From IMG/VR virus record IMGVR_UViG_3300045988_174371, positions 192,001 through 256,000 of that record: a DNA stretch of 64,000 nt; one strand, given 5' to 3'. This document shows, in pieces, positions 1-64,000 of the stretch. How positions within the stretch are numbered: position 1 is the stretch's first letter; each line of letters begins with the position of its first letter. The DNA is from a virus. Below the pieces are notes generated by a model that saw nothing but the letters and a program-made list of their open reading frames with translations, did no database searches and was not told the DNA's origin. Both the position numbers and the translations under genes were made by a program.

Positions 1-399
1 TGGTCGTTCTTCGGCAAGTCGCATGAGCCCAAGGAGCCATGCCTTGACCTTGGTGGTGAGTCGTTTATTCCCTCCGGTATTTGGGTAGAGGTCTACCATT
101 CCCATAAGGTCTACGCTTATGCCGTTGCCTACTAGCGAGGTTGCGACGTTCCTGTAGGCGCTAATGGCATTGATTGCGTCTTCTTTGCTGACCCCGGCGA
201 CGCGGCGCGCTTCATTTGCGGCGACATCCATTAAGTCGTCATGCTTGATGCGGTAGTATTCGCCGCGCTGTTTCGTGTTCATCTTGTAGATGCGCAGAGG
301 AAGTTCCATCTCTTCGGGCTCGGGCTCCCATCTGTGCTGGTTGTTTAGGAGCGCGTTCTCTACGATGGTATACCCGTAGGGGTTTCGTTTGCGTGGCAT
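1..399 (-). CDS. hypothetical protein, N-terminal 133 codons only (gene continues past the left edge); weak HU/IHF-like stretch
   Basis: Own translation of the minus strand from ATG (399-397) stays open to position 1: MPRKRNPYGYTIVENALL...GVSKEDAINAISAYRNVATSLVGNGISVDLMGMVDLYPNTGGNKR. An AGGAA SD-like motif lies ~8 nt upstream. Absent from the supplied track because it is truncated. Confidence 0.4.
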   Translation of the reverse strand, partial: MPRKRNPYGYTIVENALLNNQHRWEPEPEEMELPLRIYKMNTKQRGEYYRIKHDDLMDVAANEARRVAGVSKEDAINAISAYRNVATSLVGNGISVDLMGMVDLYPNTGGNKRLTTKVKAWLLGLMRLAEERP

Positions 400-420
400 A
401 ATAGGTTTCCTGTCCGTCGG

Positions 421-1014
421 CTAGTGGTGCTGGTCAAGTATCTTGTAGGAGGTGATTCCGTACTTGATGGCGCAGTCGATAGCGTCTATGACCCTGTTTT
501 CGATGAATTGCTCTACTTCTTCGGCGGGGGTTACGAGTTTCTTCCCGCGTTCCGGCTTGTCCTTGGTCAGGTTGAGAGTGTTATGGTTCCAGTGAATCCA
601 TTGCCCCTTGGTAAGTTTCTGCCACTGCTTGATGGTTGGGACGATGTATTTCGTTCCGTCGTGTTCGTAGGTGGGCTCTTCTAGACCTGGGAGGGATAGC
701 GGGGCGGGTTGCCCGCTGGTATCTTGCTTCCCTACTGGGGATTCTGTTGCGAACCGGACATGGACGTTTTTGGAGTTGGCGGTAAGGTTAGGGTCATTAC
801 TGTAGATGCGCAGAGCTTCAAGAGCTTGCGCTTGCGCGTCTTTCTTAAGTTTCTTCATTCGAAGGATTTGTTCGTGCTGTGGGTCGTCACTCTTAGCACT
901 TGGGGGCAAGAGGTTGTAGATGCTTTCCTTGTGGTGCGCGAAAAGTCGGTCAAAGGTTGCCTCTAGGGTGTCTTTGATGGGGGTAATGCGGAGCGTTAGC
1001 GTGGTGGTAGTCAT
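421..1014 (-). CDS. hypothetical protein (197 aa)
   Basis: Longest ORF at this locus, co-oriented and tightly spaced with the neighbouring minus-strand genes. Overlapping plus-strand ORFs look like shadow frames. No motif recognised. Confidence 0.5.
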   Translation of the reverse strand: MTTTTLTLRITPIKDTLEATFDRLFAHHKESIYNLLPPSAKSDDPQHEQILRMKKLKKDAQAQALEALRIYSNDPNLTANSKNVHVRFATESPVGKQDTSGQPAPLSLPGLEEPTYEHDGTKYIVPTIKQWQKLTKGQWIHWNHNTLNLTKDKPERGKKLVTPAEEVEQFIENRVIDAIDCAIKYGITSYKILDQHH

Positions 1015-1113
1015 GCCTGCCTTGTGCCTTATCTTTTGTGTGGGGCTAGTATTGCTGTAACAGGTACATTCTAATGTGTCGCAGGTTATAGTTCAAGGCG
1101 GTTTGGGCATAGT

Positions 1114-1151
1114 TTAGGGGACGCGCAAGAATTTTCTTGCGCGTCCCCTAA
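1114..1151 (-). terminator. perfect 16-18 bp palindrome downstream of the Rad50-like gene
   Basis: TTAGGGGACGCGCAAG-aatttt-CTTGCGCGTCCCCTAA. It lies ~200 nt after the stop at 1347. There is no clear U-tract, so it could also be a protein-binding palindrome. Confidence 0.45.
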
Positions 1152-1346
1152 GGTGCAGTTTCGGATGACCTGCTTTTCAGCTTTGCTGTGTGCTCTTAGT
1201 GCTTAGCGGGTTGTTGCATTGATGCTATTTCTATTCCCCAGGTACGAGCTTGTCGTTCTTGCGGGGCTTGGTTGGCAACTTTCCCGTTTGTATCTGATGA
1301 GCCGCTTTGTAGGTTTCATCCTGTATGCATTTATTATAGCAGAGTG

Positions 1347-3617
1347 TTAGCCAAGTTCCACTCGGTAGTCTGCTACAGCGTCCACCGTGTCGTTGTGCGC
1401 GATGATAAGAATCTGTTGCGCGTTCATGATGCTACGGATGGTTTTAATGGTGGCATCCATGTTCCTTGGGTCGTATGCGGTGAATGCTTCGTCCAGGATT
1501 AGGGTGCTGGTTGTTCCGCCGAACACCTTTGCGATTCCCAAGCCGATTGCCAGCGATACTGCGGACAGCTCGCCGCCGGAGAGTAGTTGAACTTCGCGAG
1601 TCTTGCCGTTGGCAAAGTGTGCGAGGATTTTAAACTCTTCGGTTATGGTGATACCGATAATTGTTCCGTTGGTGAAGCCAGCGATGAGCTCGGATGCGAA
1701 CTGGGTTAGTCGCGGGATGGCGGTGGCGGTGACTGCTTTGCGGAACTCTTTGAGGGTAGCCTCGGCATAGTGGATGCTTTCCTTCTCTAGGAGGAGGGAA
1801 GCATATGCTACTGCGTCTTCCTCTTCTTGCTTGAGCTGGGTTGCTAGTCTTGCATGTTCAGTTGCAACACGGGTATGTTCCGTGTTGGTATTCTGACCGT
1901 TAGAGGTGTTTTCGGCTATCTTCTTGTCCAGGGTGGCGAGTTGTTCCTTGGCGTTGGCTAGGGCGTGCTCGGTGACGTTTGGGGTGTTTGTAATGGTTTC
2001 CTTGAGGGAGTTCATCTTGTCGTTGAGCGAGGCGATGGAGTTCAACATCTGTTGTTTCACCTGGTTCTGGTTGCCCAGTTCGCGGGTGAGGTTTTCAATT
2101 TCCTTAGCGTCATTGTAGACGTTAAGGGCTGAGTTGTATTCTTCCTCCGCCTTGGCATAGTTCCGCTTAGCCTTGGTGAGTTGCCTCTTTGTGGTTTTAA
2201 GGCTCTCGGTTGCCTCCTTTTCTGCTTGGTAGGCATCTAGAATGTCTAGCGCTTGTGCGATGGAGCCGGTTAGCGCGGTTAGACTCTCTTGTGCAACTTC
2301 GCGGGCTTCCAGCTTTTCCGCCAGCTCATCCTTTAGGGAGGCTATAGTCTCAGCCAGCGGCTTGAGAACTGCTTCCTTGTTCTTGATGATTTGCTGGCAG
2401 GTGGGGCAGGTTCCACTGAGATTAGCTATTTCATTGTAGCTACGCTCAGCTTCAGGTAGTTTAGCCTGCTGGATGATGCTAATACGCTCATTGAGGGAGT
2501 GGACTGCGCTTTTGAGCTGTACTTCCTGCTCGGATTGCTCCCTGTGGGCATCCTGCGCCTCCTCCGCACTCTTATACGGGTTATTCTCAGTGAGAGTGTT
2601 TTTCGCACGGTTGAGCTTGTCCTCCAGGGAGGCTATGGCACTCTCTAGAGTGGTTTGATTCACACGGGCATCTTGTAGTGCTTCAAGCTTCTGCTGGTAT
2701 GCGGCTTCTACAAGCTGGTAATCTAACGCTACACCCTTACCGCCTGTGATACGCAGTTCCAGCTCCTCAGCGGCTTTCTGAGCCTGCTTGAGGCGTTCCT
2801 TGGCTTCGTTGCGGCGCTCCTCTACATTGGCGAGGTTCGACTTGGCGGTAGTTAGGGTCATGTAGTTCTGTTGAAGCTCAGAAACCTTAGCAGTAAGAGC
2901 TGTCCTTTGAGCCATTAGGCTCCTATACATCTCCCGCTGAGCGGTTAGGGACTCAAACAGCTTCAACTCTCGCTCCGCAAGGTCGGCTACGATTTTCCTG
3001 TGCGCGTCAAGACCTGCCCTGTCCACAGTTTTGCTGTCAAGCTCACGCTTGTTAATGCGACGGTGGATGCCACATTCTTCTAGCGCTTGAGAGTTAGCGG
3101 TAATGCCTGTGAGCTGTTCGATGATGTCGCGTCGAACTTCCGGCTTGGAATTGATGAATCTATCCGTTTCTTTCTGACGGAAGAAGACGGTGTTCATAAA
3201 GATGCTTTCGCCTACACCGAGGGTGCGGATGATTGCCTTGGTACCGTCACCTACGGAAGGTCCTGCAATATGGTGAGTGGAACCGTTATCTTCAATCTTC
3301 TCTAGGGTGACCTGCGTAGTACCCCTATAGTTCATAGTTCGGGTGGCAGTGTATGTTTCGCCGTCTACTTTGTAGGTTACTTTGACGGAGGTGGGCTCAT
3401 TTTTCGGGGTACCTTCTCTTCGAAGGTCGAGGTTACGGGTGATGTCTGCTGGGCGGGTTCCGTATAGAGCCCAAGGTACAGCATTGACGATAGTTGATTT
3501 CCCTGCGCCGTTGCCGCCGGTAATATGAGTGATACCGCTTTCCGGGAACGTTTCCGTGAAGTATTTGTGACTACGGAGGTTATGGATTTCTATCGTCTTA
3601 ATGGTTAGTGAAGTCAA
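1347..3617 (-). CDS. sbcC: SbcC/Rad50-family SMC-like ATPase with zinc hook
   Basis: N-terminal Walker A ITGGNGAGKSTIV. Long heptad-rich coiled-coil middle with a central CxxC hook (GTCPTCQQ). C-terminal signature LLSGGELSAVSLAIGL and Walker B TLILDEAF. Confidence 0.85.
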   Translation of the reverse strand: MTSLTIKTIEIHNLRSHKYFTETFPESGITHITGGNGAGKSTIVNAVPWALYGTRPADITRNLDLRREGTPKNEPTSVKVTYKVDGETYTATRTMNYRGTTQVTLEKIEDNGSTHHIAGPSVGDGTKAIIRTLGVGESIFMNTVFFRQKETDRFINSKPEVRRDIIEQLTGITANSQALEECGIHRRINKRELDSKTVDRAGLDAHRKIVADLAERELKLFESLTAQREMYRSLMAQRTALTAKVSELQQNYMTLTTAKSNLANVEERRNEAKERLKQAQKAAEELELRITGGKGVALDYQLVEAAYQQKLEALQDARVNQTTLESAIASLEDKLNRAKNTLTENNPYKSAEEAQDAHREQSEQEVQLKSAVHSLNERISIIQQAKLPEAERSYNEIANLSGTCPTCQQIIKNKEAVLKPLAETIASLKDELAEKLEAREVAQESLTALTGSIAQALDILDAYQAEKEATESLKTTKRQLTKAKRNYAKAEEEYNSALNVYNDAKEIENLTRELGNQNQVKQQMLNSIASLNDKMNSLKETITNTPNVTEHALANAKEQLATLDKKIAENTSNGQNTNTEHTRVATEHARLATQLKQEEEDAVAYASLLLEKESIHYAEATLKEFRKAVTATAIPRLTQFASELIAGFTNGTIIGITITEEFKILAHFANGKTREVQLLSGGELSAVSLAIGLGIAKVFGGTTSTLILDEAFTAYDPRNMDATIKTIRSIMNAQQILIIAHNDTVDAVADYRVELG

Positions 3618-3644
3618 GTGACGCTCCTATTAGCTGTTTCGGGT

Positions 3645-3695
3645 ATAAGAAACCCCCTATGCGCTTTCCATTGTATCGCATAGGGGGTTTCTTAT
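3645..3695 (-). terminator. intrinsic terminator (19-bp perfect stem)
   Basis: ATAAGAAACCCCCTATGCG-13 nt loop-CGCATAGGGGGTTTCTTAT. The GC core is followed by a U-rich tail on either strand. It sits 8 nt after the stop of 3703..4413. Confidence 0.7.
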
Positions 3696-3702
3696 GGTAG
3701 CT

Positions 3703-4413
3703 CTACTGGGCGGGTGATGCAGTGGGGGTTGCGGTGGCGTTTAGCGCCTGGTTAATTTGGGCAAGCATGAGCACCTGAGTCACAAGGGGGTAGCCGTCAA
3801 TCTTCCACGTCTTAGACTCGTCGTCGTATGCCATCGTGACGGTCACGTCGTGGTTAGTCTTGGTGTAGATGCTCTGGGGGATGTGGACAATTCCTCGCTC
3901 AGTAACAGCTTCAGTCGAGCTGATGACCGCTTGTTCACTGATGGGCTTGATGTTGTCCGCCCCGCCGACGGAGTTACCTATCCCAGCCGAGAGGTAAATC
4001 ATTGCAACCATAGTTGCCCGGCGAGTCTCTTCGCTACCTGATACGACAGAGTTCTTGAGGATTTCAGGAGCCCTATCGTAGTTGCCTTCGGCTACTTCAG
4101 CGGCGATTGAGTTGGGGTCTGCGGTCTGAGCAATTGCTTTGTGAATTTCGGTAAGCTTTGCGACTGCTTCCCGCTTATCTGTGTCTGCGTCATTGCCGGT
4201 GAAAGTGCGGGTGACTTTCTGCAATGTAGCCTGAGAAGTGGGCGCACCGTTGTTACTGTTGGGTGCGGGTAGGACACCACCATAGACTAGTCCTGCGAGA
4301 GTGCTTGCACCCAGGATGAATGCGAGTAGGAGGAAGCCGATGGTTCGGATGAGTGGCGGTTTTGTCGCAGTGACAGGAGTAACGTAAGGGCTGTCTTCGG
4401 TCTTGTTAGCCAT
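3703..4413 (-). CDS. membrane-anchored extracytoplasmic protein (236 aa)
   Basis: One N-terminal TM segment (IGFLLLAFILGASTLAGLVYGGV) followed by a soluble domain. The start overlaps the stop of the upstream ORF by 8 nt, suggesting translational coupling. Confidence 0.55.
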   Translation of the reverse strand: MANKTEDSPYVTPVTATKPPLIRTIGFLLLAFILGASTLAGLVYGGVLPAPNSNNGAPTSQATLQKVTRTFTGNDADTDKREAVAKLTEIHKAIAQTADPNSIAAEVAEGNYDRAPEILKNSVVSGSEETRRATMVAMIYLSAGIGNSVGGADNIKPISEQAVISSTEAVTERGIVHIPQSIYTKTNHDVTVTMAYDDESKTWKIDGYPLVTQVLMLAQINQALNATATPTASPAQ

Positions 4414-4729
4414 GTGGGTTAGTTTCCTTCCGTGGTCTGGTGGCTAGGGTTGTTATGAGGGGGATGAGTGTCCAACAGGTTAGGAACACTGCTCCTATTA
4501 TGACATACCTTATGTCGTAAATCTCCTGAAATGGCATGTGGGTTGGGTTCTCACCGTATGCGGACGATACAGCGAGGAGCCCGCTTGCGCGCAGGTTCTC
4601 ATAGCGCTGTGCGATATTCAGGATAATGCTGGTGACGATGATGGGAATGAAGAATAAGGCGATGATGCTTGTCAGGGCTATTTTCCCCATTCGGCGGTAT
4701 GTTTTCGGTGGCGGCTGTTGCACTCTCAT
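4406..4729 (-). CDS. small two-TM membrane protein (107 aa)
   Basis: Two hydrophobic spans (IALTSIIALFFIPIIVTSIILNI and VIIGAVFLTCWTLIPLITTL). Overlaps the downstream gene. Confidence 0.5.
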   Translation of the reverse strand: MRVQQPPPKTYRRMGKIALTSIIALFFIPIIVTSIILNIAQRYENLRASGLLAVSSAYGENPTHMPFQEIYDIRYVIIGAVFLTCWTLIPLITTLATRPRKETNPHG

Positions 4730-4753
4730 TTTCCCCCTCTTTCCTGGTGTTAG

Positions 4754-6118
4754 CTAGTGGCGGTTGATGCTCTCTGAGCGGCGCACCCGGTAGTTTTCCG
4801 CAAGCTTCTTCTTGTAGCTATTGGGGATGTCGCGCAGGGCAATGAGGTCTGCGGTAGCTCCGCTGGTTACAAGGGCTGAGAGGCAGTCTTCCGTCGTATT
4901 GATGTCGTCTAGCTGGATGCCGGTGTCGAGGATAGCTAGAAGCATGTCTGTTGCCGCTTCCATATCTCGAACGTTGGACTTGGCTGGGTCTAGATGATGC
5001 GTGATACGCTCTTGCCCGTTATCTTTCCAGGTGAGCTCTTCCACTGTCCGCATTTTCACCCAGTTTTCGTTGGATTCCTTGTGGCTGAGGTATTCAGCCA
5101 ATGGTATCTCCATCTGCTGAGCGAGCTCTTCGTCGGTGTACCTGTGACCTTGGGGGTTGCCGTGCTTCTGGTTAAGCTCTTTGATTGCGCGTTTTCGGTT
5201 GCGCTGGAAGTTTGCCAGTGGCGCACCTAGGATATGCGTGGGCAGGTCGTTTACCCAGTTTGGGGCTGAGGATGCTAGGTAAGCGGCATAGGGTACGCCG
5301 CCAGACTCGTTGTACTTTGCGTATCCTTCGGCGGCGATTCCCACGTAGTAGGCGGCTTGCTCTTCAGGGTTCTTCCCTAGTAGTACGTTTACTGTCTCGC
5401 GGTGGCTGGGTGAGATTAGCCCCTGCACGAACATGCCGTAGAACTCGATAAGTCCGCCGTAGAACTCTTGAGGAACGTCGGTACCTTCGCGGCGGAATAC
5501 TGGGTATGCGACGCGGACAGGTTCGGGGGCGTTGTGCGCTTCGGCAATGTCTTTCATGATGGTGTACGCGGGTTCGGGAGTTGCGGCGCGTACAACGATT
5601 CGCCCGTCTCGCCCGGTGGTAACGATGCCAATTCCGGCGAGAGCTTCTTGAAGCTCCTTATATACACCGTTCGCGTCCTTGAGCGTCAGGTTTGCGACTG
5701 GGCGTAGGGGGGCGAGCTGAAAGCCTTCCGTTTCGGTTAGTCCACCGTAGAGGCGGGTGGGTAGGTTTTTGTCGATGAGCTTTAGCCCTAGCCGTAGCTT
5801 AGGCTCATCTTTTTGTCGCTCTGTAAACCACTCTTCGATTGCTTTACCTGTCATTGCGTAGGAGCTTCCGTTTGGGGACTTGTACGCTTTTTTCTCAGCA
5901 ACGAGGCTTTCTAGCCAACTGGTAGCTTCATCCAAGATGTTCGGATTGGCTTTCAACTCCTTCTTGGTGAGGGTTGTTTCGATAAGCTTTTCTGGGGTTA
6001 TCCAGATGCCGTCGCTGACGCGGATAGCCCATCTTTCTTGGATGGGGAATGCGTAGAACTGCGCATTAGTGTAGTAGGGCTTGAGATTAACGAGGCAGTG
6101 GTTGTACTTTTCTACCAT
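4754..6118 (-). CDS. hypothetical protein (454 aa); C-terminal half weakly sigma-70-like
   Basis: Long ORF in the operon. The stretch GIAAEGYAKYNESGGVPYAAYLASSAPNWV...RAIKELNQKHGNPQGHRYTDEELAQQMEIPLAEYLSHKE resembles sigma regions 2.x and 3.0 in pattern only. Confidence 0.5.
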   Translation of the reverse strand: MVEKYNHCLVNLKPYYTNAQFYAFPIQERWAIRVSDGIWITPEKLIETTLTKKELKANPNILDEATSWLESLVAEKKAYKSPNGSSYAMTGKAIEEWFTERQKDEPKLRLGLKLIDKNLPTRLYGGLTETEGFQLAPLRPVANLTLKDANGVYKELQEALAGIGIVTTGRDGRIVVRAATPEPAYTIMKDIAEAHNAPEPVRVAYPVFRREGTDVPQEFYGGLIEFYGMFVQGLISPSHRETVNVLLGKNPEEQAAYYVGIAAEGYAKYNESGGVPYAAYLASSAPNWVNDLPTHILGAPLANFQRNRKRAIKELNQKHGNPQGHRYTDEELAQQMEIPLAEYLSHKESNENWVKMRTVEELTWKDNGQERITHHLDPAKSNVRDMEAATDMLLAILDTGIQLDDINTTEDCLSALVTSGATADLIALRDIPNSYKKKLAENYRVRRSESINRH

Positions 6119-6133
6119 TGGGATGGACGTTCC

Positions 6134-6487
6134 TTATGGGTTGAGCGGGGTGAACGTGGATAGGGTGTCTTCACTCGTGACGGAGACATTGTAGCCGCAT
6201 AGTCGAAGGTCTTCTACGATGTCTTTTAGTGCCGCGAGGCTGGCTGTTCCTCGGGGTTTCCCAGCAAGGTGGTATGGGCGGGTTATCTGCAAGGTGTCCT
6301 GCTCCTCATTGAGTGCAAGTGCGCCCAGCTCACCCAGCGGGTTTCTGGGTGCGTCTTTAAGACTCTCGATAGTGGAGAGGATGCACGCCTTGACGGTTGC
6401 GTAGGGAGTATCGTATGGGCTTGCGTGGGTAATCGCTAGGTATAGCGTGGGGGGTTCTGTATTGTTATCCATTTCATCATTATGCAA
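6134..6487 (-). CDS. hypothetical protein (117 aa)
   Basis: ORF co-oriented with the operon, 15 nt upstream of the next gene. No motif recognised. Confidence 0.45.
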   Translation of the reverse strand: MHNDEMDNNTEPPTLYLAITHASPYDTPYATVKACILSTIESLKDAPRNPLGELGALALNEEQDTLQITRPYHLAGKPRGTASLAALKDIVEDLRLCGYNVSVTSEDTLSTFTPLNP

Positions 6488-6683
6488 CCGTAGTGTGGTG
6501 TACGCAACTCGTTTTAGGGAACTTTTTGCGTGACTAGCGGGGTTATTGGTGTTCAGCCTTGAATTTCCGGGGGTTCCGTTTCGAAATTTCTATCCGTCAA
6601 TGAATATTTATGCCACGAATTGTTGCAGTATATAGCCACCTATGCAATCTTTCGCTGGGTTGATATGTGGGTTAGTTGGACAG

Positions 6684-6732
6684 AGTGTTGCCGGGCAGAG
6701 CTCCTTAGTTGGGAGTTCTGCCCGGCAACACT
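6684..6732 (-). terminator. intrinsic terminator (16-bp stem)
   Basis: AGTGTTGCCGGGCAGA-17 nt-TCTGCCCGGCAACACT, 13 nt after the stop at 6745. Confidence 0.6.
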
Positions 6733-6744
6733 GTTATTAGTTCT

Positions 6745-7725
6745 TTATGCGGTTGGGCTGGCTGTAGCGGCAGGCGCTACGGCGGATGAATTGTCGGTGG
6801 GGACAATCGTTCCGACCTTGGTGAAGCCTGTGTTCTGAGACTCTGCGTAGTCGCTGGATTTAAACTCTGCCCAGGTTGCCAGCAGGTATTGCTTAGTGCC
6901 GCTCTGAGAATAGAGATACCATTTGTCGTTCGACTCGACGAGCTCCATCTTAACCACGGCGGGGTGTTCCTTTTCTAGTACCGCAAAAGCCCCATCTGAC
7001 CCAACCCCATCTGCCTCCTGAATGCGGACAGTCTCTATTGAGGTGAAGTCCACTTCTACTGAGACGCGCCTGTGGGTTGTGCCGATACTGTCAATGTAAT
7101 AGGTGCCAGATGGCTCAAAGTGAACCTTCACTTCCCCTCGAACTTGGAACGTAGGCATACGTGCGTCTTCTAGGTAGGATTCTTTACTCCAACGTGAAAC
7201 TGTTTCAGCGTCGTAGTAGACGGGTGAGCCTTCCCAGATTGAACTTCTTACGCTTCGGTAAGCGTCAGCGCGTGTCCTCAAGTAGGCGTTGTAGCCGCTG
7301 TTCTTAGTTTTGACGAGGTATCGGACGTTTCGGATGGTAGCTGGAGTTAGCTTGCTGTCGTCTACGCCGAAGTTCCCGGCGGACTTCATGAATGATTCGA
7401 TGAAGTCCGAAATTTTTCGGGTGTCTTCCTCAGTTAGGGTGAATGATGCGGGTGCTGTTTCTTTCACCTTGTCTTCGGTTTTCCACGGCTGGGAGATGAA
7501 GATGGCTGGGACAGCGATAGCCGCCGCCACGCCACCCCCGAGCAGAAGCATCTCTCTGCGGGTAAGCTTCTGCTTTTTGGCAGGCTCCGTTTCAGGCTCC
7601 TGCTCCTTTTCCGCAGAGTTGTCAGGGGTGGGCGTTACGGGGACAGTATCTTTTGGGCGACCAAGGAGGCGAACGTAAGTGTTACCAGAAAGCTGGTCGT
7701 CAGCGTTGTTATTATCATTAGCCAT
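6745..7725 (-). CDS. membrane-anchored extracytoplasmic protein (326 aa)
   Basis: Charged N-terminus, one TM (MLLLGGGVAAAIAVPAIFI), then a ~240-aa soluble domain. Confidence 0.55.
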   Translation of the reverse strand: MANDNNNADDQLSGNTYVRLLGRPKDTVPVTPTPDNSAEKEQEPETEPAKKQKLTRREMLLLGGGVAAAIAVPAIFISQPWKTEDKVKETAPASFTLTEEDTRKISDFIESFMKSAGNFGVDDSKLTPATIRNVRYLVKTKNSGYNAYLRTRADAYRSVRSSIWEGSPVYYDAETVSRWSKESYLEDARMPTFQVRGEVKVHFEPSGTYYIDSIGTTHRRVSVEVDFTSIETVRIQEADGVGSDGAFAVLEKEHPAVVKMELVESNDKWYLYSQSGTKQYLLATWAEFKSSDYAESQNTGFTKVGTIVPTDNSSAVAPAATASPTA

Positions 7726-7779
7726 ACGTCTATACTACCCTCCTTTTCTGTTTTTCGCTGTCTGGTTTGGGTGTGTTCA

Positions 7780-9267
7780 TTACGCCTTGTCGGTAGGGGT
7801 TCCACTATTCGCGCCCACGTATCGGTATACCTTGTACTTCTGCCCGAGCAGGTCAGTAAGGTCTTCCGACCAGCGGTATTCGATGGGGTGGATAGCGCCT
7901 ACTTCGTTGCGCCATGAGCCCTGCGCCACTGAGGGCTTGCCGTCATGGTCGCCAATGAATATGGCGGTATGACCGGCTGTGCCGCCGGGTCCACCTGCGA
8001 TGAGGATGTCGCCGGGTTGCAGGTCGGAACGTTTGCCGGTTACGTCTTTCCAGTCCGAAGACTGTGCGTAGTATTCCGCCTGTTGCCCAGTTGCACCCCA
8101 AGGAACCTTAGGGTCTACCGTGTTCTTCACGACGGTTGCGACGAAGCGGTCGCATGAGGCGTATAGGGCTTCCGCTCCAGGGCGTTCAGTGTGGGTGTCC
8201 TTGCCGCCCTTTTCTTCTGCCTTTTTCTTGGCTTCTTTGTAGGCTGGCTTTGCATTTTCTACCCCGTCGGGGTCTGCGTCGGAGACCGGGATTCGCTTTG
8301 CTTCGTCTGGCTTGTTGGAGTCCCATGCGATGCTCTTTGCGAGTTCTACGATGCCGGACATGTCTGCGCTGGATTCGCCGCCGAGGAAGCATGAGCCGCC
8401 GCCCTTGGAGAGGGAGGAGCTACCGCTAGACTTCATGCCGGGCTTGAAGTCCTTGATGAAGTCTTCACCGAAGGCGATACGGCGAGGCATGTTGGGGTGA
8501 CCTGAGCGTTCGAACTTGTTGTTGAAGATGGCGACAAGTTCAGCTACGCTCTTGGAGTCGTCTGCGAAGCCGCTTGCGATGAGGTTTGCGCCTTCGCCGC
8601 CTTCGAGCTCCTGCTTCAGGAAGTCCATCTGCGTACCAAGGTCAGACCAGTGGGAGTTATTAGCTTTGGCGAAATTTACAAGGTTGATGCGGCGGTCGCC
8701 GTCCCACTGCGCAAAACCAATAGCTTTACCGGAAACGTTACCTTGCGCAAGAATTTCGTCATTGCTCATTTTGGAGTTCAGCCCGGAGCCGCCCTGAGTG
8801 AGTTCGGAGTTGAACCCGGACTCCTGCCCAAAGTTTCCCATTAGCCCGGCTATCATTTTGGTGGTGAATGGTTTGTTTCCCCATTCACCACCGAAGGTGG
8901 TTGATGATAGCCAGGTTGCGACGTTTTGGACATTTTCGGCTGGGTCTTCGCTGTGTTTCAGCCCCGATTTGCTTTTGCCGCTGTTCTGGCTGATGCCGTA
9001 GCACCCGTCAGCATTATCATTTTTACCCCACACCTGGGCGGCTGGGATGCCGGTGACCAGGAGTAGGATGAAGAGTGCGATAATGCCTAGGATTACCCAT
9101 GTGGCTGGGTTGGTGAGGGTGGATACGGTTGCTGTGGTTGCGGCACTAACGTTCTTTGCCGTCTTGACGGCTTTCTGTGCTGTTTCTGCGGTCTTCACAG
9201 CCTTGTCTGCCACTGTTTCCCGTGCTGGGGTATTTGGCGGCTGTGTGGGTTCGTTATTGGCTGTCAT
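7780..9267 (-). CDS. bifunctional cell-wall hydrolase (phage-tail-lysozyme-like domain plus NlpC/P60- or CHAP-like peptidase), T4SS-associated
   Basis: N-terminal TM. Lysozyme-like block MIAGLMGNFGQESGFN...AIGFAQWDGDRRINLVNFAK...QMDFLKQELEG. C-terminal Cys/His peptidase pattern (ASCDRFVATVV ... GHTAIFIGDHDG). Confidence 0.75.
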   Translation of the reverse strand: MTANNEPTQPPNTPARETVADKAVKTAETAQKAVKTAKNVSAATTATVSTLTNPATWVILGIIALFILLLVTGIPAAQVWGKNDNADGCYGISQNSGKSKSGLKHSEDPAENVQNVATWLSSTTFGGEWGNKPFTTKMIAGLMGNFGQESGFNSELTQGGSGLNSKMSNDEILAQGNVSGKAIGFAQWDGDRRINLVNFAKANNSHWSDLGTQMDFLKQELEGGEGANLIASGFADDSKSVAELVAIFNNKFERSGHPNMPRRIAFGEDFIKDFKPGMKSSGSSSLSKGGGSCFLGGESSADMSGIVELAKSIAWDSNKPDEAKRIPVSDADPDGVENAKPAYKEAKKKAEEKGGKDTHTERPGAEALYASCDRFVATVVKNTVDPKVPWGATGQQAEYYAQSSDWKDVTGKRSDLQPGDILIAGGPGGTAGHTAIFIGDHDGKPSVAQGSWRNEVGAIHPIEYRWSEDLTDLLGQKYKVYRYVGANSGTPTDKA

Positions 9268-12200
9268 CTACCCTCCTAGTGGGTGTCTCGTTTTTAGGTG
9301 GCGTGTTGATGGGGCTTCCCTGCGGTTGGCGGATTGGTTGAGGCGCTTTTTTGAAGAACTTCTTGCCGCCGGTAGCTGGTTCTGCCTGATTGTTGAGGGG
9401 GTTTCTGCGGGGTTGCGCCTCCTGAGCTTTCTTAGGGCTTGGTGTGACGGTGGGGATGGGTGCAGTTTTCGCCTCAGCAGGAACAGGCTTGGGGACTTCC
9501 ACCTTCGGCTTTTCGGGCTGAGGTGGTGCCTGTTTTGTCTCAGTCTTTGCCGTGGGGTTGGGGGTTACCTCTGTTTTCGCTGACGGGGTGCCTGCTGGCT
9601 TAGGTGCCGCTACCGGCTTTTGGGCGGTGGCGGGTGCCTGCTGGTCGTTTGCGGTAGTTGGAGGTACTTCCTTTTTCACGGGTGGCTGAGGTTTCGGTAG
9701 AGTGTTTCCTTCCTGTTTGTTTAGCGGCGGGGTTGCGGGCTTGGGCTGAGTTGCCTGTGGTTGAGGCTGTTCAGTTTTCGGCTCGGAGTTTCCGCTGTTG
9801 GGGTTGGTGCTATTACCCAGCTTTTGTTCGAATTTCGGCTGGATGGGCGGGGTGAACGTGCGGACAGGTTCCTCAGTCTGCTGTTGTGAGCCTGTTGAGT
9901 TGTCGGTGTGGGTGGATTGGTTTCCGGGGTTGCCGTCGTTGCCTTGATGAGTCAGAGGGTTCTTTGGAAGGTTGCTAAATGCTTCATCCCACTCGTCGTT
10001 TTCCTGCTGTCGGCGGCGTTCTTCCTCCTCACGTTTACGACGCTCTTCCTCTTCCTTCTTACGACGTTCCTCCTCTTCGCGCTTGCGGCGCTCTTCCTCC
10101 TTAAGACGCTCTTGTTCATCGAGCAGGCGTTGCTTGTGCTCTTCAGGTGTGGATAGGGTTTGGAGCGGCGTTTCGAGGCGGTTAAGCTGAGGCATCTTGA
10201 GAGCCAGACCTTCGCGCTCTTCGATTTCGTTCTCTGCCAAGTATTTCTTGATAGCGGCATTTTCTGCCTTGTCGAGGAACGCGAGAGCTTCAGCCTTGCC
10301 CATCTTCTTCACCTCAGGGTTGTTCTGAGCCAGAGCGCGGGCGCGCTGACCTGCAAGCTGTGCCTGCTCCTGGTGTTCCTTCTCCAACAGACCGTCAAGC
10401 GACTTGTTGGCGTTGGTGGATGCGCGGTAGGTTTCCATACCTGCCTGGGTTGCTTGCAAATCGAGGGCGCGTGCCTGTGCGAACTCGTCTTCGATAGCGG
10501 ATTTGTTCTTTGCCAGTAGCGGGTCTGCTTGGAAGAGGCGGTTGAGCTCTTCGCCGTATGCATTGCGCTGTTCCATAGTGAGGCTTTCCTCGTACATGCC
10601 CTTGAGGGCGCGTGCCTGGTTGTATTCGGCGCGTGCCTGCGTTGCGGCATATTCGTCGCCAACAACTTCAGCGAGTTTACGCTTGTGGCTGGCGGTTTGC
10701 ATTGCCTGCTCTGCACGGAAGATGTCTGCGAAGGTTTCGCGGTAGAAGCGGTCGGTGCCGTCGCCGCTGTTAGCAAATTCGAGTACCAAACGCTGAACGT
10801 TCTCGGTGGTTCGGCGCATGGTGTTTGCGGCGTTGTTTGCGTTGGACGCGACAACTTGTTCGAGGTTTGCTTGTGCGGTGGTGGCGTTCTGACCGTACTG
10901 GACGGTGTTGGATGCGAGTTCTCGGTCGCTCCTGACGTTTTCCATCTCGCTCTTCTTCGCGGTTTCGTAGCGCTGTAGCTCTTCCATCTTTTCAGCTTCG
11001 AGCTTGCGGCGCGTGCTGAGGGCGACTGCCGCCATGCTGTTAGGCTTCTTGCTGAGGATGCTCTGCTCTGCGGCAAGCTTACCTGCGTCTTGCATGTTCT
11101 CGCGGACTGCGCGGAGGAAGCCGGAACGTTCACCTGCTTCGTTCACGTGGTTGCGGTTGCGCCATGCGCTACGGAAGTTAGCGCCACTGACGGCACCCAC
11201 GACGCTGTTGCGGAGGGTGTTAGCAGAGTTGGAGCGGTCGAGAACGTTGCCGATGGCGTTACCGACGTAGTTGTTGCTGAACGGGTTTGACCTTTCTGCT
11301 AGGGTGAGAATCTGACGGCGTTGCTTCCAGAGTGCGGCGGCAACGATAATGTTGAAGACCATGACGAGTGCAAGGTCTGCTACAGTATCGATGATTGCCG
11401 ATAGGATAATGACACCGACCGCGAGGAGGGTGCTGTATAGAATGAAGCTGAGGATTGCGCCCAGCATGAAGCCGCCATAGCGCTTTGCGATGGACAGACC
11501 TCTCTGCTTATCCAGCAGGCAGAGCATGATGAACGGCAGGAGAATCATCATGAGTACGACGGTGAACAGCTGAATAATAGATGCGATTGAGAATAGGAGC
11601 ATCACAATAGCGATGGGCACAAAGGAGAGCATGGCGACGGTGGTCACCATGAATCGGTTGCTTGCGGAAGTCCAGCTGTATGACCAGTTGTCCCACAGCC
11701 TGTCGTCTGCGTGGGCTACAGCAACGACGTTGTACCAGCGGGGGTCTACGCCGTGCTTGCGTTCGTTCGCCTTGTCGCCTAGTTGCGCGTCAGTCTGTAG
11801 GTACATCTGATATGCGGCTAGGTTGCAGACCTTATGGTTACTTTCCTCTAGCTTGAGGGTCTTGTTGCGGTGCTCTGCGGGGGTGCCTACTACCTTAAGG
11901 GGTACACAGAAGGTGTTGGGGTCTACTTCAGCCTTCTTGATGATTTCTGCCATTGCTGGGTCTTTTACGTCCAGCTGTGCGAAGGGTCGCCCAAATTGGG
12001 CGCGGGCGTAGGGGTCTAGCCTTACGACGCGCCAAATGGTGCAGGTCATGGAGTTAATGCTGAGGACAGTCTTCTCGGAGTTGCTGAGGTTGTCAGCGGT
12101 AGACTTACAGATGGCGGATGCGCTGGAGGTGTTTCCATCTTTGCTTGCGCCTGTTTCTTCGTTGCCTGCGCTGGTGCTGATGCTCATTGCCGCGCCACCC

Positions 12201-13117
12201 ATTTCCTGCATGACCTTGATGGGTAGGCTGGTGAACATGCCTGCGTTCATGAGGATTGCGAAGCCTGCCAGACCTGCACCTACAACGTAGAGGGCGTTGA
12301 TAGCGCCGCGCATGAGGCTCTTGTTCTTAAAGCCGAAGAAGTAAATACCTACTAGGATGATGATAAGCGCAATGGGGCCTACAAAGGGGTAATAGGCGCT
12401 GTTGGTGACCGCCCCTATAAGGCCCTTGTCATCCTTGCCGTCACCTGAGACTAGCTTGGTGACGTTGAATACACAGTCTTTGTCCTTGGGGTCAGAGCAC
12501 ACAGTGTGCGGGTTGAATGCGGCGGTTACGAAGTTCTGCGTCAGGTCGTATGCAAGACCAGTTACACCGTTGAGAGTGTCCGCGATACCGTTAAGTGCGC
12601 CGCCCACGAGGATAGTGCCCACTGAGCGTAGCTTAGTGAGCTTTTCGGAGTCTTTATTGATGGTTTTGGGTGCGCCTTCCATACGGTTGGGGTCGGCGGC
12701 TACCACGCCGTCTTCACCTTCGCCTTCACCTTCGTAGTTGGTGAATTTAATGTTGCCACCTACGGCTTCTTTAAGGGTGAAAATACGTCCTGTCTTGTCT
12801 TGCAGTGGTATGTTACTGAAGCTGTTTTCCCAGGCGTTTGGGTTATTCATGCCATGCCCGAGGTTTTGGGCTCCACCAAAGATGCCGATACCGCCTGCGC
12901 GGGCGGTTTCGGTGATGGTGATGGCGGGGCTTGAGCTACCGCTGGGTATGGTGACGCTCTTGGTAGTATTTGAGCCGCCGGTGGCTAGGTATATGGTCAG
13001 CAGGAGAAGCGATATGATGGCGGCAATGAGCGCCGCCGGGGTGTATCGGCGGCGTTCTTTCGTGGCTCCCTCATCTGGTGTTGGAGCTGAGCTGAGTGAT
13101 GTCTTGTTGAGTGCCAT
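9254..13117 (-). CDS. giant polytopic membrane protein (1287 aa), VirB6/TrbL/ConG-like position, with coiled-coil, E/R/K helix and Pro/Thr-rich tail
   Basis: About 7 hydrophobic spans in the first ~640 aa. The rest is a long helical Ala/Gln/Glu-rich region, the block EERRKREEEERRKKEEEERRKREEEERRRQQ, and a ~250-aa P/T/K/Q-rich C-terminus. No P-loop. Overlaps the hydrolase gene by 14 nt. Confidence 0.55.
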   Translation of the reverse strand: MALNKTSLSSAPTPDEGATKERRRYTPAALIAAIISLLLLTIYLATGGSNTTKSVTIPSGSSSPAITITETARAGGIGIFGGAQNLGHGMNNPNAWENSFSNIPLQDKTGRIFTLKEAVGGNIKFTNYEGEGEGEDGVVAADPNRMEGAPKTINKDSEKLTKLRSVGTILVGGALNGIADTLNGVTGLAYDLTQNFVTAAFNPHTVCSDPKDKDCVFNVTKLVSGDGKDDKGLIGAVTNSAYYPFVGPIALIIILVGIYFFGFKNKSLMRGAINALYVVGAGLAGFAILMNAGMFTSLPIKVMQEMGGAAMSISTSAGNEETGASKDGNTSSASAICKSTADNLSNSEKTVLSINSMTCTIWRVVRLDPYARAQFGRPFAQLDVKDPAMAEIIKKAEVDPNTFCVPLKVVGTPAEHRNKTLKLEESNHKVCNLAAYQMYLQTDAQLGDKANERKHGVDPRWYNVVAVAHADDRLWDNWSYSWTSASNRFMVTTVAMLSFVPIAIVMLLFSIASIIQLFTVVLMMILLPFIMLCLLDKQRGLSIAKRYGGFMLGAILSFILYSTLLAVGVIILSAIIDTVADLALVMVFNIIVAAALWKQRRQILTLAERSNPFSNNYVGNAIGNVLDRSNSANTLRNSVVGAVSGANFRSAWRNRNHVNEAGERSGFLRAVRENMQDAGKLAAEQSILSKKPNSMAAVALSTRRKLEAEKMEELQRYETAKKSEMENVRSDRELASNTVQYGQNATTAQANLEQVVASNANNAANTMRRTTENVQRLVLEFANSGDGTDRFYRETFADIFRAEQAMQTASHKRKLAEVVGDEYAATQARAEYNQARALKGMYEESLTMEQRNAYGEELNRLFQADPLLAKNKSAIEDEFAQARALDLQATQAGMETYRASTNANKSLDGLLEKEHQEQAQLAGQRARALAQNNPEVKKMGKAEALAFLDKAENAAIKKYLAENEIEEREGLALKMPQLNRLETPLQTLSTPEEHKQRLLDEQERLKEEERRKREEEERRKKEEEERRKREEEERRRQQENDEWDEAFSNLPKNPLTHQGNDGNPGNQSTHTDNSTGSQQQTEEPVRTFTPPIQPKFEQKLGNSTNPNSGNSEPKTEQPQPQATQPKPATPPLNKQEGNTLPKPQPPVKKEVPPTTANDQQAPATAQKPVAAPKPAGTPSAKTEVTPNPTAKTETKQAPPQPEKPKVEVPKPVPAEAKTAPIPTVTPSPKKAQEAQPRRNPLNNQAEPATGGKKFFKKAPQPIRQPQGSPINTPPKNETPTRRVDDSQ

Positions 13118-13172
13118 TCGCTTCTCCGGGCTTATGTGGTGTGGACGTATTTTTGGGTTCTTTAGGTTATAG

Positions 13173-13219
13173 CAGAAGCACTGGAATCTACCGGCGTTTC
13201 GGGTGGATTCCAGTGCTTC
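13173..13219 (-). terminator. intrinsic terminator (15-bp stem)
   Basis: AGAAGCACTGGAATC-17 nt-GATTCCAGTGCTTCT, 12 nt after the stop at 13231. Confidence 0.6.
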
Positions 13220-13230
13220 TTAGAAGGGAG

Positions 13231-14109
13231 TTAGCTGTTGCAGGTCTGAAGCCCCTTTTGCAGGGCGCTCTTGTCTGCTTGGGTGATGCTCAGGTCATAT
13301 TTGGTGGCGGTGTCTATCCACAGCTGGGAGTAGTGGCACTGCTCACTGCTCTGAGGCATATACCCGGCAGGGGACTTACCATCCTTAGCTTTCGCTGACT
13401 CAGCAGATACGACGAGTAGCTGGCTGGTGTCGTTGGCGAAAGCTTCCTTCTTCTCTGCGTCCCAGTCCTTTGCGCCGTGGGTGGCGGCGTATTTCGGTGA
13501 GATTACATGGTCTACGCTAATGTTCTTGCGTAGACCAGTAGGGTCTTCGCCTGGCTTTACGGAGAAGGTGGTTCCGTCATAGATGCCAGCCCAGTTGCCG
13601 CTGGTGATGTCGCATGATGCTGGGTCATTATCCTTAGTGGTGACATCCTTGCCTTGCGCTTTGAGGACTTCTGCGCGGGTGGTGCATCCGTTGTTGTTGG
13701 TTGCCCAGATGTTCCACTCTGCGGGGGTGTACTCTACGTCTTCGGCTTTAGCTACTTTAAGGTTGTCTAGTGCTTTGCCGTAGGCGGTAACGGCTTCAGC
13801 ATCCTTTTTAGCTGGCTTATTGGGAAGGGCTGGTTCGGATAGCGCGCCACCTGCGCCTGCGCCCGTGCCGCCAATTCCGGGTGCTGTCAGCTTACACTCT
13901 TTACTGCTGTCTACCACGCTTTCGATGCACCTACCCGCCGCATCACCGAAAGTTTTGAAGGTGTAGGGGTAGGCGACTAGGGGGCTGAGGTTCTTAGTGT
14001 GGCTGACCCCGTATAGGTAGGGTAGACCGAAGGTGGCGATAATGATGACGGAGGCGAGTATTGTTTTAAATACACCTTTCCTATTTCCGTCTTGCTGGGG
14101 TTTGGGCAT
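13231..14109 (-). CDS. secreted/anchored DUF1524 (HNH-type, GmrSD C-terminal-like) protein, motif partly degenerate
   Basis: N-terminal signal/anchor (ILASVIIIATFGLPYLYG). C-terminal ISVDHVISPKYAATHGAKDWDAEKKEAFANDTSQLLVVSAESAKAKDGKSPAGYMP follows the DHV...W...FAND...L..V....N..K...P..W.P pattern, but has A where the second conserved N is expected. Confidence 0.45.
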   Translation of the reverse strand: MPKPQQDGNRKGVFKTILASVIIIATFGLPYLYGVSHTKNLSPLVAYPYTFKTFGDAAGRCIESVVDSSKECKLTAPGIGGTGAGAGGALSEPALPNKPAKKDAEAVTAYGKALDNLKVAKAEDVEYTPAEWNIWATNNNGCTTRAEVLKAQGKDVTTKDNDPASCDITSGNWAGIYDGTTFSVKPGEDPTGLRKNISVDHVISPKYAATHGAKDWDAEKKEAFANDTSQLLVVSAESAKAKDGKSPAGYMPQSSEQCHYSQLWIDTATKYDLSITQADKSALQKGLQTCNS

Positions 14110-14135
14110 GGCGGCGGCTCCTTACATGGGTCGTT

Positions 14136-15644
14136 TTAGATGCGGGGGGCTGTACTGTCGCGTAGCGCGTTAGGTCGCAGGTCGTCTCCGAGGTTTGCGG
14201 CGAAGTTCAGACCCAGGTACCCGGTGAACTGGTTGGTGAGGATGTGGTTATTGGTCACGCCGCCCACGTACAGGCTTGAGCCGGGGAATGCAGACATGAA
14301 GAGCTCTAGCTGGTTATTGCGCGTCCAGCGCAGGTTGATGTTCTGCGAGCGGTATTCCTGCTTGAGCTTTTCAAACTGGGTTTCCAGGTCTTCGTAACTG
14401 TCGCCGTATACGCGGATGTGGATACTGCCACGAACCCAGGGCTCACCGATGGTATCGTTCGCTTCCATCAGCTCTTCGAGTCGGAGGTTGGACTTCTGAA
14501 GCTCAGTGATGCCTGCGTGACCATATTCCTGAATCTGTTCAGCGCTCTTCTTGAGGTCTTCAGCTTCAAGGATGTGTTGCTGGCGGACGAAGCTAAATGC
14601 TTCTTTCATAATGTTGTTGGGCACGATTGCTAGTCGCGCAAATACGCTTGCTTGAGAGACCGCTGAGTTAGCGACTTCCGCGAAGGGTGCGATGTTTGGG
14701 AACTCTAGCACCTCAGGTAGCTGTGAGACGGTGAATGTCGCCACGTATTTCTTGAGGGTTGCTTTAGTGTATTCCTGGGTGATGACTAGGCAGGTGTTGC
14801 GGGAGTTGTCAATGAGATGCGCGTACTCGTAGGCGATTTGGTGGCTTCCGATACGTCCACCGGGCTCAATCTCCAAAGGGGGAACTGGAACTCCGGGGTG
14901 TAGGAGGCTCTTGGTGGCGAGAAGGATTTCGTCACGTGTTAGGGGTTCGCAAGAGAGAGCGCTTTGGCGCAATGCGCGGCGAATGGTTCGTTCACGCTTG
15001 GCGGCGTTGCGCTCTTCAAGTTCGGAAACGTTCTCACTGTAAATGCCGAGGAATATCTTTGCGTGTTCGGCAAGGAAGGCGGAGCCTTTCTTCATGCCGC
15101 TCATAAAAGCTTTCTTCGCATCTTCAAGGCTTTCCTCTGGCTCTTCCGACTCGTCAGCAATCTGCGTCTTCTGGAATTTCTTTCGGTCGCCAAGAAGTAC
15201 TCCTAGGTATGCGTCCTGCATGGTAATTCTAGATTCCTTCAGGATGTTTGCCTGGTACTTCATGATGCTGTCGTATTGTGGGTTCACCATTGCTTGCGCG
15301 GGGCTGTACGAGGTGGCGAGGAATGCGTTTGCGTCTAGTGGCGTGGATAGCGTGAACGGGAAGATGTGGATGGGGCCTGTCTCGCCTTTTAGGTTTAGTA
15401 GGCTTGCGTATGCCGCTGATGACATGTGTAGGAGTGCCGATTTGATGTCGGTTGATTCGAAGTCGAACTGAGCGCTGGACATGCGGTAGAACGCCCACAC
15501 TTCGGAGTCGCTGAAGACCATGTTGCGGGCGATAGTTTTCTGTGGGATGTCCAGTTCTCGCGGCTTGGTTCGAGTTTCAGGGCGTGCCAGCTTCTTCTCG
15601 CCGGGGAATCCTTTAAGCGGGTTGAAGGGGAAAGTGCTTGCCAT
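14136..15644 (-). CDS. VirB4/TraC-family N-terminal domain protein lacking the ATPase domain (502 aa)
   Basis: Sits directly after a small TM protein, the usual VirB3-VirB4 order. N-terminus IARNMVFSDSEVWAFYRMSSAQFDF and C-terminus QLELFMSAFPGSSLYVGG...NQFTGYLGLNFAANLGDD resemble the VirB4 N-domain up to the point where the P-loop domain normally begins. No GxxxxGK[ST] anywhere in the protein. Confidence 0.4.
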   Translation of the reverse strand: MASTFPFNPLKGFPGEKKLARPETRTKPRELDIPQKTIARNMVFSDSEVWAFYRMSSAQFDFESTDIKSALLHMSSAAYASLLNLKGETGPIHIFPFTLSTPLDANAFLATSYSPAQAMVNPQYDSIMKYQANILKESRITMQDAYLGVLLGDRKKFQKTQIADESEEPEESLEDAKKAFMSGMKKGSAFLAEHAKIFLGIYSENVSELEERNAAKRERTIRRALRQSALSCEPLTRDEILLATKSLLHPGVPVPPLEIEPGGRIGSHQIAYEYAHLIDNSRNTCLVITQEYTKATLKKYVATFTVSQLPEVLEFPNIAPFAEVANSAVSQASVFARLAIVPNNIMKEAFSFVRQQHILEAEDLKKSAEQIQEYGHAGITELQKSNLRLEELMEANDTIGEPWVRGSIHIRVYGDSYEDLETQFEKLKQEYRSQNINLRWTRNNQLELFMSAFPGSSLYVGGVTNNHILTNQFTGYLGLNFAANLGDDLRPNALRDSTAPRI

Positions 15645-15705
15645 CTGCGTCTATTTCCTTTGTGGTTCTCCGTAGGGGTGGTTAGTGTCTCTATATCTCA
15701 TAGCA

Positions 15706-15746
15706 GAAACCCCCTCTTGCTCTGTTTTCAGGTAAGAGGGGGTTTC
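15706..15746 (-). terminator. intrinsic terminator (13-bp stem)
   Basis: GAAACCCCCTCTT-15 nt-AAGAGGGGGTTTC, 45 nt after the stop at 15791. Confidence 0.6.
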
Positions 15747-15790
15747 GGGTGCCTATTTATGCGTTAGTGCACCTTTTTCTGGCTGGAGGC

Positions 15791-16075
15791 TTAGCCGTTG
15801 CCACTCAGAAGGTCGGTGCCCACCTTCTCACCTGTGCCCGCAACCGTTTGCACAAATGCGTTGTCGGGGATGAGCCAGTTCGATGCGGCATATACAGCGA
15901 CGGCGATAAGGAGGACGGCGACAACCAGCGCGAAGCCCTTCTTGAAGTCAGTCTGCTTGATAATGGGTACCGCAGGGATGAGGATGAGCACCGTCACAAC
16001 AATTGCGATAATGGTGCTGACCAGGTTCTTCGTAATCACAAGCGCGAAAGGAAGAAGAAGTGAAGAGCTAATCAA
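15791..16075 (-). CDS. small polytopic membrane protein (94 aa), VirB2/VirB3/PrgI-like position
   Basis: Two to three hydrophobic spans. Located between the TcpC-like and VirB4-N-like genes. The two overlapping plus-strand ORFs are judged to be shadows. Confidence 0.45.
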   Translation of the reverse strand: MISSSLLLPFALVITKNLVSTIIAIVVTVLILIPAVPIIKQTDFKKGFALVVAVLLIAVAVYAASNWLIPDNAFVQTVAGTGEKVGTDLLSGNG

Positions 16076-16135
16076 GGTATTTCTCCAAAAGTAATGTAAG
16101 CGTTAGCATTGTCCCTGTATATATATCAGAGATTA

Positions 16136-17362
16136 TTACTCGCCAGTGCTTACTGTTCTAACAATGTCGGAAGAGTCGGTGTCGTAAATGTCCGGTTCCA
16201 TGTTCGACACCAGGAACTTCTTATTGGGTTGCTGAGAGAGCGTCACTTTATATGTAACCGGGTAGGTGATGCTCTGCTTAGCGCTTTCCTTTGTTTCTGT
16301 GTCGGTACTGCCTCCTAGCTCATCAACCAGTTCGAGGTTTACCTTGGCGATGATGTCGCCGTTAGACTGTCGGTAAGCTTCGTAGGTGATGCTGTTGGTA
16401 TTGACGGTGTACTGACCACCGAAGCCGATGGTAGCTACACTCGACTTCTTAATATCAACGACATACTGAGATAGGTCGCCCGGCTTCTCGGGGGTAGCCG
16501 CCACATATGCCTTGAAATAGCCTTGAATGACGCTATCAAGGTCTGCGCTAGGTTGAACCCTTTCACCAGGGATGGTCTTGCTCTTCACTAGCTCTTGTGA
16601 CTTGCCCATTGAGAGTGAGGGGACGATGGCGGGGTGTGGGGTTGCGACGTAGTACTTGGAAGTTTTCTCGTTGTACGCTACGGTTACGGACATTGAGATT
16701 TGCTTCAGCTCAGCATTCTGGTTGTTGTTCTTAGCCGCATCCTTCACGGTGGTGCCTGTGCCGGTTGCGGATGGCTTGACCAGCGCTACCACACGGTAGG
16801 TTGCCAATGCGGAGTTCTTGTGTACGGCGACTCGCGTTACTTGTGGTGTGCCGATGACCTGCTGGGCTGAGTTGGCGGTGCTTGAGCGGATGTTGCTTGC
16901 GCCGTTATTGTCAGATGCCGATGATAGGCTGTCTCCGGTGAGGTAGAAGGCGAGCTGTTTCTCGGCGGTTTCGTCGGTTTTAAGGCTAAGGTATGCCTTG
17001 ACATAGTTCACGGCTATCTCTTCGCCAGCGGCTTTATTGAACCCGGTTTCTCCGTTTGCCGCGCGTGCTTTTGCGGCGAACTCTGCGTCGCTGAGCGTTT
17101 TAGGTAGGGTGTATGGGTGGATGATAGCGCTTGCAACACATGCGGCGAGTAGACCGCACACGGCAAAGGCGGTGATTCGCCCACGGGTTGCCCAGTTCTT
17201 ACTCTCTTTATAGAGAGGGTCGCCCAGGAATGAGACAGCGCCTTTTTCATTGTTGTTGGCGTAGAGGGTTTCCTCTTCGTCTGCGTGGAATGTGATGGGC
17301 TGTTCGGTGGGCGGTGTGGGCTTTACCGTTCGTTTGGAGCTGTGCTGACGACTGATAGCCAT
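16136..17362 (-). CDS. conjugal transfer protein, TcpC/ConB (VirB8-like) candidate (408 aa)
   Basis: ~70-aa cytoplasmic N-terminus, a single TM (ITAFAVCGLLAACVASAII), then a ~320-aa extracytoplasmic region. The start overlaps the coupling-protein stop by 1 nt. Confidence 0.4.
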   Translation of the reverse strand: MAISRQHSSKRTVKPTPPTEQPITFHADEEETLYANNNEKGAVSFLGDPLYKESKNWATRGRITAFAVCGLLAACVASAIIHPYTLPKTLSDAEFAAKARAANGETGFNKAAGEEIAVNYVKAYLSLKTDETAEKQLAFYLTGDSLSSASDNNGASNIRSSTANSAQQVIGTPQVTRVAVHKNSALATYRVVALVKPSATGTGTTVKDAAKNNNQNAELKQISMSVTVAYNEKTSKYYVATPHPAIVPSLSMGKSQELVKSKTIPGERVQPSADLDSVIQGYFKAYVAATPEKPGDLSQYVVDIKKSSVATIGFGGQYTVNTNSITYEAYRQSNGDIIAKVNLELVDELGGSTDTETKESAKQSITYPVTYKVTLSQQPNKKFLVSNMEPDIYDTDSSDIVRTVSTGE

Positions 17363-19953
17363 TAGGGGGTGCCTTCCTTTGGTGTGCTTTGGTCTTTGCG
17401 GGTTTGGACGCTTTCAGAGATGACTCCGCTCATGTTTCGCGGCTGGAATTTGACGGGCGGTAGTTGCTCTGATGCCGGTTTAGCGGGTTGGGTTAGTCGC
17501 GGCTTTTTGGGTGTTTGCGGGGGTGTTCCTTTCGGAGCTTGAACGATTTTAGGTTTCTTCACCTTGTTCATAGCGCCTGCGGGGGTACTTGGGCGAGGTG
17601 GTGCCACCGGGGGCGTTACGGGAACTGCTACCTGCGGAGCTACCGGGGGCTTGCTCTTCGGTGCTTGAGCCTTGCTTACAGTGGGTTTGGTTCGCGCTGT
17701 GGTCGGCTTGCTCTCCCTACGCTTAGGCGTTGTGGTACCCTCTTGGGTCTGTGCCTTAACGCGGGGCTTTGGGTAGCGTTTCGGGGTGGTTGTTGTGGTG
17801 GGCGGGGTGACGGGTTCAGATGGTACGCGGGGGAGCTTGGTGAGTACCTGTTCGGGGAGGATGATGTGGGTGAGCGTACCGTCCATCCTTTCGCGTATTT
17901 CCTTGGTGATGGGGTCAGTGTAGGGGGTTTTGCGGATTATCATGCCTTCGGTGTAGAAGGAGCCCTTGTCTGGGTTTGGGCGGCGGAGGTTGATGAGCTG
18001 TTCCTCAGACACGCGGGGCACGATAGCCTTTTCGGAGGACTTGTAGTAGCGTCGGTTGTCGTCCCACTGGAGGAGGTTCTTCCAGATAACACGCTCTCGC
18101 TTTGAGTCCACCTTGTAGCGCCTGATTTCTTTGGTTCCAACGAGGGAGACGATTCGCTTTGCGGTTTCGCCGCCCTTCATGCCACCGAGCACTACTAGGG
18201 TATCTGCGTTTACGAGGAGGCTGTTCACTGCCGCAGGGTCGTTTTTCTCGTAGAGCTGTTCAAGGTTCTGCTGTCCAAGAGAGATGCCGACGTTAGATGA
18301 GCGCGCTTTTTCGAGTAGACCTGCGATGCTGGTTAGCGGGATGGTCTGAAACTCGTCAAAGAATATTTGGATGACGTTGAGTTTCTGGGTGTCGTCGCGG
18401 CGGCGGTGGGATGACATGCTTGTTAGGAGGCTTGCGAGCATTTTGCCGAAGCCGGTACTGACTTCCACTTCGGAGTCCGCGTTGAAGTCGAGCAGGACAA
18501 TGGATGGCTTCGCGCCGGGTGCGACGATTTCGTCAAAGTTGATGTATGGCTCTCCATTCTGGGGCAGACCTAGCCAGCGTCCGTATGCTGAATTAAGCAT
18601 GATGCTGACGTTTCCTCGGGGAGTCTCCCAGGAGTTCTTGATGTTGCCGGATGCACCTTCTAGGATGCGGCGGCGGAGGTCTGCGCCGGTTTTATTGCCT
18701 TCGGGAAGGTGGTTGAGTATGGCTTCCGGGTGCATGAGAGCGCCGCAGAATCGACGGAACTCACCGTTATGCCAAGGGACACCTGCTTGTTCCAGTTCGT
18801 CTGCGATGAGTGCGTATTCTGCGGGGTTACTGCGTTCTTTGCGTTTCATGTACACTTCAAGCTCATCTAGTGAGTTGAGGAGTATTTGGAGGGTTGCCCA
18901 AACGTCGTTCTTATATTTCTGAGCGTCGTCTTGGTACTTCTGGAAGCCGATTGCGATGTCCAGCTTCTCGGAAGGCTTCAACCCTGCGAAGGGGTCTAGG
19001 AATGCTGGGCCATGTGGATTGTAGGCGTTGTCGTATTCGCCGGTTTCGGGGTTACCTTGGGTGAAGTGGTAGAAGTTAATGTCTTCTTCGGCGGCGTAGT
19101 TCGCAAGTTTTCGGGCAAGCGCGAGGTCTGCCTTCATGTTCACTAGGATGCTGGTAATGCCTAGCTTTGCGTTGGCGCGGATTTCGCTTTCGGTGGTGGC
19201 GGTCTTACCGCTACCTGGGGAGCCGACTTTGATGACGTGGCGGGGAATTTCGGGGACGGTAAACCATACGCCTTCGCCTGACTCTTCGTTAATACCGTAG
19301 GCTACACCGGGGGACATGTCAGAGCGTTCGCCGGGTAGGATGAAGTTAGCGCCGGAGACGATTTGAGCTTCGAGCTTGTCGCGCTTGCGGCGTTGGAATG
19401 GGGTTAGGCGGTATTTGAACTTCTTCTCGCTCATCCAGAGTGAGTCGTTGTATTTAATCTCTTCGTTGTGGTCGTAGTCGTATTGGATTCTTACGGCTAG
19501 GAGCCAGCCTAGGAGCGACCCGAGGATGATGCCGCCTATGGTGAATGGCGCGCTGAATGAGCCCACCAGGTCGAAGATACCTGAGGGGCTGAGAAGGTAG
19601 TTGCCGGGGTTCTTGGTGAAGGCTGAGAAGGCGGCTGAGAACTTTTGAGGGATGTTCAGGATGAACCATAGTGCCAGCCCGACAAGGGCTGTTCCTCCCA
19701 TATAGAGTCCCACCTCGGATGCCTGCATCATCTTTTTGCGGGTGAGGTAGTAGTATGACCAGCTCACAATGATGATTACAGCGAACAGGGCGGGGCTACA
19801 GAGCACGAGTGCAACCAAGATGAGCGCCCATTTGGTGAGGGTGTATAGCAGACCTGAGATGAGGTCGCCGCCGCTGGAGCTATTTGAGGGGGGTGAGGTG
19901 TCGTTAGGGACTTCGTTACCTTCGCGCTGGTAGTTCAACGCTTCCTGGTTCAT
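17362..19953 (-). CDS. type IV coupling protein (VirD4/TraG/TraD family) with Pro-rich C-terminal tail
   Basis: N-terminal TM helices. Walker A KVGSPGSGKTATT. Walker B and TraG-D_C-like block VIQIFFDEFQTIPLTSIAGLLEKARSSNVGISLGQQNLEQLYE...ETAKRIVSLVGT. The last ~170 aa are P/T/K/Q-rich. Confidence 0.8.
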   Translation of the reverse strand: MNQEALNYQREGNEVPNDTSPPSNSSSGGDLISGLLYTLTKWALILVALVLCSPALFAVIIIVSWSYYYLTRKKMMQASEVGLYMGGTALVGLALWFILNIPQKFSAAFSAFTKNPGNYLLSPSGIFDLVGSFSAPFTIGGIILGSLLGWLLAVRIQYDYDHNEEIKYNDSLWMSEKKFKYRLTPFQRRKRDKLEAQIVSGANFILPGERSDMSPGVAYGINEESGEGVWFTVPEIPRHVIKVGSPGSGKTATTESEIRANAKLGITSILVNMKADLALARKLANYAAEEDINFYHFTQGNPETGEYDNAYNPHGPAFLDPFAGLKPSEKLDIAIGFQKYQDDAQKYKNDVWATLQILLNSLDELEVYMKRKERSNPAEYALIADELEQAGVPWHNGEFRRFCGALMHPEAILNHLPEGNKTGADLRRRILEGASGNIKNSWETPRGNVSIMLNSAYGRWLGLPQNGEPYINFDEIVAPGAKPSIVLLDFNADSEVEVSTGFGKMLASLLTSMSSHRRRDDTQKLNVIQIFFDEFQTIPLTSIAGLLEKARSSNVGISLGQQNLEQLYEKNDPAAVNSLLVNADTLVVLGGMKGGETAKRIVSLVGTKEIRRYKVDSKRERVIWKNLLQWDDNRRYYKSSEKAIVPRVSEEQLINLRRPNPDKGSFYTEGMIIRKTPYTDPITKEIRERMDGTLTHIILPEQVLTKLPRVPSEPVTPPTTTTTPKRYPKPRVKAQTQEGTTTPKRRESKPTTARTKPTVSKAQAPKSKPPVAPQVAVPVTPPVAPPRPSTPAGAMNKVKKPKIVQAPKGTPPQTPKKPRLTQPAKPASEQLPPVKFQPRNMSGVISESVQTRKDQSTPKEGTP

Positions 19954-20051
19954 GGTGTCCTTTACTTTCGTGAGTGTTTAGGGTTTACGGTTACTTTTCC
20001 TATAGCGTTTGTTGCGGGTGGGGCGTATTCCTCGATGTGCCCTGCGGCTGA

Positions 20052-20060
20052 TGGTAGAAT
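20052..20060 (+). promoter_or_regulatory. candidate extended -10 element (TGGTAGAAT) for the plus-strand 401-aa gene
   Basis: TGGTAGAAT lies 38 nt upstream of the ATG at 20098, in the 144-nt divergent intergenic region. No good -35 element. Confidence 0.25.
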
Positions 20061-20097
20061 TACTTTTATCTACTACTTCTTTTGAAAGGATTGCGCA

Positions 20098-21303
20098 ATG
20101 ATTTACGATGCGTTGGATTGGGGTGGCTTCGAGTTTCCCAAGGTTGAGGATTTCTTGAGGTTGCGCTCGCTTGGCTTGAAGGATTGCAGGTCTAAGTGCG
20201 ACTTTGAGGATTACAATTCTGGGCTTATAACGGATGTTCTGGGCGTTCCGACTGATTGGTTTGGTTGGCGTGTCAGTAATGCCTTTGGTGGTGGCGCTGA
20301 TGGGTGGTATGACGATATGAGGTCTGAGTATGGTTTCAAGGTGTGTGATGTTGCTGAGTTCTCAGGTCTTTCAGAGGATAATGTGGTTCAGCTGTATCGG
20401 GAAGGATGCCTGCTCGCTGAGCGTTCGTTGAAGGATGGGGAGCTACTTTTCCCGCCTATTCAGTTTGAGGATGTGGATGAGACGCGGCGCATTTCGCCTG
20501 AGTTCTTTGAGTGTGCCAAGATTTTGACGCGAGGCGGTTTTGGTGGTGAGCGGAGCGTGCATTTCTTGTTCTTTCCCACCACTAATTACGGGCTACTTAC
20601 TGCCGCTGAGTTGTTGAAGACTGGTGATGACGGCTTGCGGGCAATGGTTATTGCGGACACTCATAATTATGTTCTGAACACTTATGTTGAGAAGAGCGCG
20701 AACGAGTGGGTTGAAGTGACGAAGGGTTCGGTGCCTAATCCTGCTGTGGTTCAGGCTTTTGCTGGGTCTGGGTTCTTGGATGATTCGATGGTGGGCGAGT
20801 CAGATGGTGAGTTCATGTTTTCGGATGTTAGTAGGGTGTTGAAGATGAGTGAGGGGTTGATGCTTGCTCGGTCGCAGAGGGGAAGATGGGGTTATTCGGC
20901 GCGCTGGGGGCATGGGCTGTGTCATACGAGTGTTGCGCGTGCTTTAGGTTTGCCTGCTGAGGATGTTGTTTCGCTCTGCAAAAGCGGGGAATTGGTGGTT
21001 CTAGATGTGCAGGATATAGATGATGATTTCGAAGAAGCCTCTAGCTTGGAGTACACGGTGGCTGACTTTCACCTGCTGAGGGAAGGCTCTTGGGAAGAGG
21101 GCATTAAGGTTAGCTTGTGCCCTGCTTCTGTGAGGTTGGGTAGGGCGCTTCGGGAGTTGGGATGGTCACCTAGAGGTATTGCAAGCTTTATGGATTCGCC
21201 TTCGCCGTGGTTTGGTGTTGTGCCTCCGATAAGGTATGCGCGTCTTGGTGAGGAGTATGAGGCGACTGTGATTGCGGTTGCCGCCGCTTTGCCTTGCAGG
21301 TAA
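20098..21303 (+). CDS. hypothetical protein with two internal HTH-plus-antitoxin-like (DUF2384-like) repeats; candidate regulator
   Basis: Two similar units: VCDVAEFSGLSEDNVVQLYREGCLL ... FLFFPTTNYGLLTAAELLKTGDDGLRAMV, and TSVARALGLPAEDVVSLCKSGELVVLD ... FMDSPSPWFGVVPPIRYARLGEEYEATV. Transcribed divergently from the T4SS operon. Confidence 0.45.
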   Translation: MIYDALDWGGFEFPKVEDFLRLRSLGLKDCRSKCDFEDYNSGLITDVLGVPTDWFGWRVSNAFGGGADGWYDDMRSEYGFKVCDVAEFSGLSEDNVVQLYREGCLLAERSLKDGELLFPPIQFEDVDETRRISPEFFECAKILTRGGFGGERSVHFLFFPTTNYGLLTAAELLKTGDDGLRAMVIADTHNYVLNTYVEKSANEWVEVTKGSVPNPAVVQAFAGSGFLDDSMVGESDGEFMFSDVSRVLKMSEGLMLARSQRGRWGYSARWGHGLCHTSVARALGLPAEDVVSLCKSGELVVLDVQDIDDDFEEASSLEYTVADFHLLREGSWEEGIKVSLCPASVRLGRALRELGWSPRGIASFMDSPSPWFGVVPPIRYARLGEEYEATVIAVAAALPCR

Positions 21304-21320
21304 TTAGGAAGGTGCGCAGG

Positions 21321-21363
21321 GAAGAGCCCTCTACTTGGTTTTTTGCCAGGTAGAGGGCTCTTC
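21321..21363. terminator. bidirectional terminator between convergent genes
   Basis: GAAGAGCCCTCTAC-15 nt (T-rich)-GTAGAGGGCTCTTC, between the stop of 20098..21303 (+) and the stop of dnaG (-). Confidence 0.65.
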
Positions 21364-21376
21364 TTGTGTTTTGGGG

Positions 21377-23131
21377 CTATCGGCGGTTGCGGCGGTTTGC
21401 GCGGGTTAGCATTTTGAGGGTTGTGTTGAACTCGCGGGTGACTTGTTCGGGGGTGAGAGTTGTGCTGTCCGCTTTGGTGGGGGTGATGAGTAGTTCTGCT
21501 AGGGGTGGGTTGGTGAAGTTGTCTGGGTGGAGGGTTTTACCGGCATGGGTGAGCTGTACGGCTTCGTTGTAGAGGTGCTGGATGGTGGCTGGTAGTTCGT
21601 TCCAGACTGGTAGTTCGATGAGTTGTGCGTATGCGCCGTAGTATAGGGCAAGATGAAGGAGTTTGCGGGCGGCGAGTAGTTGCCTGTTGCCTGCTTCTAT
21701 TAGGGCGAGGGTGTTTGTGTAGGTGACTTCATCTTGGGTGTTTGTCCATTGGCGGGTTAGTGTGGTTTTGTTGGTTCCTTGGTGTTGGGTTTGCTGGCTG
21801 GGTTTGCGGTGGGTGGTGGCGTGGTTCGTGAGGGCTCGCTCTGCTTGGTAGGTGTTGGTGTTGGTGTATTGGGCTGTGGTGGTGATGATGAGTTGTTGGA
21901 GGGAGGGGGTTGTGGTGTTGTTCAGCATTGTTGCCGCTTCGTTGAGGAATGCGGTTTGGGTGGTGAAGCTTTGGGGGTTGTAGATGTTTGCGTAGTAGTT
22001 GAGCGCGGCGATGGTTAGCGGCTGGATTGCGGTGTTGAGGTGGTTGGAGAAGTTGGCTTGCCCGTACTGTTGGAGGTAGTCGCATGGGTCGAGGTTTTCG
22101 GGCATGGCTACTGCCCACGACTGCGCTTGGGCTTGTGGGGCAGTGTGGTATGCGGCGGCGGTGGCTTTCATGCCTGCCTTGTCGCCGTCGAGGATGTAGA
22201 TGATGTTCCCAGTTTCTCCGATAAGTCGCTGGAGGATTTTGATGTGTTGGGCGGTGATTGCGGTACCGCTGGTGGCGTAGACGTTGGTGTACCCGTTGTC
22301 GTACATTGCGATGACATCGAATTGTCCTTCTACGATGTAGCAGATGTTTGTTTCACGGGTGCGCTGGTTTGCGTGGGAGATGTTGGGGTTGTATAGAAGC
22401 TTTTCTTTTTCGAATATTGGGGTTGCGCGACCGTTCACGTATTTGCGTTCTTCGTCGGGGTTGAGGGCACGTCCAGTGAACGATACGGGGGTTCCGTGCA
22501 TGTCGGTAATGGCAAACATGAGGCGGTCGCGCCAGAAGTCGTATAGTTCGCCGGTGTCTTTGTTCTGGGAGCAGACTCCGGCTAGGGTTAGTTCGTGGGG
22601 GGTGTAGGTTTGGGTGAGATGCTTGGTGAGTGCGTTGCCGCCGGGGGCGTACCCGTAGTGAGGCAGGTTTGGGTTGAGGGCGCGTTTGGTGACCTGAGCT
22701 TTCGCGGGGTGGTTCTCAGGGAGGTTATCGTATTGTGCGGTGTAGAAGTTCCATGCGGCTGTGGTGATTTCTTTGAGTCGGCGGTTGCTGGTGACGTTGC
22801 CTTCGTCGGGGTTTCTTTTGGGTAGTTCGATGGGCGGTTGCGCTGTCTCGGCTAGGTATTCGATAGCGTCGGTGAAGTTGCCGCCGTTGGTTTCCATTAC
22901 GAGGCTGATAACGTCGCCGGATTCGCCGCAACCGAAGCAGTGGTATGTTCCGGTGAGGGTGTTCAGGTTGAAGGATGGGGTGTTCTCGTCGTGGAAGGGG
23001 CAGAGGGCTTTGGCGTTTACGCCGCTGATTTGGACGGCGGTGTCTTTGGTGTCGCGGAAGGTTTGTTCGAACACGTCGATGATGTCGTGTGCTTCACGTA
23101 CTTTCTGGATTAGTTCTTGGCTGTAGCGCAT
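21377..23131 (-). CDS. dnaG: DNA primase DnaG
   Basis: CHC2 zinc finger CPFHDENTPSFNLNTLTGTYHCFGCGESGD. Toprim motifs YIVEGQFDVIAMYDNG and ILDGDKAGMKAT. The C-terminal third is T/N/Q-rich low complexity followed by a helical domain. Confidence 0.85.
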   Translation of the reverse strand: MRYSQELIQKVREAHDIIDVFEQTFRDTKDTAVQISGVNAKALCPFHDENTPSFNLNTLTGTYHCFGCGESGDVISLVMETNGGNFTDAIEYLAETAQPPIELPKRNPDEGNVTSNRRLKEITTAAWNFYTAQYDNLPENHPAKAQVTKRALNPNLPHYGYAPGGNALTKHLTQTYTPHELTLAGVCSQNKDTGELYDFWRDRLMFAITDMHGTPVSFTGRALNPDEERKYVNGRATPIFEKEKLLYNPNISHANQRTRETNICYIVEGQFDVIAMYDNGYTNVYATSGTAITAQHIKILQRLIGETGNIIYILDGDKAGMKATAAAYHTAPQAQAQSWAVAMPENLDPCDYLQQYGQANFSNHLNTAIQPLTIAALNYYANIYNPQSFTTQTAFLNEAATMLNNTTTPSLQQLIITTTAQYTNTNTYQAERALTNHATTHRKPSQQTQHQGTNKTTLTRQWTNTQDEVTYTNTLALIEAGNRQLLAARKLLHLALYYGAYAQLIELPVWNELPATIQHLYNEAVQLTHAGKTLHPDNFTNPPLAELLITPTKADSTTLTPEQVTREFNTTLKMLTRANRRNRR

Positions 23132-23178
23132 CTGCGGTTCCTTTGTCTGAGTGGTGGGGTGCCGGTTACTGTGAGAGT

Positions 23179-23697
23179 TTAGTAGTACGTGCCGAAGTCG
23201 TGTTGTCGGCAGACGTAGCCGAATCGGGCGGGGAGACCGTCTTTCGTAACGGGTTTAGCTTTCTTTGTCTGTTCCCATTGTTCGACTGCTTGGCTCCATT
23301 CTTTGAAGATGTTGTCGTATTGGCTGTTGAGAGCCATGAGCTCTTCGATGGTTTCCTGAGGCTGTTCTTCGTTGGAGTGTTCTAGGTGCGCGCGCTGGGC
23401 GGCTTCGAGCCTGGGCTTTGCAACTTCCAGCAGGTTCCTCATCTTATTGGTGGCTTCAGTAGCGGCGGTGGCGATGGTGCGGCGGCTACTGTCTTTAGTT
23501 TTGGATGCCCAGGCTTCAATTTCTCGGTTGGTGACCGACATAGAGGTGAGGATGCTAGTGACGGAGTTGGTGAGGGCGGTGTATCCGACAAGGATAAGAG
23601 GCGGGACAGTACTCATGATGTGGGAGTCTTTCTTTTGGATGTGTTTAGAGAGTCGTGCGGCACCCCTGAAACCAGTAGGTAGACAGGGGTGCCGCAT
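23179..23697 (-). CDS. hypothetical protein (172 aa; true start may be the internal Met of MSTVPPL)
   Basis: ORF co-oriented between nrdH-like and dnaG. No motif recognised. Confidence 0.4.
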   Translation of the reverse strand: MRHPCLPTGFRGAARLSKHIQKKDSHIMSTVPPLILVGYTALTNSVTSILTSMSVTNREIEAWASKTKDSSRRTIATAATEATNKMRNLLEVAKPRLEAAQRAHLEHSNEEQPQETIEELMALNSQYDNIFKEWSQAVEQWEQTKKAKPVTKDGLPARFGYVCRQHDFGTYY

Positions 23698-23715
23698 TTG
23701 TTGTGTGGGGAGCTG

Positions 23716-24069
23716 TTACTGCTCGCTGGATTCGCTGATTGCCACCTTGAGCACGTCGGGGATGAAACCTGAGAAGCAGATTTCGTTCTCGTCGCTTTCA
23801 TGCTGGCTCACTCCGGGGAGGCTGAGGTAGCGTTCGGGGTGTTCCGTGCGGATGGTCACGATAGGTGCCTGCATGATGTTCGGGTAGCGGCTCTTGATGT
23901 ATTCCAGCTTCTCGGGCTGTTCGTCTACCTTGTAGTTGTCGTAGGTGATGCCTGCGCCGTCTAGTACTCGTGCAGTCTGCTTGCACTGGATGCATTTGTT
24001 CTTGCTGTAGACGGTAATCGTCGGAGTAGCCATCGGGTTTTCTCTCCCTGGTTGTAGTTGGTGGGACAT
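23716..24069 (-). CDS. nrdH: NrdH/glutaredoxin-like redoxin with C-terminal extension
   Basis: ITVYSKNKCIQCKQTARVLDGAGITYDNYKVDEQPEKLEYIKS...QAPIV is a thioredoxin-fold pattern with a CxxC (CIQC). An alternative start at MATPTITVY is possible. Confidence 0.6.
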   Translation of the reverse strand: MSHQLQPGRENPMATPTITVYSKNKCIQCKQTARVLDGAGITYDNYKVDEQPEKLEYIKSRYPNIMQAPIVTIRTEHPERYLSLPGVSQHESDENEICFSGFIPDVLKVAISESSEQ

Positions 24070-24205
24070 TCATATTCTACGTGTTCCGCCTTGGGTTTCA
24101 CAAGGCGGTTAGGTGGGGCGTAAGTATTTTTCTTCTAGCCCCAGTATGTCATAGCGGTTTCATTGTGGTTCTAAGGGGTGTTTGGGTGGGTCTCTGGTGT
24201 GCTCT

Positions 24206-24327
24206 GTGGCTATTTTGTGGGGAGAGTGGCTATTCGTGGTGCCTTAGGGACTTTTCGGGGTTATATGGATGGTTTTTCGGTAGTGGTTTTTTGGTAGGTT
24301 TTTGGGGTTTGGGTGGTTTTTCGGTAG
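24206..24327 (+). repeat. iteron-like short direct repeats in a C-depleted intergenic tract
   Basis: GTGGCTATT at 24206 and 24226 (20-bp spacing). TGGTTTTTCGGTAG at 24270 and 24314 (perfect), plus the one-mismatch copy TGGTTTTTTGGTAG at 24284. Confidence 0.55.
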
Positions 24328-24540
24328 CTGAGGGTAGGTGTGGGTGGCGTGTTGCGTGGCGTGTTTGCGGGGGTCGGGGTGTGTTGTGGGGTGGTTCTAC
24401 TATTGATTAGTGATAAGACTTATCCGGGGGTGGTGTTTTTGAGGCTGTTTAGGGCTTTGCGATGGTCGGCTTTGATGATTTGCGCTCTGCCGCTGTGGGG
24501 TTAGTTGATGCTAGGCGGAGCCGTTGGTCTGCTGACGTTT

Positions 24541-24569
24541 TTAAAAATAAAGGCGCAAGGGGGTATAAT
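24541..24569 (+). promoter_or_regulatory. candidate sigma-70-type promoter for the Rep-like gene
   Basis: TTAAAA (24541-24546), a 17-nt spacer, then TATAAT (24564-24569). This would give a ~165-nt leader. GGAGG at 24725-24729 precedes the GTG at 24737. Confidence 0.35.
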
Positions 24570-24736
24570 GGTGGTTGAGTTTTTGGGGCGACCGTCGGTA
24601 TCCTGTAGGTGAGGAAAAGCTGATGGTGAGTGAAAATGGTTTTGCCGTCCTATTGGTGGTGTGCTAGACTGTTCCCAATCACATGTTATGAAGTAATCTG
24701 TTTGTTTTAAGTACCTCGGAGAAAGGAGGGTCACTC

Positions 24737-27283
24737 GTGGCTATGTCAGCAGTACGTGATGAAGACGCGGTTATGGTTCCGGTGGAGCCTGAGTCCGCGT
24801 CTGTTTTTGTGCCTGTAAACTCTGCCAAGGCGTTCACGGGTGACTCACTGTATCTGCGTGCCCGCCGTGAGGCTGTCCTTGCTCATGCTGAGAATAGGCG
24901 TGAGCAGGGTGCTGGTTATAGCCCGTACAGTGTCGTGGACTCTGACGGGTGCCTACTTCCTGAGAACGTTTCTGCTGAAGATGCTTTTGGAATGTATGTT
25001 GAGCGTGAGGCGTGGGTTCTGCCGCTTGCTTATGTGCATGGCGGTTTGCCGGTGTCTGCGCGTTCTGTTTCGGCTGGCTCTGCGTTTAATGAGCAGGGCG
25101 TGTGGGAGCGTTCTTCGTTGGCGCGTGTCGTTCAGCATGTGCCCTCTCCTGTTCTTGGGCTGAGTGGCGTTGAGTTGCTGGAGATGCCTTCGGGTGTGAT
25201 GGCGCGTCGTGCTTTGGCGTTTATTGCTTCACGTGTTCTGGAGACTGGTGCACGTGAGTTTGTTGTGCCTTCTCAGCCGCGTGCTTTGGCGCGTGTTGCT
25301 GGTGTTCCGGCGCTTTCTGCTGACGGGTATCGCCGGTTTGCTGAGGTGTTCCGTATGTGCCTTGGATTGAGGACTGCTGTTTATGACCGTGCGGCTGATG
25401 GTGGGCGTGGGGAGCTTCTTCATGCGTTCAGTGTTGGCGCGGATGTCTCTGACTCTTCGATGGGTATCATGTACAGCTTGGAGGGTAACGACTCTGGGTT
25501 CGCTGTGGTACGTGTTTCGGATGAGTTCTTTGATTACGTGAGCGGTAGCAATGTTGTGGCTATCCCTGCGTCTATGTGGGGTAGCCGGGTTGTGCGTTCT
25601 TCTGCTGTGGCGTTGGATGTTTTGGCGCTAGTTTTGGCGCGAGCTTCTGCCATGCGTGGCTCTTCTAAGGGCGGTAAGGCTTGGGTTGCTTGGTCGCATC
25701 TGGCGCGTCAGTTCGCTGTGTTCTCTTCCTCTGTACACAAGATGCATAGTGTGTACCGTAACGCGGTGAATGCTGTGCGTTCGCTGTTCGTACTGGAAGG
25801 CTCTGAGGACGTTGTTTCTCTTGTTGGTGGTAAGGGTAAGCGTGGTTTCTCTGGTTTCATGATTCAGGCGTACCGTTCTGCCCTGAAAGTTCTGCGCCCT
25901 CACGCCGTGAAGGTGGGCGATACGCTCTCTAAGCAGGTGCGTGGCGATGTTCAGAGGGAGACTTTGAATGAGTCTGCCGCTAAGGGTGAGCAGGTGCTTA
26001 TCCCTATCCGTGCACCCCGCAAGGGTAACATTTACCGTGCTGTAGACCTTGACCTGCTCTCTACCAAGATGAGCGGTAAGCTGGGCATTTACTTGCCTGC
26101 AATTAGCGAAGAATGGGAGCGTATTGTTGATACTGTTATCGACAGGTACGCCGCTTCCGCGCGCAACGGCAACCTCAAGAAGGTGAACAGCTGGCAGGCG
26201 TATGTTGAAGCGTCTATTAAGAACCAGCCCGCCCTCATGGACACCCCGAAGGAAGCGTCCACCCCTGTACGCCCCTCTCGCGCAATCCAGACCCCGAAGG
26301 TAACCGAAGACACTACCACTACCGAAAAGGCTGTCCAGGAGCCGCATGTAGCCGCTGACGGTCTACCGCGCCGCAACAGCGAGCAGACCCCGAAGACTTC
26401 CGCCGCTAAGCGTAAGGACAGCAACTTCGGTGCACCCTCACCCGTCTACATGTCCGAAGCGTTGGTGAAGAACTCCACCGTGAACACTTTCGACCTTCTC
26501 GATGAGAACTTCCTCAAGCAGTACATGAACGAAGACTGCATCATCACCCTTGACGTGGACACCCCCGAGTACTACGCATACTCTGACGCGCTACAGGCAG
26601 GAGCCGTGCCCGTAAATAACTACGAGCAGTGGAAGAAGGGCGTAAAGTTCCCCCCTGTCCGCGTGAAGCTCCCCTCCGGCGGCTACACCTACCTGAACGC
26701 CGGTAGCCGCTACACCAAGGGCGACGAATACTACTGCCGCGTCCTCCTCACCGAAGACTTCAGCAAGGACATCAAACGCACTATCTCCAACATCCGTGGA
26801 GACCGCCCTGTCACCCCCACCGAAGTTCCCATCCCCCCCGCGCCCGCCCCGGTTGCCCCTGTAGCGACTCCTGCACCCGTAACTCAGGTAGCAGAAACCA
26901 TTCCTCCGCGCCCTGAGTCGAAAAAGGAAGAGTCTGCTCCGGTATCTGAGCCTGCCGCACCCAAGAAGCGGAAGATTTGCTCCAACATGCCTAAGCATGT
27001 CGCTGAATCCCTCGCACCCTGGGACAAGGTGGACGCACACTACACCTACGTAGACGCGGAAGAAACCCTCGACGGCTACCTTGCGAACTTCAACGCTGAC
27101 CCGCTAGAGGCTGAAGTCATCAATGAGGCATCCCTGCCGCCTGTGGCTAACGAGGAGGAAGCAGAAGCTCGCGCCGCTATTCTGAAGTGGATTAACAACT
27201 CGAAGGACAGGAAGCCCCTACTGGATAGCATTATGAACCCCGCTCCTGAGCCTGACGACGAGTACCCCATCCTCAAGTACTAG
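24737..27283 (+). CDS. candidate plasmid-type replication initiator (RepA/TrfA-like winged-helix N-terminal half) with long Pro-rich C-terminal half
   Basis: Pattern similarity only: GVMARRALAFIASRVLETGAREFVVPSQPRALARVAGVPALSADGYRRFAEVFRMCLGLRTAVYD, then SAVALDVLALVLARAS...KAWVAWSHLARQFAVFSSS...YRNAVNAVRSL. Sits immediately downstream of the iteron-like tract. GTG start with a GGAGG SD. Confidence 0.4.
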   Translation: MAMSAVRDEDAVMVPVEPESASVFVPVNSAKAFTGDSLYLRARREAVLAHAENRREQGAGYSPYSVVDSDGCLLPENVSAEDAFGMYVEREAWVLPLAYVHGGLPVSARSVSAGSAFNEQGVWERSSLARVVQHVPSPVLGLSGVELLEMPSGVMARRALAFIASRVLETGAREFVVPSQPRALARVAGVPALSADGYRRFAEVFRMCLGLRTAVYDRAADGGRGELLHAFSVGADVSDSSMGIMYSLEGNDSGFAVVRVSDEFFDYVSGSNVVAIPASMWGSRVVRSSAVALDVLALVLARASAMRGSSKGGKAWVAWSHLARQFAVFSSSVHKMHSVYRNAVNAVRSLFVLEGSEDVVSLVGGKGKRGFSGFMIQAYRSALKVLRPHAVKVGDTLSKQVRGDVQRETLNESAAKGEQVLIPIRAPRKGNIYRAVDLDLLSTKMSGKLGIYLPAISEEWERIVDTVIDRYAASARNGNLKKVNSWQAYVEASIKNQPALMDTPKEASTPVRPSRAIQTPKVTEDTTTTEKAVQEPHVAADGLPRRNSEQTPKTSAAKRKDSNFGAPSPVYMSEALVKNSTVNTFDLLDENFLKQYMNEDCIITLDVDTPEYYAYSDALQAGAVPVNNYEQWKKGVKFPPVRVKLPSGGYTYLNAGSRYTKGDEYYCRVLLTEDFSKDIKRTISNIRGDRPVTPTEVPIPPAPAPVAPVATPAPVTQVAETIPPRPESKKEESAPVSEPAAPKKRKICSNMPKHVAESLAPWDKVDAHYTYVDAEETLDGYLANFNADPLEAEVINEASLPPVANEEEAEARAAILKWINNSKDRKPLLDSIMNPAPEPDDEYPILKY

Positions 27284-27292
27284 GCAGAGGCA

Positions 27293-27337
27293 CAGAAAAC
27301 CCCACCCACGCTTTCTATACGTGGGTGGGGTTTTCTG
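27293..27337 (+). terminator. intrinsic terminator (18-bp stem plus T-tract)
   Basis: CAGAAAACCCCACCCACG-9 nt-CGTGGGTGGGGTTTTCTG followed by TTG. Begins 10 nt after the stop at 27283. Confidence 0.75.
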
Positions 27338-27382
27338 TTGAGCCACGTACTGAAGGTATGCTCAGCTCAGGTTGGAGAAACA

Positions 27383-27421
27383 CTTACGCCCCCAAACCTT
27401 AGGAAGGCTTGAGGGCGTAAG
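27383..27421 (-). terminator. candidate terminator downstream of the rpf-like gene
   Basis: CTTACGCCC-21 nt-GGGCGTAAG. Lies ~80 nt after the stop at 27499. Confidence 0.3.
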
Positions 27422-27498
27422 CTGTGAGAAGGCGGGGCACTCAACCCCTACCCAAACAATAGTTAAGCTATTGTCAGCTGTGTAATTATTATTCTACA

Positions 27499-28281
27499 CT
27501 AGCTTCCCGGAATGGTCAAGACCTGACCCGGAAAAATAAGATTCACATCGTAAATCACATCCACATTAGCGTCCGCAATAGCCTGATAGCCGCCTGCAAC
27601 ACCCAAACGGCTTGCAATGAGCGATAGCGTATCACCAGCAACAACCTGGTACGTGGAAGAAGCCGCAACCGGAGCCTTCACAGGGGCAACGGCAGGAGCC
27701 GGAGCCTCAGTAGCAACCGGGGCGACCGGAGCAGACTCAACAGCCGCAGTAGAAGCCGCATCTGCCGAAACAGCAGGAGCCTCAACAACAGGGGTAACTG
27801 GAGTAGCTACAGCAGGAGCCGCCGGAACGGTGGCAGGAGCCGGAGCTACCGGAGTCTGCACAGTGCCCTGAGGAGCAACTACCGTAGAAGTAGTAGCCGC
27901 CGGAGCAGACTGAACTGCACCAGAGTTAGAGTAGGTGGGGGTTGCCGCGCCAGACAAACCGTACTTGGCAGTACAAGCGGGCCATGCGCCCCAACCCTGC
28001 AAAGCTAGAAGACGCTCACCAGCTTCAATCTGAGCCTCCTTGGAAGCGGTGTGCGGAGAACCGCTCATACCTACACCATTCCAAGACTGCTGAGTGAACT
28101 GCAAACCGCCATAGAAACCGTTACCAGTATTGATAGACCAGTTACCACCCGACTCACACTGAGCGAGCTTTTCCCACGTAGCAAGGTCAGCGGCATTAGC
28201 CGAAGGAACCGCAAGTGCCCCAACGGAAAGACCACCAAGTGCAAGAGCTACAGCGGTACGACGAATGGAAGTGTTCTTCAT
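27499..28281 (-). CDS. rpf: resuscitation-promoting-factor (Rpf) transglycosylase-like domain protein with C-terminal LysM
   Basis: Signal peptide. Rpf core WEKLAQCESGGNWSINTGNGFYGGLQFTQQSWNGVG...EAQIEAGERLLALQGWGAWPAC. An Ala/Pro/Val-rich linker. LysM YQVVAGDTLSLIASRLGV...NLIFPGQVLTIPG. Confidence 0.85.
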   Translation of the reverse strand: MKNTSIRRTAVALALGGLSVGALAVPSANAADLATWEKLAQCESGGNWSINTGNGFYGGLQFTQQSWNGVGMSGSPHTASKEAQIEAGERLLALQGWGAWPACTAKYGLSGAATPTYSNSGAVQSAPAATTSTVVAPQGTVQTPVAPAPATVPAAPAVATPVTPVVEAPAVSADAASTAAVESAPVAPVATEAPAPAVAPVKAPVAASSTYQVVAGDTLSLIASRLGVAGGYQAIADANVDVIYDVNLIFPGQVLTIPGS

Positions 28282-28620
28282 AATACTCCTTAGGGGTGCC
28301 CTCGCTCGCCCCGTCCCCAGGGCTCAAACGCGCCTCCGCCCGCCCCTCTTTGTTAAAGTGGGCTAAGTTTCTAGTTCAGCTTCGTGGGCGGCTCATCACC
28401 CCATCAAAATCACCTTTGAACAGTACCAGCCGTAAAGCGCGTGCTCTCAGCTAACACTAAGGTGACCATCCGGCGTGAGGGCGTGAAGAAGAACCGGGCA
28501 CCTTCACCATCTAACCAAACGGTATGTGGCGAAGATACGAGTAACTGCTAGTCAAAGCGGTTACCAGAAAACATGATACCTGGGTTACCTGCTAGAGGCA
28601 ACCCAGCTCTACACATATAG

Positions 28621-28657
28621 CAAACGCCGGAAGCTCACAGGGAACTCCCAGCGTTTG
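28621..28657 (-). terminator. candidate terminator downstream of ligA
   Basis: On the minus strand, CAAACGCUGG-17 nt-CCGGCGUUUG, a 10-bp stem including one G-U pair. Lies 36 nt after the ligA stop. The U-tract is weak. Confidence 0.35.
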
Positions 28658-28692
28658 AAGGTTCAAGTTTTTTCGGTGTGCCACGCGCCTGC

Positions 28693-30831
<2,139 letters not shown>

Positions 30832-30860
30832 CTATCCTACAAACCTCCTTCATAAATGCT

Positions 30861-30900
30861 GATGGTTCCCCGGCACTCCTAAAAGCACCAGGGAACCATC
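30861..30900 (-). terminator. candidate terminator (10-bp stem)
   Basis: GATGGTTCCC-20 nt-GGGAACCATC, 13 nt after the stop at 30913. Confidence 0.4.
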
Positions 30901-30912
30901 ACAAAACAATAC

Positions 30913-31842
30913 TTAGCCCAACACTCCAGCAGGAACCCTATCCACCCAACCAGAGCCAGAGAAGGCACCGGCGGGCAACCCGCAAGCAGACTCCAAAGCG
31001 CGAGCATACTCACGCCCCCTCAGCCTAGCAGACCGTGCGACATGAAGCATAGCCTGCACATCATTACGGGAATACGCCGCCCGCATCTTACGAACACACA
31101 TCTCCACATAATCATTAACATTGGGCTTCGGCGGCTCCACCCTAAAATCAAGCACCCTCACAAGCTCACAAGGAACCGGCGAACCTACCTGACCAGTAAA
31201 CGTCTTCATCACATGCCAAGCATCTACAGCCCACACCTGAGCCGTAGAGCCATCAGGAAGCTTCACCGGCACCTTCTTAGCGAAGCCACGGTCAATAACC
31301 CACTGACGCGGCTTCCCCAACTTCCGTTCCCGAGAACCACACGGCTGTTCACGGTCAATATGGAACCACCAACCACCATCAGCCATAAGCGCCCTAAAAG
31401 CCCCCGGCGACAAGTGAAAATAAGGTGCAATCATATGGGGCAACACAAATACGCCAGGCTTAACATTCGCAGGAATGGTCTGGTTCACTGGAATACGCTT
31501 CACATGCACCGGCGAGTTTACTTGCAGAACACGCAACAGCTCCTTCATGTTCCACAACTGCTGGCGGTCACAGAAAGCAACAATCTGAGAACGGCTCATC
31601 TTCTCAGTCGTCTTACCGCCCGCAAGGTAACCGCCACGGGTTAGTGCGGCAAGAACCTCATCCCGCCCAATGTTGAAGCCAGCGACCGCCTGCTGAGGCG
31701 GCAAATACATCGGCTTAGCCCCCGAAGTATGCAAAGCAATCGGCGTAGGAAGGGTCTTCACCTGCAACTCACGCTGAGACTTAGTGCGCATATAGAATCT
31801 CCTCAATGTCTTTAATAACGAGTTATGGCAACTTCCAAACAA
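30913..31842 (-). CDS. hypothetical protein (309 aa; probable start at MRTKSQ)
   Basis: ORF co-oriented with its neighbours. No motif recognised. Confidence 0.45.
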   Translation of the reverse strand: MFGSCHNSLLKTLRRFYMRTKSQRELQVKTLPTPIALHTSGAKPMYLPPQQAVAGFNIGRDEVLAALTRGGYLAGGKTTEKMSRSQIVAFCDRQQLWNMKELLRVLQVNSPVHVKRIPVNQTIPANVKPGVFVLPHMIAPYFHLSPGAFRALMADGGWWFHIDREQPCGSRERKLGKPRQWVIDRGFAKKVPVKLPDGSTAQVWAVDAWHVMKTFTGQVGSPVPCELVRVLDFRVEPPKPNVNDYVEMCVRKMRAAYSRNDVQAMLHVARSARLRGREYARALESACGLPAGAFSGSGWVDRVPAGVLG

Positions 31843-31887
31843 GCCCCCACATTTACAGACAATGGGACATTCACCAACCGCCGGTAT

Positions 31888-33807
31888 CTACGAGGTCTTG
31901 CTAGAAGAAAATACTCCCTCAATTATCGCATAAACCAGCTTGGAAAGCACACTAATCAGCAAGAAGACAGGAATGAGGACACCAGAAACCAACGAAGTCA
32001 TCACCACACCCAAAACGGTCTGGATAGGCGACTCAAAAGTCACCGCCCCATACCCATGAGACTTCACCTCACGAGCACGCTTCCACCACAGCCACAACCC
32101 ACTCAGAAACCTCACCAGCAAAGCAGAACAAGGAATCCCCCAAATGATACCCCTAAAACCAACAACAACAGCAGTCATATGCTCAGGCACCCCTTCAGGG
32201 AACAACGAAGTTACAGCCCAGGCGGTGATGCTAGGCGCGGCAAACCACCACCCCAAAGCAACAATCAAAGAAGCTAAGAGCGAGACCCACCAGATAGGCA
32301 CAGCCCTATAACTAGAAACCCACGGCATCGAACGAGGATTCTCAGCAGACAGAGCATCAAACGCAATACTGTACGAGCCGCCCTTCAAAAGCTCCATGAT
32401 AGGCGGGCGAGGTATCGAAGCGCCATCGTTATCAACAACCGCCAACCTACCCGAAATCTTCTCCAACTCAGGCGGCTCACCAGGCAACCTGCCGCCATTA
32501 GCAGACGCACCCTGCCCTGCCGCCGTATTACCCTGCTGAGGCGTAGCACCCTGATAAGCCTGACCCTGCGTGCCCTGACCAACGATTACCGGCGGAGCAA
32601 CTGTCTTCTTCATCGTCAGGGCAGACATTAGACTAGGCGGCTGTACACCAGGAGTCGCCTTCTTCGCCTTAGACTCACGCTTAGCCTGCTTCTTCTCAGC
32701 CTTCGCCAAAATAGCAGACATATCCTCAGCAGACTTATCCTCACCCCAAATGTCAGCATCCGGCTTGCGCGAAGCAAAACGGCACATAGGGCAAGAGGAA
32801 CCGTCACGCACATCCCACCAATGCAGAGGCGACACAGAGCACTGCTTTAAATTCACGTACCCGTCCGCGTCACGCGCGAACAGCCCATCGAAAACCTCGA
32901 TAACAGCATCAAACGTGGGGCGCTTCGCAGGGTCACCCGAAAGCCCCGCCCCAATCAAAGCATGAACCCTACTAGGGATAGCCTCATACTCCAAGTCATC
33001 AAGCTTTGAAAAGCCACGCGGCAACTTCGGAACAAAAGTCGGATACACACCCAAGTCGATAAGCTCGGTCACATCCTTATGCTCGCCTTTGTAATTACAA
33101 GCCGTGGGGTGCGCACGCCCCATCAACGCATTAAAGAGCATCACAACGAACGCATACATATCCGTAGCGACAGTGCGACGGTTACGCTCCTCCGCATAAC
33201 TGCCTTTACTAATCTCCGGCGCTGTAAACTCAGGCTTGCCAACTACACAAGGGTAGACAGTATTCCCTTCGCTAATCTGAACACTATCAGCGTCCACAAT
33301 GCGGACAGTAGCGTCCTTCGCAACCAGCACATTAGACTCATTCACATCGCCAACCATATGCCCGGCGGTGTGCACAGCGTCAATAGCCACAGCAAGGTTT
33401 CTAGCCATTAGCAAGGCGTGCATGACAGACCATTCAGGGAAACGCTTACGCCTATGGCGAGTATGGGCAACCTCCATAAAGCTACGGTAAACATCCATCT
33501 GAAGCTTCTTCATCAAGAAGCCCGCAAATTTACCCTCAGAATCATAAAGGTTCCCCAAATTCCACACAATCGAATCTGTCTGCGGAACACTACTGACCAT
33601 CGCCAAACACTTAGCTTCACGTGCCGCACGTTTACTCTCGTCCTGATGGTAAACCTTGCCCACCAAATCGCCAGCAGAACCCAACACAGACGAACCTACC
33701 GAAGCCACCCCATAAACAGAGCCTTCGCCGCCACGCCCAAGCGGTGAATCCTCCAGACGGACAGGGAAAGAACTCCCATCCGCCAAACGGACCGTATAGT
33801 TAGCCAC
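31888..33807 (-). CDS. Ser/Thr protein kinase-like protein with zinc ribbon and C-terminal multi-TM region (TerY-triad type)
   Basis: G-loop LGRGGEGSVYG and Lys in VGKVYH. Atypical catalytic loop GDVNESNVLV. Metal-binding IVDADS. APE-like FTAPE. CxxC ribbon (SSCPMCRF). A Gln/Gly/Ala/Pro-rich linker, then ~4 TM helices. Confidence 0.7.
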   Translation of the reverse strand: MANYTVRLADGSSFPVRLEDSPLGRGGEGSVYGVASVGSSVLGSAGDLVGKVYHQDESKRAAREAKCLAMVSSVPQTDSIVWNLGNLYDSEGKFAGFLMKKLQMDVYRSFMEVAHTRHRRKRFPEWSVMHALLMARNLAVAIDAVHTAGHMVGDVNESNVLVAKDATVRIVDADSVQISEGNTVYPCVVGKPEFTAPEISKGSYAEERNRRTVATDMYAFVVMLFNALMGRAHPTACNYKGEHKDVTELIDLGVYPTFVPKLPRGFSKLDDLEYEAIPSRVHALIGAGLSGDPAKRPTFDAVIEVFDGLFARDADGYVNLKQCSVSPLHWWDVRDGSSCPMCRFASRKPDADIWGEDKSAEDMSAILAKAEKKQAKRESKAKKATPGVQPPSLMSALTMKKTVAPPVIVGQGTQGQAYQGATPQQGNTAAGQGASANGGRLPGEPPELEKISGRLAVVDNDGASIPRPPIMELLKGGSYSIAFDALSAENPRSMPWVSSYRAVPIWWVSLLASLIVALGWWFAAPSITAWAVTSLFPEGVPEHMTAVVVGFRGIIWGIPCSALLVRFLSGLWLWWKRAREVKSHGYGAVTFESPIQTVLGVVMTSLVSGVLIPVFLLISVLSKLVYAIIEGVFSSSKTS

Positions 33808-33894
33808 AAATCACTCCAAAATACGAGAAACAAAACAAAGGGTGCCCACCCCGCCTACCAGATAGGCAGACCAGGCAGGCACCCTCCCAAAACA

Positions 33895-34779
33895 CTAATC
33901 GTCCAACTTCAACCTGAAGCCGTCAATGAACCCATAGTCACCAGGGACAATGACGAACTCATTAGACTCAGCTACCATACTCAAGCCACCCGCAGGCGGC
34001 TTATTCAAGCAACCAGCCATAACGAACGTCGTATCATCGTCCAAATACTTCTCACGCTCAAGATGCGCCAAGAAATCATCCGTATGAGTAGGCGAAAAAA
34101 GCACCAAATACAGAGGCGGCTCACCCGCCGCCCCCTCACGGAACAACGAATCCTCAAGCACCTCATCAGACTCAGCCGTAGCCGCCTTCACCAAAGGATT
34201 CTTCATCCCATCCGAAGCAACCATGCACCACGTAGCATTAGTACCACAAGAAGCAATCACACGCGGGTCATCCGACGTAGTAAACGTAGTAATGTTCGGG
34301 GCATCCCACATCTCAACATACGACTGATACTTAGGGGTGGAGCCCGCATAATCACCCGAGAGGACGAACGCATCACCAAGTGTCACATAAGCGAAGACCC
34401 CCTCGCAAAGAAGCGCCGCCGCAACGGTACAACCCATCTTGGCAGAATCCTTCGCCGCCCACACGGTATTCATCGCAACCGACAATACCGACAAAAGCTC
34501 ATCACGTAGCTTCAGCGCGTCAGCCTCACTCTCATCCGAAAGAGTGAAACGCTCCAGCACCGAACGCCCCTCAGAAACAATCGTGTCAGCAACTAGCCGA
34601 GCCCCTTCGCGGGACTTCGGCAAAGACCCCGCGCCGTCACAAGTAACAATAACGGCTCGACCAGCCTCATCATGCCAAGAACCATAAGCGTCCTGGTTGG
34701 TATCGTTGTCATGGTATACAGGCTTAGGGACAGACCTGCCCGAAATTAAACACCAGTCGTACAGAAAAGAATCAGTCAC
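33895..34779 (-). CDS. PP2C-family protein phosphatase
   Basis: VIVTCDGAGS and MVASDGMKNPL metal-binding Asp clusters, ~290 aa. Lies between the kinase and vWA genes. Confidence 0.6.
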   Translation of the reverse strand: MTDSFLYDWCLISGRSVPKPVYHDNDTNQDAYGSWHDEAGRAVIVTCDGAGSLPKSREGARLVADTIVSEGRSVLERFTLSDESEADALKLRDELLSVLSVAMNTVWAAKDSAKMGCTVAAALLCEGVFAYVTLGDAFVLSGDYAGSTPKYQSYVEMWDAPNITTFTTSDDPRVIASCGTNATWCMVASDGMKNPLVKAATAESDEVLEDSLFREGAAGEPPLYLVLFSPTHTDDFLAHLEREKYLDDDTTFVMAGCLNKPPAGGLSMVAESNEFVIVPGDYGFIDGFRLKLDD

Positions 34780-34831
34780 AGACCGCGCCTTCCAAAATCA
34801 ATCTCCAAAAACAGTTTAAGATGAGGATACC

Positions 34832-35638
34832 TTATGCCCCTGGCATAACCCAACCAGAAGCATCCGGGAAGGTCACCGATTCCGTAGTGCGAGACGCAGA
34901 GCGCTTCTGCATAGACTCAGAAACCCACTTAAAGAACTCAATCATATTCCCAGGGTTCAAAGCCACAGGCGGGACAGGTGCGGTGGGGTAGATAGATAGC
35001 GACTCTCGAATCTCAGCATCATACTTCTCCGAACCAGTCGAAATATAGATAGGAATGAACGTCCACTTACCATTAGGCGCAACCCTATCCCTCAACGCAG
35101 AGATAGCCGCCTGACGCATCGTAACATCCGTATCATAAACATCGTTATCGTCGTTACTCTGACCATCAGTGATAAGGAAAATCATAGGGGCATAATGGGG
35201 GACGCTATTGCCGTAATGCTTCAGCCTCTCCTCGATAGCATCAACAGCCGCGAGAATTGCCTTATTGGTCGAGGTGTACCCCATGTCCTTGAAGTCAAGC
35301 TTATTAAACTTAGCCTCCTCCTGAGTAGCACTATCGCACTCGCCAGGGGTAGCAAACATTGTGGCAGGCGCTACATCAGTACCATACATGATGTACGACA
35401 TATCGGCACGCTCTGAAGCAACTACATCCTCCAAAAGTTCCATCTGCAACAGCTCATGACCGCGCTTCAACTCGTCAATCATCGGGTAATCACCCATGAA
35501 CATAGAACGAGAGCAATCGTAAATCATCACCACAGGGCAACGCGGGTCGCGGTTCTTCACGAACTGCTTCCGGGCAATCTCCACCTTATCATTCGCATCA
35601 AGCAGAGCAATCTGTTCGTGTGCCATAAAGAAAACCAC
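34832..35638 (-). CDS. cytoplasmic von Willebrand factor A (TerY-like) protein
   Basis: MIDAS DxSxS (IYDCSRSM) and a distal LITDGQSNDD. No signal peptide or sorting signal. Confidence 0.7.
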   Translation of the reverse strand: MVFFMAHEQIALLDANDKVEIARKQFVKNRDPRCPVVMIYDCSRSMFMGDYPMIDELKRGHELLQMELLEDVVASERADMSYIMYGTDVAPATMFATPGECDSATQEEAKFNKLDFKDMGYTSTNKAILAAVDAIEERLKHYGNSVPHYAPMIFLITDGQSNDDNDVYDTDVTMRQAAISALRDRVAPNGKWTFIPIYISTGSEKYDAEIRESLSIYPTAPVPPVALNPGNMIEFFKWVSESMQKRSASRTTESVTFPDASGWVMPGA

Positions 35639-35702
35639 CTAACGGTCTAAAGAAGATACTCTCTAAAGACATAGCGTTAGGTGGTTCTTATCCGCCTGGA
35701 AA

Positions 35703-37079
35703 CTACCGGCTAGAGCTCCTACTAGAGGTGGGCTTCGCCGTAGCGGTAGCGCTGGCAGAAGGTTTATTGTTCGGTGTAGCTGTAGACGTTGAGCGAGTAG
35801 CGGCAGGCGCAGGAGTCGCCGTCGCCCTACTAATAGGCGTAACAGCAGAGTTATTAGAACTGACGCTCTTCTCCGAGTTATTATTAGCCGCAACAGCCGG
35901 TGTAGCCTCCACAGGCGGCACAACAGCCGGATTAGTAGTAACCGCAGGGGCAGGAGTTGAGACAATCTCAGGGGGCGCTACAGGCTCAGCAGAAGGAGCA
36001 GGCTCCGGGGCAGTAGATACTGTAGGTTGAGGAGTCGGGGTAGCCGTCTCCGTCGCCGTAGCAGGAATTTCCGTAACAACCGGCTTCCGAACACCGTCAG
36101 ACGGGGATGGAGTAGGCTTCGGGTAACTTCCCTCAACCGGCGTACCCTCAACCACAAGGTTAAACTCATAATTGAAAAGGAACGTTGAGGAAGCCTCCTG
36201 AGTACCATCCGTGCCTACCGAACTTCCCGAGCAGGTAATGAAATAAGCCTTCTTGTCCCCATCCTTGCGCCACAGCTCAGAATGAGATGCCAAGTCTTCC
36301 TGCTTCACAAGATACATGCCAGTTACCACGAACTCGTGGCGGTCGCCATGCTCATCATTCATGTAAATGTGCGCACACTTATCAAGACGATGCAGATACC
36401 CCCACGGCGACAATGAGCCATCGTTAAGGTTGATATGCCCAGCAAGAATTGAAGCGCCAGAATTAGAGCTTAGCGGGGAACCAGACGCATACCAAATGCC
36501 GTTCGGGGCGGCAGGCAACGTGACATTATTGTTACTGAAACCAGATGGTGTAACTTGAGCGCCCTGAACAATCTGCGTGCGTGTCCTCAACGAAGGAGCC
36601 CACCAGCCAGCCGCCCTATTACCGACACTCTTGGGAGCATCAGCAGACGAGCCGTTCACTGCCGCCGGATACAGCGGGCAAGCCTCATTCTTAAACTCTG
36701 TAGCAGGCTTAGGGGCGTACAGCAGACCATTATCAGTGACACCCATACTGTCAGCACCAGCATATGTGACAACACCACCATGACCGTCATCACCCTTAAT
36801 CTGCGCCTTAATCCCAAAGAAATCATCCAAGCCGCTGTACATCCCGTCAGCCGCCGACCCGACCGCACCATACGTGCGCGTCAAATAGGTAGCATCGCCC
36901 AAATGAACACCCCACCCTGTGAAGAAGAGTGCAGACCCTACACAGCCAGCAATAGCCGAAGAAACGACCGACTTACGCTTCCACCACACCGGCTTCTGCT
37001 CGTCAGTCTCCTTATCGGCGGAAACCTCTCCCCCGGCAGGTTTTACTCGCCATGTACGAAAATCTTTCACTCTCATCAC
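35703..37079 (-). CDS. class F sortase with N-terminal TM and Pro/Thr/Ala-rich C-terminal tail
   Basis: ILAGHINLNDGSLSPWGYLHRL (His), AYFITCSGS (Cys), then FNYEFNLVVEG matching the class F Y-x-x-N-x-V-V pattern. N-terminal anchor VVSSAIAGCVGSALFFTGW. Confidence 0.7.
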   Translation of the reverse strand: MMRVKDFRTWRVKPAGGEVSADKETDEQKPVWWKRKSVVSSAIAGCVGSALFFTGWGVHLGDATYLTRTYGAVGSAADGMYSGLDDFFGIKAQIKGDDGHGGVVTYAGADSMGVTDNGLLYAPKPATEFKNEACPLYPAAVNGSSADAPKSVGNRAAGWWAPSLRTRTQIVQGAQVTPSGFSNNNVTLPAAPNGIWYASGSPLSSNSGASILAGHINLNDGSLSPWGYLHRLDKCAHIYMNDEHGDRHEFVVTGMYLVKQEDLASHSELWRKDGDKKAYFITCSGSSVGTDGTQEASSTFLFNYEFNLVVEGTPVEGSYPKPTPSPSDGVRKPVVTEIPATATETATPTPQPTVSTAPEPAPSAEPVAPPEIVSTPAPAVTTNPAVVPPVEATPAVAANNNSEKSVSSNNSAVTPISRATATPAPAATRSTSTATPNNKPSASATATAKPTSSRSSSR

Positions 37080-37108
37080 CTCACAAAACAGCGTACTACC
37101 AACAAAGA

Positions 37109-37155
37109 AAGCACCTGCCTCCTGTCACTAAACTCAGCGAAGGAAGCAGGTGCTT
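37109..37155 (-). terminator. candidate terminator downstream of the LPVTG protein gene
   Basis: AAGCACCTGCCTCC-19 nt-GGAAGCAGGTGCTT (one mismatch), 11 nt after the stop at 37166. Confidence 0.45.
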
Positions 37156-37165
37156 CACAAAACAA

Positions 37166-38461
37166 CTAGTCACGCTTACGGTTCTTTAGCTTAGAAACAC
37201 CCATAAGAGTACCAGCTAGAACCAGCGAACCGCCAGCCAAACCCAGCGGAATAGCCGCAGGAGTAATACCCGTCACAGGCAGATTAGCGACACCAGCGGC
37301 ACCAGTACGCAAAGTCTGACCCTTCACAGTATTCACCCCCGAAGTGGAAGACTTAGCGGTAGGAGAAGTTACGCTCGCATTAGACACTGCAACCTTAGGT
37401 GCCGCAGAAACCACCGGCTCACCAGTAGTTGTCACCGTAGAACCCAAAGTGCTCTCAACAACCTCACCCGAGGAGGTAGTAGTCACAGCGCCACCATCCT
37501 CAAAAGTGGTGACGGTGTTACCAGTCTGAGCGTCAGTCTTAATGTCCTTCACCTGCGCAGTACTCACCACACGACCAGCGGCATCATGGCGAGTAGCGTT
37601 ATCGTCAGGAACAGCCAGCGGCGCGGGAGCCTTATAGACAGCATTCGCCTTAGCGGACACTTCCTCAGCACTCACCACAGGAGCCGTGTTCTCAGGCTTC
37701 TTCTCCTCTACAGGGGTGGGGGTAGAGTCAGGAGCAGGGGTAGTAGCATCATCCGACGGCTGAGGGGTCTCAGGCGAAGGAGTAGGAGTAGGTTCCTCAG
37801 TCTTCTCAGGGGTAGGTTCAGGGGTTGGCTCCGGGGTGGGCTCGGGGGTAGGAGCGGGAGCAGGGGCAACATCCTGCACAACGCTCAGACGCGCCTCACC
37901 ACCAGAAATCAAATTCGGAACATACCAGTAATCCTTATCCGCCTCTACCAGCTCAGCAGGAGCAATATTGCTCTCAACCAAAGCAGAACCCTTAGCAATC
38001 TCGCCAGAGTTAGCACCTGAAGTCGAACCAAACGTTGCACCCTCAGGCAGATTAGCGCGCAAGCTATCCAGAGAGACCCACGTGTGATTACTTACCGTGT
38101 CCGACGTATTCACTAGGACAATATCCGTATACGCGCTACCTGAGGAAGCCTGCGCCCTCTCTATACGGAAACGAGCATCCAGCGCCGAAGAATAAACCAC
38201 GCCACCGTCAGTCTCAGCGGCATACGGGGCGAGCGCCCCACCAGCAACAGCGCCAGCAGTCTCAGACTCAGCCGCCGGAGCAACAGCCGCCGGTGGGGTA
38301 GCATCAAGCTCATCAGCAATCAACGGAGCCAGCGGGGAACCAGCAATAACAGCCAAAGCAACCGTAGCGCCAGCCTTCTTAGAAATACCCAAAACAAAAC
38401 CTCCATTTAGTCGGGTAAGCATTAGCAAAAACGAAACCCCACCCAAAGATGCATCGAGCAC
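37166..38461 (-). CDS. cell-wall-anchored surface protein (LPVTG sorting signal)
   Basis: N-terminal signal peptide. PTPEPTPEPTPEPTPE linker. C-terminal LPVTG, a hydrophobic span (AAIPLGLAGGSLVLAGTLMGV) and the positive tail KLKNRKRD. Confidence 0.8.
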   Translation of the reverse strand: MLDASLGGVSFLLMLTRLNGGFVLGISKKAGATVALAVIAGSPLAPLIADELDATPPAAVAPAAESETAGAVAGGALAPYAAETDGGVVYSSALDARFRIERAQASSGSAYTDIVLVNTSDTVSNHTWVSLDSLRANLPEGATFGSTSGANSGEIAKGSALVESNIAPAELVEADKDYWYVPNLISGGEARLSVVQDVAPAPAPTPEPTPEPTPEPTPEKTEEPTPTPSPETPQPSDDATTPAPDSTPTPVEEKKPENTAPVVSAEEVSAKANAVYKAPAPLAVPDDNATRHDAAGRVVSTAQVKDIKTDAQTGNTVTTFEDGGAVTTTSSGEVVESTLGSTVTTTGEPVVSAAPKVAVSNASVTSPTAKSSTSGVNTVKGQTLRTGAAGVANLPVTGITPAAIPLGLAGGSLVLAGTLMGVSKLKNRKRD

Positions 38462-38502
38462 CTACAGGTAAAGGTTATAGAACCTATATAGCGGGCGGCG
38501 GC

Positions 38503-38661
38503 TTACGCGGCGACAGTAGCAGGGTAGTCACTATCACCAAGCCATCTATCGATAAACTCCGGCGAAGCAAAGAAGCCCGCAGTATCATAAAGCTTGCCGT
38601 TAATGTAGATAAACCCCGCAGAGCTAGAAGATTCTGCGGTAACGTCGTCAATATGGCACAT
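38503..38661 (-). CDS. unannotated 52-codon ORF, paralog of the C-terminal tail of the FtsK-like protein at 42990..43976
   Basis: Own translation: MCHIDDVTAESSSSAGFIYINGKLYDTAGFFASPEFIDRWLGDSDYPATVAA. GGAGG lies 7 nt upstream of the ATG. Matches GMVYLNGKLYDFQGFFAAPEFIDNWLS of the 328-aa protein. Too short for the supplied track. Confidence 0.5.
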   Translation of the reverse strand: MCHIDDVTAESSSSAGFIYINGKLYDTAGFFASPEFIDRWLGDSDYPATVAA

Positions 38662-38704
38662 ATTAAAACCTCCTATGATGCTTATAGCTAAGTAAAGTCG
38701 CCAT

Positions 38705-40114
38705 TTAGTCGGCAGTCAAAGGCGCAATATGAGGAACAAAGTCCGGCTGACCAGCGGCAACCTCCGCACCCTTACCGCTATGCGGCTGGAACTGAGGGCA
38801 CATCTTCGCCAAAGGACACCACGAGCAGAGGAACGACGGCGCAAACGGGAATACCCCCGAAGAAGCCAGCTCATCCACCTTCTCATCAGCCGTAGAATAT
38901 GCCTCCTTAACCCACGCATCAAAAGCAACAGCCTCATCTGAAGGGTTTTCCACCGAAGAGAGCAACGGGGGAACCGGGGCTACATTCAACGCATCATCCA
39001 CAGCGGGGAACAGCAACTCAGCCTGAGTAGCGCCCAGCCCGTTCTGCTCAGCGAGAACCAGATAGCTGTACTGCTGGAATGCCTCACGGAAACCATCAGG
39101 GATACTCCAAGACTCCAAACCCTCACGCGACACAGTGACCTCAGGAAGACGAGGGATAGTCTTACCCGCATTCTTACCAGAACGCTTAGTGATAGACAGG
39201 TTATAGGGCTTCATCTTCGAGCCTGTCTTATAATCCTGCACGACAACAGACCCATCCGGGGCAACCGCAATACGGTCAATGATACCGAAAGTCTCTCGCT
39301 TAGCACCGCCAATCGAGCCAGAAATGGGCACCTCCAACGGAAGCTTCCCATCAGGCATCTCAAAAAGAACCGTATCAGCCGGAGACTCAGGAGACTGCCC
39401 AGGACGGCGGAAACTAAACGCCTTCTCCACCGTCTCAGAAAGCCACTTAATCTGCTCAGGGTCACCTGAGATAAGCTCATACTTCCGACTCGAAAGCACT
39501 TCCTCAGTAAACTTCTTAGCCCGCTCAGTAGTGCGCTCTTCAGCAGGAAGCGCCATCAACTTCTCAAACACCTCATGGAAAGCACTGCCACGCTTCATCT
39601 CAGCAGAATCAGTATCCAGACCAAAAGCCCATGAGAAGCGCTTCACCGCGAAGCTACCCAAACACCCATACAGTGACATGACAAGCGACGGAGACAGCTT
39701 CGCATTAGCCAAACGCCTCAACAAGTCAGCATCCTCAATCACCAAAGCGTCACGAGTCATCACAGCCTTAACCTCCCCCACCTCAGGTGAAACAGCAGGG
39801 GCAGGGTTACCGGAACCTGACGCGCGCGCAAGCACCTCCAGGCGGCGCAACAAATTAGACCTCAAAACATCACGCGGCGATGAGCAACCGCCCACCCCCG
39901 GCGCAAACAGCGACGGCAAAGGTGCAGAAAGCTCAGCCTGAGACAATGCCCGCCCACTCAACAGCGAATCACCCAACTGAGTAGCCAACGGCGGGCGGTC
40001 AGCCACGAACTTCAAAACCCTACCTTGAGAATCAGATAGCATACAGTAAACTCCAAATAAAGATAATGGGCTCAGCACCCATAAAGTACTGAACCCATTA
40101 TACCAACAAACCAA
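38705..40114 (-). CDS. PD-(D/E)XK nuclease of the Cas4/RecB/AddB type with a 4-Cys Fe-S cluster motif
   Basis: IIDRIAVAPDGSVVVQDYKTG (D...D/E-x-K). C-terminal CSWCPLAKMC (C-x2-C-x5-C) plus an upstream Cys (LYGCLGSFAVKRF). Confidence 0.65.
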   Translation of the reverse strand: MVCWYNGFSTLWVLSPLSLFGVYCMLSDSQGRVLKFVADRPPLATQLGDSLLSGRALSQAELSAPLPSLFAPGVGGCSSPRDVLRSNLLRRLEVLARASGSGNPAPAVSPEVGEVKAVMTRDALVIEDADLLRRLANAKLSPSLVMSLYGCLGSFAVKRFSWAFGLDTDSAEMKRGSAFHEVFEKLMALPAEERTTERAKKFTEEVLSSRKYELISGDPEQIKWLSETVEKAFSFRRPGQSPESPADTVLFEMPDGKLPLEVPISGSIGGAKRETFGIIDRIAVAPDGSVVVQDYKTGSKMKPYNLSITKRSGKNAGKTIPRLPEVTVSREGLESWSIPDGFREAFQQYSYLVLAEQNGLGATQAELLFPAVDDALNVAPVPPLLSSVENPSDEAVAFDAWVKEAYSTADEKVDELASSGVFPFAPSFLCSWCPLAKMCPQFQPHSGKGAEVAAGQPDFVPHIAPLTAD

Positions 40115-40121
40115 TTTAAGG

Positions 40122-40973
40122 TCACGCAGTCAATATCACCAAAGCACTAGCAAGGTTATACAACATATGCGCCACCAGACTAGGAACTAGCGAGCCAGAG
40201 AACCAGCGAGCAACGCCAAAAAGAACGCCGATGAATGCAAGCACCCAGAACTTCGCCAAATCCACTAGCGTCAAACTGGAAGCCAAATCGAAATGCATTG
40301 CGGCAAACAGCAACCCCTGCGTAAGAACCGCGAACACTGTTGAAGCTCCCACCGAGACGAGCCCCTTCAATATGTACCCGCGCCATATTATCTCCTCAAG
40401 GAGTGGGCCAACCACTACGAGTATGAGTACCCGAACTGGAATCGCCAACGCCAGCAGAGAAGCCGTATTAGGAGAAGGCACCCCTGCAAGCTCAGGATGA
40501 ACCCAATAAAACAAACTCATCCCAAGCCATGCCACGCCCAAAGCTACAGCCCCAACAAGAACACCCAGCGCAACATTGCGGACACTGAAATCGAACCACC
40601 GGAAATCATGGTCATCCCTCAACGCATACTTCCTAATAAACGTGGAATTATGCGCCAAGACATGCACAACACCCACTAGCGCGAAACATGCGGCATACAC
40701 CACAAGCGCAATACCGTCAGACCCGCCAGGGTAAGCCACGGTGAAACAGCCCGCCAAAACACCCAACGTTGCCGCCACATGCAACGACAACACTAGCATC
40801 CAAGAAGCACCCCAATACGACTGATGCATCCACGGAAACAAAATCTCTCGCCACGTAACCCTGCCAACAGGAAGGGCATCTTTACTATCAGTTACACTCA
40901 TGCAAGAAGTATAGCTAGAACACCCGGAAAGAGCCCCTGAAAAGGTGTACTCAGTGGTGCCACGGTGGTACAA
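40122..40973 (-). CDS. CPBP (CAAX/Abi) family intramembrane metalloprotease
   Basis: Multi-TM protein. Motifs [13 protein letters not shown] and HMLYN. Confidence 0.75.
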
Positions 40974-41072
40974 TTGATATGTGCGTTAAACCCGCTAATG
41001 CCTCACGGCATCGCCCGAGGAGTTAGCGGCAGAAAGCACGACAAAGCAACCTCACGAAAGGAACCCCGCCAT

Positions 41073-42269
41073 ATGGCAAAGGCACCCAAGCACACCACCG
41101 CCCCCACCAAGCAGGAGCCCGGCGAAGGTAGAAATAAAGCCCTTGAAGCTGTCATGGGGCAGATTGAGAAGAGCTACGGCAAGGGCGCTATTATGCGTCT
41201 CGACCAGAACGTAAACCGTGTCGAAGCTATTAGTACCGGCGCACCCTCACTTGACGCGGCGCTAGGTATTGGTGGCATCCCCAAGGGGCGAGTTATCGAG
41301 ATTTACGGTCCTGAATCCTCCGGTAAGACCACCGTTGCACTCCAAGCAATCGCCAACGTCCAGAAAGCAGGCGGCGTGGCGGCGTTCATCGACGCAGAGC
41401 ACGCACTTGACCCCATCTACGCCGCAAAGCTAGGTGTAGACATTGACAACCTCCTCGTATCTCAGCCTGACACTGGCGAGCAGGCTTTGGAAATCATGGA
41501 CATGCTCGTCGGCTCCGGCGCAGTGGAAATTGTTGTCCTCGACTCCGTAGCCGCCCTCGTCCCCCGCGCCGAAATCGAAGGTGATATGGGCGACTCCCAC
41601 GTCGGTCTACAGGCACGTCTCATGAGCCAGGCACTACGCAAGATTACTGGTCGCCTCAACGCAACCGGCACCACCGCAATCTTCATCAACCAGCTACGCG
41701 AGAAAATTGGCGTGTTCTTCGGCTCCCCCGAAACCACCACCGGCGGTAAGGCACTTAAGTTCTACGCATCTGTCCGAATCGACATCCGCCGCATTGAAAC
41801 CCTCAAGGACGGCGCGAACCCCATCGGTAACCGTACCCGCGCCAAGATTGTGAAGAACAAGATGGCTCCGCCGTTCAAGCAGGCAGAGTTTGACATCATG
41901 TATGGTGAAGGCGTATCAGCCATCTCCAGCATCGCTGACCTTGCCGTTGAATACAACATCGTGAAGAAGGGTGGTGCATGGTTTAGGTACCCGCCCAACT
42001 CAGATGAGCCCATCTTGAACATTAACGCAAGGTCTAACTTCATCAAGGAGCTCTCTAAGCCCGAGAACTACGAGACTCTGTTGGAGATTGGCAATCAGGT
42101 CGCCGCTAAAATTCTCCCAGACCAAGACTATGTGCTATACGCCCGCCAGTTCGAAGAGCCAGTCATCGACTACCACCCGGACACCTACACTCCTCCCACC
42201 CACACAACCTCCGCTGTAGCAGATACGGCGGAAGAAGGATTTGCTGAGGGCTTCCTCGACATCGACTAG
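41073..42269 (+). CDS. recA: recombinase RecA
   Basis: [21 protein letters not shown], Walker [10 protein letters not shown], Walker [11 protein letters not shown], loop motifs, [12 protein letters not shown]. Start chosen at MAKAPKH (in frame, 36 codons inside the track ORF) because the longer form overlaps the CPBP gene start. Confidence 0.9.
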
Positions 42270-42288
42270 CGTATCCTCGCAACAGCTT

Positions 42289-42350
42289 AAGCGCGCTACA
42301 GGCAAAGATAGATATACCAATTAAGGTCATTCTTTACCTGTAGCGCGCTT
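42289..42350 (+). terminator. stem-loop between recA and recX (possible attenuator)
   Basis: AAGCGCGCTACAGG-34 nt-CCTGTAGCGCGCTT, a 14-bp perfect stem starting 20 nt after the recA stop. No U-tract. Confidence 0.35.
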
Positions 42351-42388
42351 CGCTACAGCCTCCACCACGAAAGAGAGAAGGGGAACCT

Positions 42389-42874
42389 GTGACACTGCAA
42401 ACAATTGACATCGACCGCATCCGAAAGAAGCTCTCCAAGAAGGACGCACCCACACAGAGCATCATCGAACAGCTGGACGCGCTAGGCGCAGACCCCGAAA
42501 CCATTATCAGTGTCGTGGAAGACCTCACCTCTGAAGGATACCTAGACGATAGGCGCTACGCTGAGGAAGCTTTCTACAGCGACCAGAGGAAAGGCAAATC
42601 ATCTCTGCACACCTCAATGAGACTTGCCTCCGAAGGTATCCCTCCAACTATCATCGAGGGGGTCTCTAAAGCGCTGAACACCCAAGAGGTAGACGCTGAG
42701 AACGTCGTAAACCTCGCCGCGAAGTTCCTCAATCAGGAGCTAAACAAGAGCGAAGGTCAGGCAGAATGGCAACCCGATAAAGCTATCCAGCGGATACTAG
42801 GGAAGCTTGCCCGCCGTGGATACGACGAAGCAACAGCTGTTGAAGCTATTCGACAAGCACAACAGTCACTCTAG
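42389..42874 (+). CDS. recX: RecX-like regulator of RecA
   Basis: ~160-aa helical-repeat protein directly downstream of recA. GYLDDRRYAEEAFYSDQRKGKS and RILGKLARRGYDEATAVEAI resemble RecX repeats. GTG start. Confidence 0.6.
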   Translation: MTLQTIDIDRIRKKLSKKDAPTQSIIEQLDALGADPETIISVVEDLTSEGYLDDRRYAEEAFYSDQRKGKSSLHTSMRLASEGIPPTIIEGVSKALNTQEVDAENVVNLAAKFLNQELNKSEGQAEWQPDKAIQRILGKLARRGYDEATAVEAIRQAQQSL

Positions 42875-42896
42875 CCCAGCGAATAAGCCATAAAGC

Positions 42897-42950
42897 AATT
42901 GGTGAGGCACCCCATCAAGAAACTATTCTTGACAGGGTGCCTCACCAATT
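42897..42950. terminator. bidirectional terminator (16-bp perfect stem) between convergent recX and FtsK-like genes
   Basis: AATTGGTGAGGCACCC-22 nt-GGGTGCCTCACCAATT. Confidence 0.65.
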
Positions 42951-42989
42951 CTGCATCTTACCGTGGCAGTCGCAACACCTCAGCGGCTA

Positions 42990-43976
42990 CTACTCCATAC
43001 CGCGAGAACCATGCTCACTAATGTACTCCATGTCCTCGCCCCATTCAGACATGACAACCTCATCTTCATCAATCTTCTCACCGAAGACAAGGGTCTGAGC
43101 GTTACCCTCAGCGTCAGTTTCGCCAGTGTGAACAATCGTCTGTCCGTCCACGACTTCCTGCGTAACATTGTGAGCATCTGCGTCCTGGGCGTTCTGGCTC
43201 AGCCAGTTATCGATAAACTCCGGCGCGGCAAAGAAGCCCTGGAAGTCATACAGCTTACCGTTAAGGTAAACCATACCTCTACCCTTAACGTTCGGGTCAA
43301 TCATCGTACCAGCACCAGACTCCAACGTCATAGCACTAGCCGCTGAAGTCAAGACACCCGCCGCAATACGACACATGAAGTTCGAACGAATTTCACCAGA
43401 GATAATCTTCGCATCCGGTCTCTGCATAGCCAGAACCAGGTGAACACCAGCCGCACGACCAAGACGCGCAATAGAGCCGATAAGAGTAAGCGCTTCACCC
43501 TTAAGAAGGTCATCTGCCTTACCCTCATCGGTCTTAACGCCAGTAGGTGAAAGAAGCTCAGCTGCCTCATCGACCATCACCATCACACGCTGACGGGAAC
43601 CGCCATCCTCAAGCTCTGGCAAGTCAATGTAGTTCTGGACACCATGACGCTCCATCAACTCATAACGTTGCATCATGGTCTGTTGCGCAAACCTAAGAAC
43701 CGTCAGCGCATCTTCCAGCGTGGTAGCGATACCCAACACCACGGGGACGTAAGGGCGGTAGACCGAAAGCTCAACCTTCTTGAGGTCAATACCCAAGAAG
43801 CGCCATGCATCCGGGCGCATAATACACTGGAAAACGAAGTTCCTCTGAAGGACGCTGTTGTGCGTAACAATAGACACACCATCGTCGCCACCAGAGCGAT
43901 ACAGCTTCTTCTTAGAACCTACGACAAAGCATCTTGACGGTACTGGCTCAACTTCTTCAATACTGGCTATCTGCAT
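42990..43976 (-). CDS. FtsK/SpoIIIE-family ATPase-domain protein with degenerate Walker A
   Basis: Retains FLGIDLKKVELSVY, LRFAQQTMMQRYELM, Walker B VMVMVDEAAELL and IARLGRAAGVHLVLAMQRPDAKIISGEIRSNFMCRIA. Where GxxGxGKS is expected it reads GVSIVTHNSVLQ. A GGAGG SD precedes the ATG, so the N-terminus is not truncated by annotation. Confidence 0.65.
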   Translation of the reverse strand: MQIASIEEVEPVPSRCFVVGSKKKLYRSGGDDGVSIVTHNSVLQRNFVFQCIMRPDAWRFLGIDLKKVELSVYRPYVPVVLGIATTLEDALTVLRFAQQTMMQRYELMERHGVQNYIDLPELEDGGSRQRVMVMVDEAAELLSPTGVKTDEGKADDLLKGEALTLIGSIARLGRAAGVHLVLAMQRPDAKIISGEIRSNFMCRIAAGVLTSAASAMTLESGAGTMIDPNVKGRGMVYLNGKLYDFQGFFAAPEFIDNWLSQNAQDADAHNVTQEVVDGQTIVHTGETDAEGNAQTLVFGEKIDEDEVVMSEWGEDMEYISEHGSRGME

Positions 43977-44107
43977 AAAACCTCCGCCAAGCTCAGGCGC
44001 GCAATAATCGTTTAATCAATCCATCCCACACCCCGAAACTCCCAAACGTTTCACGACGCAAAAGCCAGCAATATAGCCAAGCCAGAGGAAGAAAAGGTAA
44101 ACAAAAT

Positions 44108-44142
44108 GGGTGTGGCGACGGTAAAACACCGCCACCACACCC
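44108..44142 (-). terminator. candidate terminator
   Basis: GGGTGTGGCGACGGT-5 nt-ACCGCCACCACACCC (13 of 15 paired), ~50 nt after the stop at 44192. Confidence 0.4.
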
Positions 44143-44191
44143 ATAGCAAAGGTGCATAGCTAAACAGCTAGATTACCTAACGGTAAACCCG

Positions 44192-44755
44192 CTAGGAGTC
44201 AAAGATAAGTTCCACTCCCGCCGCTGTGCCAAGACGGGTGATAGTGCCAATAATGTGAACAGCTTCCGCCTCTGGTGAACCTTCTTCAAAGTCGGACTCC
44301 ACAACAGGGGCTACATCCCAAAGAGCTCGCGGCAACACTACCCTAAGTCGAGTGTGTTTGCCATTCGGAATAGCTGACGCTGGGAGGTCGCTGTACCTAG
44401 CTACAGCGTTAGATTCCATTAGCGTGTAGCGCTGGCAGATTGTCTCTTCTACGAAGCGAAGCAAGTCAAGCTCACTCTCAAGCACGCGGAACTTGCGTTC
44501 AGATGCAGGCATGTAAGGAAAGTCCTGCTCTGAAGGCAGGAGATGAGTATACCCCCAGCCGTTGTCAAGGTCATTCCCTAGAAAACGTCGCCACGCTTCC
44601 CTATTAACTAGCAAATAGAAATTGAGCGGCGGTTGCCCGCCAGTAGGATACGGGCGCGCTTCAAGGTGAATGTTGCGACTCGCGCAATTATCTTCCATAT
44701 AAGATGAAGTCATACCGTACTCCTTAAAAAGTATCTTCGTCAGATTGGGCATCAC
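44192..44755 (-). CDS. truncated FtsK-like paralog (187 aa) lacking Walker A and Walker B
   Basis: LDLLRFVEETICQRYTLMESNAVARYSDLP...EAEAVHIIGTITRLGTAAGVELIF aligns by eye with the 328-aa protein. RLRVVLP replaces the VDE Walker B. Confidence 0.5.
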   Translation of the reverse strand: MMPNLTKILFKEYGMTSSYMEDNCASRNIHLEARPYPTGGQPPLNFYLLVNREAWRRFLGNDLDNGWGYTHLLPSEQDFPYMPASERKFRVLESELDLLRFVEETICQRYTLMESNAVARYSDLPASAIPNGKHTRLRVVLPRALWDVAPVVESDFEEGSPEAEAVHIIGTITRLGTAAGVELIFDS

Positions 44756-45275
44756 AAAACCTACAGCGCGAAGGCACCACCGGCAGGATGAGCTCTATTT
44801 CCGCCGGTGCACCGAGGCGCGCAATGGAGCCAATGATGCGGATAGCTTCTGCCTCATTCGAGCCTTCCTCAACCTCTTCGACGTTAGTATTATTTATCGC
44901 CTGCGCGGTCGAAGGCGACAGCTCCAACCTAAACCGAGTGTTCTTGCCATCTGGAAGAGCCGACACCGGAATGTCCTTGTATTCGTGGACGGAGAACTCC
45001 TCCATCATCTTGTAACGCTCCATCATCGTCTGTAGCGCAAACCTAAGCACCTTAAGGTCATCCTCAGACACCTCAAAACGTTCACGCTTAGATGCAGGCG
45101 CATAAGAAGCCATCTCAACCTTTTTAAGGTCAATGCCCAAGAACTCCCAGTCTGCCGGGCTCATGATGTGCTGGTAGACGAAGTTCTTATCCAGGATATT
45201 GTTGCCCGTTACCGTAGGCACAGATTCACTGGTAGTGCAGTCGCCACAGTTAGAAGGGCTGGAAGATGAAGTCAT
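44724..45275 (-). CDS. truncated FtsK-like paralog (183 aa) lacking Walker A and Walker B
   Basis: NFVYQHIMSPADWEFLGIDLKKVEMASY...LKVLRFALQTMMERYKMMEEF...EAEAIRIIGSIARLGAPAEIELIL. Overlaps the next paralog by 32 nt. Confidence 0.5.
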   Translation of the reverse strand: MTSSSSPSNCGDCTTSESVPTVTGNNILDKNFVYQHIMSPADWEFLGIDLKKVEMASYAPASKRERFEVSEDDLKVLRFALQTMMERYKMMEEFSVHEYKDIPVSALPDGKNTRFRLELSPSTAQAINNTNVEEVEEGSNEAEAIRIIGSIARLGAPAEIELILPVVPSRCRFCDAQSDEDTF

Positions 45276-45364
45276 AACGTACTCCTCAAAGTTATTGTGT
45301 GTATTGTGCGAAAAGGTGTGTGACAGCAGTACCTATTACTGCCGTCACACACCTCAAGTCTAGG

Positions 45365-46063
45365 TTAGTCAAGCAGGGAGCTGACGAGGCTCACCTTCTC
45401 ATTCAAAGCGGGGAAAGTAATCGCAAGAATCTGCGGAACATCCAAATAGCGCCCCACCAGACCCGTAAAACGAGTATCCTCCTGAACAAGCTGAGGGTTA
45501 TACGCCTCCAGCGCATCAATATAAGCCTTAACAGGCTTACTCAGCGAAGCCAACTGCTTAGGCGGAACGTTCGTCACATCAGTTTCACCCTCAGGCAAAT
45601 CACCAGCAGTGTACAGGCGGTACTGTGCGCTCGAAGTGCTCTGACCGAAACCCTGAGCCTTCGCCTCATCAACCTCAGTGATGAACCACGCAGAGCTAGG
45701 CTCATGCTCACGCAAGATGTCCTGAAGCTCAAGGATAAGACGAACCTGACGAGCCTGCTCCTCAACAAGAGCCAAAGCCTCAAGCATGGATTCCACATGC
45801 ACCATGTCAGAAGACTTCACGATGAAAGACGAAGTGCTCTTCGACCATTCAACGTTAATGAACGCGCTAGGAACCTTACGGACAGCCTGCGAAATGAGGG
45901 TATCCTTCTTCTTCAGGTCAGGATTGCCGCGCAGACCCATCCACTCGGAAGCCTGCAAGAACCCCTCAGGGGAGCCTTCAGCAATGAAGCTGAAGTTCTT
46001 CTGCAACCAGCCGCGCACCTTCTCGTAGTTAGCCTCATTGCGGATAGGTGAGTAAAGACTCAT
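45365..46063 (-). CDS. hypothetical protein (232 aa)
   Basis: ORF co-oriented with its neighbours. The 250-aa plus-strand ORF over it is R/L/S/H-rich and looks like a shadow frame. No motif recognised. Confidence 0.45.
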   Translation of the reverse strand: MSLYSPIRNEANYEKVRGWLQKNFSFIAEGSPEGFLQASEWMGLRGNPDLKKKDTLISQAVRKVPSAFINVEWSKSTSSFIVKSSDMVHVESMLEALALVEEQARQVRLILELQDILREHEPSSAWFITEVDEAKAQGFGQSTSSAQYRLYTAGDLPEGETDVTNVPPKQLASLSKPVKAYIDALEAYNPQLVQEDTRFTGLVGRYLDVPQILAITFPALNEKVSLVSSLLD

Positions 46064-46122
46064 TAGGTTTTCTCCTTAAAAATAGTGAACACAGTCCATA
46101 GTTTCTATAGCGGGAAACAGGG

Positions 46123-47259
46123 TTATTGGAAGCCTGCCAGCTTATCCCCAAAGAACTCACTAGCGCGGGTTCGCTTCTTCACAGGCGTGCGGGCAACCAG
46201 CGTGACTAGCCCAACATCAATATACCCCTTCTCGCTTTCAGGAAGCTCACTATAGAACTTGTCCAGAATCTTAGTGAAGCGCGGCGCGTCGATAGGCTTA
46301 AAGTCGGACTCATGCCACTCATCAACCATCAAGAACCTCACCGCCCCAGGGATGTACTCTGGCTCATCCGGGTTCATCCCATTATGCTCAGGGTTCTTCA
46401 CATCCTTAGGATGTATGTTCACAATGCCGCGAACATACCCACGCTTCTTGCCGCCAATGTAGTTCTGCCAGAGATACATTGCCTGCTTCATGCGCACATA
46501 CCTAGGGTACTTCTGCCCCGGCACGACGATAGAGTAGTTACTCTTATTCGTCTTAGGATTCTTCTTCTTAAATGAGTATACGGCACGAGGGTCATTCAAA
46601 TCCACCCCCGCTTTCCACATTTTCGAGTCGATAATCCACACCTGCGAACCAACCACGAGCACATGGTCAGTATCCGGCGAATCCACGACACCCAACTCCT
46701 CATCCGGGGAGCTGATGCTCTTCTGCTCCTCCGCCAATTCCTCAGGTGACTCCTCATTCAGGGGGACAATTTCAATCTCAGTCTTGACATCATCACCCTC
46801 TTTGCGGGGAATCGACACAGAATGACAAATCACCACATCCGGCTTATCATCAGCCCACTGCGCTAAAGCCTTGGCGGTCAGCTCTTCACCTTCGATACCG
46901 GCTTTAATCTTGCCGGTATTCGACGGTGAGTTCTTCCAATTCTTAGGCGGAAACTCTAGCGTGTTGTACAAGCTAGTTGCAGGTACGCCGAAGGTTCTAA
47001 TCGCCGCCTTCGCGCCAGGCTTCGACAAGTCGGCATCCTCCGGTATGTTCTTAAGATGCTCAACCACCGCTTCTACGCGCGCCTCCGCTTTACGTGCTCG
47101 CGTCGCGCCAATGTGGTCAAAGTATCCCTCCGGCGGCATCAATAGAGGCGCATAAATCTCAGGGTTCTCACTAGGCACTAGACCAGGGTCTACTTCCTGA
47201 GGCTCCTCGTGGCTCTTCTCGAACTGGGCAAATGCCTCTTCAAAGCTAATGGGTGACAT
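46123..47259 (-). CDS. NERD-domain-like (nuclease-related) protein
   Basis: AGIEGEELTAKALAQWADDKPDVVICHSVSIP ... DTDHVLVVGSQVWIIDSKMWKAG fits the NERD G-x-x-GE ... D-h-h-h ... (D/E)-x-K layout, with an acidic insert. Confidence 0.45.
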   Translation of the reverse strand: MSPISFEEAFAQFEKSHEEPQEVDPGLVPSENPEIYAPLLMPPEGYFDHIGATRARKAEARVEAVVEHLKNIPEDADLSKPGAKAAIRTFGVPATSLYNTLEFPPKNWKNSPSNTGKIKAGIEGEELTAKALAQWADDKPDVVICHSVSIPRKEGDDVKTEIEIVPLNEESPEELAEEQKSISSPDEELGVVDSPDTDHVLVVGSQVWIIDSKMWKAGVDLNDPRAVYSFKKKNPKTNKSNYSIVVPGQKYPRYVRMKQAMYLWQNYIGGKKRGYVRGIVNIHPKDVKNPEHNGMNPDEPEYIPGAVRFLMVDEWHESDFKPIDAPRFTKILDKFYSELPESEKGYIDVGLVTLVARTPVKKRTRASEFFGDKLAGFQ

Positions 47260-48714
47260 CTACACCTCCTCACTCTCAATAGTCAGCTCAGTAAAGGACA
47301 TTGTGCCCTTACCAGACATGTCAGCGTCACAACTCAGGGGTATCTGAACCTCTGCCCCCGCCTTCACTGTGTCAGCACGGAAAGTGCAAGTACCCAAGTC
47401 TGCCTTATTGAACCAGCTCAAAGGGTTGTACGCCTCGGAACCTGAAGCATGTACAGACCCATAAACACGGTGAGCATTCGTACTACCTTCGTTCTTGAGC
47501 ACAGCATAGTAGCCGCCGTCCTTACGCGCCACCCCCGTAACGGTAACCTTACCATTATCTGCAAGCTCAACACTAGAAGAACCAGACGGACTGAAGACCC
47601 TATCGCCAGTAATCTGACCGTTAATGAAACCACCTAGCAGGAAAACGAGTATCGCCAACGCAACCCCTGCCATACCGCGACCAGTTGGGGTGCCGGGGAC
47701 TGACTTCTTAAAAAGCCTGCCTAGGAGCGGTATTTTCCCGCCCTTCTGTAGGGCACCTGCAACCGTATCCAGGGCACGCAAGAAGAACGCCTTCACGCCA
47801 CCACTAGACCCCTTGGAAGACCCCTTCACGGCATCATCTGCCCCGATTTGTGCAGGTGGCGCAGGGGTTGCAGGTTTTTCATCCGGCTCATCCGCTAGAG
47901 GTTCGGCAATGTCATCATCAGCTAAAATTCCTTCGTTTAGCTCTTCCCATCGGATGAAGTCGTCCGGCTGAAGACTCTCCATTGCCTCGCTCTCGTTGAG
48001 GTCTTGCAGGAAAGTGTCAGCCCAACCAAAATATTCCCCATCTGCGTCCTTGAGCACGTATGCACCATCTGCATCTCGTGCAATGTCATCAGGGGGTGTT
48101 TCGCTTAGGTCGTTATCGGGTGCATCTTCAAAGTCGTCATCGAAGATGTCTTCCCAGCCTTCTTCTCCCTCTTCATCATCCGTATCAGCCTCAGAATGAG
48201 AGGTTTCTTCCGCTTCAGAGGATAGTTCACGGTAGATTTGCGATAAGTAGTCATCATCATCTTCTCCCTCTGCATCATCGTCATTAGTGATAGCTGGAGA
48301 GTAGTCGTCGTCCGGGCTGAAGCTTTCCTCTACAACGGAAGCCGCACGCTCGCTAGGGGACATTGCGTAATAGTCATCGTCTTCGTCCCAGTCGTCATCG
48401 TCATCCCAGGCTTCTTCTAAATCATCTGGCTCTTCTTCCTCAGTAGTGTAATCCTCAACTTGCTCATCATCAAAGACACCGAATTGAGCTGAATCACCTT
48501 GCAGGCTCGCCAATATAGCATTACCTGCTTCAGCCTCAGGGGTAGCATCCGACGTTTCTAGCGTGGCATCTTGCTCCGTTTCAGGGGCAGGGGCATCTTC
48601 CAGCAGAGGGAAGTCATCGGGGTTAATTCCCTCTGCTTCATCGCCTGCTACAGCTGTAGGTGGCGGCACAGGGACGACGGTAGAAGCCCTAAGTTTAGAA
48701 AGACGTATAGCCAT
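47260..48714 (-). CDS. highly acidic N-terminal domain, single TM, small beta-rich C-terminal domain (484 aa)
   Basis: ~270 aa dominated by D/E runs (EAWDDDDDWDEDDDYY, GEDDDDY, TDDEEGEEGWEDIFDDDFED). TM MAGVALAILVFLLGGFINGQI. ~120-aa C-terminal domain. Its stop abuts the start of the NERD-like gene. Confidence 0.55.
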   Translation of the reverse strand: MAIRLSKLRASTVVPVPPPTAVAGDEAEGINPDDFPLLEDAPAPETEQDATLETSDATPEAEAGNAILASLQGDSAQFGVFDDEQVEDYTTEEEEPDDLEEAWDDDDDWDEDDDYYAMSPSERAASVVEESFSPDDDYSPAITNDDDAEGEDDDDYLSQIYRELSSEAEETSHSEADTDDEEGEEGWEDIFDDDFEDAPDNDLSETPPDDIARDADGAYVLKDADGEYFGWADTFLQDLNESEAMESLQPDDFIRWEELNEGILADDDIAEPLADEPDEKPATPAPPAQIGADDAVKGSSKGSSGGVKAFFLRALDTVAGALQKGGKIPLLGRLFKKSVPGTPTGRGMAGVALAILVFLLGGFINGQITGDRVFSPSGSSSVELADNGKVTVTGVARKDGGYYAVLKNEGSTNAHRVYGSVHASGSEAYNPLSWFNKADLGTCTFRADTVKAGAEVQIPLSCDADMSGKGTMSFTELTIESEEV

Positions 48715-48823
48715 TAAAACCAGCTTTCATCAGGTGTAAATAGTAAGAGAAAATGTCGGGGTAATGAAGTGTTACAAAGAATATATCTGCAACATTCCAA
48801 TACCCCGACATTAAAGGCAAGGT

Positions 48824-51535
48824 TTAAGCGACTCGGGTATGACCCCAATCGAAAGAACCCTCACCAAACATTCTCACCAAAGCGCTCTTAGTAGCGTTCA
48901 CAAAAGGAACATGGATAGGAACCTCCACATAGCCCATCATGTCCGCCAAATCGTCCATAGAAGCGCTAGAAGCTTCTAGCGGGGCAACTGGAACGTCAGC
49001 CCATGAACGCCCCTCAGAAGGGGCTTCAGTCGCCGCATAAGCGAACTTACTCGGCAAATCGACACCATACCCCAGTTTGGACGAGTCATACACCGCCACT
49101 TTAAGCGGCACCCTCCGCGTCGTGTCAGCCACAGCCAACCCGCCAACAGCAGACTGAACCATGCCCACAGCTTCCTCCAAGGAGCCACCGCGTGAGATGT
49201 CTACTCGAAGCCTAGCGCACATCTCACCTGATGCGGAAAGCGGAACCTGCCGAGTGTTCAAGATGTTCAGGTATGGTGGACGGTAGCTAACCTCCCCCTC
49301 ATCATTAACAATCTTCCGGGCGGGCGTGTAATTCACATGCAGGGAATACACCTGATAAGGCTCTAGTTTAGGGCTAGACCTAACCGACGCAGAGGTTACC
49401 CTGGCAACATCTGCCGCATCAGCATGAACACCTTGCAGAAAGGCGTTCTTCACATTCTGCTCAGAGACCCACAAATCCTCGCGCGTAAGCAAACTGTTAG
49501 ACACATACCCAGCGATAGTACCAGTACCGTCATCTAGCGTTGCCAGAACCTTGCGTCCAAACTTCTTATGCGTCTTATCTTCTAGTGCTACAATCGCCGC
49601 CATAACAACAGCACCCTTTACAGGGTGCTCAGAGGACAATAGCTCACCAACAGTACAAGCACGCATCACCGGAACACGCGGAGGAATTGAAGCCATCGGG
49701 TGACCAGTCATATACTGACCAGCTACCTCAGCCTCATACCTCAGCCTCTCAACCAAGGGATAATCCTCCACAGAGAGAGAAACGTCATCCGGTAGCGACT
49801 CCCCCGTAACCAGCTCAGCATCAGCCGACAGCGCGACCCCCGAATCTTTAGCCGCCTTCAATGCCTGACGTTTAAGCTTAGCCCGCTCTTTACGTAGCAA
49901 ATCCAAGTAGCCAGGGATAGCTTCAAGAACCGCCTTGCGGGAGACACCAAACACATCAAATGCGCCCGCCTTCGCCAAGCCTTCATAGGTAGTCTTAGTG
50001 ACCTTACCGGCATTAAACGTGCGAACAACAAAGTCCTTCACGCCGCGATAAAGTCCGCCACGCTCACGCTCAGACACGATAACCTCAGCATCCTTCGACC
50101 CTACACCCTTGAGCATAGAGAACCCGAAAGCGAGATTACCCTCACCGTTCAACCCAATGTCAGCACTGGAGAAATTCACGTCAGGAACATCCAAACGCAC
50201 CCCGCGCCGCCGAGCGTCCTCAATAAGCTCCTGAACCTTGTCTCGACCTGCTGACCCCATCGTAACCTTACGGGCAATAGCCGCCGCATAGAACTCCGCA
50301 GGATAATGCGCCTTCATATACAAGGCAAGATAAGCCATCGCCGCATACGCATCCGAGTGCGATTTATTGAAGCCATACTCTGCAAAGCCAACAATCCTAT
50401 CCCACAACGTCTGCATCGCCTCACGGCTGAAGCCATTAGATGCGCCGCCTGAGATGAAACGCTCAGCATATGCCAGCATCAAGTCGTGCTTCTTCTTGCC
50501 AATCGCTCGACGCAAATCATCGCCCTCTTGGGGAGTCATCCCAGCAATCAGAGAAGCAATAGACATCACCTGCTCCTGATAGACCAGAAGACCGCTCGTA
50601 TCTGCAAGAATGTCATCAAGAGCCGAACCTACGAAGTCAGGGTGAATTGGCTTCACTTCCTCACGACCAGCTCGACGCTCCACATACTGAATATGACTAC
50701 CAGCACTCATAGGCCCTGGACGATACAGCGCCGTAATAGCCGAAATGTCACCCAGCGTGCTAGGGGCGAACTTCGTGAAAAGGTCAGCAACAGCAGAATT
50801 ACCTAGCTGGAAGATACCAACCGTATCACCCTTACCCAGCAGACGGAACGTCTCAGCATCATCAAAGCGGCTTTCTCGAACCATCTTCCTGAAGTCAGGG
50901 ACATCTTTCCCCGCCTGGACTGCTAGACGTGCCGCATCACACAGAATATCAACAGTATCCAGCCCCAAAAAGTCGAACTTAATAAGCCCCATGCTTTCGC
51001 ACGCACCATACTCAAACCCCGCAACAACAGACCCATCCTTCGCCGTATCAACGGGAACATGATGATGCAGAGGGCTTGACGAGATAAGCAATCCGCAAGC
51101 ATGAACACCACGACCACGGATGCGACCTTCAAGGGCTTTCGCGCAAGCGATTGGCTTCTCCCAGAACGGCGTGTCTACAGCCTCACGGAAACGTGCAGAG
51201 CCAGCATACTCTTCACTATCAGGGTCATAGACCTTAGCGAAAGTAATTCCGAGGCTATCCGGCAAGAGACTTGTCACGTAGTTCGCCTGAGCGGGAGGCA
51301 CCCCGTAGACACGCGCACCGTCTTTAATCGACGCGCGCGTCTTGAGCATCTGATTAGTTGGCAACCTTGCAGAATGGTCAGCCCCATATAGCTGAGCAAC
51401 ATGCTCAAACGCGGCATCTCTATGCGCAGTATGAAAGTCAGTGTCAATATCCGGTGGAGAACCAGGGTGTACAACCTTATTGCTCGTGACGCGAACGTAC
51501 ACCTTGCCCTCAACAACTCTTTTCTCTACACCCAC
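48824..51535 (-). CDS. dnaE: DNA polymerase III alpha subunit, C-terminal fragment (palm/fingers/beta-binding/OB), separate ORF
   Basis: After a 24-26-aa head (MGVEKRVVEGKVYVRVTSNKVVHPGS) it starts with PPDIDTDF. Also HACGLLIS, GLIKFDFLGLDTV, FNKSHSDAYAAMAYLALYMKAHYP and an OB-like KGAVVMAAIVALEDK. GTG start 2 nt after the dnaX stop, with GGAGG 7 nt upstream. Confidence 0.85.
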   Translation of the reverse strand: MGVEKRVVEGKVYVRVTSNKVVHPGSPPDIDTDFHTAHRDAAFEHVAQLYGADHSARLPTNQMLKTRASIKDGARVYGVPPAQANYVTSLLPDSLGITFAKVYDPDSEEYAGSARFREAVDTPFWEKPIACAKALEGRIRGRGVHACGLLISSSPLHHHVPVDTAKDGSVVAGFEYGACESMGLIKFDFLGLDTVDILCDAARLAVQAGKDVPDFRKMVRESRFDDAETFRLLGKGDTVGIFQLGNSAVADLFTKFAPSTLGDISAITALYRPGPMSAGSHIQYVERRAGREEVKPIHPDFVGSALDDILADTSGLLVYQEQVMSIASLIAGMTPQEGDDLRRAIGKKKHDLMLAYAERFISGGASNGFSREAMQTLWDRIVGFAEYGFNKSHSDAYAAMAYLALYMKAHYPAEFYAAAIARKVTMGSAGRDKVQELIEDARRRGVRLDVPDVNFSSADIGLNGEGNLAFGFSMLKGVGSKDAEVIVSERERGGLYRGVKDFVVRTFNAGKVTKTTYEGLAKAGAFDVFGVSRKAVLEAIPGYLDLLRKERAKLKRQALKAAKDSGVALSADAELVTGESLPDDVSLSVEDYPLVERLRYEAEVAGQYMTGHPMASIPPRVPVMRACTVGELLSSEHPVKGAVVMAAIVALEDKTHKKFGRKVLATLDDGTGTIAGYVSNSLLTREDLWVSEQNVKNAFLQGVHADAADVARVTSASVRSSPKLEPYQVYSLHVNYTPARKIVNDEGEVSYRPPYLNILNTRQVPLSASGEMCARLRVDISRGGSLEEAVGMVQSAVGGLAVADTTRRVPLKVAVYDSSKLGYGVDLPSKFAYAATEAPSEGRSWADVPVAPLEASSASMDDLADMMGYVEVPIHVPFVNATKSALVRMFGEGSFDWGHTRVA

Positions 51536-51537
51536 AA

Positions 51538-52827
51538 TTAGCCTCCCTGAGGTGCCTTAGTCTGACTCTGCTTAGCCGTAATGACCGAGCGCATACGCAT
51601 AGTCACATCAATCCACAGAATCTCAAAGATAATGTTCTCGTCACTGGTATTCCAGAATCCCTGGAAAGACCTCTCCAGAGTCTTTAGGAGCTTCATCGCC
51701 ATATCTGGCGGCAAATGACGGCGCATCTCCTGCAATCCAATGTCCTGTTTAGGCAAGTCAGCAAACGGCAAATCCGCGTTGCTGACCGTTGCCCCGTAAA
51801 CCCAGGTGATGTAATGGCGAAGCTGACCCATAACCTCCTCCGTGCCATCACGCAAGGATGCCTCATGCTCCTTCGCGTCCTCCAGAGCCTCGTGGATACG
51901 AATAATATCGCCGTAAATTAGGCACCTCAACAGGCTAGTAGCCGTCGATTCGGTACCACTGTACATGTCTGGGTTGCGCAGGTACTCTTCAAGCTTCTTG
52001 AGCGCGCCACGTGCAGAGCCCTTTGCCGCCCTAGCGCACCATGCCGCGCCCGAGTCAGAGATTTCTTTATGCTCGCGCGCCGCAATGTCACGAACATACT
52101 TCTCCAAAGTAGCTACAGGGATATTCTTAAGCTTATACTCCTGAACTCGCGTAAGAATCTCATCCTTGATGCCGTTCATCTTCGTAGTGCAGAAAAAGAT
52201 GGGCACATAGTCGGCGCTATCCTTATTCTCCAGGTACGGCAAGAAAGCGTTCCATGCAGGCTCAGACAGCGCATGACACTCATCAATGATGATGAACGGA
52301 GCTTTCTGCATCTGCTTAACTGAACCGTTACTGACGATACGTCTAGTATCTTCCACACCACTCTTAAGTGCGGCAACGAAATGGTTCATACCACCATTGG
52401 CGGAGGCATCGAAAGCAAGGCACGCATCACAGGTCAAGCAAGGGTCTGCCGAGTCAGCAGGGCGACCCGTGCAGTTCATAGCCTTAGTGAAGACCTTCAC
52501 AATACTAGACTTACCCACGCCAGGCTTACCGCGAAGCAAACGCCCCTGAACGCGGCGATTCTTAATGATGTCCTCCTTCAGCTGGGCAATAATCTCTTCC
52601 TGCCCAACAAAGTCACCCCATACTCGCGGCTGGTACTTACGGTGGAACTCAACGTATTCCTCATCGCCCTCCTGAGGCTCTTCTGCCTCATCGGTAGGTT
52701 CTAGTACCTCAGCATCAGAAACCGTCTCGTCGCTAAAGGGCTCAATCGCGCCACCAGGGTCGCCCACAGACTCCAAAGGCAACGTCTCTTCCCCTAGGGG
52801 CAAAGTGTCATGCATCTCTTCAGTCAT
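51538..52827 (-). CDS. dnaX: DNA polymerase III gamma/tau (clamp-loader ATPase) DnaX-like
   Basis: HRKYQPRVWGDFVGQEEI, Walker A LRGKPGVGKSSIV, zinc module CLTCDAC, Walker B FIIIDECHALS, sensor FFCTTKMNGIKDEILTRV. Acidic N-terminal extension. Confidence 0.8.
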   Translation of the reverse strand: MTEEMHDTLPLGEETLPLESVGDPGGAIEPFSDETVSDAEVLEPTDEAEEPQEGDEEYVEFHRKYQPRVWGDFVGQEEIIAQLKEDIIKNRRVQGRLLRGKPGVGKSSIVKVFTKAMNCTGRPADSADPCLTCDACLAFDASANGGMNHFVAALKSGVEDTRRIVSNGSVKQMQKAPFIIIDECHALSEPAWNAFLPYLENKDSADYVPIFFCTTKMNGIKDEILTRVQEYKLKNIPVATLEKYVRDIAAREHKEISDSGAAWCARAAKGSARGALKKLEEYLRNPDMYSGTESTATSLLRCLIYGDIIRIHEALEDAKEHEASLRDGTEEVMGQLRHYITWVYGATVSNADLPFADLPKQDIGLQEMRRHLPPDMAMKLLKTLERSFQGFWNTSDENIIFEILWIDVTMRMRSVITAKQSQTKAPQGG

Positions 52828-52842
52828 AACCTATCTTCCTCA

Positions 52843-54345
52843 CTAATCCAAAGTCTCACTAATAACGTCACCTAGTGTCGTACCGGGCTCTAGGAGAACC
52901 CAATCGCCGGGAAGTACCTGGTGAACATACTTCTCCAACTCTGCGCCGCCATCCGTCAGTACTTTAACTTTCTCGGAGACAGGCAAAACGGCAGAGCTTT
53001 CATCTCCAAACCTCAGCTCTGCCTGGTCTACACGACCTGCTGAGATGAAACGTTCAAAGAACAAGCCGAACTCGATAGGGTCAATGTCAGTAATGCCCAG
53101 CAGATAAGCGACGATAGAGCCTCCAGCAGAGCCACGAGCGATACCTACCGCACTCATCACAATCTCATCAGCCGCATTACGGACACTGAACGATTCACGG
53201 AACCAATTCACGTATTCAGCCACGATAACCATGTAGCCACAATAGTTTGCTGAGGCTAGGGCATCAAGCTCTTTCTTTGCACGCTCCAACACCAGAGAGT
53301 ACTTATCCTTGTCATGGTGAAACTGCTCATAAGCGAGCGACGTAACCGTCCTACGCAAGTAGCTTTCCTCAGTCTCGTCCGCCGGAATGAGTGGCACAGG
53401 ACGCAAATCAGACCTGTACTCAAACAGCGAGAATCCTTGCACCTTGCCCGCAAGCTCAGCTGTATTAGTTACTGCACCTGGGTACTCCGTATCCGGGAAA
53501 AGACGCATCATCTCGTCTGCGCTCTTGAGGTAGTACTGGTCGCCGTCAAAGCAAAACCTGCGACCACCCTGTTCCTTCGGCAAGTCATTCATTGTTGAGC
53601 CTGTACCGATAGCAAGCATCTCCTCATGGTGGGGTGCATCCTGAGGCAATGCATAATGGCAATCGTTAGTTGCCAGTAGGCGCAACCCCAAATCCTTAGC
53701 GAGTGCGACCTGCTTCACCAGCAGGGACCGCTCCAAATCTGAAGACATCGAATGGTTCATAACCTCTACGAAGACGTTCTCGACACCGTAAATGTCGATA
53801 AGAGTCTGCGCATAGGAATAAGCCTCAGCATCCTGCCCCAAACGGAAACGGGTAGAAATCTCACCAGAGGGACATCCAGTAGATACCACAATGCCCGACG
53901 AATATTCCCTCATCATCTCCAAATCGATACGGGGGTACCCGCCGCGCTTATGCTCAGGGGAAGCCGCCAACATCTGCAACGTAAACATATTACGCAGACC
54001 CTCATCATTGACAGCCCACATCGTCAAATGCAGATAGTTACCCCTGCCAGACACATCCCCAACAGCCCCAGGCGCACCGTAAAAAACGGGAGTCTTCACT
54101 TTAGCACCCTCAGGGTTAATCGGTGCGACGTAGAACTCACAACCTGGTACGGGGGTGACACCAGCCTTTTGGCAACCCGTCACAAGTTCATAGATGCCGT
54201 GCATGTTGCCGTGGTCAGTGATACCCAGAGCAGTCTGACCTGCATCAACTGCACGCTGAATGTACTCGCTGACACTAGAGAAGCCGTCTAGCGTGGAGTA
54301 TGTTGAGTGCGTATGAAGGTTTACGAAAGATTCAGGGGAAACCAA
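52843..54345 (-). CDS. dnaE: DNA polymerase III alpha subunit, N-terminal fragment (PHP domain and start of palm), separate ORF
   Basis: FVNLHTHSTYSTLDGFS, ITDHGNMHG ... IARGSAGGSIVAYLLGITDIDPIEFGLFFERFISAGR, then a ~62-aa non-DnaE tail ending at a TAG. Confidence 0.85.
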   Translation of the reverse strand: MVSPESFVNLHTHSTYSTLDGFSSVSEYIQRAVDAGQTALGITDHGNMHGIYELVTGCQKAGVTPVPGCEFYVAPINPEGAKVKTPVFYGAPGAVGDVSGRGNYLHLTMWAVNDEGLRNMFTLQMLAASPEHKRGGYPRIDLEMMREYSSGIVVSTGCPSGEISTRFRLGQDAEAYSYAQTLIDIYGVENVFVEVMNHSMSSDLERSLLVKQVALAKDLGLRLLATNDCHYALPQDAPHHEEMLAIGTGSTMNDLPKEQGGRRFCFDGDQYYLKSADEMMRLFPDTEYPGAVTNTAELAGKVQGFSLFEYRSDLRPVPLIPADETEESYLRRTVTSLAYEQFHHDKDKYSLVLERAKKELDALASANYCGYMVIVAEYVNWFRESFSVRNAADEIVMSAVGIARGSAGGSIVAYLLGITDIDPIEFGLFFERFISAGRVDQAELRFGDESSAVLPVSEKVKVLTDGGAELEKYVHQVLPGDWVLLEPGTTLGDVISETLD

Positions 54346-54375
54346 TGGTTCTTATTCCTCAATTAGTCAGGTAGC

Positions 54376-54421
54376 AACGTGAGGGCACGCTCCAAAAGAT
54401 GATGGAACGTGCCCTCACGTT
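54376..54421 (-). terminator. intrinsic terminator (14-bp stem) upstream of dnaE-N
   Basis: AACGTGAGGGCACG-18 nt-CGTGCCCTCACGTT, between the stop at 54527 and the dnaE-N start at 54345. Confidence 0.55.
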
Positions 54422-54526
54422 ATTCACTACTTAATCACTTAACACTAGAAGCAAGGAGGTACCGTGTCTTCCAACATTAGCCATAATAGCACATGCCTGT
54501 GGTGCGGCACCAAGGCAATAGGGGTA

Positions 54527-55756
54527 TTAAATTTTGGTTCGACGCAACCGAGTCTGAGTCTTCTCATCAAGCTTCGGCTTCACCTGGTAGATTCTCTCTG
54601 CCATTTGAACAAGGGGAAGAGCCTTTGCAGACTTACCCACTGCGCTACCATTAACGATACCAACATCAAGATAGCGAGTAGGATTACCTTGAGCATCGAG
54701 AGGGGAATCTGGCATCGCCAGCGTAATGTTACGCTTGTCTGCGGGGCATGTGTTACCTACATCCATTAGGATAGGGATAACGCCAGGCGGTGTGCGGGAG
54801 ATGACCTTATCGAAGAGCCACGGCTCAACAGGTTTCCCTGCATAGGTAAGTCGTCGAGACTTTACCTTATCCCCAAAAAGACCGACCTTTTCTTCCAATA
54901 CGAAGGATGTTTCCATCTTTACGGGGAAGAATAGGTATGCCCTCTGCCCTACCACGAAGACCGGCGCCGGAGCGCCATTGCGAGGCGCAGTATAGGGGTA
55001 GTAGTACCATTCAGAGTCGTACTTATTCTTATGCTCCTCATTTAGGAGCGCGGCTTCTTCCTTGACTTTCTTCTCCAAATGCTTAGGCTGTACGAACACT
55101 GGCATCTTCGCGCGCCAGTAGAACATCTTAACGCCGTAGCGATACCACAAAGAAGAAATGCCCACAGAGAGAAGCATTAGAACGCCGCCACCAAGAGCTG
55201 GGTTTAGCGTAGAAGCCGTCGTGATAACGCCAGCAGTAGTAGCGAGAACGGTCACCCACGGCTGATGCGTCCAACGGGACACCCCATAAACTCCGAACAA
55301 GGAGATGGTGTATGAAATTCCTAGAGCCAGCAGTGGGGAGAAACCTGCGAAGAACTCCCAGCCGCTATACGGCGAAGCGAAAACCGCCACATCATGCATC
55401 GTCACCATACAATAACCAACAATGGTTAATGTCACAAGAACTTTAATGATGACGACGGAACGGCTCAGCACGAACAGGAACCCGGCAGACACCACGAGCC
55501 AGACCCACGGAGCCCACCAAGACAACCCCTGAATACGGGATGAGACAATAGAGAGGAAGAGCGTAATCGAAACAGCGGGAAGTGCGAATCGCCCATACGA
55601 GCCTTCCAGGAACTCTACAAGCCACTTACTGAGCCTGCGGAACGCTGAAATGCACCTGTCTCTAAATGTCTTCTTCACCCCATCGCTGGAACTTTCAACC
55701 GTATCACCTGTAGAAATGTCCACAAGGGATTCCTCAGCATTAGCTTTCTTCTTCAT
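54527..55756 (-). CDS. polytopic membrane protein with soluble C-terminal domain (409 aa)
   Basis: ~7 hydrophobic spans in residues ~50-230, then a ~180-aa soluble domain. The start overlaps the MazG-like stop by 17 nt. Confidence 0.5.
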   Translation of the reverse strand: MKKKANAEESLVDISTGDTVESSSDGVKKTFRDRCISAFRRLSKWLVEFLEGSYGRFALPAVSITLFLSIVSSRIQGLSWWAPWVWLVVSAGFLFVLSRSVVIIKVLVTLTIVGYCMVTMHDVAVFASPYSGWEFFAGFSPLLALGISYTISLFGVYGVSRWTHQPWVTVLATTAGVITTASTLNPALGGGVLMLLSVGISSLWYRYGVKMFYWRAKMPVFVQPKHLEKKVKEEAALLNEEHKNKYDSEWYYYPYTAPRNGAPAPVFVVGQRAYLFFPVKMETSFVLEEKVGLFGDKVKSRRLTYAGKPVEPWLFDKVISRTPPGVIPILMDVGNTCPADKRNITLAMPDSPLDAQGNPTRYLDVGIVNGSAVGKSAKALPLVQMAERIYQVKPKLDEKTQTRLRRTKI

Positions 55757-56498
55757 TCGTCACCCAGCTTCCCATATGCTTAGTCTTGCCACCTTCAAGT
55801 ACCGGAGCAAGATTCGGAGGGACGAAGTTCTCGCCTTTAAGAATTTTTCCATCCTCACGGTAGATAGGCTTGCCGTCAGCCCCCAACTTCGTCATATTAG
55901 ACGCATGGATTTCCTGGTTCACATGCTCCAACGGTACACCCATAGCAACAAACGTGCCGGTGTTAATGTACCGGATGTCACCCAGCGCATCAAGGATAGC
56001 CAGCTTATCTACAGGAAGCTCATCAAGGGGCTTCGCGCCAACGATAGCGTTCAACGCCGCCTTGAAAATCATAAACGCTGGCATCAAAGCAGACTTAACA
56101 GCCTCCTTATTCTGCACATCACTGGACTCAGCCGCAACATCCAGCACCACGTCGAGAAGAGGGACGACAGACTTCAATGCGCTTTCAAGAGACTCTCTGT
56201 TGATGGAAAGCTCCTCAAGAGACTTCGCCTGAACAATAAAATCAAGGCAAGCCTCAAAAAGCAGAGCCATCGGATTGCCGAAAATACCTTCAGTTAGTTC
56301 CCCAGACTCCTCACCATGCAAGGTGTAGCGGCGAACTAGTTCACGCTTGCCCTCGACGCTTTCCAAATCGATAGGGTTAGTGAACCCATTCTGATGCCCG
56401 AACGTATCATGAAACTGGCGCAATGCGCGAGACTCATACTCTTCACTAGGGTGAATCTTCGGGGGAAGCGCGGGAATTTCGAACTTAGACATATTCAT
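55740..56498 (-). CDS. MazG-like nucleoside triphosphate pyrophosphohydrolase family protein
   Basis: GEESGELTEGI (E-x-x-E metal motif). C-terminal EIHASNMTKLGADGKPIYREDGKILKGENFVPPNL is typical of phage or all-alpha NTP-PPases. Confidence 0.55.
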   Translation of the reverse strand: MNMSKFEIPALPPKIHPSEEYESRALRQFHDTFGHQNGFTNPIDLESVEGKRELVRRYTLHGEESGELTEGIFGNPMALLFEACLDFIVQAKSLEELSINRESLESALKSVVPLLDVVLDVAAESSDVQNKEAVKSALMPAFMIFKAALNAIVGAKPLDELPVDKLAILDALGDIRYINTGTFVAMGVPLEHVNQEIHASNMTKLGADGKPIYREDGKILKGENFVPPNLAPVLEGGKTKHMGSWVTNEEES

Positions 56499-56649
56499 GT
56501 CTCCTTCTAGTAACGTGATAGATGTTTTGCGCCGCGCACAAAGAAGAATGTAGCGTCTTCCCTGTGCGCGGCAAAAAGAAGCTAATGAGGGATGCGAGTC
56601 CCCTGTTAGCCATATCTCAATTATGAGCTAGTACCAGCTTACCACTACT

Positions 56650-57549
56650 CTAGCTAAACTGCTCAGTGGAGAAGAACTCCACATTCTTAGCCTGGCTAAA
56701 CTCGTCAGGCAATGAAAGCACACGCGGAACAACGAAGGTCTCAGAGCCGTCAGTTGCGCTTACCGCAACGTCCTTAGAGTCATTGCGTACATGCCAGTGA
56801 CCATGAACAAGTACGCGCGGCTTCGCGGCAACAACCGCATCTGCAATATTAGCGCGGCTCCGCTCCGCTCGGGCAAGCACTCTAGCCGGAACATTACTCA
56901 GGGAGCTCTGTACGCGGCTCTGGGGCACTGGCGCAGTCGGCGGCGCATCATGTGTCAGCATCATATCAACGACCCCTCCAAGGCGCTCTACGCCGCCCTT
57001 AACTCGCTGAACATCTTCAGTGGTGACCTGCTCGTTGATAGACCAATAACGGCGCATCTGCTCAAACTCAATATTGATACTTCCAGCGCCACCACAAGCC
57101 AAGAAGCTCATGCCTCGCTTACCGCCAGCGGTACCTAGGCGGGCAGTAGCGCCTCGCGTCGCCCAAACCACACGGGGAGTGATGAAGACAAAGCCGTCCT
57201 CATTCGCGGTATCGCGCAAATCATTTAGACCTGCGCGAGTCAAGACAGCATCGCTAGAATATGCTGGGGTTCCAGAGGAAGCATACTGCTCATGATTACC
57301 ATCAATGAAGAGCACAAAATAATCATGTAACTTAGCACGATTCGTAATCATAGAAACATACTCTTCATACCCAGGCAATGACGGGTAGTAGCCAAAATCA
57401 CCCACATGCAGAATGACATCCACGCCCTTACTCTCCACGTAGGTAAGCACCTTATTCACGCGCTCCGTATTCATATGCCAGTCTCCGGCAACAGCAACGG
57501 TCTTAGCATTAGCTAGATGCTCATAGAAATTCTCCATACATTTCTCCAT
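56650..57549 (-). CDS. calcineurin-like metallophosphoesterase
   Basis: VAGDWH, HVGDFGY, DGNHE, LTHDAP, VHGHWH. Confidence 0.7.
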   Translation of the reverse strand: MEKCMENFYEHLANAKTVAVAGDWHMNTERVNKVLTYVESKGVDVILHVGDFGYYPSLPGYEEYVSMITNRAKLHDYFVLFIDGNHEQYASSGTPAYSSDAVLTRAGLNDLRDTANEDGFVFITPRVVWATRGATARLGTAGGKRGMSFLACGGAGSINIEFEQMRRYWSINEQVTTEDVQRVKGGVERLGGVVDMMLTHDAPPTAPVPQSRVQSSLSNVPARVLARAERSRANIADAVVAAKPRVLVHGHWHVRNDSKDVAVSATDGSETFVVPRVLSLPDEFSQAKNVEFFSTEQFS

Positions 57550-57574
57550 TCAAATAGTAGGTTCACGCATCCCC

Positions 57575-58840
57575 TTATAGTGATGCGTTCTTCTCGAAAA
57601 CTCGTTCTTCGCCGCGCTTCAGATAAGCCTCTGCAAGGTCAGTAGCTCTCTTACGCGCTTCCGGGTCAGCAATGCTATTCAGAGTCTCTGAGCGTTCCGT
57701 CCAGGCGTGGTAAGCCGCGCCCAGACCACCACCCTGAATGAGCGGGATGTCTACAGCATCATCTTTCACCTCGGCTTCGGAAGGTAGCTTCTCTTCTTTT
57801 GCCGCGCGTGGCGCAAGGTTATAAGAGAGTGCAAACTTCGACGCATCATCGATAAGAGTCTGGTCGCGCGCGGCAAACACGGAAGGGGTAGCCCCAAATA
57901 CGCGCTGACGCAAGATAGGCGCATTAGCAGGGTCGTACTCAAGACCCTCACTAGCAGGCGGCAAATTCGCCAAAATAGCCTCAGTGAGCGCCACAGAATC
58001 AAGACCCTCAGCATAGATGGGCGGCAAATCCTCCTGAGGGCGCTGACGGACGTTCTTCATCTCACGAGTAACGGAGCCGTCCGGCGCAATATGCCACAGC
58101 GTATAGCCGCGCCCAAGAGCGCCCTTCGCATCAGCGAAGCCGCGCCTAATTAGTGAGCCGTTATAGAAGATGCCGCTATGTTCATCGCCAACAAAGCCGC
58201 GCTCATGAATATGCCCAAGCATCATCGCATCCCAACCCGCATAAAGGAACGAGTCAGGAATAACTACCTCGCGCACAGTATCATTTACGCGGATACGCTC
58301 TTTCAACAAAGGGTCAATGAGTGAGCCGTGCGTCGTAAGGATATTGATAGCCCCCTTAACCGGCTCGACCTTCTTCATCACATCTACACTCTCTGTGTAC
58401 ATGTGATGACTCACCATATGTAGGGCAATATCATCGTTAATGTGATACAGCTGGTAGGGGTTAGCGTGAGAGTAGATGCCCATCTGCGGTAGATGCAAGT
58501 TCCTTGTAAACGCAACATCACTCTTTACGTCGTTCACGTCATGATTTCCCGTAATGTTGTAGACAGGGATTCCTGCCTCAGCAAGCCGCATCAGTCCAAG
58601 ACGCATATGCAGGCGAGCACGGTCGGACGGGTTCGGCTCATGCCCAATATCGCCAGCAATGACTACGGCATCCACTTCATCAGCGATAATGCCATCGATA
58701 GCTTCTTCCCATGCCAGGTAGCCGTCAAGCTCACGTAGCGGGATAAGCATCCCATCGTCGGGGTCTTCGCCTAGGCGGTTCAAAGACGAGTTATCGCGGT
58801 ACCCTAGATGCAGGTCTGATAGATGAGCAATCGTAAACAA
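57575..58840 (-). CDS. sbcD: Mre11/SbcD-family nuclease
   Basis: AHLSDLHLGYR, VIAGDIGH, ITGNHD, TTHGS, LGHIHERG. Confidence 0.75.
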   Translation of the reverse strand: MFTIAHLSDLHLGYRDNSSLNRLGEDPDDGMLIPLRELDGYLAWEEAIDGIIADEVDAVVIAGDIGHEPNPSDRARLHMRLGLMRLAEAGIPVYNITGNHDVNDVKSDVAFTRNLHLPQMGIYSHANPYQLYHINDDIALHMVSHHMYTESVDVMKKVEPVKGAINILTTHGSLIDPLLKERIRVNDTVREVVIPDSFLYAGWDAMMLGHIHERGFVGDEHSGIFYNGSLIRRGFADAKGALGRGYTLWHIAPDGSVTREMKNVRQRPQEDLPPIYAEGLDSVALTEAILANLPPASEGLEYDPANAPILRQRVFGATPSVFAARDQTLIDDASKFALSYNLAPRAAKEEKLPSEAEVKDDAVDIPLIQGGGLGAAYHAWTERSETLNSIADPEARKRATDLAEAYLKRGEERVFEKNASL

Positions 58841-58848
58841 TTCTTAAG

Positions 58849-58917
58849 TCTTTCAGTGGTATAGGAAGAACGGGCACCCATTCATCTGGTGCCCGTTCAA
58901 ATTATACCACTGAAAGA
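58849..58917 (-). terminator. compound stem-loop (nested 14-bp and 11-bp stems)
   Basis: TCTTTCAGTGGTAT...GAACGGGCACC-9 nt-GGTGCCCGTTC...ATACCACTGAAAGA, between the stop at 58923 and the sbcD-like start at 58840. Confidence 0.55.
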
Positions 58918-58922
58918 ATAAG

Positions 58923-59165
58923 TTACACACCCTGAACTCGGGCGATAACCTCCTGAACCCTCTCCTGAACTTCGGGAGATAGCTTACTCATGTCGCCCTG
59001 AATCTTCTGGAACAGGTCTGCGTAGGTGGTAGCCGCCTTAATGAACTTGGCGACGTTACTTTTCAGCGTGTACTGGGCGTTAGTCTCAGTGAGCTTAGTG
59101 ATGGCGGCAAGCTGGCTGGGGCCCGAAAGAGTCTCAATGTCGTGGTAAGTTGCGTTAGGTGTCAT
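58923..59165 (-). CDS. small helical hypothetical protein (80 aa)
   Basis: ORF bracketed by two strong terminators. No motif recognised. Confidence 0.4.
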   Translation of the reverse strand: MTPNATYHDIETLSGPSQLAAITKLTETNAQYTLKSNVAKFIKAATTYADLFQKIQGDMSKLSPEVQERVQEVIARVQGV

Positions 59166-59192
59166 AGGTATATGCCTTTCTCGTCAAAAAAA

Positions 59193-59235
59193 TAGTTACT
59201 GTGTTCTCGCTATCTCAACGAGAACACAGTAACTA
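59193..59235 (-). terminator. classic intrinsic terminator (17-bp stem plus U7 tract)
   Basis: Minus strand: TAGTTACTGTGTTCTCG-9 nt-CGAGAACACAGTAACTA followed by TTTTTTT. Lies 34 nt after the helicase stop. Confidence 0.8.
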
Positions 59236-59268
59236 TACCACATGTTTCGGCAGGCGTGCAAGTTCTGG

Positions 59269-61308
59269 TTAGAGACCAGCCATCAACGCATACTCTTCCA
59301 TCATATCCACCATAAGAGCAACCATAGCGTCAGCATCACCAGTAGCTCGAATATGAGCCATACGCGCATTGAACGCCTCGACAGATGAGCGAGCATCTGG
59401 AACCTCAGCGTTATGCAGTGGCTCTAAGCGCTGGCACACCAGCCAGCCTCGCTTCAACGACTCACGAGACACGGGCGTACCTGAAAGCCCACCTCCATTA
59501 GAGTTACCCTCAGCCGAAGCCACAGACTGACCATTAGAGTCAGTGGAAGCATCGCTGGAATCAGATACAAAGGTGCGCTCAGGCACCTCAGTAATCACAA
59601 GGTTATTCTTCTTACCCAAGAAAGCAAACGCCTTATACGCATCGTCATAGTCCGTAATGTTATCACGGAAAGACTTCGCATCCTCAGCCGCCCAAGCAGT
59701 AATAGAAGCCATAATCCTAACCGACTCCTCATCCACCTGCCAAGACTTCGGGTTAGAACCCAAAATGTAAGCAGTATCAAGACGGCGCACACGTGAAAGT
59801 GCCACATAGCCCAGCCCCTCAGTAAACGAAGAACTCAGGTCTAGAACAGCTCCATCATAGGTCTGCCCCTGAGACTTGTGAACCGTAATCGCGTAACCAG
59901 GCTTCAGAGGGAACATTGAACTATGCGCATAGGAAGAGCTAACCCACTTACCGTCATCTTTCTGGATTGGGCGTTCAAGGGTGCTCTCCTCATTTACAAC
60001 AAGGAACAGCCCATCACCGAACTGGACAACAGGCGAAACATCCGCAGACTTAGGAATGTCGGCAACAGACTCGTAATAGTCTTCACCATCAACTGTCGCG
60101 AAAGCCCTCACGTACCCCATAGAGCCATTGGTGATTTTAGTGGTGGAATCCGTAATCCAGAAATTGCGGGCAATATTCTCGTCGTCAGCCCTGCCTCCGT
60201 AGAACGCCGCGATAGGCATGTCAGCAACAACTTTAGTGCCAATCTTCAGCTCAATCTCATGCTCAGCTCTATTCTTTAGGGACTTCCACTGAGCCTTCTG
60301 CGTGGGAGTGAGCGTATCCTCAACGGTCATCAACGCGGCATCTGACTTGAAGATAAGAGATTCGCCCTCTAGTTCAGCAATGCGCTTCGCATTATGCTGA
60401 GCAACCTCAATATTGCGGGTGTAGATGCGGATAGTAGGCTCCGCATCCTTACCATGCTCCTTGTCAAGCCTATCAGCTTCCTCGGGAGTGATGGAGCGCT
60501 TGGCTAGGCTATTAAAATCTTCCGTGGTCAAGGAGTTAGAAGACATATGCTTGATGATGCGCGCCAGCTCAGGGTCAGTGGCACGGTGAGCCTCGGTAAG
60601 GAAGCAGTAGCGGAAGCCAGCATCTTCCCAAGCGGGGGTGCTAAATGGGAAGCCTGAATAATGTTTGCCCTGAAAGTCCCTATCAGGAACAGCCTTGAGC
60701 TGATTAAAGTCGCCTACCGCAACAATCTGAAGTCCGCCGAAAGCCTTGTCGCTCTTGCGGATACGACGCAAATATGCGTCCATCTCCTGCCATAGCTGAC
60801 CGTAAATCATAGAGACCTCATCAATAATGAGGACATCAATCTCACGCAGTCGCTCTGACTTGTGGAAGACATACGAAGGGTTGCCGTCTGCATCCCAATG
60901 CTTGCTCTTACCTACACCAAAGAGGCTATGAATAGTCGCTCCCTTGATGTTTTCTGCCGCCGCGCCAGTAGATGCAGTAACCTCATACTTGACGTTATGC
61001 ATATCGAACACTCGGCAAGCCAGGTGCACGATAGAGCTTTTGCCGGTTCCAGGCCCACCGGCAATAAATACGTTCTCGCCTACAAGGATTCGGGTAAGCG
61101 CCTCAAACTGACTGGTTCCCTTAGCGCTATTAGCCGCTTCCAGAGCGTTAGCAAACCCAAGATAAAGCTCGTTGTCGCCGCCGTCAGAGCCTACAAGCCG
61201 GGCGTATGCCTCCTGGAAGTTAAGCTCTTCAACCTCAGCGAGAAGAGGAAGTCGAGACTTATTCGCCTCGGCTGAAGGAATCTGCTTGTCCTTCTTGCTT
61301 TTAGTCAT
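59269..61308 (-). CDS. RecD/Pif1-like SF1B helicase
   Basis: FIAGGPGTGKSS (Walker A), LIIDEVSMI (Walker B), VGDFNQLKAV, ITVHKSQGQTYD, GYVALSRVRR. Confidence 0.8.
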   Translation of the reverse strand: MTKSKKDKQIPSAEANKSRLPLLAEVEELNFQEAYARLVGSDGGDNELYLGFANALEAANSAKGTSQFEALTRILVGENVFIAGGPGTGKSSIVHLACRVFDMHNVKYEVTASTGAAAENIKGATIHSLFGVGKSKHWDADGNPSYVFHKSERLREIDVLIIDEVSMIYGQLWQEMDAYLRRIRKSDKAFGGLQIVAVGDFNQLKAVPDRDFQGKHYSGFPFSTPAWEDAGFRYCFLTEAHRATDPELARIIKHMSSNSLTTEDFNSLAKRSITPEEADRLDKEHGKDAEPTIRIYTRNIEVAQHNAKRIAELEGESLIFKSDAALMTVEDTLTPTQKAQWKSLKNRAEHEIELKIGTKVVADMPIAAFYGGRADDENIARNFWITDSTTKITNGSMGYVRAFATVDGEDYYESVADIPKSADVSPVVQFGDGLFLVVNEESTLERPIQKDDGKWVSSSYAHSSMFPLKPGYAITVHKSQGQTYDGAVLDLSSSFTEGLGYVALSRVRRLDTAYILGSNPKSWQVDEESVRIMASITAWAAEDAKSFRDNITDYDDAYKAFAFLGKKNNLVITEVPERTFVSDSSDASTDSNGQSVASAEGNSNGGGLSGTPVSRESLKRGWLVCQRLEPLHNAEVPDARSSVEAFNARMAHIRATGDADAMVALMVDMMEEYALMAGL

Positions 61309-61355
61309 ATGTGTTAGTGTCCTTCAAGTAGTGGTGATGTGGAATATGGTGGGCG

Positions 61356-62273
61356 TTACATGCACAAAGCGAGGCAGAAACGCTTAAATTCTTCCACCGT
61401 ATACGACCTGTACGGGTTGCGAAGAAAGCTCTGTAGGTCGTTCGCAATAGCTAGTATACCTTGAAGTTTCACTCTTCGCGACAGATTGTAGGGCTCTTTA
61501 AGTGACCAGGTACTTCCACCTAGAGCTGTAACTACGTCACTGAGCTTAGCTTCAGGATGAACTTCAAGATAAGAGGCAACCCTCAAAGTGTCTGAAATCT
61601 TACTTTTCAGGACAGCTACAGGGAATGTTGCCCCGCTACCTGCCCTGTCAATAATGCTGTTCACTCGCGCAATGTCCTTCTTCACGAGAGCATCTAGAAT
61701 GTCCCAAGGGGCGCGAGTCCCAGGCTCCATCGGAATGTAACGGTCTACATCGTGAATCGTCAGTTGCTTCTTCTCTTCATCAGAAATAGTCGCAACAAAG
61801 TCGAGGAGCCTGACAATGAGCCTCAGCTCCTCCCCTGCATGTTCAGCCATGAAGTTAATAACTGGACGAGGAAGACCTGCTTTCTCAAGCTCATGACGCA
61901 CACGGTTCTTGGAAGCGGTGGGCTTGATGACCGTGACCCCCATCTTCTCCGAGCTCTTCAGGATACCTCTCAGTGAGTTTAGTGGGGCACCTGTAGAAAT
62001 GATAAGACCACCCCAAGGTTCAGTCCTGCAATTCTGCAAGGTCTTCACCGCAACCTCAGCATCCTGCTTCAACGGACAAGACACAGAATAGACGTGAACG
62101 CCACCAAAAAGGTCTACAGCGGTAGCTTCTCGAACTGCCGAGACAAGCACCGAATCGCCACCCGTCTTGGCGCGCATCTCACGCCTAACCTTACGGACAA
62201 GATAATCACGGAAAGCGTCGTTAGGCTCAGCGATAAAGACTACCCGCTCAAATTTACGAGCCAACAGAATCAC
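61356..62273 (-). CDS. DNA polymerase III delta subunit (HolA)-like
   Basis: ~300 aa. INFMAEHAGEELRLIVRLLDFV...LTIHDVDRYI...PWDILDALVKKDIARVNSII follows the layout of delta domains II-III. Pattern-level only. Confidence 0.45.
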   Translation of the reverse strand: MILLARKFERVVFIAEPNDAFRDYLVRKVRREMRAKTGGDSVLVSAVREATAVDLFGGVHVYSVSCPLKQDAEVAVKTLQNCRTEPWGGLIISTGAPLNSLRGILKSSEKMGVTVIKPTASKNRVRHELEKAGLPRPVINFMAEHAGEELRLIVRLLDFVATISDEEKKQLTIHDVDRYIPMEPGTRAPWDILDALVKKDIARVNSIIDRAGSGATFPVAVLKSKISDTLRVASYLEVHPEAKLSDVVTALGGSTWSLKEPYNLSRRVKLQGILAIANDLQSFLRNPYRSYTVEEFKRFCLALCM

Positions 62274-62947
62274 CTATCCTTCACTGTAGGGGACGCGCCA
62301 TGCGCCTTAACCGAACTGACCTGAACTAGGACAGCTGAGCTATCATCAGTTTTTCCACTACATAGAACACTTAAAGAGTCCAGGGAATTACTCCGGTTGT
62401 CACCTAGTAGGAACAGTTCACCAGCGGCAAGAGTATGTTCGTATGCCTCCGTTTTACAGGTGGGTAGAACATCAGTAACCTGCACACCGTTTACATGGAC
62501 AGCCCCGGCAACAACCGACACCGTATCACCTTCAGTGGCGGCTACACGCTTCACTACAGCGCCTTGCGTGGCAGAGGCATACTGCCACGCTGTAGGCATC
62601 TCAGCTACCACTATGTCGCCCCTGCGGATAGGGGAGCTCTGGTCGTTCTCAAACAATAGAACTTGACCATCCGCATAAGTGGGGAGCATTGAATCGCCAG
62701 CAACTCGATACTGAGTAACAGTCGGCGCTACCTTGCTAACGATGGCATCAGGGGTTACTCCACTCTGGTACGCCATATACCCCACGCCTGAGACAGTAGC
62801 CGCGCCAGTCAGAAAATAAGCCAAGAAACGCGGGAAACGGCGACACCTACGCACCTTCACATATTCCGTATCAGGTGGTGGCGGCGCTGACACGGCAGAA
62901 GCTCTAATTGAGCTCATCATATCTGACGATGAGAGGCGGTTAGGCAT
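62270..62947 (-). CDS. signal peptidase I (S26 family; LepB/TraF-like)
   Basis: N-terminal TM. VAGDSMLPTYADGQ (Ser box), VVKRVAATEGDTV (Lys box), LLGDNRSNSLDS. Overlaps the holA-like start by 4 nt. Confidence 0.75.
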   Translation of the reverse strand: MPNRLSSSDMMSSIRASAVSAPPPPDTEYVKVRRCRRFPRFLAYFLTGAATVSGVGYMAYQSGVTPDAIVSKVAPTVTQYRVAGDSMLPTYADGQVLLFENDQSSPIRRGDIVVAEMPTAWQYASATQGAVVKRVAATEGDTVSVVAGAVHVNGVQVTDVLPTCKTEAYEHTLAAGELFLLGDNRSNSLDSLSVLCSGKTDDSSAVLVQVSSVKAHGASPTVKDR

Positions 62948-62967
62948 ATGGAGAAAATCCCTTCAAG

Positions 62968-63594
62968 TTACTTACGCGATTTGCTTCGCGCATCTGCATT
63001 AAGCGCTGAACGCGCATTCTTATAGACTGCATCAGTAGTATTCAGCAGAGTTCGTTCATTATTAGTGAGTGAATTGATAGCGCTAACCTCACCACGGATG
63101 ATGTTCACCTCAGTAGAAGCAGTGCGCAATGCGTCGGAAGCCATAACCTTATCCACGGCATAACCTTTACAGCGTAGCGTTGCCAGCTCTTTAACCTCGG
63201 TCTCAGTCAGGCGGCGACCCCTGCCACCACCTTCAGCGGCTTCGTCGGTGGCGTGGACTCCAGTCCTCACCTCATGACAGGCGATATTGAACGCATTGTC
63301 GTAGGCGTATGCCGCCGCCGCATATTTACGCTTAGCGTGCATCTCTCGAAGTAGCGCCTCACGTAGCTTCTTCATATACTCAATAATCATTGACGAAAGC
63401 ACAGCTAGACTCTCCAAGTCACGCTCTTCAAGCTCTGCCTCAAGCTCCTCTACAGAGAACGTCGTATTGTTCTCCTCCTGCGCTTCAAGCGAGGACACAA
63501 TTTCATCGGCAGTAGATGCCGCGCCGTTAGCTGTACCGTATCCAGGGCGCGGCATATTGTAATGGGTTGCGCGCTTATCGTCGTTCTTCGACAA
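62968..63594 (-). CDS. hypothetical protein (208 aa), coiled-coil rich
   Basis: First gene of the minus-strand string, with a divergent intergenic region upstream. No motif recognised. Confidence 0.45.
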   Translation of the reverse strand: MSKNDDKRATHYNMPRPGYGTANGAASTADEIVSSLEAQEENNTTFSVEELEAELEERDLESLAVLSSMIIEYMKKLREALLREMHAKRKYAAAAYAYDNAFNIACHEVRTGVHATDEAAEGGGRGRRLTETEVKELATLRCKGYAVDKVMASDALRTASTEVNIIRGEVSAINSLTNNERTLLNTTDAVYKNARSALNADARSKSRK

Positions 63595-63643
63595 ATCTTA
63601 CTCCTCTAACCTAAGCGTAGGGGCGTAGTGCCTCTACGTGAGA

Positions 63644-63649
63644 TATAAT
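63644..63649 (+). promoter_or_regulatory. candidate -10 hexamer (TATAAT) for the plus-strand Tat-signal gene
   Basis: TATAAT lies 58 nt upstream of the ATG at 63708 in the 113-nt divergent intergenic region. No convincing -35. Confidence 0.2.
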
Positions 63650-63707
63650 GTACTAACTATTGTAACACCTGAGCAGGTGGTACACGACTGAAAGAAAGCA
63701 GGTAGGC

Positions 63708-64000
63708 ATGACTGAAAAGCAGACCAAAGCATCCCGTCGAGACATCCTCAAATTCCTTGGCGTAACTGCCGCCGCAGGCGCACTAGGTGGCGGCGCGGGA
63801 TATTTATTCGAACAGGTGAACCAAACTGAAACAAACGCACAAGCACGGAAAATTAGTGCCCCTAGCGAGTCTCAGGTAGCAGAGATTCGCCAGCAAAATA
63901 GTGAAAGTGCCAACATTACCCCGACACCCGCCCAACCATCACCTGTCGAAGCCACCGAAACCCCTAAGGCATACTTCGCGGAAACAAGCGGCGACATCGA
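63708..64000 (+). CDS. exported protein with twin-arginine (Tat) signal, N-terminal part only
   Basis: Own translation: MTEKQTKASRRDILKFLGVTAAAGALGGGAGYLFEQ... The SRRDILKF motif plus a hydrophobic core. The ORF runs off the right edge. Confidence 0.55.
   Translation, partial: MTEKQTKASRRDILKFLGVTAAAGALGGGAGYLFEQVNQTETNAQARKISAPSESQVAEIRQQNSESANITPTPAQPSPVEATETPKAYFAETSGDI

What the first reader, a model, noticed from the sequence alone, without database searches (positions are those of the whole stretch)
1..64000. A conjugative T4SS module and a near-complete private replisome/recombination kit on one co-oriented element
**Seen in sequence**
- A VirD4-type coupling protein, a VirB6-like protein, a VirB4-N-like protein, a TcpC-like protein and a muralytic hydrolase lie at 3.7-20 kb.
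- On the same strand lie DnaG, LigA, RecA/RecX, split DnaE, DnaX, a HolA-like protein, a RecD/Pif1-like helicase, Mre11- and Rad50-like proteins, a Cas4-like nuclease, a MazG-like protein and an NrdH-like protein.

**Why it is unusual**
- Ordinary conjugative plasmids and ICEs borrow the host replisome.
- Phages with such replication modules do not usually carry T4SS genes.
- The many unrecognisable ORFs, and the absence of housekeeping metabolism, rRNA or tRNA genes, argue for a large accessory replicon rather than a core chromosome. This is inference.
- No DnaB-type helicase, beta clamp, relaxase or partition genes were seen in this window.
Basis: partly seen in the sequence, partly recalled or inferred. 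Interest (0 to 1): 0.7.

Follow-up and report, generated by a model that had tools for sequence, protein, structure and literature searches.

The report
Giant oral Rothia-type plasmid-like element
The window is about one sixth of a roughly 360,000-base circular DNA element from human mouth bacteria, most likely Rothia, which carries its own DNA-copying machinery and a DNA-transfer apparatus and belongs to a widespread family that I could not find described in the literature I searched.

Summary
The gene calls hold. HMMs confirm DnaG, LigA, RecA, split DnaE, DnaX, a Pif1/RecD helicase, SbcC- and Mre11-like proteins, a Cas4-like nuclease, MazG, NrdH, a VirD4 coupling protein and a cell-wall hydrolase. 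HolA, RecX, VirB6-like and VirB4-N-like get sub-threshold support only. TcpC-like gets none. RecA/RecX lie on the opposite strand.

The window belongs to a circular element of about 360.6 kb from human oral metagenomes. Two independent assemblies measure 360,715 and 360,588 bp, which differ by exactly k=127. Sister elements of 260–390 kb recur on hundreds of contigs. PLSDB and GTDB genomes lack it; IMG/VR lists it as viral.

SSB, DnaB, RecG, an AAA_10 ATPase and a ParA-like ATPase lie just outside the window. No relaxase or virion gene was found in about 122 kb.

It is not an Inocle: GC is 52–56% against 24–32%, and no InoC domain was found. Named RecA relatives are all Rothia (74–80%), and it carries an actinobacterial lysM RNA and Rpf.

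New here: ORF 24737–27283 folds like RepE/RctB initiators, and a sharp, family-conserved switch of an extreme G+T/C+A strand bias lies inside it. That switch has terminus polarity. An origin-polarity switch lies 66 kb away. This is unexplained.

The parts
1347..3617 (-). SbcC/Rad50-like ATPase
   Evidence: SMC_N, AAA_23 and SbcC_Walker_B hits; Walker A GGNGAGKS
4754..6118 (-). 454-aa protein conserved across the family; possibly a divergent sigma-like factor; not InoC
   Evidence: 10 homolog clusters at 48-98% identity on 266-376 kb contigs. No PF13814 in any member, and a weak Sigma70_r3 hit in 7 of 11. Best Foldseek matches are sigma factors, but at E 0.05-0.25.
7780..9267 (-). Secreted cell-wall hydrolase (lysozyme-like)
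   Evidence: Phage_lysozyme2, E 1e-24
9254..13117 (-). 1287-aa polytopic membrane protein, analogous to VirB6/TcpH
   Evidence: NCBIfam CD3337/EF1877 mobilome membrane protein, E 4e-7. A 1340-aa paralog lies just outside the window (E 1e-13).
14136..15644 (-). Protein resembling only the N-terminal half of VirB4, with no ATPase domain
   Evidence: Hits to TcpF, TraC, CD1110 and TraC_F_IV covering N-terminal model positions only. No Walker A. 503 aa in the 80%-identity sister element.
16136..17362 (-). Membrane-anchored protein in the position where TcpC would sit; identity unverified
   Evidence: No hit in Pfam, NCBIfam, PHROGs or PDB sequences
17362..19953 (-). VirD4-type coupling protein
   Evidence: TraG-D_C and TrwB_AAD_bind above Pfam cut-offs. 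TraD/CD1115 hits. Walker A present. Only one marginal tblastn hit in PLSDB.
20098..21303 (+). Unknown protein with a paralog next to the second skew switch
   Evidence: BLASTP E 2e-29 against L019:10586-11605
21377..23131 (-). DnaG primase
   Evidence: Zn_ribbon_DnaG, DNAG_N and Toprim hits
23716..24069 (-). NrdH/glutaredoxin-like redoxin
   Evidence: Glutaredoxin, E 2e-11
24271..24327 (+). Three copies of GGTTTTTYGGTAG, a candidate iteron or operator, inside an extremely G/T-rich non-coding stretch
   Evidence: 3 matches against 0.10 expected by chance. Kept in close relatives. Sequence shown.
24737..27283 (+). Rep-type replication initiator with two tandem winged-helix domains (RepE/RctB fold)
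   Evidence: 38 homolog clusters, all on giant contigs, with no Pfam hit. The AF2 model has pLDDT 52 overall, with a core at 60-85. The top 46 Foldseek PDB hits are all RepE54, Rep-DUE complexes or RctB; the best 14 at E 2e-4 to 9.5e-4, most at probability 0.94-1.00.
26137..26210 (.). Sharp switch of the G+T/C+A strand bias with converging (terminus-type) polarity, inside the rep-like gene
   Evidence: Conserved inside the orthologous gene of sister elements.
27499..28505 (-). Rpf transglycosylase with LysM domain, preceded by a lysM-Actino cis-regulatory RNA (28282-28505)
   Evidence: Rfam RF03090, 156.5 bits, E 1.5e-38. Transglycosylas and LysM hits.
28693..30831 (-). NAD-dependent DNA ligase LigA
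   Evidence: All LigA domains present, E 4e-94
31888..35638 (-). Triad of Ser/Thr kinase, PP2C phosphatase and vWA protein
   Evidence: conserved in sister elements
35703..38461 (-). Sortase and an LPXTG (LPVTG) surface protein
   Evidence: Sortase hit; LPVTG plus a C-terminal transmembrane segment in the translation
38705..40114 (-). PD-(D/E)XK nuclease, Cas4/AddB-like
   Evidence: PDDEXK_1, E 5e-15; C-terminal cysteine cluster in the translation
41073..42874 (+). RecA and RecX, on the opposite strand from most genes
   Evidence: RecA E 1e-136. RecX is weak. All named RecA relatives are Rothia, at 74-80% identity.
42990..45275 (-). FtsK/SpoIIIE-domain protein followed by two degenerate partial paralogs
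   Evidence: FtsK_SpoIIIE, E 3e-12; translations
48824..54345 (-). Split dnaE with dnaX between the halves: DnaE-N 52843-54345, DnaX 51538-52827, DnaE-C 48824-51535
   Evidence: The Pfam DNA_pol3_alpha model is cut at position 100. dnaX_nterm 9.5e-48. The order is conserved in sister elements. The nearest phage or plasmid DnaE is only 35-37% identical.
55740..56498 (-). MazG-like NTP pyrophosphohydrolase
   Evidence: PRA-PH, E 1e-9
56650..58840 (-). Two metallophosphoesterases; 57575-58840 is Mre11/SbcD-like
   Evidence: Metallophos hits
59269..61308 (-). Pif1/RecD-like helicase
   Evidence: PIF1, E 2e-22; AAA_19 and AAA_30 hits
61356..62273 (-). HolA-like clamp-loader delta subunit (weak support)
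   Evidence: TIGR01128, E 5e-6, 26 bits, below the cut-off of 80
62270..62947 (-). S26 signal peptidase
   Evidence: Peptidase_S26, E 1e-20

Best explanation
The window is a 64-kb piece of a circular extrachromosomal element of about 360.6 kb, a giant plasmid-like replicon. It lives in an oral actinobacterium, most probably Rothia.

The element encodes:
- a Rep-type initiator with two winged-helix domains;
- most of a bacterial replisome: DnaG, split DnaE, DnaX, a HolA-like protein and LigA in the window, and SSB and DnaB just outside;
- a recombination and repair set: RecA/RecX, SbcC/Mre11-like proteins, a Cas4-like nuclease and a Pif1/RecD helicase, plus RecG outside the window;
- a very divergent Gram-positive-type T4SS: a VirD4 coupling protein, a VirB4 N-domain protein, VirB6/CD3337-like membrane proteins and cell-wall hydrolases.

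Shown: gene content, element size, wide distribution, actinobacterial affinity, the Rep fold and the strand-bias anatomy.

Inferred: the element initiates and largely carries out its own theta-type replication and spreads by conjugation. By function and ecology it is the high-GC counterpart of the Streptococcus-associated 'Inocle' elements. It is a separate family.
For: Size and circularity:
- Identical proteins lie on contigs of 360,715 bp (k127) and 360,588 bp from different samples and pipelines. The difference is 127.

Family:
- The RecA 90% cluster has 68 member sequences on hundreds of contigs, the longest being 306-376 kb.
- Sister elements at 48-86% protein identity keep the gene order.

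Not a chromosome:
- About 122 kb holds no tRNA, rRNA or Rfam hit apart from the lysM-Actino RNA.
- The family is absent from GTDB species genomes.

Replisome; SSB.

Initiator: the top 46 Foldseek hits are all RepE, Rep or RctB.

T4SS.

Host:
- Every named RecA relative among the best 120 is Rothia, at 74-80% identity.
- It carries a lysM-Actino RNA and an Rpf gene and TAT signals.
- GC is 52-56%.

Not an Inocle: the paper reports GC of 32% and 24% and an InoC gene with PF13814 (PMC12340149). No PF13814 hit was found here.
Against: - No relaxase or oriT was identified in about 122 kb.
- The VirB4-like protein lacks an ATPase domain. The nearest AAA_10 ATPase is about 40 kb away and resembles stand-alone ATPases.
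- VirD4 has almost no detectable relative among 72,556 plasmids, so transfer function is extrapolated from weak homology.
- IMG/VR files the element as a viral genome.
- Two thirds of the circle were not seen.
- Host assignment rests on homology and composition, not on physical linkage.
- The skew switch inside the rep gene has terminus polarity, not origin polarity.
- The AF2 model of Rep has low overall confidence (pLDDT 52).
Confidence: 0.72

Rival explanations
1. It is a jumbo phage or phage-plasmid of an oral actinobacterium. The replisome, dNMP kinase, MazG, NrdH and lysozyme would be phage modules, and the 'T4SS' genes would be incidental.
For: - IMG/VR lists two family members as viral genomes of 306,861 and 319,426 bp.
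- A 2020 preprint reports circular 'jumbo phages' above 300 kb on tongue dorsum that are rich in replication genes and glutaredoxin (10.1101/2020.07.06.186817).
- Private DnaE/DnaX/DnaB/DnaG sets are typical of large phages. The nearest phage and plasmid DnaE matches come from Streptomyces phages and plasmids.
- A phage-type DNMK gene lies in the flank.
Against: - No capsid, portal, terminase or tail family appears in about 122 kb.
- None of 10 unknown proteins hits any of 38,880 PHROG families.
- The element has a RepE/RctB-fold initiator, a ParA-like ATPase, VirD4 and other T4SS-type genes in canonical order, sortases and LPXTG proteins.
- The analogous Inocles are 16-fold enriched in the cell pellet (PMC12340149).
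Confidence: 0.13
2. It is a member of the published Inocle family (Kiguchi et al. 2025).
For: - Same habitat. The cohort PRJEB6997 that yielded the 360,715-bp contig was also used in the paper.
- Same size range, 245-395 kb.
- Overlapping gene list: VirD4/VirB4, Pol III alpha, RecD-like helicase, NrdH, sortase, LPXTG proteins and S26 peptidase.
- A conserved 454-aa ORF has the same length as InoC.
Against: - Inocle GC is 32% (alpha, beta, gamma) or 24% (delta). This element is 52-56%.
- The 454-aa family has no PF13814 hit in any of 11 members. No PF13814 hit appears anywhere in the ORFs that were scanned.
- Inocle genes resemble Streptococcus genes, whereas this RecA resembles Rothia RecA.
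- The paper never mentions RecA, ligase, primase or Rothia.
- The Inocle_004 primers are absent from the window.
Confidence: 0.03
3. It is an integrative conjugative element, or part of the chromosome or a chromid of a bacterium, and not a free replicon.
For: One RecA homolog sits on a 633-kb contig. ICEs of Gram-positive bacteria carry the same T4SS gene set.
Against: - Dozens of independent contigs end at 300-390 kb, and two agree to within k=127.
- No contig exceeds 1 Mb.
- No GTDB genome holds the family.
- It carries its own Rep initiator, DnaB and a ParA-like gene.
- No integrase was seen.
Confidence: 0.05

Closest known systems
Inocle giant extrachromosomal elements of the human oral microbiome (Kiguchi et al., Nat Commun 2025, PMC12340149)
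   Same: - Human oral habitat and circular form, with a size of 245-395 kb.
- Most genes are unknown.
- VirD4/VirB4-type genes, Pol III alpha, a RecD-like helicase, NrdH, sortase, LPXTG proteins and an S26 signal peptidase.
- GC-skew switch points.
- Missed by reference genome collections.
   Different: - GC is 52-56% here against 24-32%.
- No InoC/PF13814 marker was found.
- The affinity is actinobacterial (Rothia) rather than Streptococcus.
- It carries RecA/RecX, LigA, DnaG, DnaB, SSB, DnaX and a HolA-like gene, which the paper does not report.
- No IS element or tRNA was seen in the parts examined.
- Gene orientation does not switch at the skew switch.
Iteron-type replicons with RepE/Pi/TrfA initiators, and Vibrio chromosome 2 with RctB
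   Same: ORF 24737-27283 has two tandem winged-helix domains. Its top 46 PDB fold matches are all these initiators. Three short direct repeats lie upstream of the gene.
   Different: - There is no detectable sequence similarity.
- The protein is 848 aa with long extra C-terminal regions.
- There is no clear iteron array.
- The strand-bias switch lies inside the gene and has terminus-type polarity.
Gram-positive (MPF-FA/FATA type) conjugation systems such as Tcp of pCW3 or CD1110/CD1115/CD3337 of Clostridioides ICEs
   Same: The gene set and order match: coupling protein, small membrane proteins, VirB4-like protein, large polytopic membrane protein, peptidoglycan hydrolase.
   Different: - All matches are far below family cut-offs, except the VirD4 domains and the hydrolase.
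- The VirB4 homolog has no ATPase half.
- No TcpC homolog and no relaxase were found.
- PLSDB has essentially no VirD4 relative.
Jumbo phages and large actinobacterial plasmids that encode DnaE
   Same: They carry a private DnaE together with nucleotide-metabolism genes. The best phage and plasmid DnaE matches come from Streptomyces phages and from Amycolatopsis and Streptomyces plasmids.
   Different: - Identity is only 35-37%.
- dnaE is split, with dnaX between the halves.
- No virion genes were seen.
- A Rep initiator and T4SS genes are present.

Membership tests
Inocle (Kiguchi 2025) | InoC marker gene: single copy, about 454 aa, N-terminal Replic_Relax domain PF13814, DIAMOND E<1e-10 to known InoC | tested here: inconclusive
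   No PF13814 hit among the ORFs scanned over about 122 kb (those with a Pfam hit on record or scanned here), including the 454-aa family at E<=10. Two thirds of the element and the InoC sequences themselves were not available.
Inocle (Kiguchi 2025) | Composition and host signal of the four described taxa: GC 32% or 24%, with many genes most similar to Streptococcus | tested here: not met
   GC is 0.50-0.57 across the window. All named RecA relatives are Rothia. An actinobacterial lysM-Actino RNA and an Rpf gene are present.
Inocle (Kiguchi 2025) | Closed circular element of about 245-395 kb from the human oral cavity | tested here: met
   Contigs of 360,715 and 360,588 bp from oral metagenomes differ by k=127. 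Circularity is inferred from this and was not seen directly.
Conjugative element with a Gram-positive-type T4SS | Type IV coupling protein (VirD4/TcpA) with P-loop | tested here: met
   TraG-D_C and TrwB_AAD_bind score above Pfam cut-offs. Walker A GSPGSGKT is present.
Conjugative element with a Gram-positive-type T4SS | VirB4-family ATPase | tested here: inconclusive
   ORF 14136-15644 matches only the N-terminal half and has no Walker A. A separate 424-aa AAA_10 ATPase lies about 40 kb away, but it resembles stand-alone ATPases.
Conjugative element with a Gram-positive-type T4SS | Relaxase and oriT | tested here: not met
   No relaxase family hit among about 100 ORFs scanned over about 122 kb. 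The rest of the circle was not seen.
Conjugative element with a Gram-positive-type T4SS | VirB6/TcpH-like polytopic membrane protein and peptidoglycan hydrolase | tested here: met
   CD3337/EF1877, E 4e-7, sub-threshold. Phage_lysozyme2, E 1e-24. An M23 peptidase lies in the flank.
Conjugative element with a Gram-positive-type T4SS | TcpC-like (NTF2-like) component | tested here: not met
   ORF 16136-17362 has no hit in Pfam, NCBIfam, PHROGs or PDB sequences. Its fold was not tested.
RepE/RctB-type (dual winged-helix) initiator replicon | Initiator with tandem WH1-WH2 fold | tested here: met
   The top 46 Foldseek PDB hits are all RepE54, Rep or RctB, with TMt 0.30-0.50. The model core has pLDDT 60-85.
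RepE/RctB-type (dual winged-helix) initiator replicon | Iteron array and DUE next to the rep gene, acting as the origin | tested here: inconclusive
   Only three 13-mers lie upstream. There are no DnaA boxes. The skew switch is 1.4 kb inside the gene and has terminus polarity.
Tailed jumbo phage | Major capsid protein, portal and large terminase | tested here: not met
   None was found in about 122 kb by Pfam, and 10 unknown proteins have no PHROG hit. The remaining 240 kb or so were not seen.
Bacterial chromosome | rRNA, tRNA, ribosomal proteins and core metabolism | tested here: not met
   No tRNA or rRNA in about 122 kb. No housekeeping metabolism gene among the annotated ORFs.

The most novel reading that the evidence does not exclude
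A previously undescribed, globally common family of 260-390 kb circular elements of oral Rothia. The family combines a RepE/RctB-fold initiator, an almost complete private replisome and an extremely divergent T4SS. Its replication leaves an unusual footprint: an extreme G+T/C+A strand bias that peaks around two conserved points 66 kb apart. One of these points lies inside the initiator gene and has the 'wrong' (terminus) polarity. This would imply a non-standard replication mode, such as strongly asymmetric replichores with a Rep-bound fork barrier, inverted leading/lagging mutational polarity, or frequent abortive strand displacement at two sites.
Probability: 0.4. Interest if true: 0.85.

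Novelty: new variant of a known kind. Interest (0 to 1): 0.72.

Why it matters
Giant extrachromosomal elements of the human oral microbiome were recognised only in 2025 (Inocles, assigned to Streptococcus).

This window shows that a second, unrelated-looking family of similar size and lifestyle exists in a different phylum. It is common in public oral metagenomes.

It carries the most complete plasmid-borne replisome I could document here, with an initiator, helicase, primase, polymerase, clamp loader, SSB and ligase. That makes it a test case for two questions:
- how far a plasmid can become independent of its host;
- where the border with jumbo phages and chromids lies.

The Rothia link gives a concrete, culturable host genus to screen. 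The conserved strand-bias anatomy gives a directly testable replication question.

Tried and rejected
**Inocle identity: rejected**
- The Inocle_004 primers are not in the window.
- The 454-aa ORF, which has the length of InoC, has no PF13814 hit and looks weakly sigma-like.
- GC content settles the question.

**Searches that found nothing close**
- Megablast of window 1-25000 against PLSDB gave no match. The matching phage megablast failed on query length and was not repeated.
- GTDB genome scans with VirD4 and with the 454-aa family alignment found no relative.
- PHROGs gave no hit for 10 unknown proteins.
- Seven literature searches found no paper on a giant Rothia element.

**Site searches around the 26-kb switch: all negative**
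- DnaA boxes.
- An actinobacterial dif consensus.
- Tandem repeats.
- Iteron-like repeats at the switch itself.

**Ideas I rejected or could not support**
- That the 567-aa gene near the second switch is a Replic_Relax protein. Pfam gives nothing, even at E<=10.
- That this 567-aa protein is a paralog of the Rep-like protein (no similarity).
- That the 408-aa ORF after DnaB is a beta clamp (no support).
- That the skew switch is a recent inversion breakpoint. The switch sits inside an intact gene that is conserved at 55-77% identity, and it is present in the orthologs too. The skew is also strongest at the segment edges rather than uniform.
- That the skew comes from transcription or coding. 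Third-codon-position skew follows location, not gene orientation.
- That the dnaE split is a split intein. No canonical junction residues appear in the translations. This was not tested further.

Full report
**1. Checking the observation**

A greedy ORF call gives about 49 plausible genes, about 44 of them on the - strand.
- SbcC/Rad50-like (1347-3617)
- A lysozyme-type hydrolase (7780-9267)
- VirD4-type coupling protein (17362-19953)
- DnaG (21377-23131)
- NrdH/glutaredoxin (23716-24069)
- LigA (28693-30831)
- A PD-(D/E)XK Cas4-like nuclease (38705-40114)
- RecA (40965-42269)
- DnaE in two pieces (52843-54345 and 48824-51535) with DnaX between them (51538-52827)
- MazG-like (55740-56498)
- Two metallophosphoesterases, including an Mre11/SbcD-like one (57575-58840)
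- A Pif1/RecD helicase (59269-61308)

Four calls have sub-threshold support only:
- RecX.
- HolA, TIGR01128 at E 5e-6.
- The VirB6-like protein, which matches the CD3337/EF1877 family at E 4e-7.
- The VirB4-like protein. It matches only the N-terminal half of the TcpF/TraC/CD1110 models and has no Walker A motif.

The TcpC-like call has no support from any library.

One error of detail: RecA and RecX are on the + strand.

There is no tRNA gene. The only Rfam hit is a lysM-Actino RNA at 28282-28505, in front of an Rpf-LysM gene.

**2. Where the window comes from**

The exact VirD4 protein, the 197-aa ORF at 421-1014 and the S26 peptidase of the window lie on a 360,715-bp contig. It comes from a human oral metagenome (ENA ERZ989713, MEGAHIT k127).

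An independent JGI contig of 360,588 bp carries the same genes. The two lengths differ by exactly 127, the MEGAHIT k-mer. That is what a circular sequence with a terminal k-mer overlap would give. I take this as good but indirect evidence for a closed circle of about 360.6 kb.

None of these proteins lies on a contig longer than 1 Mb.

The element belongs to a large family:
- The RecA 90% cluster has 68 member sequences on hundreds of contigs. The longest are 306-376 kb.
- More distant relatives sit on 260-390 kb contigs with the same gene order. Their identities are 86% and 68-71% for RecA, 48-85% for the 454-aa ORF and 38-76% for the Rep-like ORF.

Database status:
- PLSDB has no nucleotide match to window 1-25000.
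- The VirD4 protein has a single marginal tblastn hit among 72,556 plasmids.
- GTDB species genomes hold no relative.
- IMG/VR does hold the element and a sister, as 'viral' contigs of 306,861 and 319,426 bp.

**3. What lies next to the window**

I walked the contigs outward, using look-up of encoding contigs first and then search for related loci on the IMG/VR contig.

Beyond the left edge of the window, on the same strand, lie:
- a second giant membrane paralog of 1340 aa
- an 1158-aa M23 peptidase
- SSB
- a DnaB helicase (DnaB_C, E 9e-49)
- a RecG-like helicase
- a stand-alone AAA_10 ATPase
- a ParA/AAA_31-like ATPase
- a T2SSE (VirB11/PilB-type) ATPase

Beyond the right edge lie a second sortase, a dNMP kinase and a CshA-repeat surface protein.

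No relaxase, integrase, capsid, portal or terminase was found in about 122 kb. Ten unknown proteins have no PHROG hit. There is no tRNA or Rfam hit in the flanks.

**4. Relation to Inocles**

The published Inocles are circular, 245-395 kb and oral. They carry VirB4/VirD4, Pol III, a RecD-like helicase, NrdH, sortase, LPXTG proteins and an S26 peptidase (PMC12340149). They looked at first like a match, down to a conserved 454-aa ORF.

The match fails on four counts:
- The paper gives Inocle GC as 32% (alpha, beta, gamma) and 24% (delta). The window is 50-57%.
- InoC is defined by a Replic_Relax PF13814 domain. The 454-aa family here has none in 11 members. Instead it gives weak sigma-factor signals by HMM and by fold.
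- The paper never mentions RecA, ligase, primase or Rothia.
- The Inocle_004 primers are absent from the window.

I therefore treat this as a separate family that works like an Inocle.

**5. Host**

Among the best 120 RecA homologs, every one that carries an organism name is Rothia, at 74-80% identity: R. dentocariosa, R. aeria, R. nasimurium, R. endophytica, R. aerolata and uncultured Rothia. The higher-scoring unnamed ones sit on sister elements.

Four other features point to an oral actinobacterium, most likely Rothia, and not to Streptococcus:
- the actinobacterial lysM-Actino RNA
- the Rpf domain
- TAT signal peptides
- GC just below that of Rothia genomes (the Rothia values are from my own knowledge)

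DnaE, by contrast, is only 35-37% identical to its best phage or plasmid relatives. The replisome is therefore not a recent copy of host genes as a whole.

**6. The initiator and the strand bias**

The element has an extreme strand asymmetry of the G+T against C+A kind.

Third-codon-position skews follow location, not gene orientation:

| Genes | GC3 skew | AT3 skew |
|---|---|---|
| - strand, left of 26.1 kb | -0.39 | +0.27 |
| - strand, right of 26.1 kb | +0.23 | -0.58 |
| + strand, left of 26.1 kb | +0.46 | -0.70 |
| + strand, right of 26.1 kb | -0.34 | +0.09 |

Amino-acid composition follows too. Proteins are rich in T, N, Q and K on the left and in V, D, G and S on the right.

The switch is sharp, at 26,137-26,210. 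It lies inside ORF 24737-27283.

That ORF is a real gene:
- It has 38 homolog clusters, all on giant contigs, with no Pfam or PDB sequence match.
- An AlphaFold model built on 18 sequences is of low overall confidence (pLDDT 52). Its core, at pLDDT 60-85, forms two tandem winged-helix units.
- The top 46 Foldseek hits in the PDB are all plasmid or chromid initiators: RepE54 of mini-F, Rep-DUE complexes and Vibrio RctB domains 2-3. The best 14 have E 2e-4 to 9.5e-4, most hits have probability 0.94-1.00, and TM-scores on the target are 0.30-0.50.

Three copies of GGTTTTTYGGTAG lie 410-470 bp upstream of the gene, in a non-coding stretch that is almost free of C and A on the + strand.

The skew switch is conserved inside the orthologous gene of elements with 99%, 76% and 55% protein identity. 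In the 55% ortholog it lies about 150 codons earlier.

A second switch, of opposite polarity, lies 66 kb away, outside the window at contig position about 221.8 kb. It has these features:
- It sits in a region where local genes diverge.
- It lies next to a 2.3-kb tract of almost pure C/A.
- It has two repeats spaced about 250 bp apart.
- A paralog of window ORF 20098-21303 lies nearby.

This second switch is also conserved in the sister element.

Skew magnitude peaks beside both points and decays over 10-40 kb.

By the usual rule that the leading strand is G/T-rich, the rep-gene switch is a terminus and the distant one is an origin. Yet initiators of this fold normally act next to their own gene. 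About 100 kb of genes run in one direction straight across the first switch. Whichever point is the origin, at least 47 kb of genes are head-on to replication.

I could not resolve this. There is no dif-like site, DnaA box or iteron array at the switch itself.

**7. How it most likely works**

Shown:
- The element encodes an initiator-fold protein, helicase, primase, a two-piece Pol III alpha, a clamp-loader ATPase, a weak HolA, SSB and ligase.
- It also encodes RecA/RecX, RecG, SbcC/Mre11-like proteins and Cas4-like and Pif1-like enzymes.
- It has a set of T4SS-type genes in the order typical of Gram-positive systems.
- It has surface-protein machinery: sortases, LPXTG proteins, a signal peptidase and Rpf.

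Inferred:
- It is maintained as a low-copy giant plasmid that starts, and largely performs, its own theta-type replication.
- It repairs and recombines its own DNA.
- It remodels the host envelope.
- It moves between cells through the divergent T4SS.

The weakest links are transfer and the location of the origin. For transfer, there is no relaxase and the VirB4-like protein has no ATPase domain.

**8. Rivals**

| Rival | Main point for | Main point against | Confidence |
|---|---|---|---|
| Jumbo phage or phage-plasmid | IMG/VR label; the oral jumbo-phage preprint | No virion genes found; Rep, ParA-like and T4SS genes present | About 0.13 |
| Inocle membership | Same habitat, size and gene list | GC content | About 0.03 |
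| Integrated ICE or chromosome | One 633-kb contig | Contig lengths; absence from genomes | About 0.05 |

**9. Verdict**

- The element is best described as a new, actinobacterial (Rothia-type) variant of the recently recognised giant oral extrachromosomal elements.
- It has an unusually complete private replisome, a Rep-fold initiator, and a conserved, unexplained strand-bias anatomy.

Noticed in passing
window 28282-28505 (-) and 27499-28281 (-): A lysM-Actino cis-regulatory RNA (Rfam RF03090, E 1.5e-38) sits in front of an Rpf transglycosylase-LysM gene on a mobile element. This is an actinobacterial regulatory RNA and a cell-wall 'resuscitation' factor carried by a plasmid-like replicon.
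   Followed up: partly
window 48824-54345 (-): dnaE is split cleanly at position 100 of the Pfam palm-domain model, and dnaX lies between the halves. The order DnaE-N/DnaX/DnaE-C is conserved in sister elements. The N half has a tail of about 60 aa and the C half a head of about 25 aa. Neither has canonical intein residues, so they may be a non-covalent docking module.
   Followed up: partly
window 14136-15644 (-); IMG/VR contig 174689 positions 128,232-129,506 (L016:18999-20273): The VirB4-like protein consists only of the N-terminal half (502 aa, and 503 aa in an 80%-identity sister element). A stand-alone AAA_10 ATPase of 424 aa lies about 40 kb away. Its full-length relatives are annotated only as 'ATP-binding protein' on Bacillus, Paenibacillus and Streptomyces plasmids.
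   Followed up: partly
L019 about 7100-9500 (IMG/VR contig 174689 positions about 139.9-142.3 kb; outside the window): About 2.3 kb consist almost only of C and A on one strand (GC skew -0.7, TA skew -0.87). Composition then passes through A/G-rich DNA into G/T-rich DNA at an origin-polarity skew switch. One frame reads as a Pro/Thr-rich protein with G only at first codon positions, but it has no canonical start codon and one in-frame stop. Two repeats about 250 bp apart follow. The tract is conserved in the sister contig.
   Followed up: partly
window 20098-21303 (+) and L019:10586-11608: Paralogous unknown proteins (36% identity, E 2e-29) lie a few kb inside each of the two skew switch points. 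Both are on the minority strand.
   Followed up: partly
window 31888-40973 (-): A conserved block comprises a Ser/Thr kinase, a PP2C phosphatase, a vWA protein, a sortase, an LPVTG surface protein, a Cas4-like nuclease and a CAAX-type protease. The same order is found in sister elements. The kinase/phosphatase/vWA triad resembles known signalling or conflict triads. This resemblance is from my own knowledge and was not tested.
   Followed up: no
window 42990-45275 (-): An FtsK/SpoIIIE-domain gene (328 aa) is followed by two short ORFs (187 and 183 aa) that repeat its N-terminal region. They look like degenerate tandem duplicates. The sister elements have one 330-aa gene plus a 238-aa ORF.
   Followed up: no
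window 9254-13117 (-) and L003:11430-15452: Two giant polytopic membrane paralogs (1287 and 1340 aa, E 1e-13) have long coiled-coil tails; the 1287-aa one also has a Pro/Thr-rich tail. One lies on each side of the SbcC gene. Each is followed by a large peptidoglycan hydrolase, lysozyme-like in one case and M23 in the other.
   Followed up: partly
window 4754-6118 (-): A 454-aa protein conserved across the whole family (48-98% identity) has an N-terminal winged-helix-like region and weak sigma-70 region-3 and sigma-factor fold signals. It may be an element-encoded sigma-like factor.
   Followed up: partly
whole window, and L007, L003, L014-L019: The nucleotide bias has reshaped protein composition. 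Genes on the C/A-rich coding side are enriched in Thr, Asn, Gln and Lys. Genes on the G/T-rich coding side are enriched in Val, Asp, Gly and Ser.
   Followed up: yes

Follow-up and report, generated by a model that had tools for sequence, protein, structure and literature searches.

The rep locus and the element that carries it

The 64,000-nucleotide stretch of DNA analysed here (the window) carries a gene, rep, coding for a Rep-like protein of 848 amino acids (Table 1). The gene is preceded by a non-coding stretch containing three iteron-like direct repeats, and is followed by a perfect inverted repeat which has the look of a two-way terminator. Rep is one of the few genes of the region transcribed rightward, and about 90% of the genes are on the minus strand over the whole 140 kb examined. 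The arm to the left contains T4SS genes, while the right arm encodes an NAD ligase, STK/PP2C, a sortase, RecA/RecX, a split DnaE with a clamp-loader-like gene, a Pif1-like helicase and SbcD-like genes. Taken as a whole, the element encodes replisome parts of its own (DnaE, a clamp-loader-like protein, primase, SSB and ligase) and a set of repair proteins (RecA, RecX, SbcC/SbcD-like proteins, a PD-(D/E)XK nuclease and the Pif1-like helicase).

Table 1. Positions of the features discussed, in window coordinates.
Feature	Position	Strand	Remarks
Left arm, G/T-rich plus strand	1..25900		Window part of the 66.6-kb block of uniform polarity with T4SS genes
Lysozyme gene	7780-9267		T4SS neighbourhood
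VirB4/TraC-like gene	14136-15644		Weak match
Neighbour of the VirD4 gene	16136-17362		TcpC domain in its orthologue in relative L003
VirD4-type coupling protein	17362..19953	-	T4SS-arm marker; TraG-D_C, TrwB_AAD_bind
DnaG-type primase	21377..23131	-	Third positions the most skewed of the window genes (+0.73 / -0.69)
Non-coding stretch upstream of rep	24081..24460		Strongest skew in the window (GC up to +0.58, AT down to -0.61)
Three iteron-like direct repeats	24266..24327	+	410-470 bp upstream of rep
rep, 848-aa Rep-like protein	24737..27283	+	38 homologues and predicted fold
Switch zone, reversal of GC and AT skew signs	25900..26450		Contains the cumulative keto maximum (26,137)
Right arm, C/A-rich plus strand	26450..64000		Genes mostly on the minus strand
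Perfect 19-nt inverted repeat	27292..27338		Between the convergent rep and Rpf-LysM genes

The Rep-like protein comprises a tandem winged-helix region (residues ~130-380), a helical region, a low-complexity linker and a conserved C-terminal domain (~585-690). BLASTP yielded 38 homologues with identities of 38-97% over 71-100% of the query, the coverage being at least 85% in 36 of them. The protein and two distant homologues had no match in Pfam even at E≤10, the protein had none in NCBIfam or PHROGs, and a PDB profile search gave matches at chance level only. An AlphaFold domain model of residues 130-500 was obtained with a pLDDT of 81 and a pTM of 0.67. The top 33 matches of this model in a Foldseek search of the PDB were all RepE54, RctB domains 2-3 or Rep-DUE complexes, with probabilities of 0.66-1.00 and E-values of 2e-3 to 6e-2, the TM-scores reaching only 0.30-0.48. 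At the level of the fold, these matches support a tandem winged-helix protein like the iteron initiators RepE and RctB, and to this extent the name Rep-like, given to the gene in the original prediction, is borne out.

The iteron-like repeats noticed at the same time are real and conserved across relatives. They consist of 15-nt units (GTGGTTTTTYGGTAG; family consensus GTGRYTWTTYGGTAG) with start-to-start spacings of 14 and 30 nt. The identical triple array, with the same spacing, is present in three relatives (L010, L005 and L006) and a four-copy variant in another (L003); the array is kept in relatives whose Rep is 40-76% identical. There is no second cluster in the remaining ~140 kb of the element examined, where the motif is absent, and a scan of metagenome contigs for a two-repeat pattern retrieved 26 contigs with one cluster in each. 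The direct repeats are putative iteron-type binding sites. An inverted partial iteron within rep (26,302-26,328) is confined to the lineage of the window and was attributed to chance.

The window is part of a circular element of 360,588 bp originating from human oral metagenomes. Its circularity is indicated by a megahit k127 contig of 360,715 bp, which corresponds to an independent JGI contig of 360,588 bp plus 127, and the position of rep varies between contigs as circular permutation predicts. The rep gene is identical in ENA, JGI, Logan and IMG/VR assemblies. The RecA of the element shares 77% identity with its Rothia mucilaginosa counterpart, other Micrococcaceae coming next, and an actinobacterial lysM-Actino RNA is present; the host is probably an oral Rothia. 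The G+C content is 0.50-0.57. No known relatives of the element were detected in PLSDB, INPHARED or the GTDB representatives, and a literature search on a Rothia megaplasmid found none. Apparently, the family of 290-440-kb elements recurring in human oral metagenomes, probably in Rothia, is undescribed.

Reversal of strand composition within rep

As had been predicted, the plus strand is G+T-rich to the left of ~26 kb and C+A-rich to the right of it, with a G+T fraction of 0.620 in the left arm versus 0.428 in the right arm (chi-square 2257). The GC and AT skews of the plus strand are +0.19 and -0.30 over positions 1-25,900, and -0.14 and +0.15 over positions 26,100-64,000. Windowed calculations place the sign change near the expected position, at 25,900-26,100 in windows of 300 nt, and the cumulative keto curve (G+T minus A+C) culminates at codon 467 of rep. 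The reversal is completed over ~200-600 bp, all within this ORF: measured in blocks of 60 codons, keto skew at third positions drops from +0.60 (centre 25,907) to +0.03 (26,087) and reaches -0.50 by 26,807. The left edge of the switch zone is sharp (≤180 bp) and the right side more gradual; skew is stronger to the left of the flip than to the right, where it is strongest at 28-34 kb and vanishes (~0) beyond about 67 kb. The GC skew of this element amounts to 10-40%, whereas the usual bacterial value is ~2.5% (PMC8941118). The non-coding stretch upstream of rep, with the most extreme values, shows the mutational pressure free of coding constraint.

The original prediction had the flip coincide with both the Rep-like gene and the repeats. 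The first part holds, the flip being inside rep; the second does not, since the repeats are 1.7 kb away and the whole of 24.0-25.9 kb has the left-arm polarity, with no change of sign at the repeats. The switch zone itself contains no repeat and no AT-rich stretch, and a search for a cis element within rep by synonymous-site conservation revealed no peak, either in this zone or in the rest of the gene.

The flip is independent of gene orientation, as was also claimed. At four-fold sites, read on the plus strand, the GC and AT skews of minus-strand genes are +0.54 and -0.20 in the left arm, and -0.20 and +0.57 in the right arm; the corresponding values for plus-strand genes are +0.32 and -0.68 (left), and -0.46 and -0.04 (right). 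Within rep, they are +0.51 and -0.81 for codons 1-400, and -0.47 and -0.24 for codons 521-848. Intergenic DNA behaves similarly (+0.19 and -0.35 to the left, -0.08 and +0.16 to the right), and plus- and minus-strand genes of the same arm agree in plus-strand polarity (e.g. recA and the 401-aa gene). Because the minus strand carries nearly all genes on both sides, gene orientation does not explain the flip. Selection on protein composition or codon usage, or a transcription-coupled bias, might nevertheless be invoked: the two halves of Rep differ in their amino-acid make-up, the N-terminal half being rich in V, G, S, A and F and the C-terminal half in P, K, T, E and N, and right-arm coding strands show the G/T enrichment that transcription-coupled deamination predicts. 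However, left- and right-arm genes run in the same direction with opposite skew, and the flip of four-fold sites, of intergenic DNA and of genes in both orientations leaves these explanations a negligible probability. The same data dispose of a pure effect of amino-acid composition, against which the original prediction had cautioned.

An inversion, a chimera or a misassembly that left a long ORF open, the first two of which had been considered from the outset, would also give an abrupt reversal. The halves of the ORF do differ greatly in composition, and long spurious ORFs arise in strongly skewed DNA, as illustrated by one of 770 codons opposite a PT-rich gene at the second switch described below. 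Against such a junction, the proposed comparison of the two halves of the 848-aa protein showed that both are present in 38 of 38 homologues, with invariant alignment columns in each half, which argues that the ORF is no chimera. Furthermore, gene order and orientation flanking rep are conserved across all relatives, and the gene is the same in the four assembly sources. A junction of any kind is thus very improbable. The abrupt reversal of strand composition is real: the identical flip is found at the same gene in independent assemblies, and a flip at rep also occurs in relatives with Rep proteins 99, 76, 55 and 47% identical.

The extent of the reversal varies among relatives. In the clade with a 772-aa Rep it is limited to the rep gene and the flanks are unskewed, and relatives of the clade with a ~700-aa Rep have no flip. 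The locus is unskewed in a 58% relative, and left-arm polarity is found in the genes right of rep in L005, L006 and L130. The G+C content of the relatives is 0.55 in skewed versus 0.48 in unskewed segments, and third codon positions reach 100% C/A. A substitution spectrum polarised from W, L008 and L010 carries no usable information, owing to parsimony bias at such saturated, skewed sites.

A partner switch and the proposed direction of replication

A second switch, S2, was read by walking to the left of the window along a 99%-identical IMG/VR contig, the stitched profile covering 139.9 kb of the 360.6-kb circle; further switches may lie in the other ~220 kb. The cumulative keto curve has its minimum at window coordinate -40,513 and its maximum in rep; between the two the polarity is uniform, and it is opposite beyond both ends. 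S2 therefore has the polarity of an origin and is situated 66.6 kb to the left of the flip, so that on this circle the terminus-type switch is not opposite the origin-type switch. It lies in 1.5 kb of non-coding DNA that changes from ~95% A+C to ~90% G+T across the switch (per 100 nt, G3 C51 A45 T1, then G52 C7 A2 T39). Repeated units of 145 nt, with a hairpin, are also present there. Within the block, skew is highest at the two ends and weak in between; outside, it decays over ~40 kb to the right of the flip and over ~4 kb beyond S2. The same rise toward S2 is seen in a 76% relative, whose locus ends before the switch. A local gradient centred on the flip only was rejected, since skew rises again 57-66 kb to the left.

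The leading strand is usually G/T-rich. Under this rule the sign change in rep has the sign of a terminus, which agrees with the converging forks originally suggested, and S2 provides the origin-polarity partner. We favour, with a confidence that only modestly exceeds even, the reading that the flip is a switch in replication-associated mutational bias with terminus polarity, the origin being at S2 and a short fork halting within rep. Replication would start at S2. The rightward fork would cross the 66-kb T4SS arm against the direction of transcription, a consequence already drawn in the original prediction, and would be arrested in the Rep-like gene or meet the other fork there, while the leftward fork would copy the rest of the circle in the direction in which its almost uniformly minus-strand genes are transcribed. 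The G/T-rich strand on each side, which runs 5′ to 3′ toward ~26.05 kb, would be the displaced strand, or lagging-strand template, and would gain A→G and C→T changes. It may remain single-stranded for unusually long near S2 and the flip, as in a mitochondrial D-loop or at a waiting fork.

Several observations fit an origin at S2. The skew is very large and peaks beside both S2 and the flip, which suggests a prolonged exposure of single strands, and the higher G+C of skewed segments fits A→G plus C→T changes on one strand. The non-coding, repeat-bearing DNA of extreme composition at S2 is a better setting for an origin than the middle of an ORF. The stronger skew and sharp edge on the left are expected if the early fork of the short arm waits at the flip. 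In addition, the standard rule would make replication head-on to transcription in the 66-kb block alone, and co-directional with it over the 73 kb examined outside. Other observations argue against it. The sole initiator-like gene and the iteron cluster would be at the terminus, 66 kb from the origin, and the polarity rule was derived empirically from cellular replisomes, but the element has replisome parts of its own. For a terminus to be sharp at 66 kb from the origin, a fork barrier is required; the segment 25.9-26.4 kb yielded no barrier sequence, and the repeats, 1.7 kb away, are on the wrong side of the flip for either fork. Finally, a flip confined to rep in the 772-aa clade, or absent in the ~700-aa clade, fits only if the loci are recombination mosaics.

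More tentatively, and rather doubtfully at present, this 360-kb element with its own replisome might replicate strand-asynchronously, in a mitochondrion-like manner, with one strand driven to near-pure G+T by DNA that stays single-stranded for long periods at S2, as a D-loop-type origin, and behind a fork halted in rep. The winged-helix Rep-like protein, or transcription of rep, would then be the fork arrest that sets the 66-kb head-on replichore.

The opposite assignment, no less unorthodox, with an origin inside the Rep-like gene, an inverted skew polarity and a terminus at S2, appears unlikely. The inversion could come from an error-prone polymerase of the element acting on the lagging strand, or from a late start of the leading strand. 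Origins within the initiator gene are found in lambda O and in RepA_N plasmids, and the Rep-like fold, the conserved upstream repeats, the single iteron cluster per element and the replisome genes clustered around the flip would all be in place. The tie between flip and rep in clades with Rep proteins 47-99% identical, and the sharpness of the switch, as a defined start site would give, point the same way; moreover, the loss of a nearby barrier can make a unidirectional replicon bidirectional (PMC7858055). However, this assignment needs a C/A-rich leading strand, and would turn the whole 73 kb examined beyond the 66-kb block head-on to replication. We know of no bacterial replicon with a C/A-rich leading strand. 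At the flip there are no repeats, no AT-rich unwinding element and no constraint on synonymous sites; the iteron-like repeats stand apart from it within left-arm polarity, and it is S2 that has the non-coding, repeat-bearing look of an origin. The left-arm polarity of genes to the right of rep in L005, L006 and L130 is also contrary to an origin in rep.

Slightly less probable again is a non-vegetative process that repeatedly makes the 66-kb T4SS block single-stranded on one strand. Relaxase unwinding or rolling-circle replication from an oriT-like S2 could halt at ~26 kb, or breaks at the boundaries could be followed by resection, the opposite bias of the flanks then arising from resection or ordinary replication. 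That the block is the T4SS arm, the hairpins and repeated units at S2, and the distribution of the skew around the boundaries would all suit such a process; a break at 26 kb resected 5′ to 3′ would match the polarity, and the recombination and nuclease functions (RecA, RecX, SbcC/SbcD-like, PD-(D/E)XK, Pif1-like) are encoded. On the other hand, no relaxase or nick site was identified, and saturation of third codon positions would demand resection over tens of kb, generation after generation. We know of no earlier case in which such a process stops midway through a conserved ORF. Exposure of the conjugative T-strand alone was rejected by reasoning, as the same strand would be transferred around the full circle and no sign change would result. 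Replication from ends, which had been envisaged as well, is excluded by the circular assembly; a linear end-primed replicon of the adenovirus or phi29 type moreover predicts the weakest skew at the point of convergence, where it is strong.

Origins and termini of metagenome-assembled plasmids and phages are commonly inferred from skew switches. In this element, the one found at the sole Rep-like gene has the 'wrong' sign, and the assumption that rep marks the origin would reverse the orientation of the replicon. If an origin at S2 and a terminus in rep are correct, the element would represent a natural pair of very unequal replichores with site-specific arrest within a coding gene, and a bacterial system with strand asymmetry on the mitochondrial scale. 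It would be useful for studying single-stranded DNA damage, head-on conflict of replication with transcription across an entire set of conjugation operons, and the tolerance of proteins to compositional pressure. It would also give a first view of the 290-440-kb oral elements.

Comparison with known replicons

In bacterial chromosomes the cumulative-skew maximum marks the terminus, as at E. coli dif and B. subtilis terC, and the B. subtilis rtp gene, which encodes a winged-helix terminator protein, lies next to its own binding sites. The flip resembles a bacterial terminus in its sharp change from plus to minus and in having an origin-polarity partner on the same circle. It differs by a skew 10-30 times stronger, by a distance of 66 kb instead of ~180 kb from the putative origin, by its place within a coding sequence, and in that no Ter or dif-like site was found, the window containing no match to an actinobacterial dif-like consensus at up to 3 mismatches. 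As with rtp, a gene for a winged-helix DNA-binding protein with repeats upstream is present at the site; however, the fold of Rep is initiator-like and not RTP- or Tus-like. RepE of mini-F and RctB of Vibrio chromosome 2 share with Rep the tandem winged-helix and the repeats upstream of their own gene, and RctB is likewise a large multidomain protein. Unlike them, Rep has no sequence-family match, only three repeats and no recognised AT-rich unwinding element, and the skew places a terminus, not an origin, at its gene.

In the Pseudoalteromonas chromids the terminus is close to the origin and the rep gene, repA being at ori2 and dif2 next to ori2, and the direction of replication was shown by read depth (PMC7858055). 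The element would share with them very unequal replichores, a terminus near rep, one fork doing most of the work and a switch whose location varies among related replicons. In contrast to the chromids, its Rep-like gene is at the terminus-polarity switch with the origin-polarity switch 66 kb off, and the direction is deduced from skew. The closeness to vertebrate mtDNA, with its D-loop and strand-displacement replication, lies in the enrichment of one strand in G/T via A→G and C→T, in third codon positions near saturation, in C/A-rich coding strands with genes head-on to the displacing fork, and in a position-dependent skew that is extreme in the non-coding origin region. However, mtDNA has a single polarity all round, whereas the element has two switches, is 20 times larger, encodes a bacterial-type replisome and would form single-stranded intermediates only as judged from its composition.

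Finally, the inocles are giant extrachromosomal elements of oral Streptococcus with 24-32% G+C and the InoC marker, in which gene orientation switches at ori and ter (PMC12340149). Unlike inocles, the present element has 52-54% G+C, a RecA closest to Rothia and no switch of gene orientation at the flip. Like them, it belongs to the circular elements of ~250-370 kb that are abundant in saliva metagenomes, that carry sortase/cell-wall and DNA repair genes, and that were long missed by short-read studies.

Strand composition around 26 kb

The abrupt skew reversal that the original prediction had placed near 26 kb, inside an ORF, was confirmed with 2-kb and 300-nt windows, a cumulative keto curve (G+T minus A+C) and third-position blocks. 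In 2-kb windows, the plus strand shows a GC skew of +0.06 to +0.41 and an AT skew of -0.15 to -0.47 throughout 1-26 kb; from 26 to 64 kb the GC skew lies between -0.04 and -0.25, with an AT skew mostly above zero. Whole-arm GC and AT skews are +0.19 and -0.30 on the left, where the type IV secretion system (T4SS) genes lie, versus -0.14 and +0.15 on the right, with G+T contents of 62.0% versus 42.8% (chi-square 2257). The sign change, hereafter the flip, was located at 25.9-26.1 kb (300-nt windows), within the Rep-like ORF, and the keto curve peaks at 26,137. Concomitantly, the third-position keto skew of this ORF passes from +0.60 (block centre 25,907) through +0.03 (26,087) to -0.50 by 26,807 (60-codon blocks). 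The GC skew is 10-40%, as against ~2.5% typical of bacteria (PMC8941118).

The effect is not restricted to amino-acid composition, since four-fold degenerate sites and intergenic DNA also reverse polarity at the flip. Within one arm, plus- and minus-strand genes have the same polarity in plus-strand terms, and the minus strand holds almost all genes on both sides. These data rule out gene orientation, transcription and protein composition as the cause. Neither repeats nor AT-rich DNA were found at the flip site, and synonymous divergence does not drop there; an inverted, incomplete iteron copy at 26,302-26,328 is lineage-specific and was rejected.

The Rep-like gene and the element

The 848-aa Rep-like protein has 38 homologues of 38-97% identity (BLASTP), mostly on contigs of roughly 200-440 kb. 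All but two (36/38) align over 85% or more of the query length, and both halves contain invariant residues, which excludes a chimeric or spurious ORF. No match to the protein was found in any sequence library searched. The model of residues 130-500 (pLDDT 81) contains two winged-helix units. RepE54, RctB domains 2-3 and Rep-DUE complexes make up all of its 33 best fold matches in the PDB, and the full-length model leads to the same fold families. The predicted fold and the conservation thus support the designation Rep-like. An array of three direct repeats (consensus GTGRYTWTTYGGTAG), spaced by 14 and 30 nt, is located 410-470 bp upstream of the gene; the array is kept in relatives with Rep 40-76% identical, which argues that the repeats are indeed iteron-like. 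The motif was not found elsewhere in ~140 kb of the element, and a two-repeat pattern scan matched 26 metagenome contigs, with one cluster on each.

A megahit (k127) contig of 360,715 bp, assembled from a human oral metagenome, encodes the identical 848-aa sequence, as do other assemblies; the window is 117,232-181,231 of the ENA contig, reversed. The JGI copy (360,588 bp) is shorter by exactly 127 bp, a difference that we read as a sign of a closed circle. The element encodes VirD4, a weak VirB4/TraC-like protein, cell-wall hydrolases, a DnaG-type primase, SSB, NAD-dependent ligase, RecA/RecX, a DnaE split in two with a clamp-loader-like gene between, Pif1-like helicase, SbcC/SbcD-like proteins, sortases, an STK/PP2C pair and an Rpf-LysM protein. 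Its RecA is nearest to that of Rothia mucilaginosa (77% identity), followed by other Micrococcaceae, and the lysM-Actino RNA supports an actinobacterial host. Nothing similar was found in PLSDB, INPHARED or GTDB representative genomes, nor any paper on such a Rothia element, and the family is apparently undescribed. Identity with the Inocles was rejected, since their G+C is 24-32% and their host is Streptococcus (PMC12340149).

Features of the window
Feature	Position	Strand	Remark
Rep-like gene	24737-27283	plus	848-aa product
Rpf-transglycosylase/LysM gene	27499-28281		
lysM-Actino RNA motif	28282-28505	minus	Rfam RF03090, 156.5 bits; directly upstream of the Rpf-transglycosylase/LysM gene
NAD-dependent ligase gene	28693-30831		beside rep
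Split DNA polymerase III alpha gene	48824-54345	minus	parts in next three rows
Polymerase III alpha, PHP domain and first part of NTPase domain	52843-54345	minus	
Clamp-loader-like (delta'/tau-type) gene	51538-52827	minus	between alpha parts
Polymerase III alpha, remainder	48824-51535	minus	C-terminal piece

The split-alpha layout is the same in two relatives (L130 and L131), the latter with an additional IS605/TnpB gene inserted there. Among 120 listed homologues of the C-terminal piece, several dozen are 872-929 aa long and just 36-38% identical, many on other contigs of 265-697 kb, which suggests that further giant-element families share this polymerase split; others of those listed contain an intein domain. 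The window's lineage and the related locus L003 have the ligase gene, which L005 and L006 (12-14 kb) lack; in its place, L006 has two SocA/Panacea-domain genes downstream of rep. Two co-occurring relatives from one sample (IMG/VR 3300045988_174689 and _179268; Rep 76% identity) both end 75.5-75.9 kb right of the flip, and the complete circle is ~54 kb longer; a shared repeat or recently exchanged segment may lie at this common end.

Relatives and a second switch

The flip is tied to the Rep-like gene: it lies at codons 310-467 of the orthologue in relatives with Rep 99, 76 and 55% identical. In a 772-aa clade (47% identity) the third positions flip near codon 400 with unskewed or patchy flanks, and the ~700-aa clade is devoid of the flip. 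Distant relatives are mosaics (L005 14,673-18,360; L006 3,206-4,447 and 16,136-18,918; L130), in which patches of 1-1.5 kb with 90-100% C or A at coding-strand third positions stand beside unskewed ones. These patches reach skews of +1.00 and -1.00 (60-codon blocks), their boundaries fall within genes, and a kinase gene has the polarity opposite to its window orthologue. A 308-kb scaffold (ENA ERZ28635734 scaffold_17), carrying a 58%-identical homologue of a gene 5.7 kb beyond the second switch described below, has essentially zero strand skew across 20 kb; some lineages of the family therefore have no strand bias altogether.

The profile was extended to 139.9 kb of the 360.6-kb circle, first along the ENA contig and from there along an IMG/VR contig of 99% identity. 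Right of the flip, the C/A-rich polarity peaks at 28-34 kb and is ~0 beyond ~67 kb. On the left, the G/T-rich polarity drops to ~+0.05 to +0.1 between -5 and -29 kb (negative coordinates lie left of the window), climbs back to +0.4 to +0.5 before stopping sharply at ~-40.5 kb, at a second switch (S2) of opposite, origin-type polarity. This second rise led us to reject a purely local process at the flip. S2 is set in ~1.5 kb of non-coding DNA. The stretch around it (contig L135, 12,080-15,400, or ~-38 to -41.3 kb) consists of a proline/threonine-rich low-complexity ORF of >400 codons, then 675 nt of non-coding DNA with ~95% A+C, then 700 nt with ~90% G+T. Composition per 100 nt changes from G3 C51 A45 T1 to G52 C7 A2 T39 inside ~150 bp. 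In the G+T stretch, a ~145-nt unit with the hairpin GTTGAAAATCAAC is present twice, at a distance of 247 nt. Beyond S2 the DNA is again C/A-rich for ~4 kb, then ~0. The T4SS arm is therefore a 66.6-kb block of single polarity between an origin-type and a terminus-type switch; ~90% of genes are on the minus strand inside and outside it alike. The opposite strand beside S2 has a 770-codon ORF, probably a spurious one, as DNA of this composition can hardly contain stop codons.

Origin of the skew pattern

By the standard rule, the displaced, lagging-strand-template strand turns G/T-rich. A->G together with C->T is the signature of single-stranded DNA deamination known from mitochondrial genomes. 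The G/T-rich strand runs 5'->3' away from S2 towards the flip. In relatives, G+C is higher in skewed than in unskewed segments, which is compatible with A->G plus C->T on the G/T-rich strand. Under the standard rule we consider it somewhat better than an even chance that S2 is the origin and that one fork ends in the Rep-like gene. This fork would traverse the T4SS arm head-on to the genes and terminate inside rep, and the other would take the long way round the circle, co-directional with genes; the early-arriving fork would wait left of the flip, giving the stronger skew and sharper edge there. Such replication from S2 would explain how all four flanks are polarised, the non-coding DNA and repeats at S2, the gene orientation and the peaks beside both switches. 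It leaves unexplained the placement of the sole initiator-like gene, with its repeats, at the terminus, and gives no cause of arrest at 26.0 kb, from which the repeats are 1.7 kb distant, within left-arm polarity. For the patchy distant relatives it has nothing to offer but recombination among lineages that differ in skew.

An origin within rep with inverted skew polarity would match the location, sharpness and conservation of the flip, and origins inside rep genes have precedent; it is nevertheless unlikely, requiring a C/A-rich leading strand and a head-on course of replication through the whole 73 kb examined beyond the block. We are more doubtful still of a non-replicative process that exposes single strands of the T4SS block, or of breaks and resection at the block's borders: resection yields the correct polarity and decay, but the search for a relaxase or a nick site gave none, stopping within an ORF is without known precedent, and extreme tract lengths would be needed. 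The homologue coverage and the invariant residues in both ORF halves refute a rearrangement or assembly artefact, to which we give hardly any credence, and the probability of selection or transcription as the source is practically nil, being refuted by the four-fold sites, intergenic DNA and both gene orientations.

As a phenomenon, the flip is a skew-defined terminus, a known kind of feature. Unusual are its location within an initiator-like gene, the proposed replichores of ~66 kb and ~294 kb, a skew of mitochondrial-scale magnitude, and its carrier, an apparently undescribed element family. A terminus near the origin and rep gene was demonstrated in Pseudoalteromonas chromids, among which related replicons differ in terminus location (PMC7858055).

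Follow-up and report, generated by a model that had tools for sequence, protein, structure and literature searches.

A gene for an FtsK/TcpA-like ATPase probably broken inside its Walker A motif by a fragmented class 3-type intein

Class 3 inteins are characterized by the absence of a cysteine at position 1, a cysteine at block F:4 and the WCT triplet, with a deviation rate of 6.1% at block B:12 (Hoffmann et al., 2020, PMC7891396). Naturally split forms were thought to be almost non-existent. Of the 1701 class 3 inteins of nr none was a split variant, and the AceL NrdHF intein is the only naturally split one that has been reported (PMC7891396). The putative intein presented here, that of a gene designated A, resembles AceL NrdHF in being naturally split and metagenomic, in lacking an N-terminal nucleophile, in having the block F cysteine and in deviating from WCT. 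The two differ in that AceL NrdHF resides in a ribonucleotide reductase gene, is known from a single locus as against 486 protein clusters, and consists of two pieces instead of possibly three. The gene A family would add a large and diverse set of such inteins, canonical in their block F Cys and their block G Thr.

Split inteins in fractured genes, such as gp41-1, NrdJ-1 and IMPDH-1, have been described earlier (Dassa et al., 2009, PMC2677866). With gene A they share, as does cyanobacterial DnaE, an essential enzyme gene broken at a conserved site, a C-terminal intein fragment (IntC) of about 36-40 residues which ends in HN and is followed by Ser or Cys, and halves encoded by separate ORFs, an unrelated ORF lying between the fragments. 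All of these belong to class 1 (Cys1) and consist of two usually adjacent pieces with a recognisable homing-endonuclease ORF in between, whereas the gene A intein is of class 3 type, its C-piece is 52.6 kb off and the intervening ORF of 354 aa matches no known family. Split inteins in three pieces have been made synthetically (Sun, Yang and Liu, 2004, J Biol Chem, as cited in PMC2677866). A natural one was not found in our literature search. AceL-TerL and VidaL are atypical split inteins with a very short IntN. In these and in the synthetic three-piece inteins, as in gene A, a short intein segment is on the N-extein and the remainder is supplied in trans, and such assemblies can splice; unlike the gene A intein they are either engineered or natural with two pieces.

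As regards the host protein, TcpA, the FtsK-like coupling protein for conjugation of Clostridium perfringens pCW3 (PDB 6o1w-6o1z), and the FtsK motor (2ius, 6t8b) are the best sequence and fold matches of A. Like TcpA, the protein which we reconstruct has transmembrane helices at its N-terminus and, after them, a single RecA-like motor domain. Identity is only about 30%, TcpA and FtsK each consist of one polypeptide in which the P-loop is intact, and the reconstructed protein has no FtsK gamma domain. The D2 and D3 domains of EssC and EccC belong to the same fold family as A, and two short paralogs of A, B and C, share with them the lack of catalytic motifs. D2 and D3 are covalently linked, complete folds, whereas A is not degenerate and B and C are truncated folds, cut to about 60% of the ATPase core. 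A complete fold combined with mutated nucleotide-binding motifs, the hallmark of a pseudo-ATPase domain, is found in none of A, B and C.

The three genes are in a stretch of 64,000 nucleotides (the window) from a 360-kb human-oral element. The original prediction had listed them as a tandem array of three FtsK/SpoIIIE-like paralogs, and three homologous ORFs are indeed on the minus strand at the coordinates given. The features of gene A and its surroundings are as follows; in all sequences a slash marks the junction of intein and extein.

42990..43976, minus strand: gene A, 328 aa, putative C-terminal intein fragment plus C-extein of a fractured FtsK/TcpA-like ATPase (Pfam, homologs, dN/dS, Foldseek)
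43857..43976, minus strand: IntC, gene A residues 1-40, MQIASIEEVEPVPSRCFVVGSKKKLYRSGGDDGVSIVTHN, with Cys16 in block F and Thr38-His39-Asn40 in block G (alignment to the P0122 intein)
42993..43856, minus strand: C-extein, gene A residues 41-328, a RecA-like core (41-260) with an acidic C-terminal tail; Ser41 is both Walker A serine and presumptive first splice nucleophile
43566..43586, minus strand: Walker B VMVMVDE, gene A residues 131-137, D136 and E137 invariant in the 24-sequence alignment A2
43413..43466, minus strand: FtsK signature and arginine-finger region RLGRAAGVHLVLAMQRPD, gene A residues 171-188 (alignment A2)
42900..42947, minus strand: terminator-like hairpin with a 20-pair stem 3' of A, between A and the convergent recX

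Gene A scores 46.7 bits against Pfam PF01580 FtsK_SpoIIIE (cutoff 24, E 3.4e-12) and matches PHROG 1358 with E 2e-39 as well as 486 protein clusters. Profile and structure searches assigned no different fold, in line with the initial assignment: TcpA, FtsK and EccC are the best Foldseek matches (TcpA 6o1w at the top with E 5e-16, FtsK with E 9e-13), and EssC is also among them. The AlphaFold2 model has a RecA-like core with a pLDDT of 83-94 and a helix from residue 39. As had been noted from the beginning, gene A keeps Walker B, in the form hhhhDE, and the FtsK signature. The latter, RLGRAAGVH..QRPDA, corresponds to the arginine-finger consensus RLG..A..H...A.QRP. VMVMVDE and the arginine-finger stretch RLGRAAGVHLVLAMQRPDA are invariant in the family; in the 24 sequences of alignment A2 the invariant residues of the signature are R171-G173, R174, A175, G177, V178 and Q185-A189. 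By profile score, fold and motifs A is a member of the FtsK/SpoIIIE family, yet of Walker A, GxxGxGK[ST], the serine S41 alone is present in A as encoded. In phage and plasmid record collections its relatives are at most 36% identical, none being closer.

The P-loop of A, which the original prediction took to be lost, is more probably divided. Gene A reads GVSIVTHN/S, i.e., an intein C-terminus and, directly after it, the Walker A serine; GPTGSGK, the remainder of the loop, is on another gene. Blocks F and G, His-Asn and a Ser at +1 at the start of a separate ORF are what characterizes the C-fragment of a split intein. Residues 2-40 align with the final 40 residues of an insert in P0122, which ends ...EPVPMRCISVDS..PTHN/SVLQRN, contains LAGLIDADG_3 and Hom_end domains and in its N-part is similar to a known intein-containing protein. 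About 25 relatives have a full LAGLIDADG intein at exactly this junction, with a variable, non-nucleophilic first residue (A, M, L, I, Q, N, K, R or E) and HLW in block B. Intein-free relatives read G.TG.GK/S[VTA].QR, and their similarity to gene A begins only at residue 40; P0128, P0253 and P0162 have GSGK/SVLQR at the aligned position. Among the matches listed, at least 113 of 120 relatives of gene A start with Met, mostly 38-42 residues and [ST]HN/S; block G:5, again among the matches listed, is Thr in 66 and Ser in 47 and is Thr38 in gene A itself. Conservation of Cys16 is at least 90%, and N40 and S41 are invariant. The short intein models of Pfam and NCBIfam did not match the 50-residue N-terminus, as expected at such a short length, and in the AlphaFold2 model residues 1-38 are disordered, without secondary structure (pLDDT below 52). 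Some relatives also have natural middle fragments composed of an IntC, an extein segment and the IntN of a second intein. Thus, split inteins are really used in the gene A family, which includes members split at two sites.

A partner was not found in the window itself by a regular expression for G..G.GK without a following S/T or by profile HMMs of N-extein plus IntN in six frames. By looking up the end genes of the window another 10 kb of sequence were gained. The N-terminal piece was located by a profile HMM match just past the window end and then by scanning metagenomes with the incomplete ORF:

About 8.6-9.8 kb past window coordinate 1, some 52.6 kb from A, same strand as A: piece 1 (N-piece), a 395-aa membrane protein with transmembrane helices at the N-terminus and a domain
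About 1 kb downstream of the 395-aa ORF: piece 2, ORF310 (310 aa), with the rest of the intein N-lobe, VVTVGDLEKGD to GDTHL, and an extension of about 200 residues

The contig ERZ989713 k127_64826 (360,715 bp) holds the N-piece together with the genes of both window ends in collinear spacing, and the full 395-aa ORF was read in 10 independent assemblies from two clades. Its extein ends ...PTPMVLIMGPTGSGK (GPTGSGK); then come Ala, as the start of a first intein strand AQAITDPIE, and a tail of 44 residues. The ORF is a separate N-extein with intein block A: hhalign against a profile of N-extein plus IntN gave a probability of 97.2% (E 4.5e-11) across GPTGSGK/AQAITDPIE. In the contiguous P0253 and P0162 the alignment with the 395-aa ORF stops at ...GSGK, and that with gene A starts at the very next residue. 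ORF310 matched the intein profile with a probability of 95.2% (E 2.9e-8), with pairwise z-scores of up to 15. All pieces of the split gene are under purifying selection, with a dN/dS of 0.05-0.15 (N-piece 0.06, its tail 0.15, the HINT part of ORF310 0.10, and gene A 0.05 against orthologs 94% identical to it). Between the N-piece and ORF310 is a conserved 354-aa ORF at a candidate position for a free-standing homing endonuclease; it had no match in Pfam, PHROGs or PDB. Reading it as a diverged C-part of FtsK or as a second IntN was not supported either (hhalign probability 0.5%; intein pairwise z of 0.2-2.9 against four of five inteins and 5.3 against the Lys-rich P0249).

Gene A is, with high likelihood, part of a fractured gene whose product is a membrane-anchored DNA-translocase ATPase of the FtsK/TcpA-like kind, and in which Walker A (GPTGSGK/S) is interrupted by a class 3-type intein present in fragments only. 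Since the break is inside the ATP-binding loop and is made by a split intein, protein splicing probably restores the loop. In the proposed sequence of events the N-piece, ORF310 and the IntC of gene A would assemble into a HINT fold. Cys16 would attack the Lys-Ala junction of the N-piece along the class 3 route, the N-extein would be transferred to Ser41 and Asn40 would cyclise. The result would be an ATPase of 630 residues with an intact GPTGSGKS P-loop; a complete Walker A motif would exist in the spliced product only. The spliced protein is probably a DNA pump of the element, on which a gene for a VirD4-like coupling protein and T4SS-like genes are also found.

Previously, A, B and C were interpreted as pseudo-ATPase subunits or regulators that bind no nucleotide, comparable to the degenerate domains of EssC and EccC. 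This interpretation could draw on GxxGxGKS being absent from each of the three ORFs, on all three being intact under some purifying selection and on EccC and EssC among the fold matches. For gene A it is hardly credible: the motif is divided, not lost, Ser41 aligns with the Walker A serine, GPTGSGK is on a partner ORF of the same element, and Walker B and the arginine-finger motifs, which degenerate domains usually lose, are invariant. It could apply to B and C only. The comparison with EssC/EccC is inapplicable to A because A consists of an IntC and the C-extein piece of a split gene.

The assignment to class 3 is based on the lack of a nucleophile at intein position 1, which is the Ala after GSGK on the N-piece, and on the Cys at block F:4 and the Thr at block G:5 of gene A. 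A Trp at block B:12 is not present. In block B of ORF310 the His is preserved, and contiguous relatives have HLW where ORF310 reads THLV and its sister clade THLI. The organization is unusual in another respect. The 53-residue tail of the N-piece has no His, no block B and no significant pairwise similarity to inteins past about 9 residues, so a classical two-piece split intein does not exist here. GDTHL, the block B (TxxH) that a two-fragment HINT domain carries on its N-fragment, sits on ORF310. With block B on a third ORF, trans-splicing may need three pieces. In that case this would be a natural three-piece split intein, apparently in three polypeptides, and restoration of the Walker A loop would require that the N-extein with the first strand, the middle fragment with block B and the IntC with the C-extein meet. 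We advance this tentatively, as something short of an even chance; it relies on ORF310, whose block B Trp is Val or Ile.

Conversely, one may ask whether splicing occurs at all. Vestigial intein fragments might merely dock the N-piece and A non-covalently, or the two proteins might act independently, the P-loop staying interrupted. The unusual fragmentation of the intein, the missing block B Trp and an N-piece tail that is not recognisably HINT past about 9 residues would fit such a split ATPase. Yet relatives down to 43% identity show no or almost no variation at Cys16, His39, Asn40 and Ser41, a constraint which a mere docking peptide would not need. Moreover, Mg-ATP binding requires that the Walker A Ser directly follows the Lys, as established P-loop chemistry demands. 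We consider an ATPase that is split and not spliced improbable.

Another arrangement would make ORF310 a complete IntN with its own N-extein and the true partner of A. A leader of about 45 residues would then be joined to the C-extein in a product without a P-loop, and the 395-aa protein would work alone. ORF310 does contain most of the N-lobe including block B, a leader of about 49 residues, and 'YEIHKST' at the position expected for the first strand. The leader evolves fast (dN 0.50 over 23 codons). It is on the 395-aa ORF, immediately behind GSGK, that the canonical first strand A-x-x-[IL]-x-[DT]-P-I is found, and of the two halves of contiguous proteins one is matched exactly by this ORF and the other by A. 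In view of these arguments we regard ORF310 as a very unlikely sole partner, and retain splicing between the 395-aa N-piece and A.

Partner pieces are known for the clade of the window and for a sister clade with 77% identity; for the wider gene A family none emerged from the collection scans and protein-database searches. IMG/VR scans with profiles A3, A7 and A8 had no match on any contig with an A-family gene. In protein databases the 140-column profile A3 retrieved only proteins of up to 245 aa, mostly fragments of FtsK or DnaB of cellular origin with class 3 inteins, and the 363-residue profile A5 gave 2 matches in a search swamped by transmembrane words. Hand-made DNA patterns did not find the partner in IMG/VR, two of them because they demanded P-H-x-L where the N-piece has P-M-V-L. 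Among species-representative genomes no close relative of the element was found.

If the proposal is true, naturally split class 3 inteins extend across a family that matches 486 protein clusters on elements of 200-680 kb. ATPase activity would be conditional on the co-expression of loci 52 kb apart, and trans-splicing of the products of distant loci would constitute an AND-gate on DNA translocation. Probably a recurrent annotation error is involved: those of the 486 clusters that were inspected would read as P-loop-less or 'hypothetical' FtsK-like proteins, yet would be halves of an active enzyme. Split inteins with Ser at +1 and no N-terminal cysteine are wanted ligation tools in biotechnology.

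A different picture emerges for the short paralogs, which are upstream of gene A.

44106..44144, minus strand: terminator-like hairpin with an 18-pair stem and a T-run, between B and A
44192..44713 (ATG, 173 aa) or 44192..44755 (GTG, 187 aa), minus strand: short paralog B, a degenerate IntC stub plus a copy of gene A residues ~44-182
44724..45275, minus strand: short paralog C, 183 aa, a stub 'SNC...TVTGNN/I' plus a copy of gene A residues ~41-182

The similarity of B and C to gene A (identity over A residues ~16-182 of 34% for B and 45% for C; tblastn E 5e-30 and 6e-15) is far beyond chance. As had been stated, neither has Walker B. Both end just short of QRP and are devoid of the arginine-finger region; Walker A and a +1 nucleophile are missing as well. 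In the stub of C the His is changed to Gly and the +1 Ser to Asn. With a dead, shortened intein stub and no Walker motifs B and C can neither splice nor bind ATP. The probable start of B is the ATG at 44713, with AAGGAG 7 nt upstream and an N-terminus MTSS... as in C; the MTS.. start and the Shine-Dalgarno sequence are conserved in the short copies. With this start B and C adjoin each other without overlap, a 10-nt spacer lying between them. B and A are separated by the strong hairpin. The AlphaFold2 model of C is confident for residues ~70-165 only.

B and C are tandem copies of the 5' half of A which are truncated, diverge rapidly and are restricted to this lineage. The window has two such copies, relatives whose A is 93-94% identical have one and more distant relatives have none. 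B occurs in the window and in L013 only, C as a single copy in L001-L004 and L014, and in L002 and L014 'THN/T' is still intact. The copies are either left over from recombination at this mobile site and only weakly constrained, or they are small proteins with an accessory or decoy role.

That B and C are functionless, decaying pseudogene copies is a serious alternative, to which we give slightly less than even weight. They are confined to one shallow clade with a copy number of 0, 1 or 2, their catalytic motifs are gone, their dN is 10-100 times that of A, and an insertion of an IS605-family TnpB truncates one copy with no apparent consequence. On the other side, six of seven short copies are free of stops and frameshifts despite an amino-acid identity of 41-56% between those of the window and those of relatives, and start and Shine-Dalgarno sequence persist. 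The dN/dS is 0.18-0.39 overall, about 0.3 (B versus C 0.35, CI 0.18-0.57; C 0.18-0.29), with an upper confidence bound below 1 in five of six comparisons. Together with about 0.05 for A these values sustain the earlier opinion that simple decay is less likely, and frameshifts or stops, which would have indicated pseudogenes, are absent from all but one short copy.

A fourth fragment derived from gene A is located further away.

38503..38661, minus strand: 52-aa ORF, a copy of gene A residues 234-259 (GFIYINGKLYDTAGFFASPEFIDRWL), 73% identical (tblastn E 4e-9)

In relatives its place is taken by called genes of 57-71 aa.

Three minus-strand ORFs, originally predicted to be FtsK/SpoIIIE-like paralogs without a P-loop, were found at the expected position, and the family assignment is confirmed for the largest, A. 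Its short paralogs are B and C.

42900..42947, minus strand: hairpin downstream of A
42990..43976, minus strand: A, 328 aa; Pfam FtsK/SpoIIIE 46.7 bits, cutoff 24
44106..44144, minus strand: hairpin of 18 pairs with a T-run, between B and A
44192..44755, minus strand: B; 34% identity to A ~16-182 (tblastn E 6e-15)
44724..45275, minus strand: C; 45% identity to A ~16-182 (tblastn E 5e-30)

A also has partial matches to FtsK, EccC, EssC and TraB models. It keeps Walker B (VMVMVDE), which is missing in B and C as predicted, and the motif RLGRAAGVH..QRPDA. The closest structures are TcpA of pCW3, the FtsK motor and EccC, in agreement with the sequence-level matches. Among A orthologs dN/dS is 0.05. 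From 5.8 billion proteins searched, 486 relatives were retrieved, and many of their contigs measure 200-680 kb. When 24 of them were aligned, none had GxxGxGKS (0/24); common to all is G-G-x-D-G-x-S-x-V-T-H-N-S-V-x-Q-R-N, with N40, S41, V42 and Q44 invariant and C16 and H39 at least 90% conserved. The absence of a P-loop from A is a family trait of precise form.

At least 113 of 120 relatives among the matches listed start with Met and, mostly after 38-42 residues, reach [ST]HN/S (the slash denotes the splice junction). The start pattern, M-x-I-x-x-I-...-x-C-I-x-V-D-S-x-x-x-L-F-...-T-H-N/S, reads as intein blocks F and G followed by the +1 nucleophile. In an exhaustive HMMER search, contiguous relatives of two kinds came up. 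Intein-free proteins (e.g., P0128, P0131) have ...PH.L..G.TGSGK/SVLQRN... and are homologous to A from residue 40. About 25 long relatives (e.g., P0122, 1335 aa; P0123, 1433 aa) have ~630 additional residues between GK and SVLQR; the final 40 of this insert align with A 2-40 (KIVSVEETEPVPMRCISVDSEDRLFLVG...PTHN/SVLQRN). The insert contains LAGLIDADG_3 and Hom_end domains, and in its N-part it is similar to a radical-SAM protein that itself contains an intein. At its first position the residue varies and is not a nucleophile (A, M, L, I, Q, N, K, R, E), block B is HLW and block F has a Cys; together these features are the class 3 signature of PMC7891396. Because both kinds of contiguous relatives align in this manner, residues 1-40 of A are, judged by sequence, an intein C-terminal fragment (IntC), and Ser41 is the Walker A serine. 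In the AlphaFold2 model of A residues 1-38 have pLDDT <52 and no secondary structure, a helix begins at residue 39, and the model is confident for the core (41-260). Further complete inteins occur at other sites in A-family members, with ends ...LYCISVDSxxKQFL....THN/T and starts K/AL...H.W.

A Walker A motif running into an intein start is not encoded within the window, and several database and pattern searches for the partner of A were also without result. Looking up the genes at the window ends extended the sequence by 10 kb on each side and traced the element to human oral metagenomes, where its contigs measure 269-361 kb. A profile of the N-extein (the flanking host-protein part) plus the intein N-terminal fragment (IntN) matched an ORF after an SSB gene, beyond window coordinate 1. 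A metagenome scan with this partial ORF as query located the complete gene on 10 assemblies from two clades, with 97-98% identity to the query in one and 77-78% in the other. The protein, here termed the N-piece, has 395 aa (389 in the sister clade), with transmembrane helices and a domain ahead of ...PTPMVLIMGPTGSGK/AQAITDPIERTQFYVYIDGVKTIVENMPYDPDNP...stop. Compared by hhalign with contiguous intein-bearing relatives it matches with 97.2% probability (E 4.5e-11), from Walker A into the first nine intein residues. On the contiguous intein-free proteins P0253 and P0162 the N-piece aligns to ...GSGK and A from the very next residue; the two are therefore halves of one ATPase, divided between Lys and Ser of Walker A. 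Both are on one strand of a single element, with ~52.6 kb between them. The original observation thus holds in part: A has not lost its P-loop, the GSGK half being located on a separate ORF, and the reading of A as a pseudo-ATPase is refuted; for B and C it is still a candidate.

After GSGK the N-piece holds only 53 residues, with no His among them and no significant intein similarity past the first strand. About 1 kb downstream, ORF310 (310 aa), the candidate middle intein piece, contains EVVTVGDLEKGDWILDDDNNIQPILHLFPIHTPARQFKVKLINGAVGSYGDTHLVEY and matches intein columns 66-122, i.e., the second half of block A to block B (95.2% probability, E 2.9e-8; pairwise z against inteins up to 15.6). 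The block B His is kept, and Trp is replaced by Val or Ile. Between N-piece and ORF310 lies a 354-aa ORF (L297, 5094..6158) which overlaps the N-piece end; it is conserved (71% identity between clades) and has no match in Pfam, PHROGs or PDB. Its likeness to an intein N-lobe ('THIP') and to the FtsK 'IPGE...RIN.G' motif is only faint and unsupported. Comparison of the two clades gives dN/dS of 0.06 (N-piece), 0.15 (N-piece tail) and 0.10 (both the HINT part and the C-part of ORF310); purifying selection acts on all parts. Independent assemblies show the same arrangement, which is therefore not an assembly artefact. Apparently, the intein of this element consists of three pieces.

Splicing would require assembly of the first strand of the N-piece, the N-lobe of ORF310 and the IntC of A. 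Cys16 would attack the Lys342-Ala343 bond, the N-extein would be transferred to Ser41, and Asn40 would cyclise. The product would be a 630-residue membrane-anchored ATPase with GPTGSGKS, similar to TcpA and FtsK. Among the other products of the window are a VirD4/TrwB-like coupling protein whose P-loop is intact, sortases, a split DnaE, DnaG, LigA, RecA and RecX; in view of this company a role of the ATPase in DNA transfer or segregation of the giant element is plausible.

Split inteins and fractured genes are established (PMC2677866), and a synthetic three-piece split intein splices (Sun, Yang & Liu 2004, as cited in PMC2677866). Our literature search returned no natural three-piece split intein and no split intein in an FtsK-like gene, both terms appearing together only in passing. 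For split class 3 inteins one locus is reported, AceL NrdHF, and none of 1701 class 3 inteins surveyed was split (PMC7891396). The present sequences form a large family of split class 3-type inteins in the P-loop of an FtsK-like ATPase. Some of its members are split at a second site, giving middle fragments, or after the first strand only (P0177). P0177 and P0249 have the C-extein fused to an intein that is complete except for its first strand; this atypical split near the intein N-terminus is the same first break as in the present element. Middle fragments (P0216, P0229, P0260, P0230; L308, L310) comprise IntC, extein residues 41-148 and IntN of a second intein; with the remaining extein on another contig, the ATPase of these relatives is in at least three extein pieces. 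In P0261-P0272, which look like fragments of cellular FtsK, a class 3 intein interrupts Walker A at the same position (...MPHVLIAGATGSGK/ALALDTPIPTPRGW...), so the site is common to cellular and mobile-element FtsK genes. In two relatives, on a 420-kb and a 201-kb contig (L020 and L021, 4380..6380), a PD-(D/E)XK/Cas4-like nuclease adjoining the FtsK-like gene has its own class 3-type intein (DYKG/LALDTPIPTPYGW...HLWY...TQCIQVDS...TTHN/T).

B and C lack the QRP region in addition to Walker B. The most likely start of B is ATG 44713, which has AAGGAG 7 nt upstream and gives an N-terminus MTSS... as in C; the C stop is 10 nt upstream, so the two genes abut and do not overlap. Two short copies are present in the window and its identical IMG/VR contig, one in relatives with A 93-94% identical, and none where A is ≤83% identical. 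One single copy, in a 357-kb relative, was shortened by an IS605-family insertion: an OrfB/TnpB gene (Cas12f-like; L004, 4000..5271) lies just upstream, and the N-terminus of the short copy is removed. All short copies begin with MTS.., carry a shortened intein stub and end alike at the C-terminus (...RLG.AAGV.LIL); they therefore derive from one truncated copy. L002 and L014 still have the stub 'SNC...VITHN/T'; in C it reads 'TVTGNN/I', and in B the decay has gone further. Between relatives whose A proteins are identical (dN 0.001), the short copies diverge by 11-23% (dN 0.06-0.14). For the short copies dN/dS is 0.18-0.48, and in five of six comparisons the 95% CI stays below 1. AlphaFold2 is confident for C only at residues ~70-165. 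As B and C have no +1 nucleophile, they cannot be spliced, nor can they bind ATP. In our reading they arose as by-products when a mobile site bearing an intein recombined; since then either weak constraint has kept them or they have been recruited as small accessory or decoy proteins. Relatives conserve a fourth fragment of A as a small gene, called there with 57-71 aa (L001, 11318..11518):

38503..38661, minus strand: 52-aa ORF; a 26-residue stretch is 73% identical to A 234-259

Further features of the window are as follows.

7780..19953, minus strand: T4SS-like genes (also L292, 15473..18949, and L294, 1..2745)
24000..28000 (approximately): GC skew +0.30 at 24-26 kb vs -0.10 at 26-28 kb, a sharp sign change
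48824..54345, minus strand: DnaE as two ORFs, 500 aa (PHP + N-part) and 903 aa (remainder)

The T4SS-like set comprises the coupling protein (863 aa, GSPGSGKT) and a weak TraC/VirB4-like protein (502 aa), accompanied by a lysozyme-domain protein, an M23 peptidase (1158 aa), a CshA-repeat adhesin and the sortases. No phage structural genes were seen within the window, and the contig, although labelled 'viral', may represent a giant element resembling a conjugative plasmid, with an oral Gram-positive bacterium as host. The skew switch coincides with a coding-strand change and may mark a replication origin or terminus. The DnaE break is at FERFISAGR / SPPDIDTDF, with a clamp-loader AAA+ gene between the ORFs. 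Attached to the N-part is a tail of 60 residues; the leader of the C-part (25 residues, '...GKVYVRVTSNKVVHPG/S') bears a faint resemblance to a degenerate intein end. In the relative L012 the DnaE C-part has a faint Intein_splicing match.
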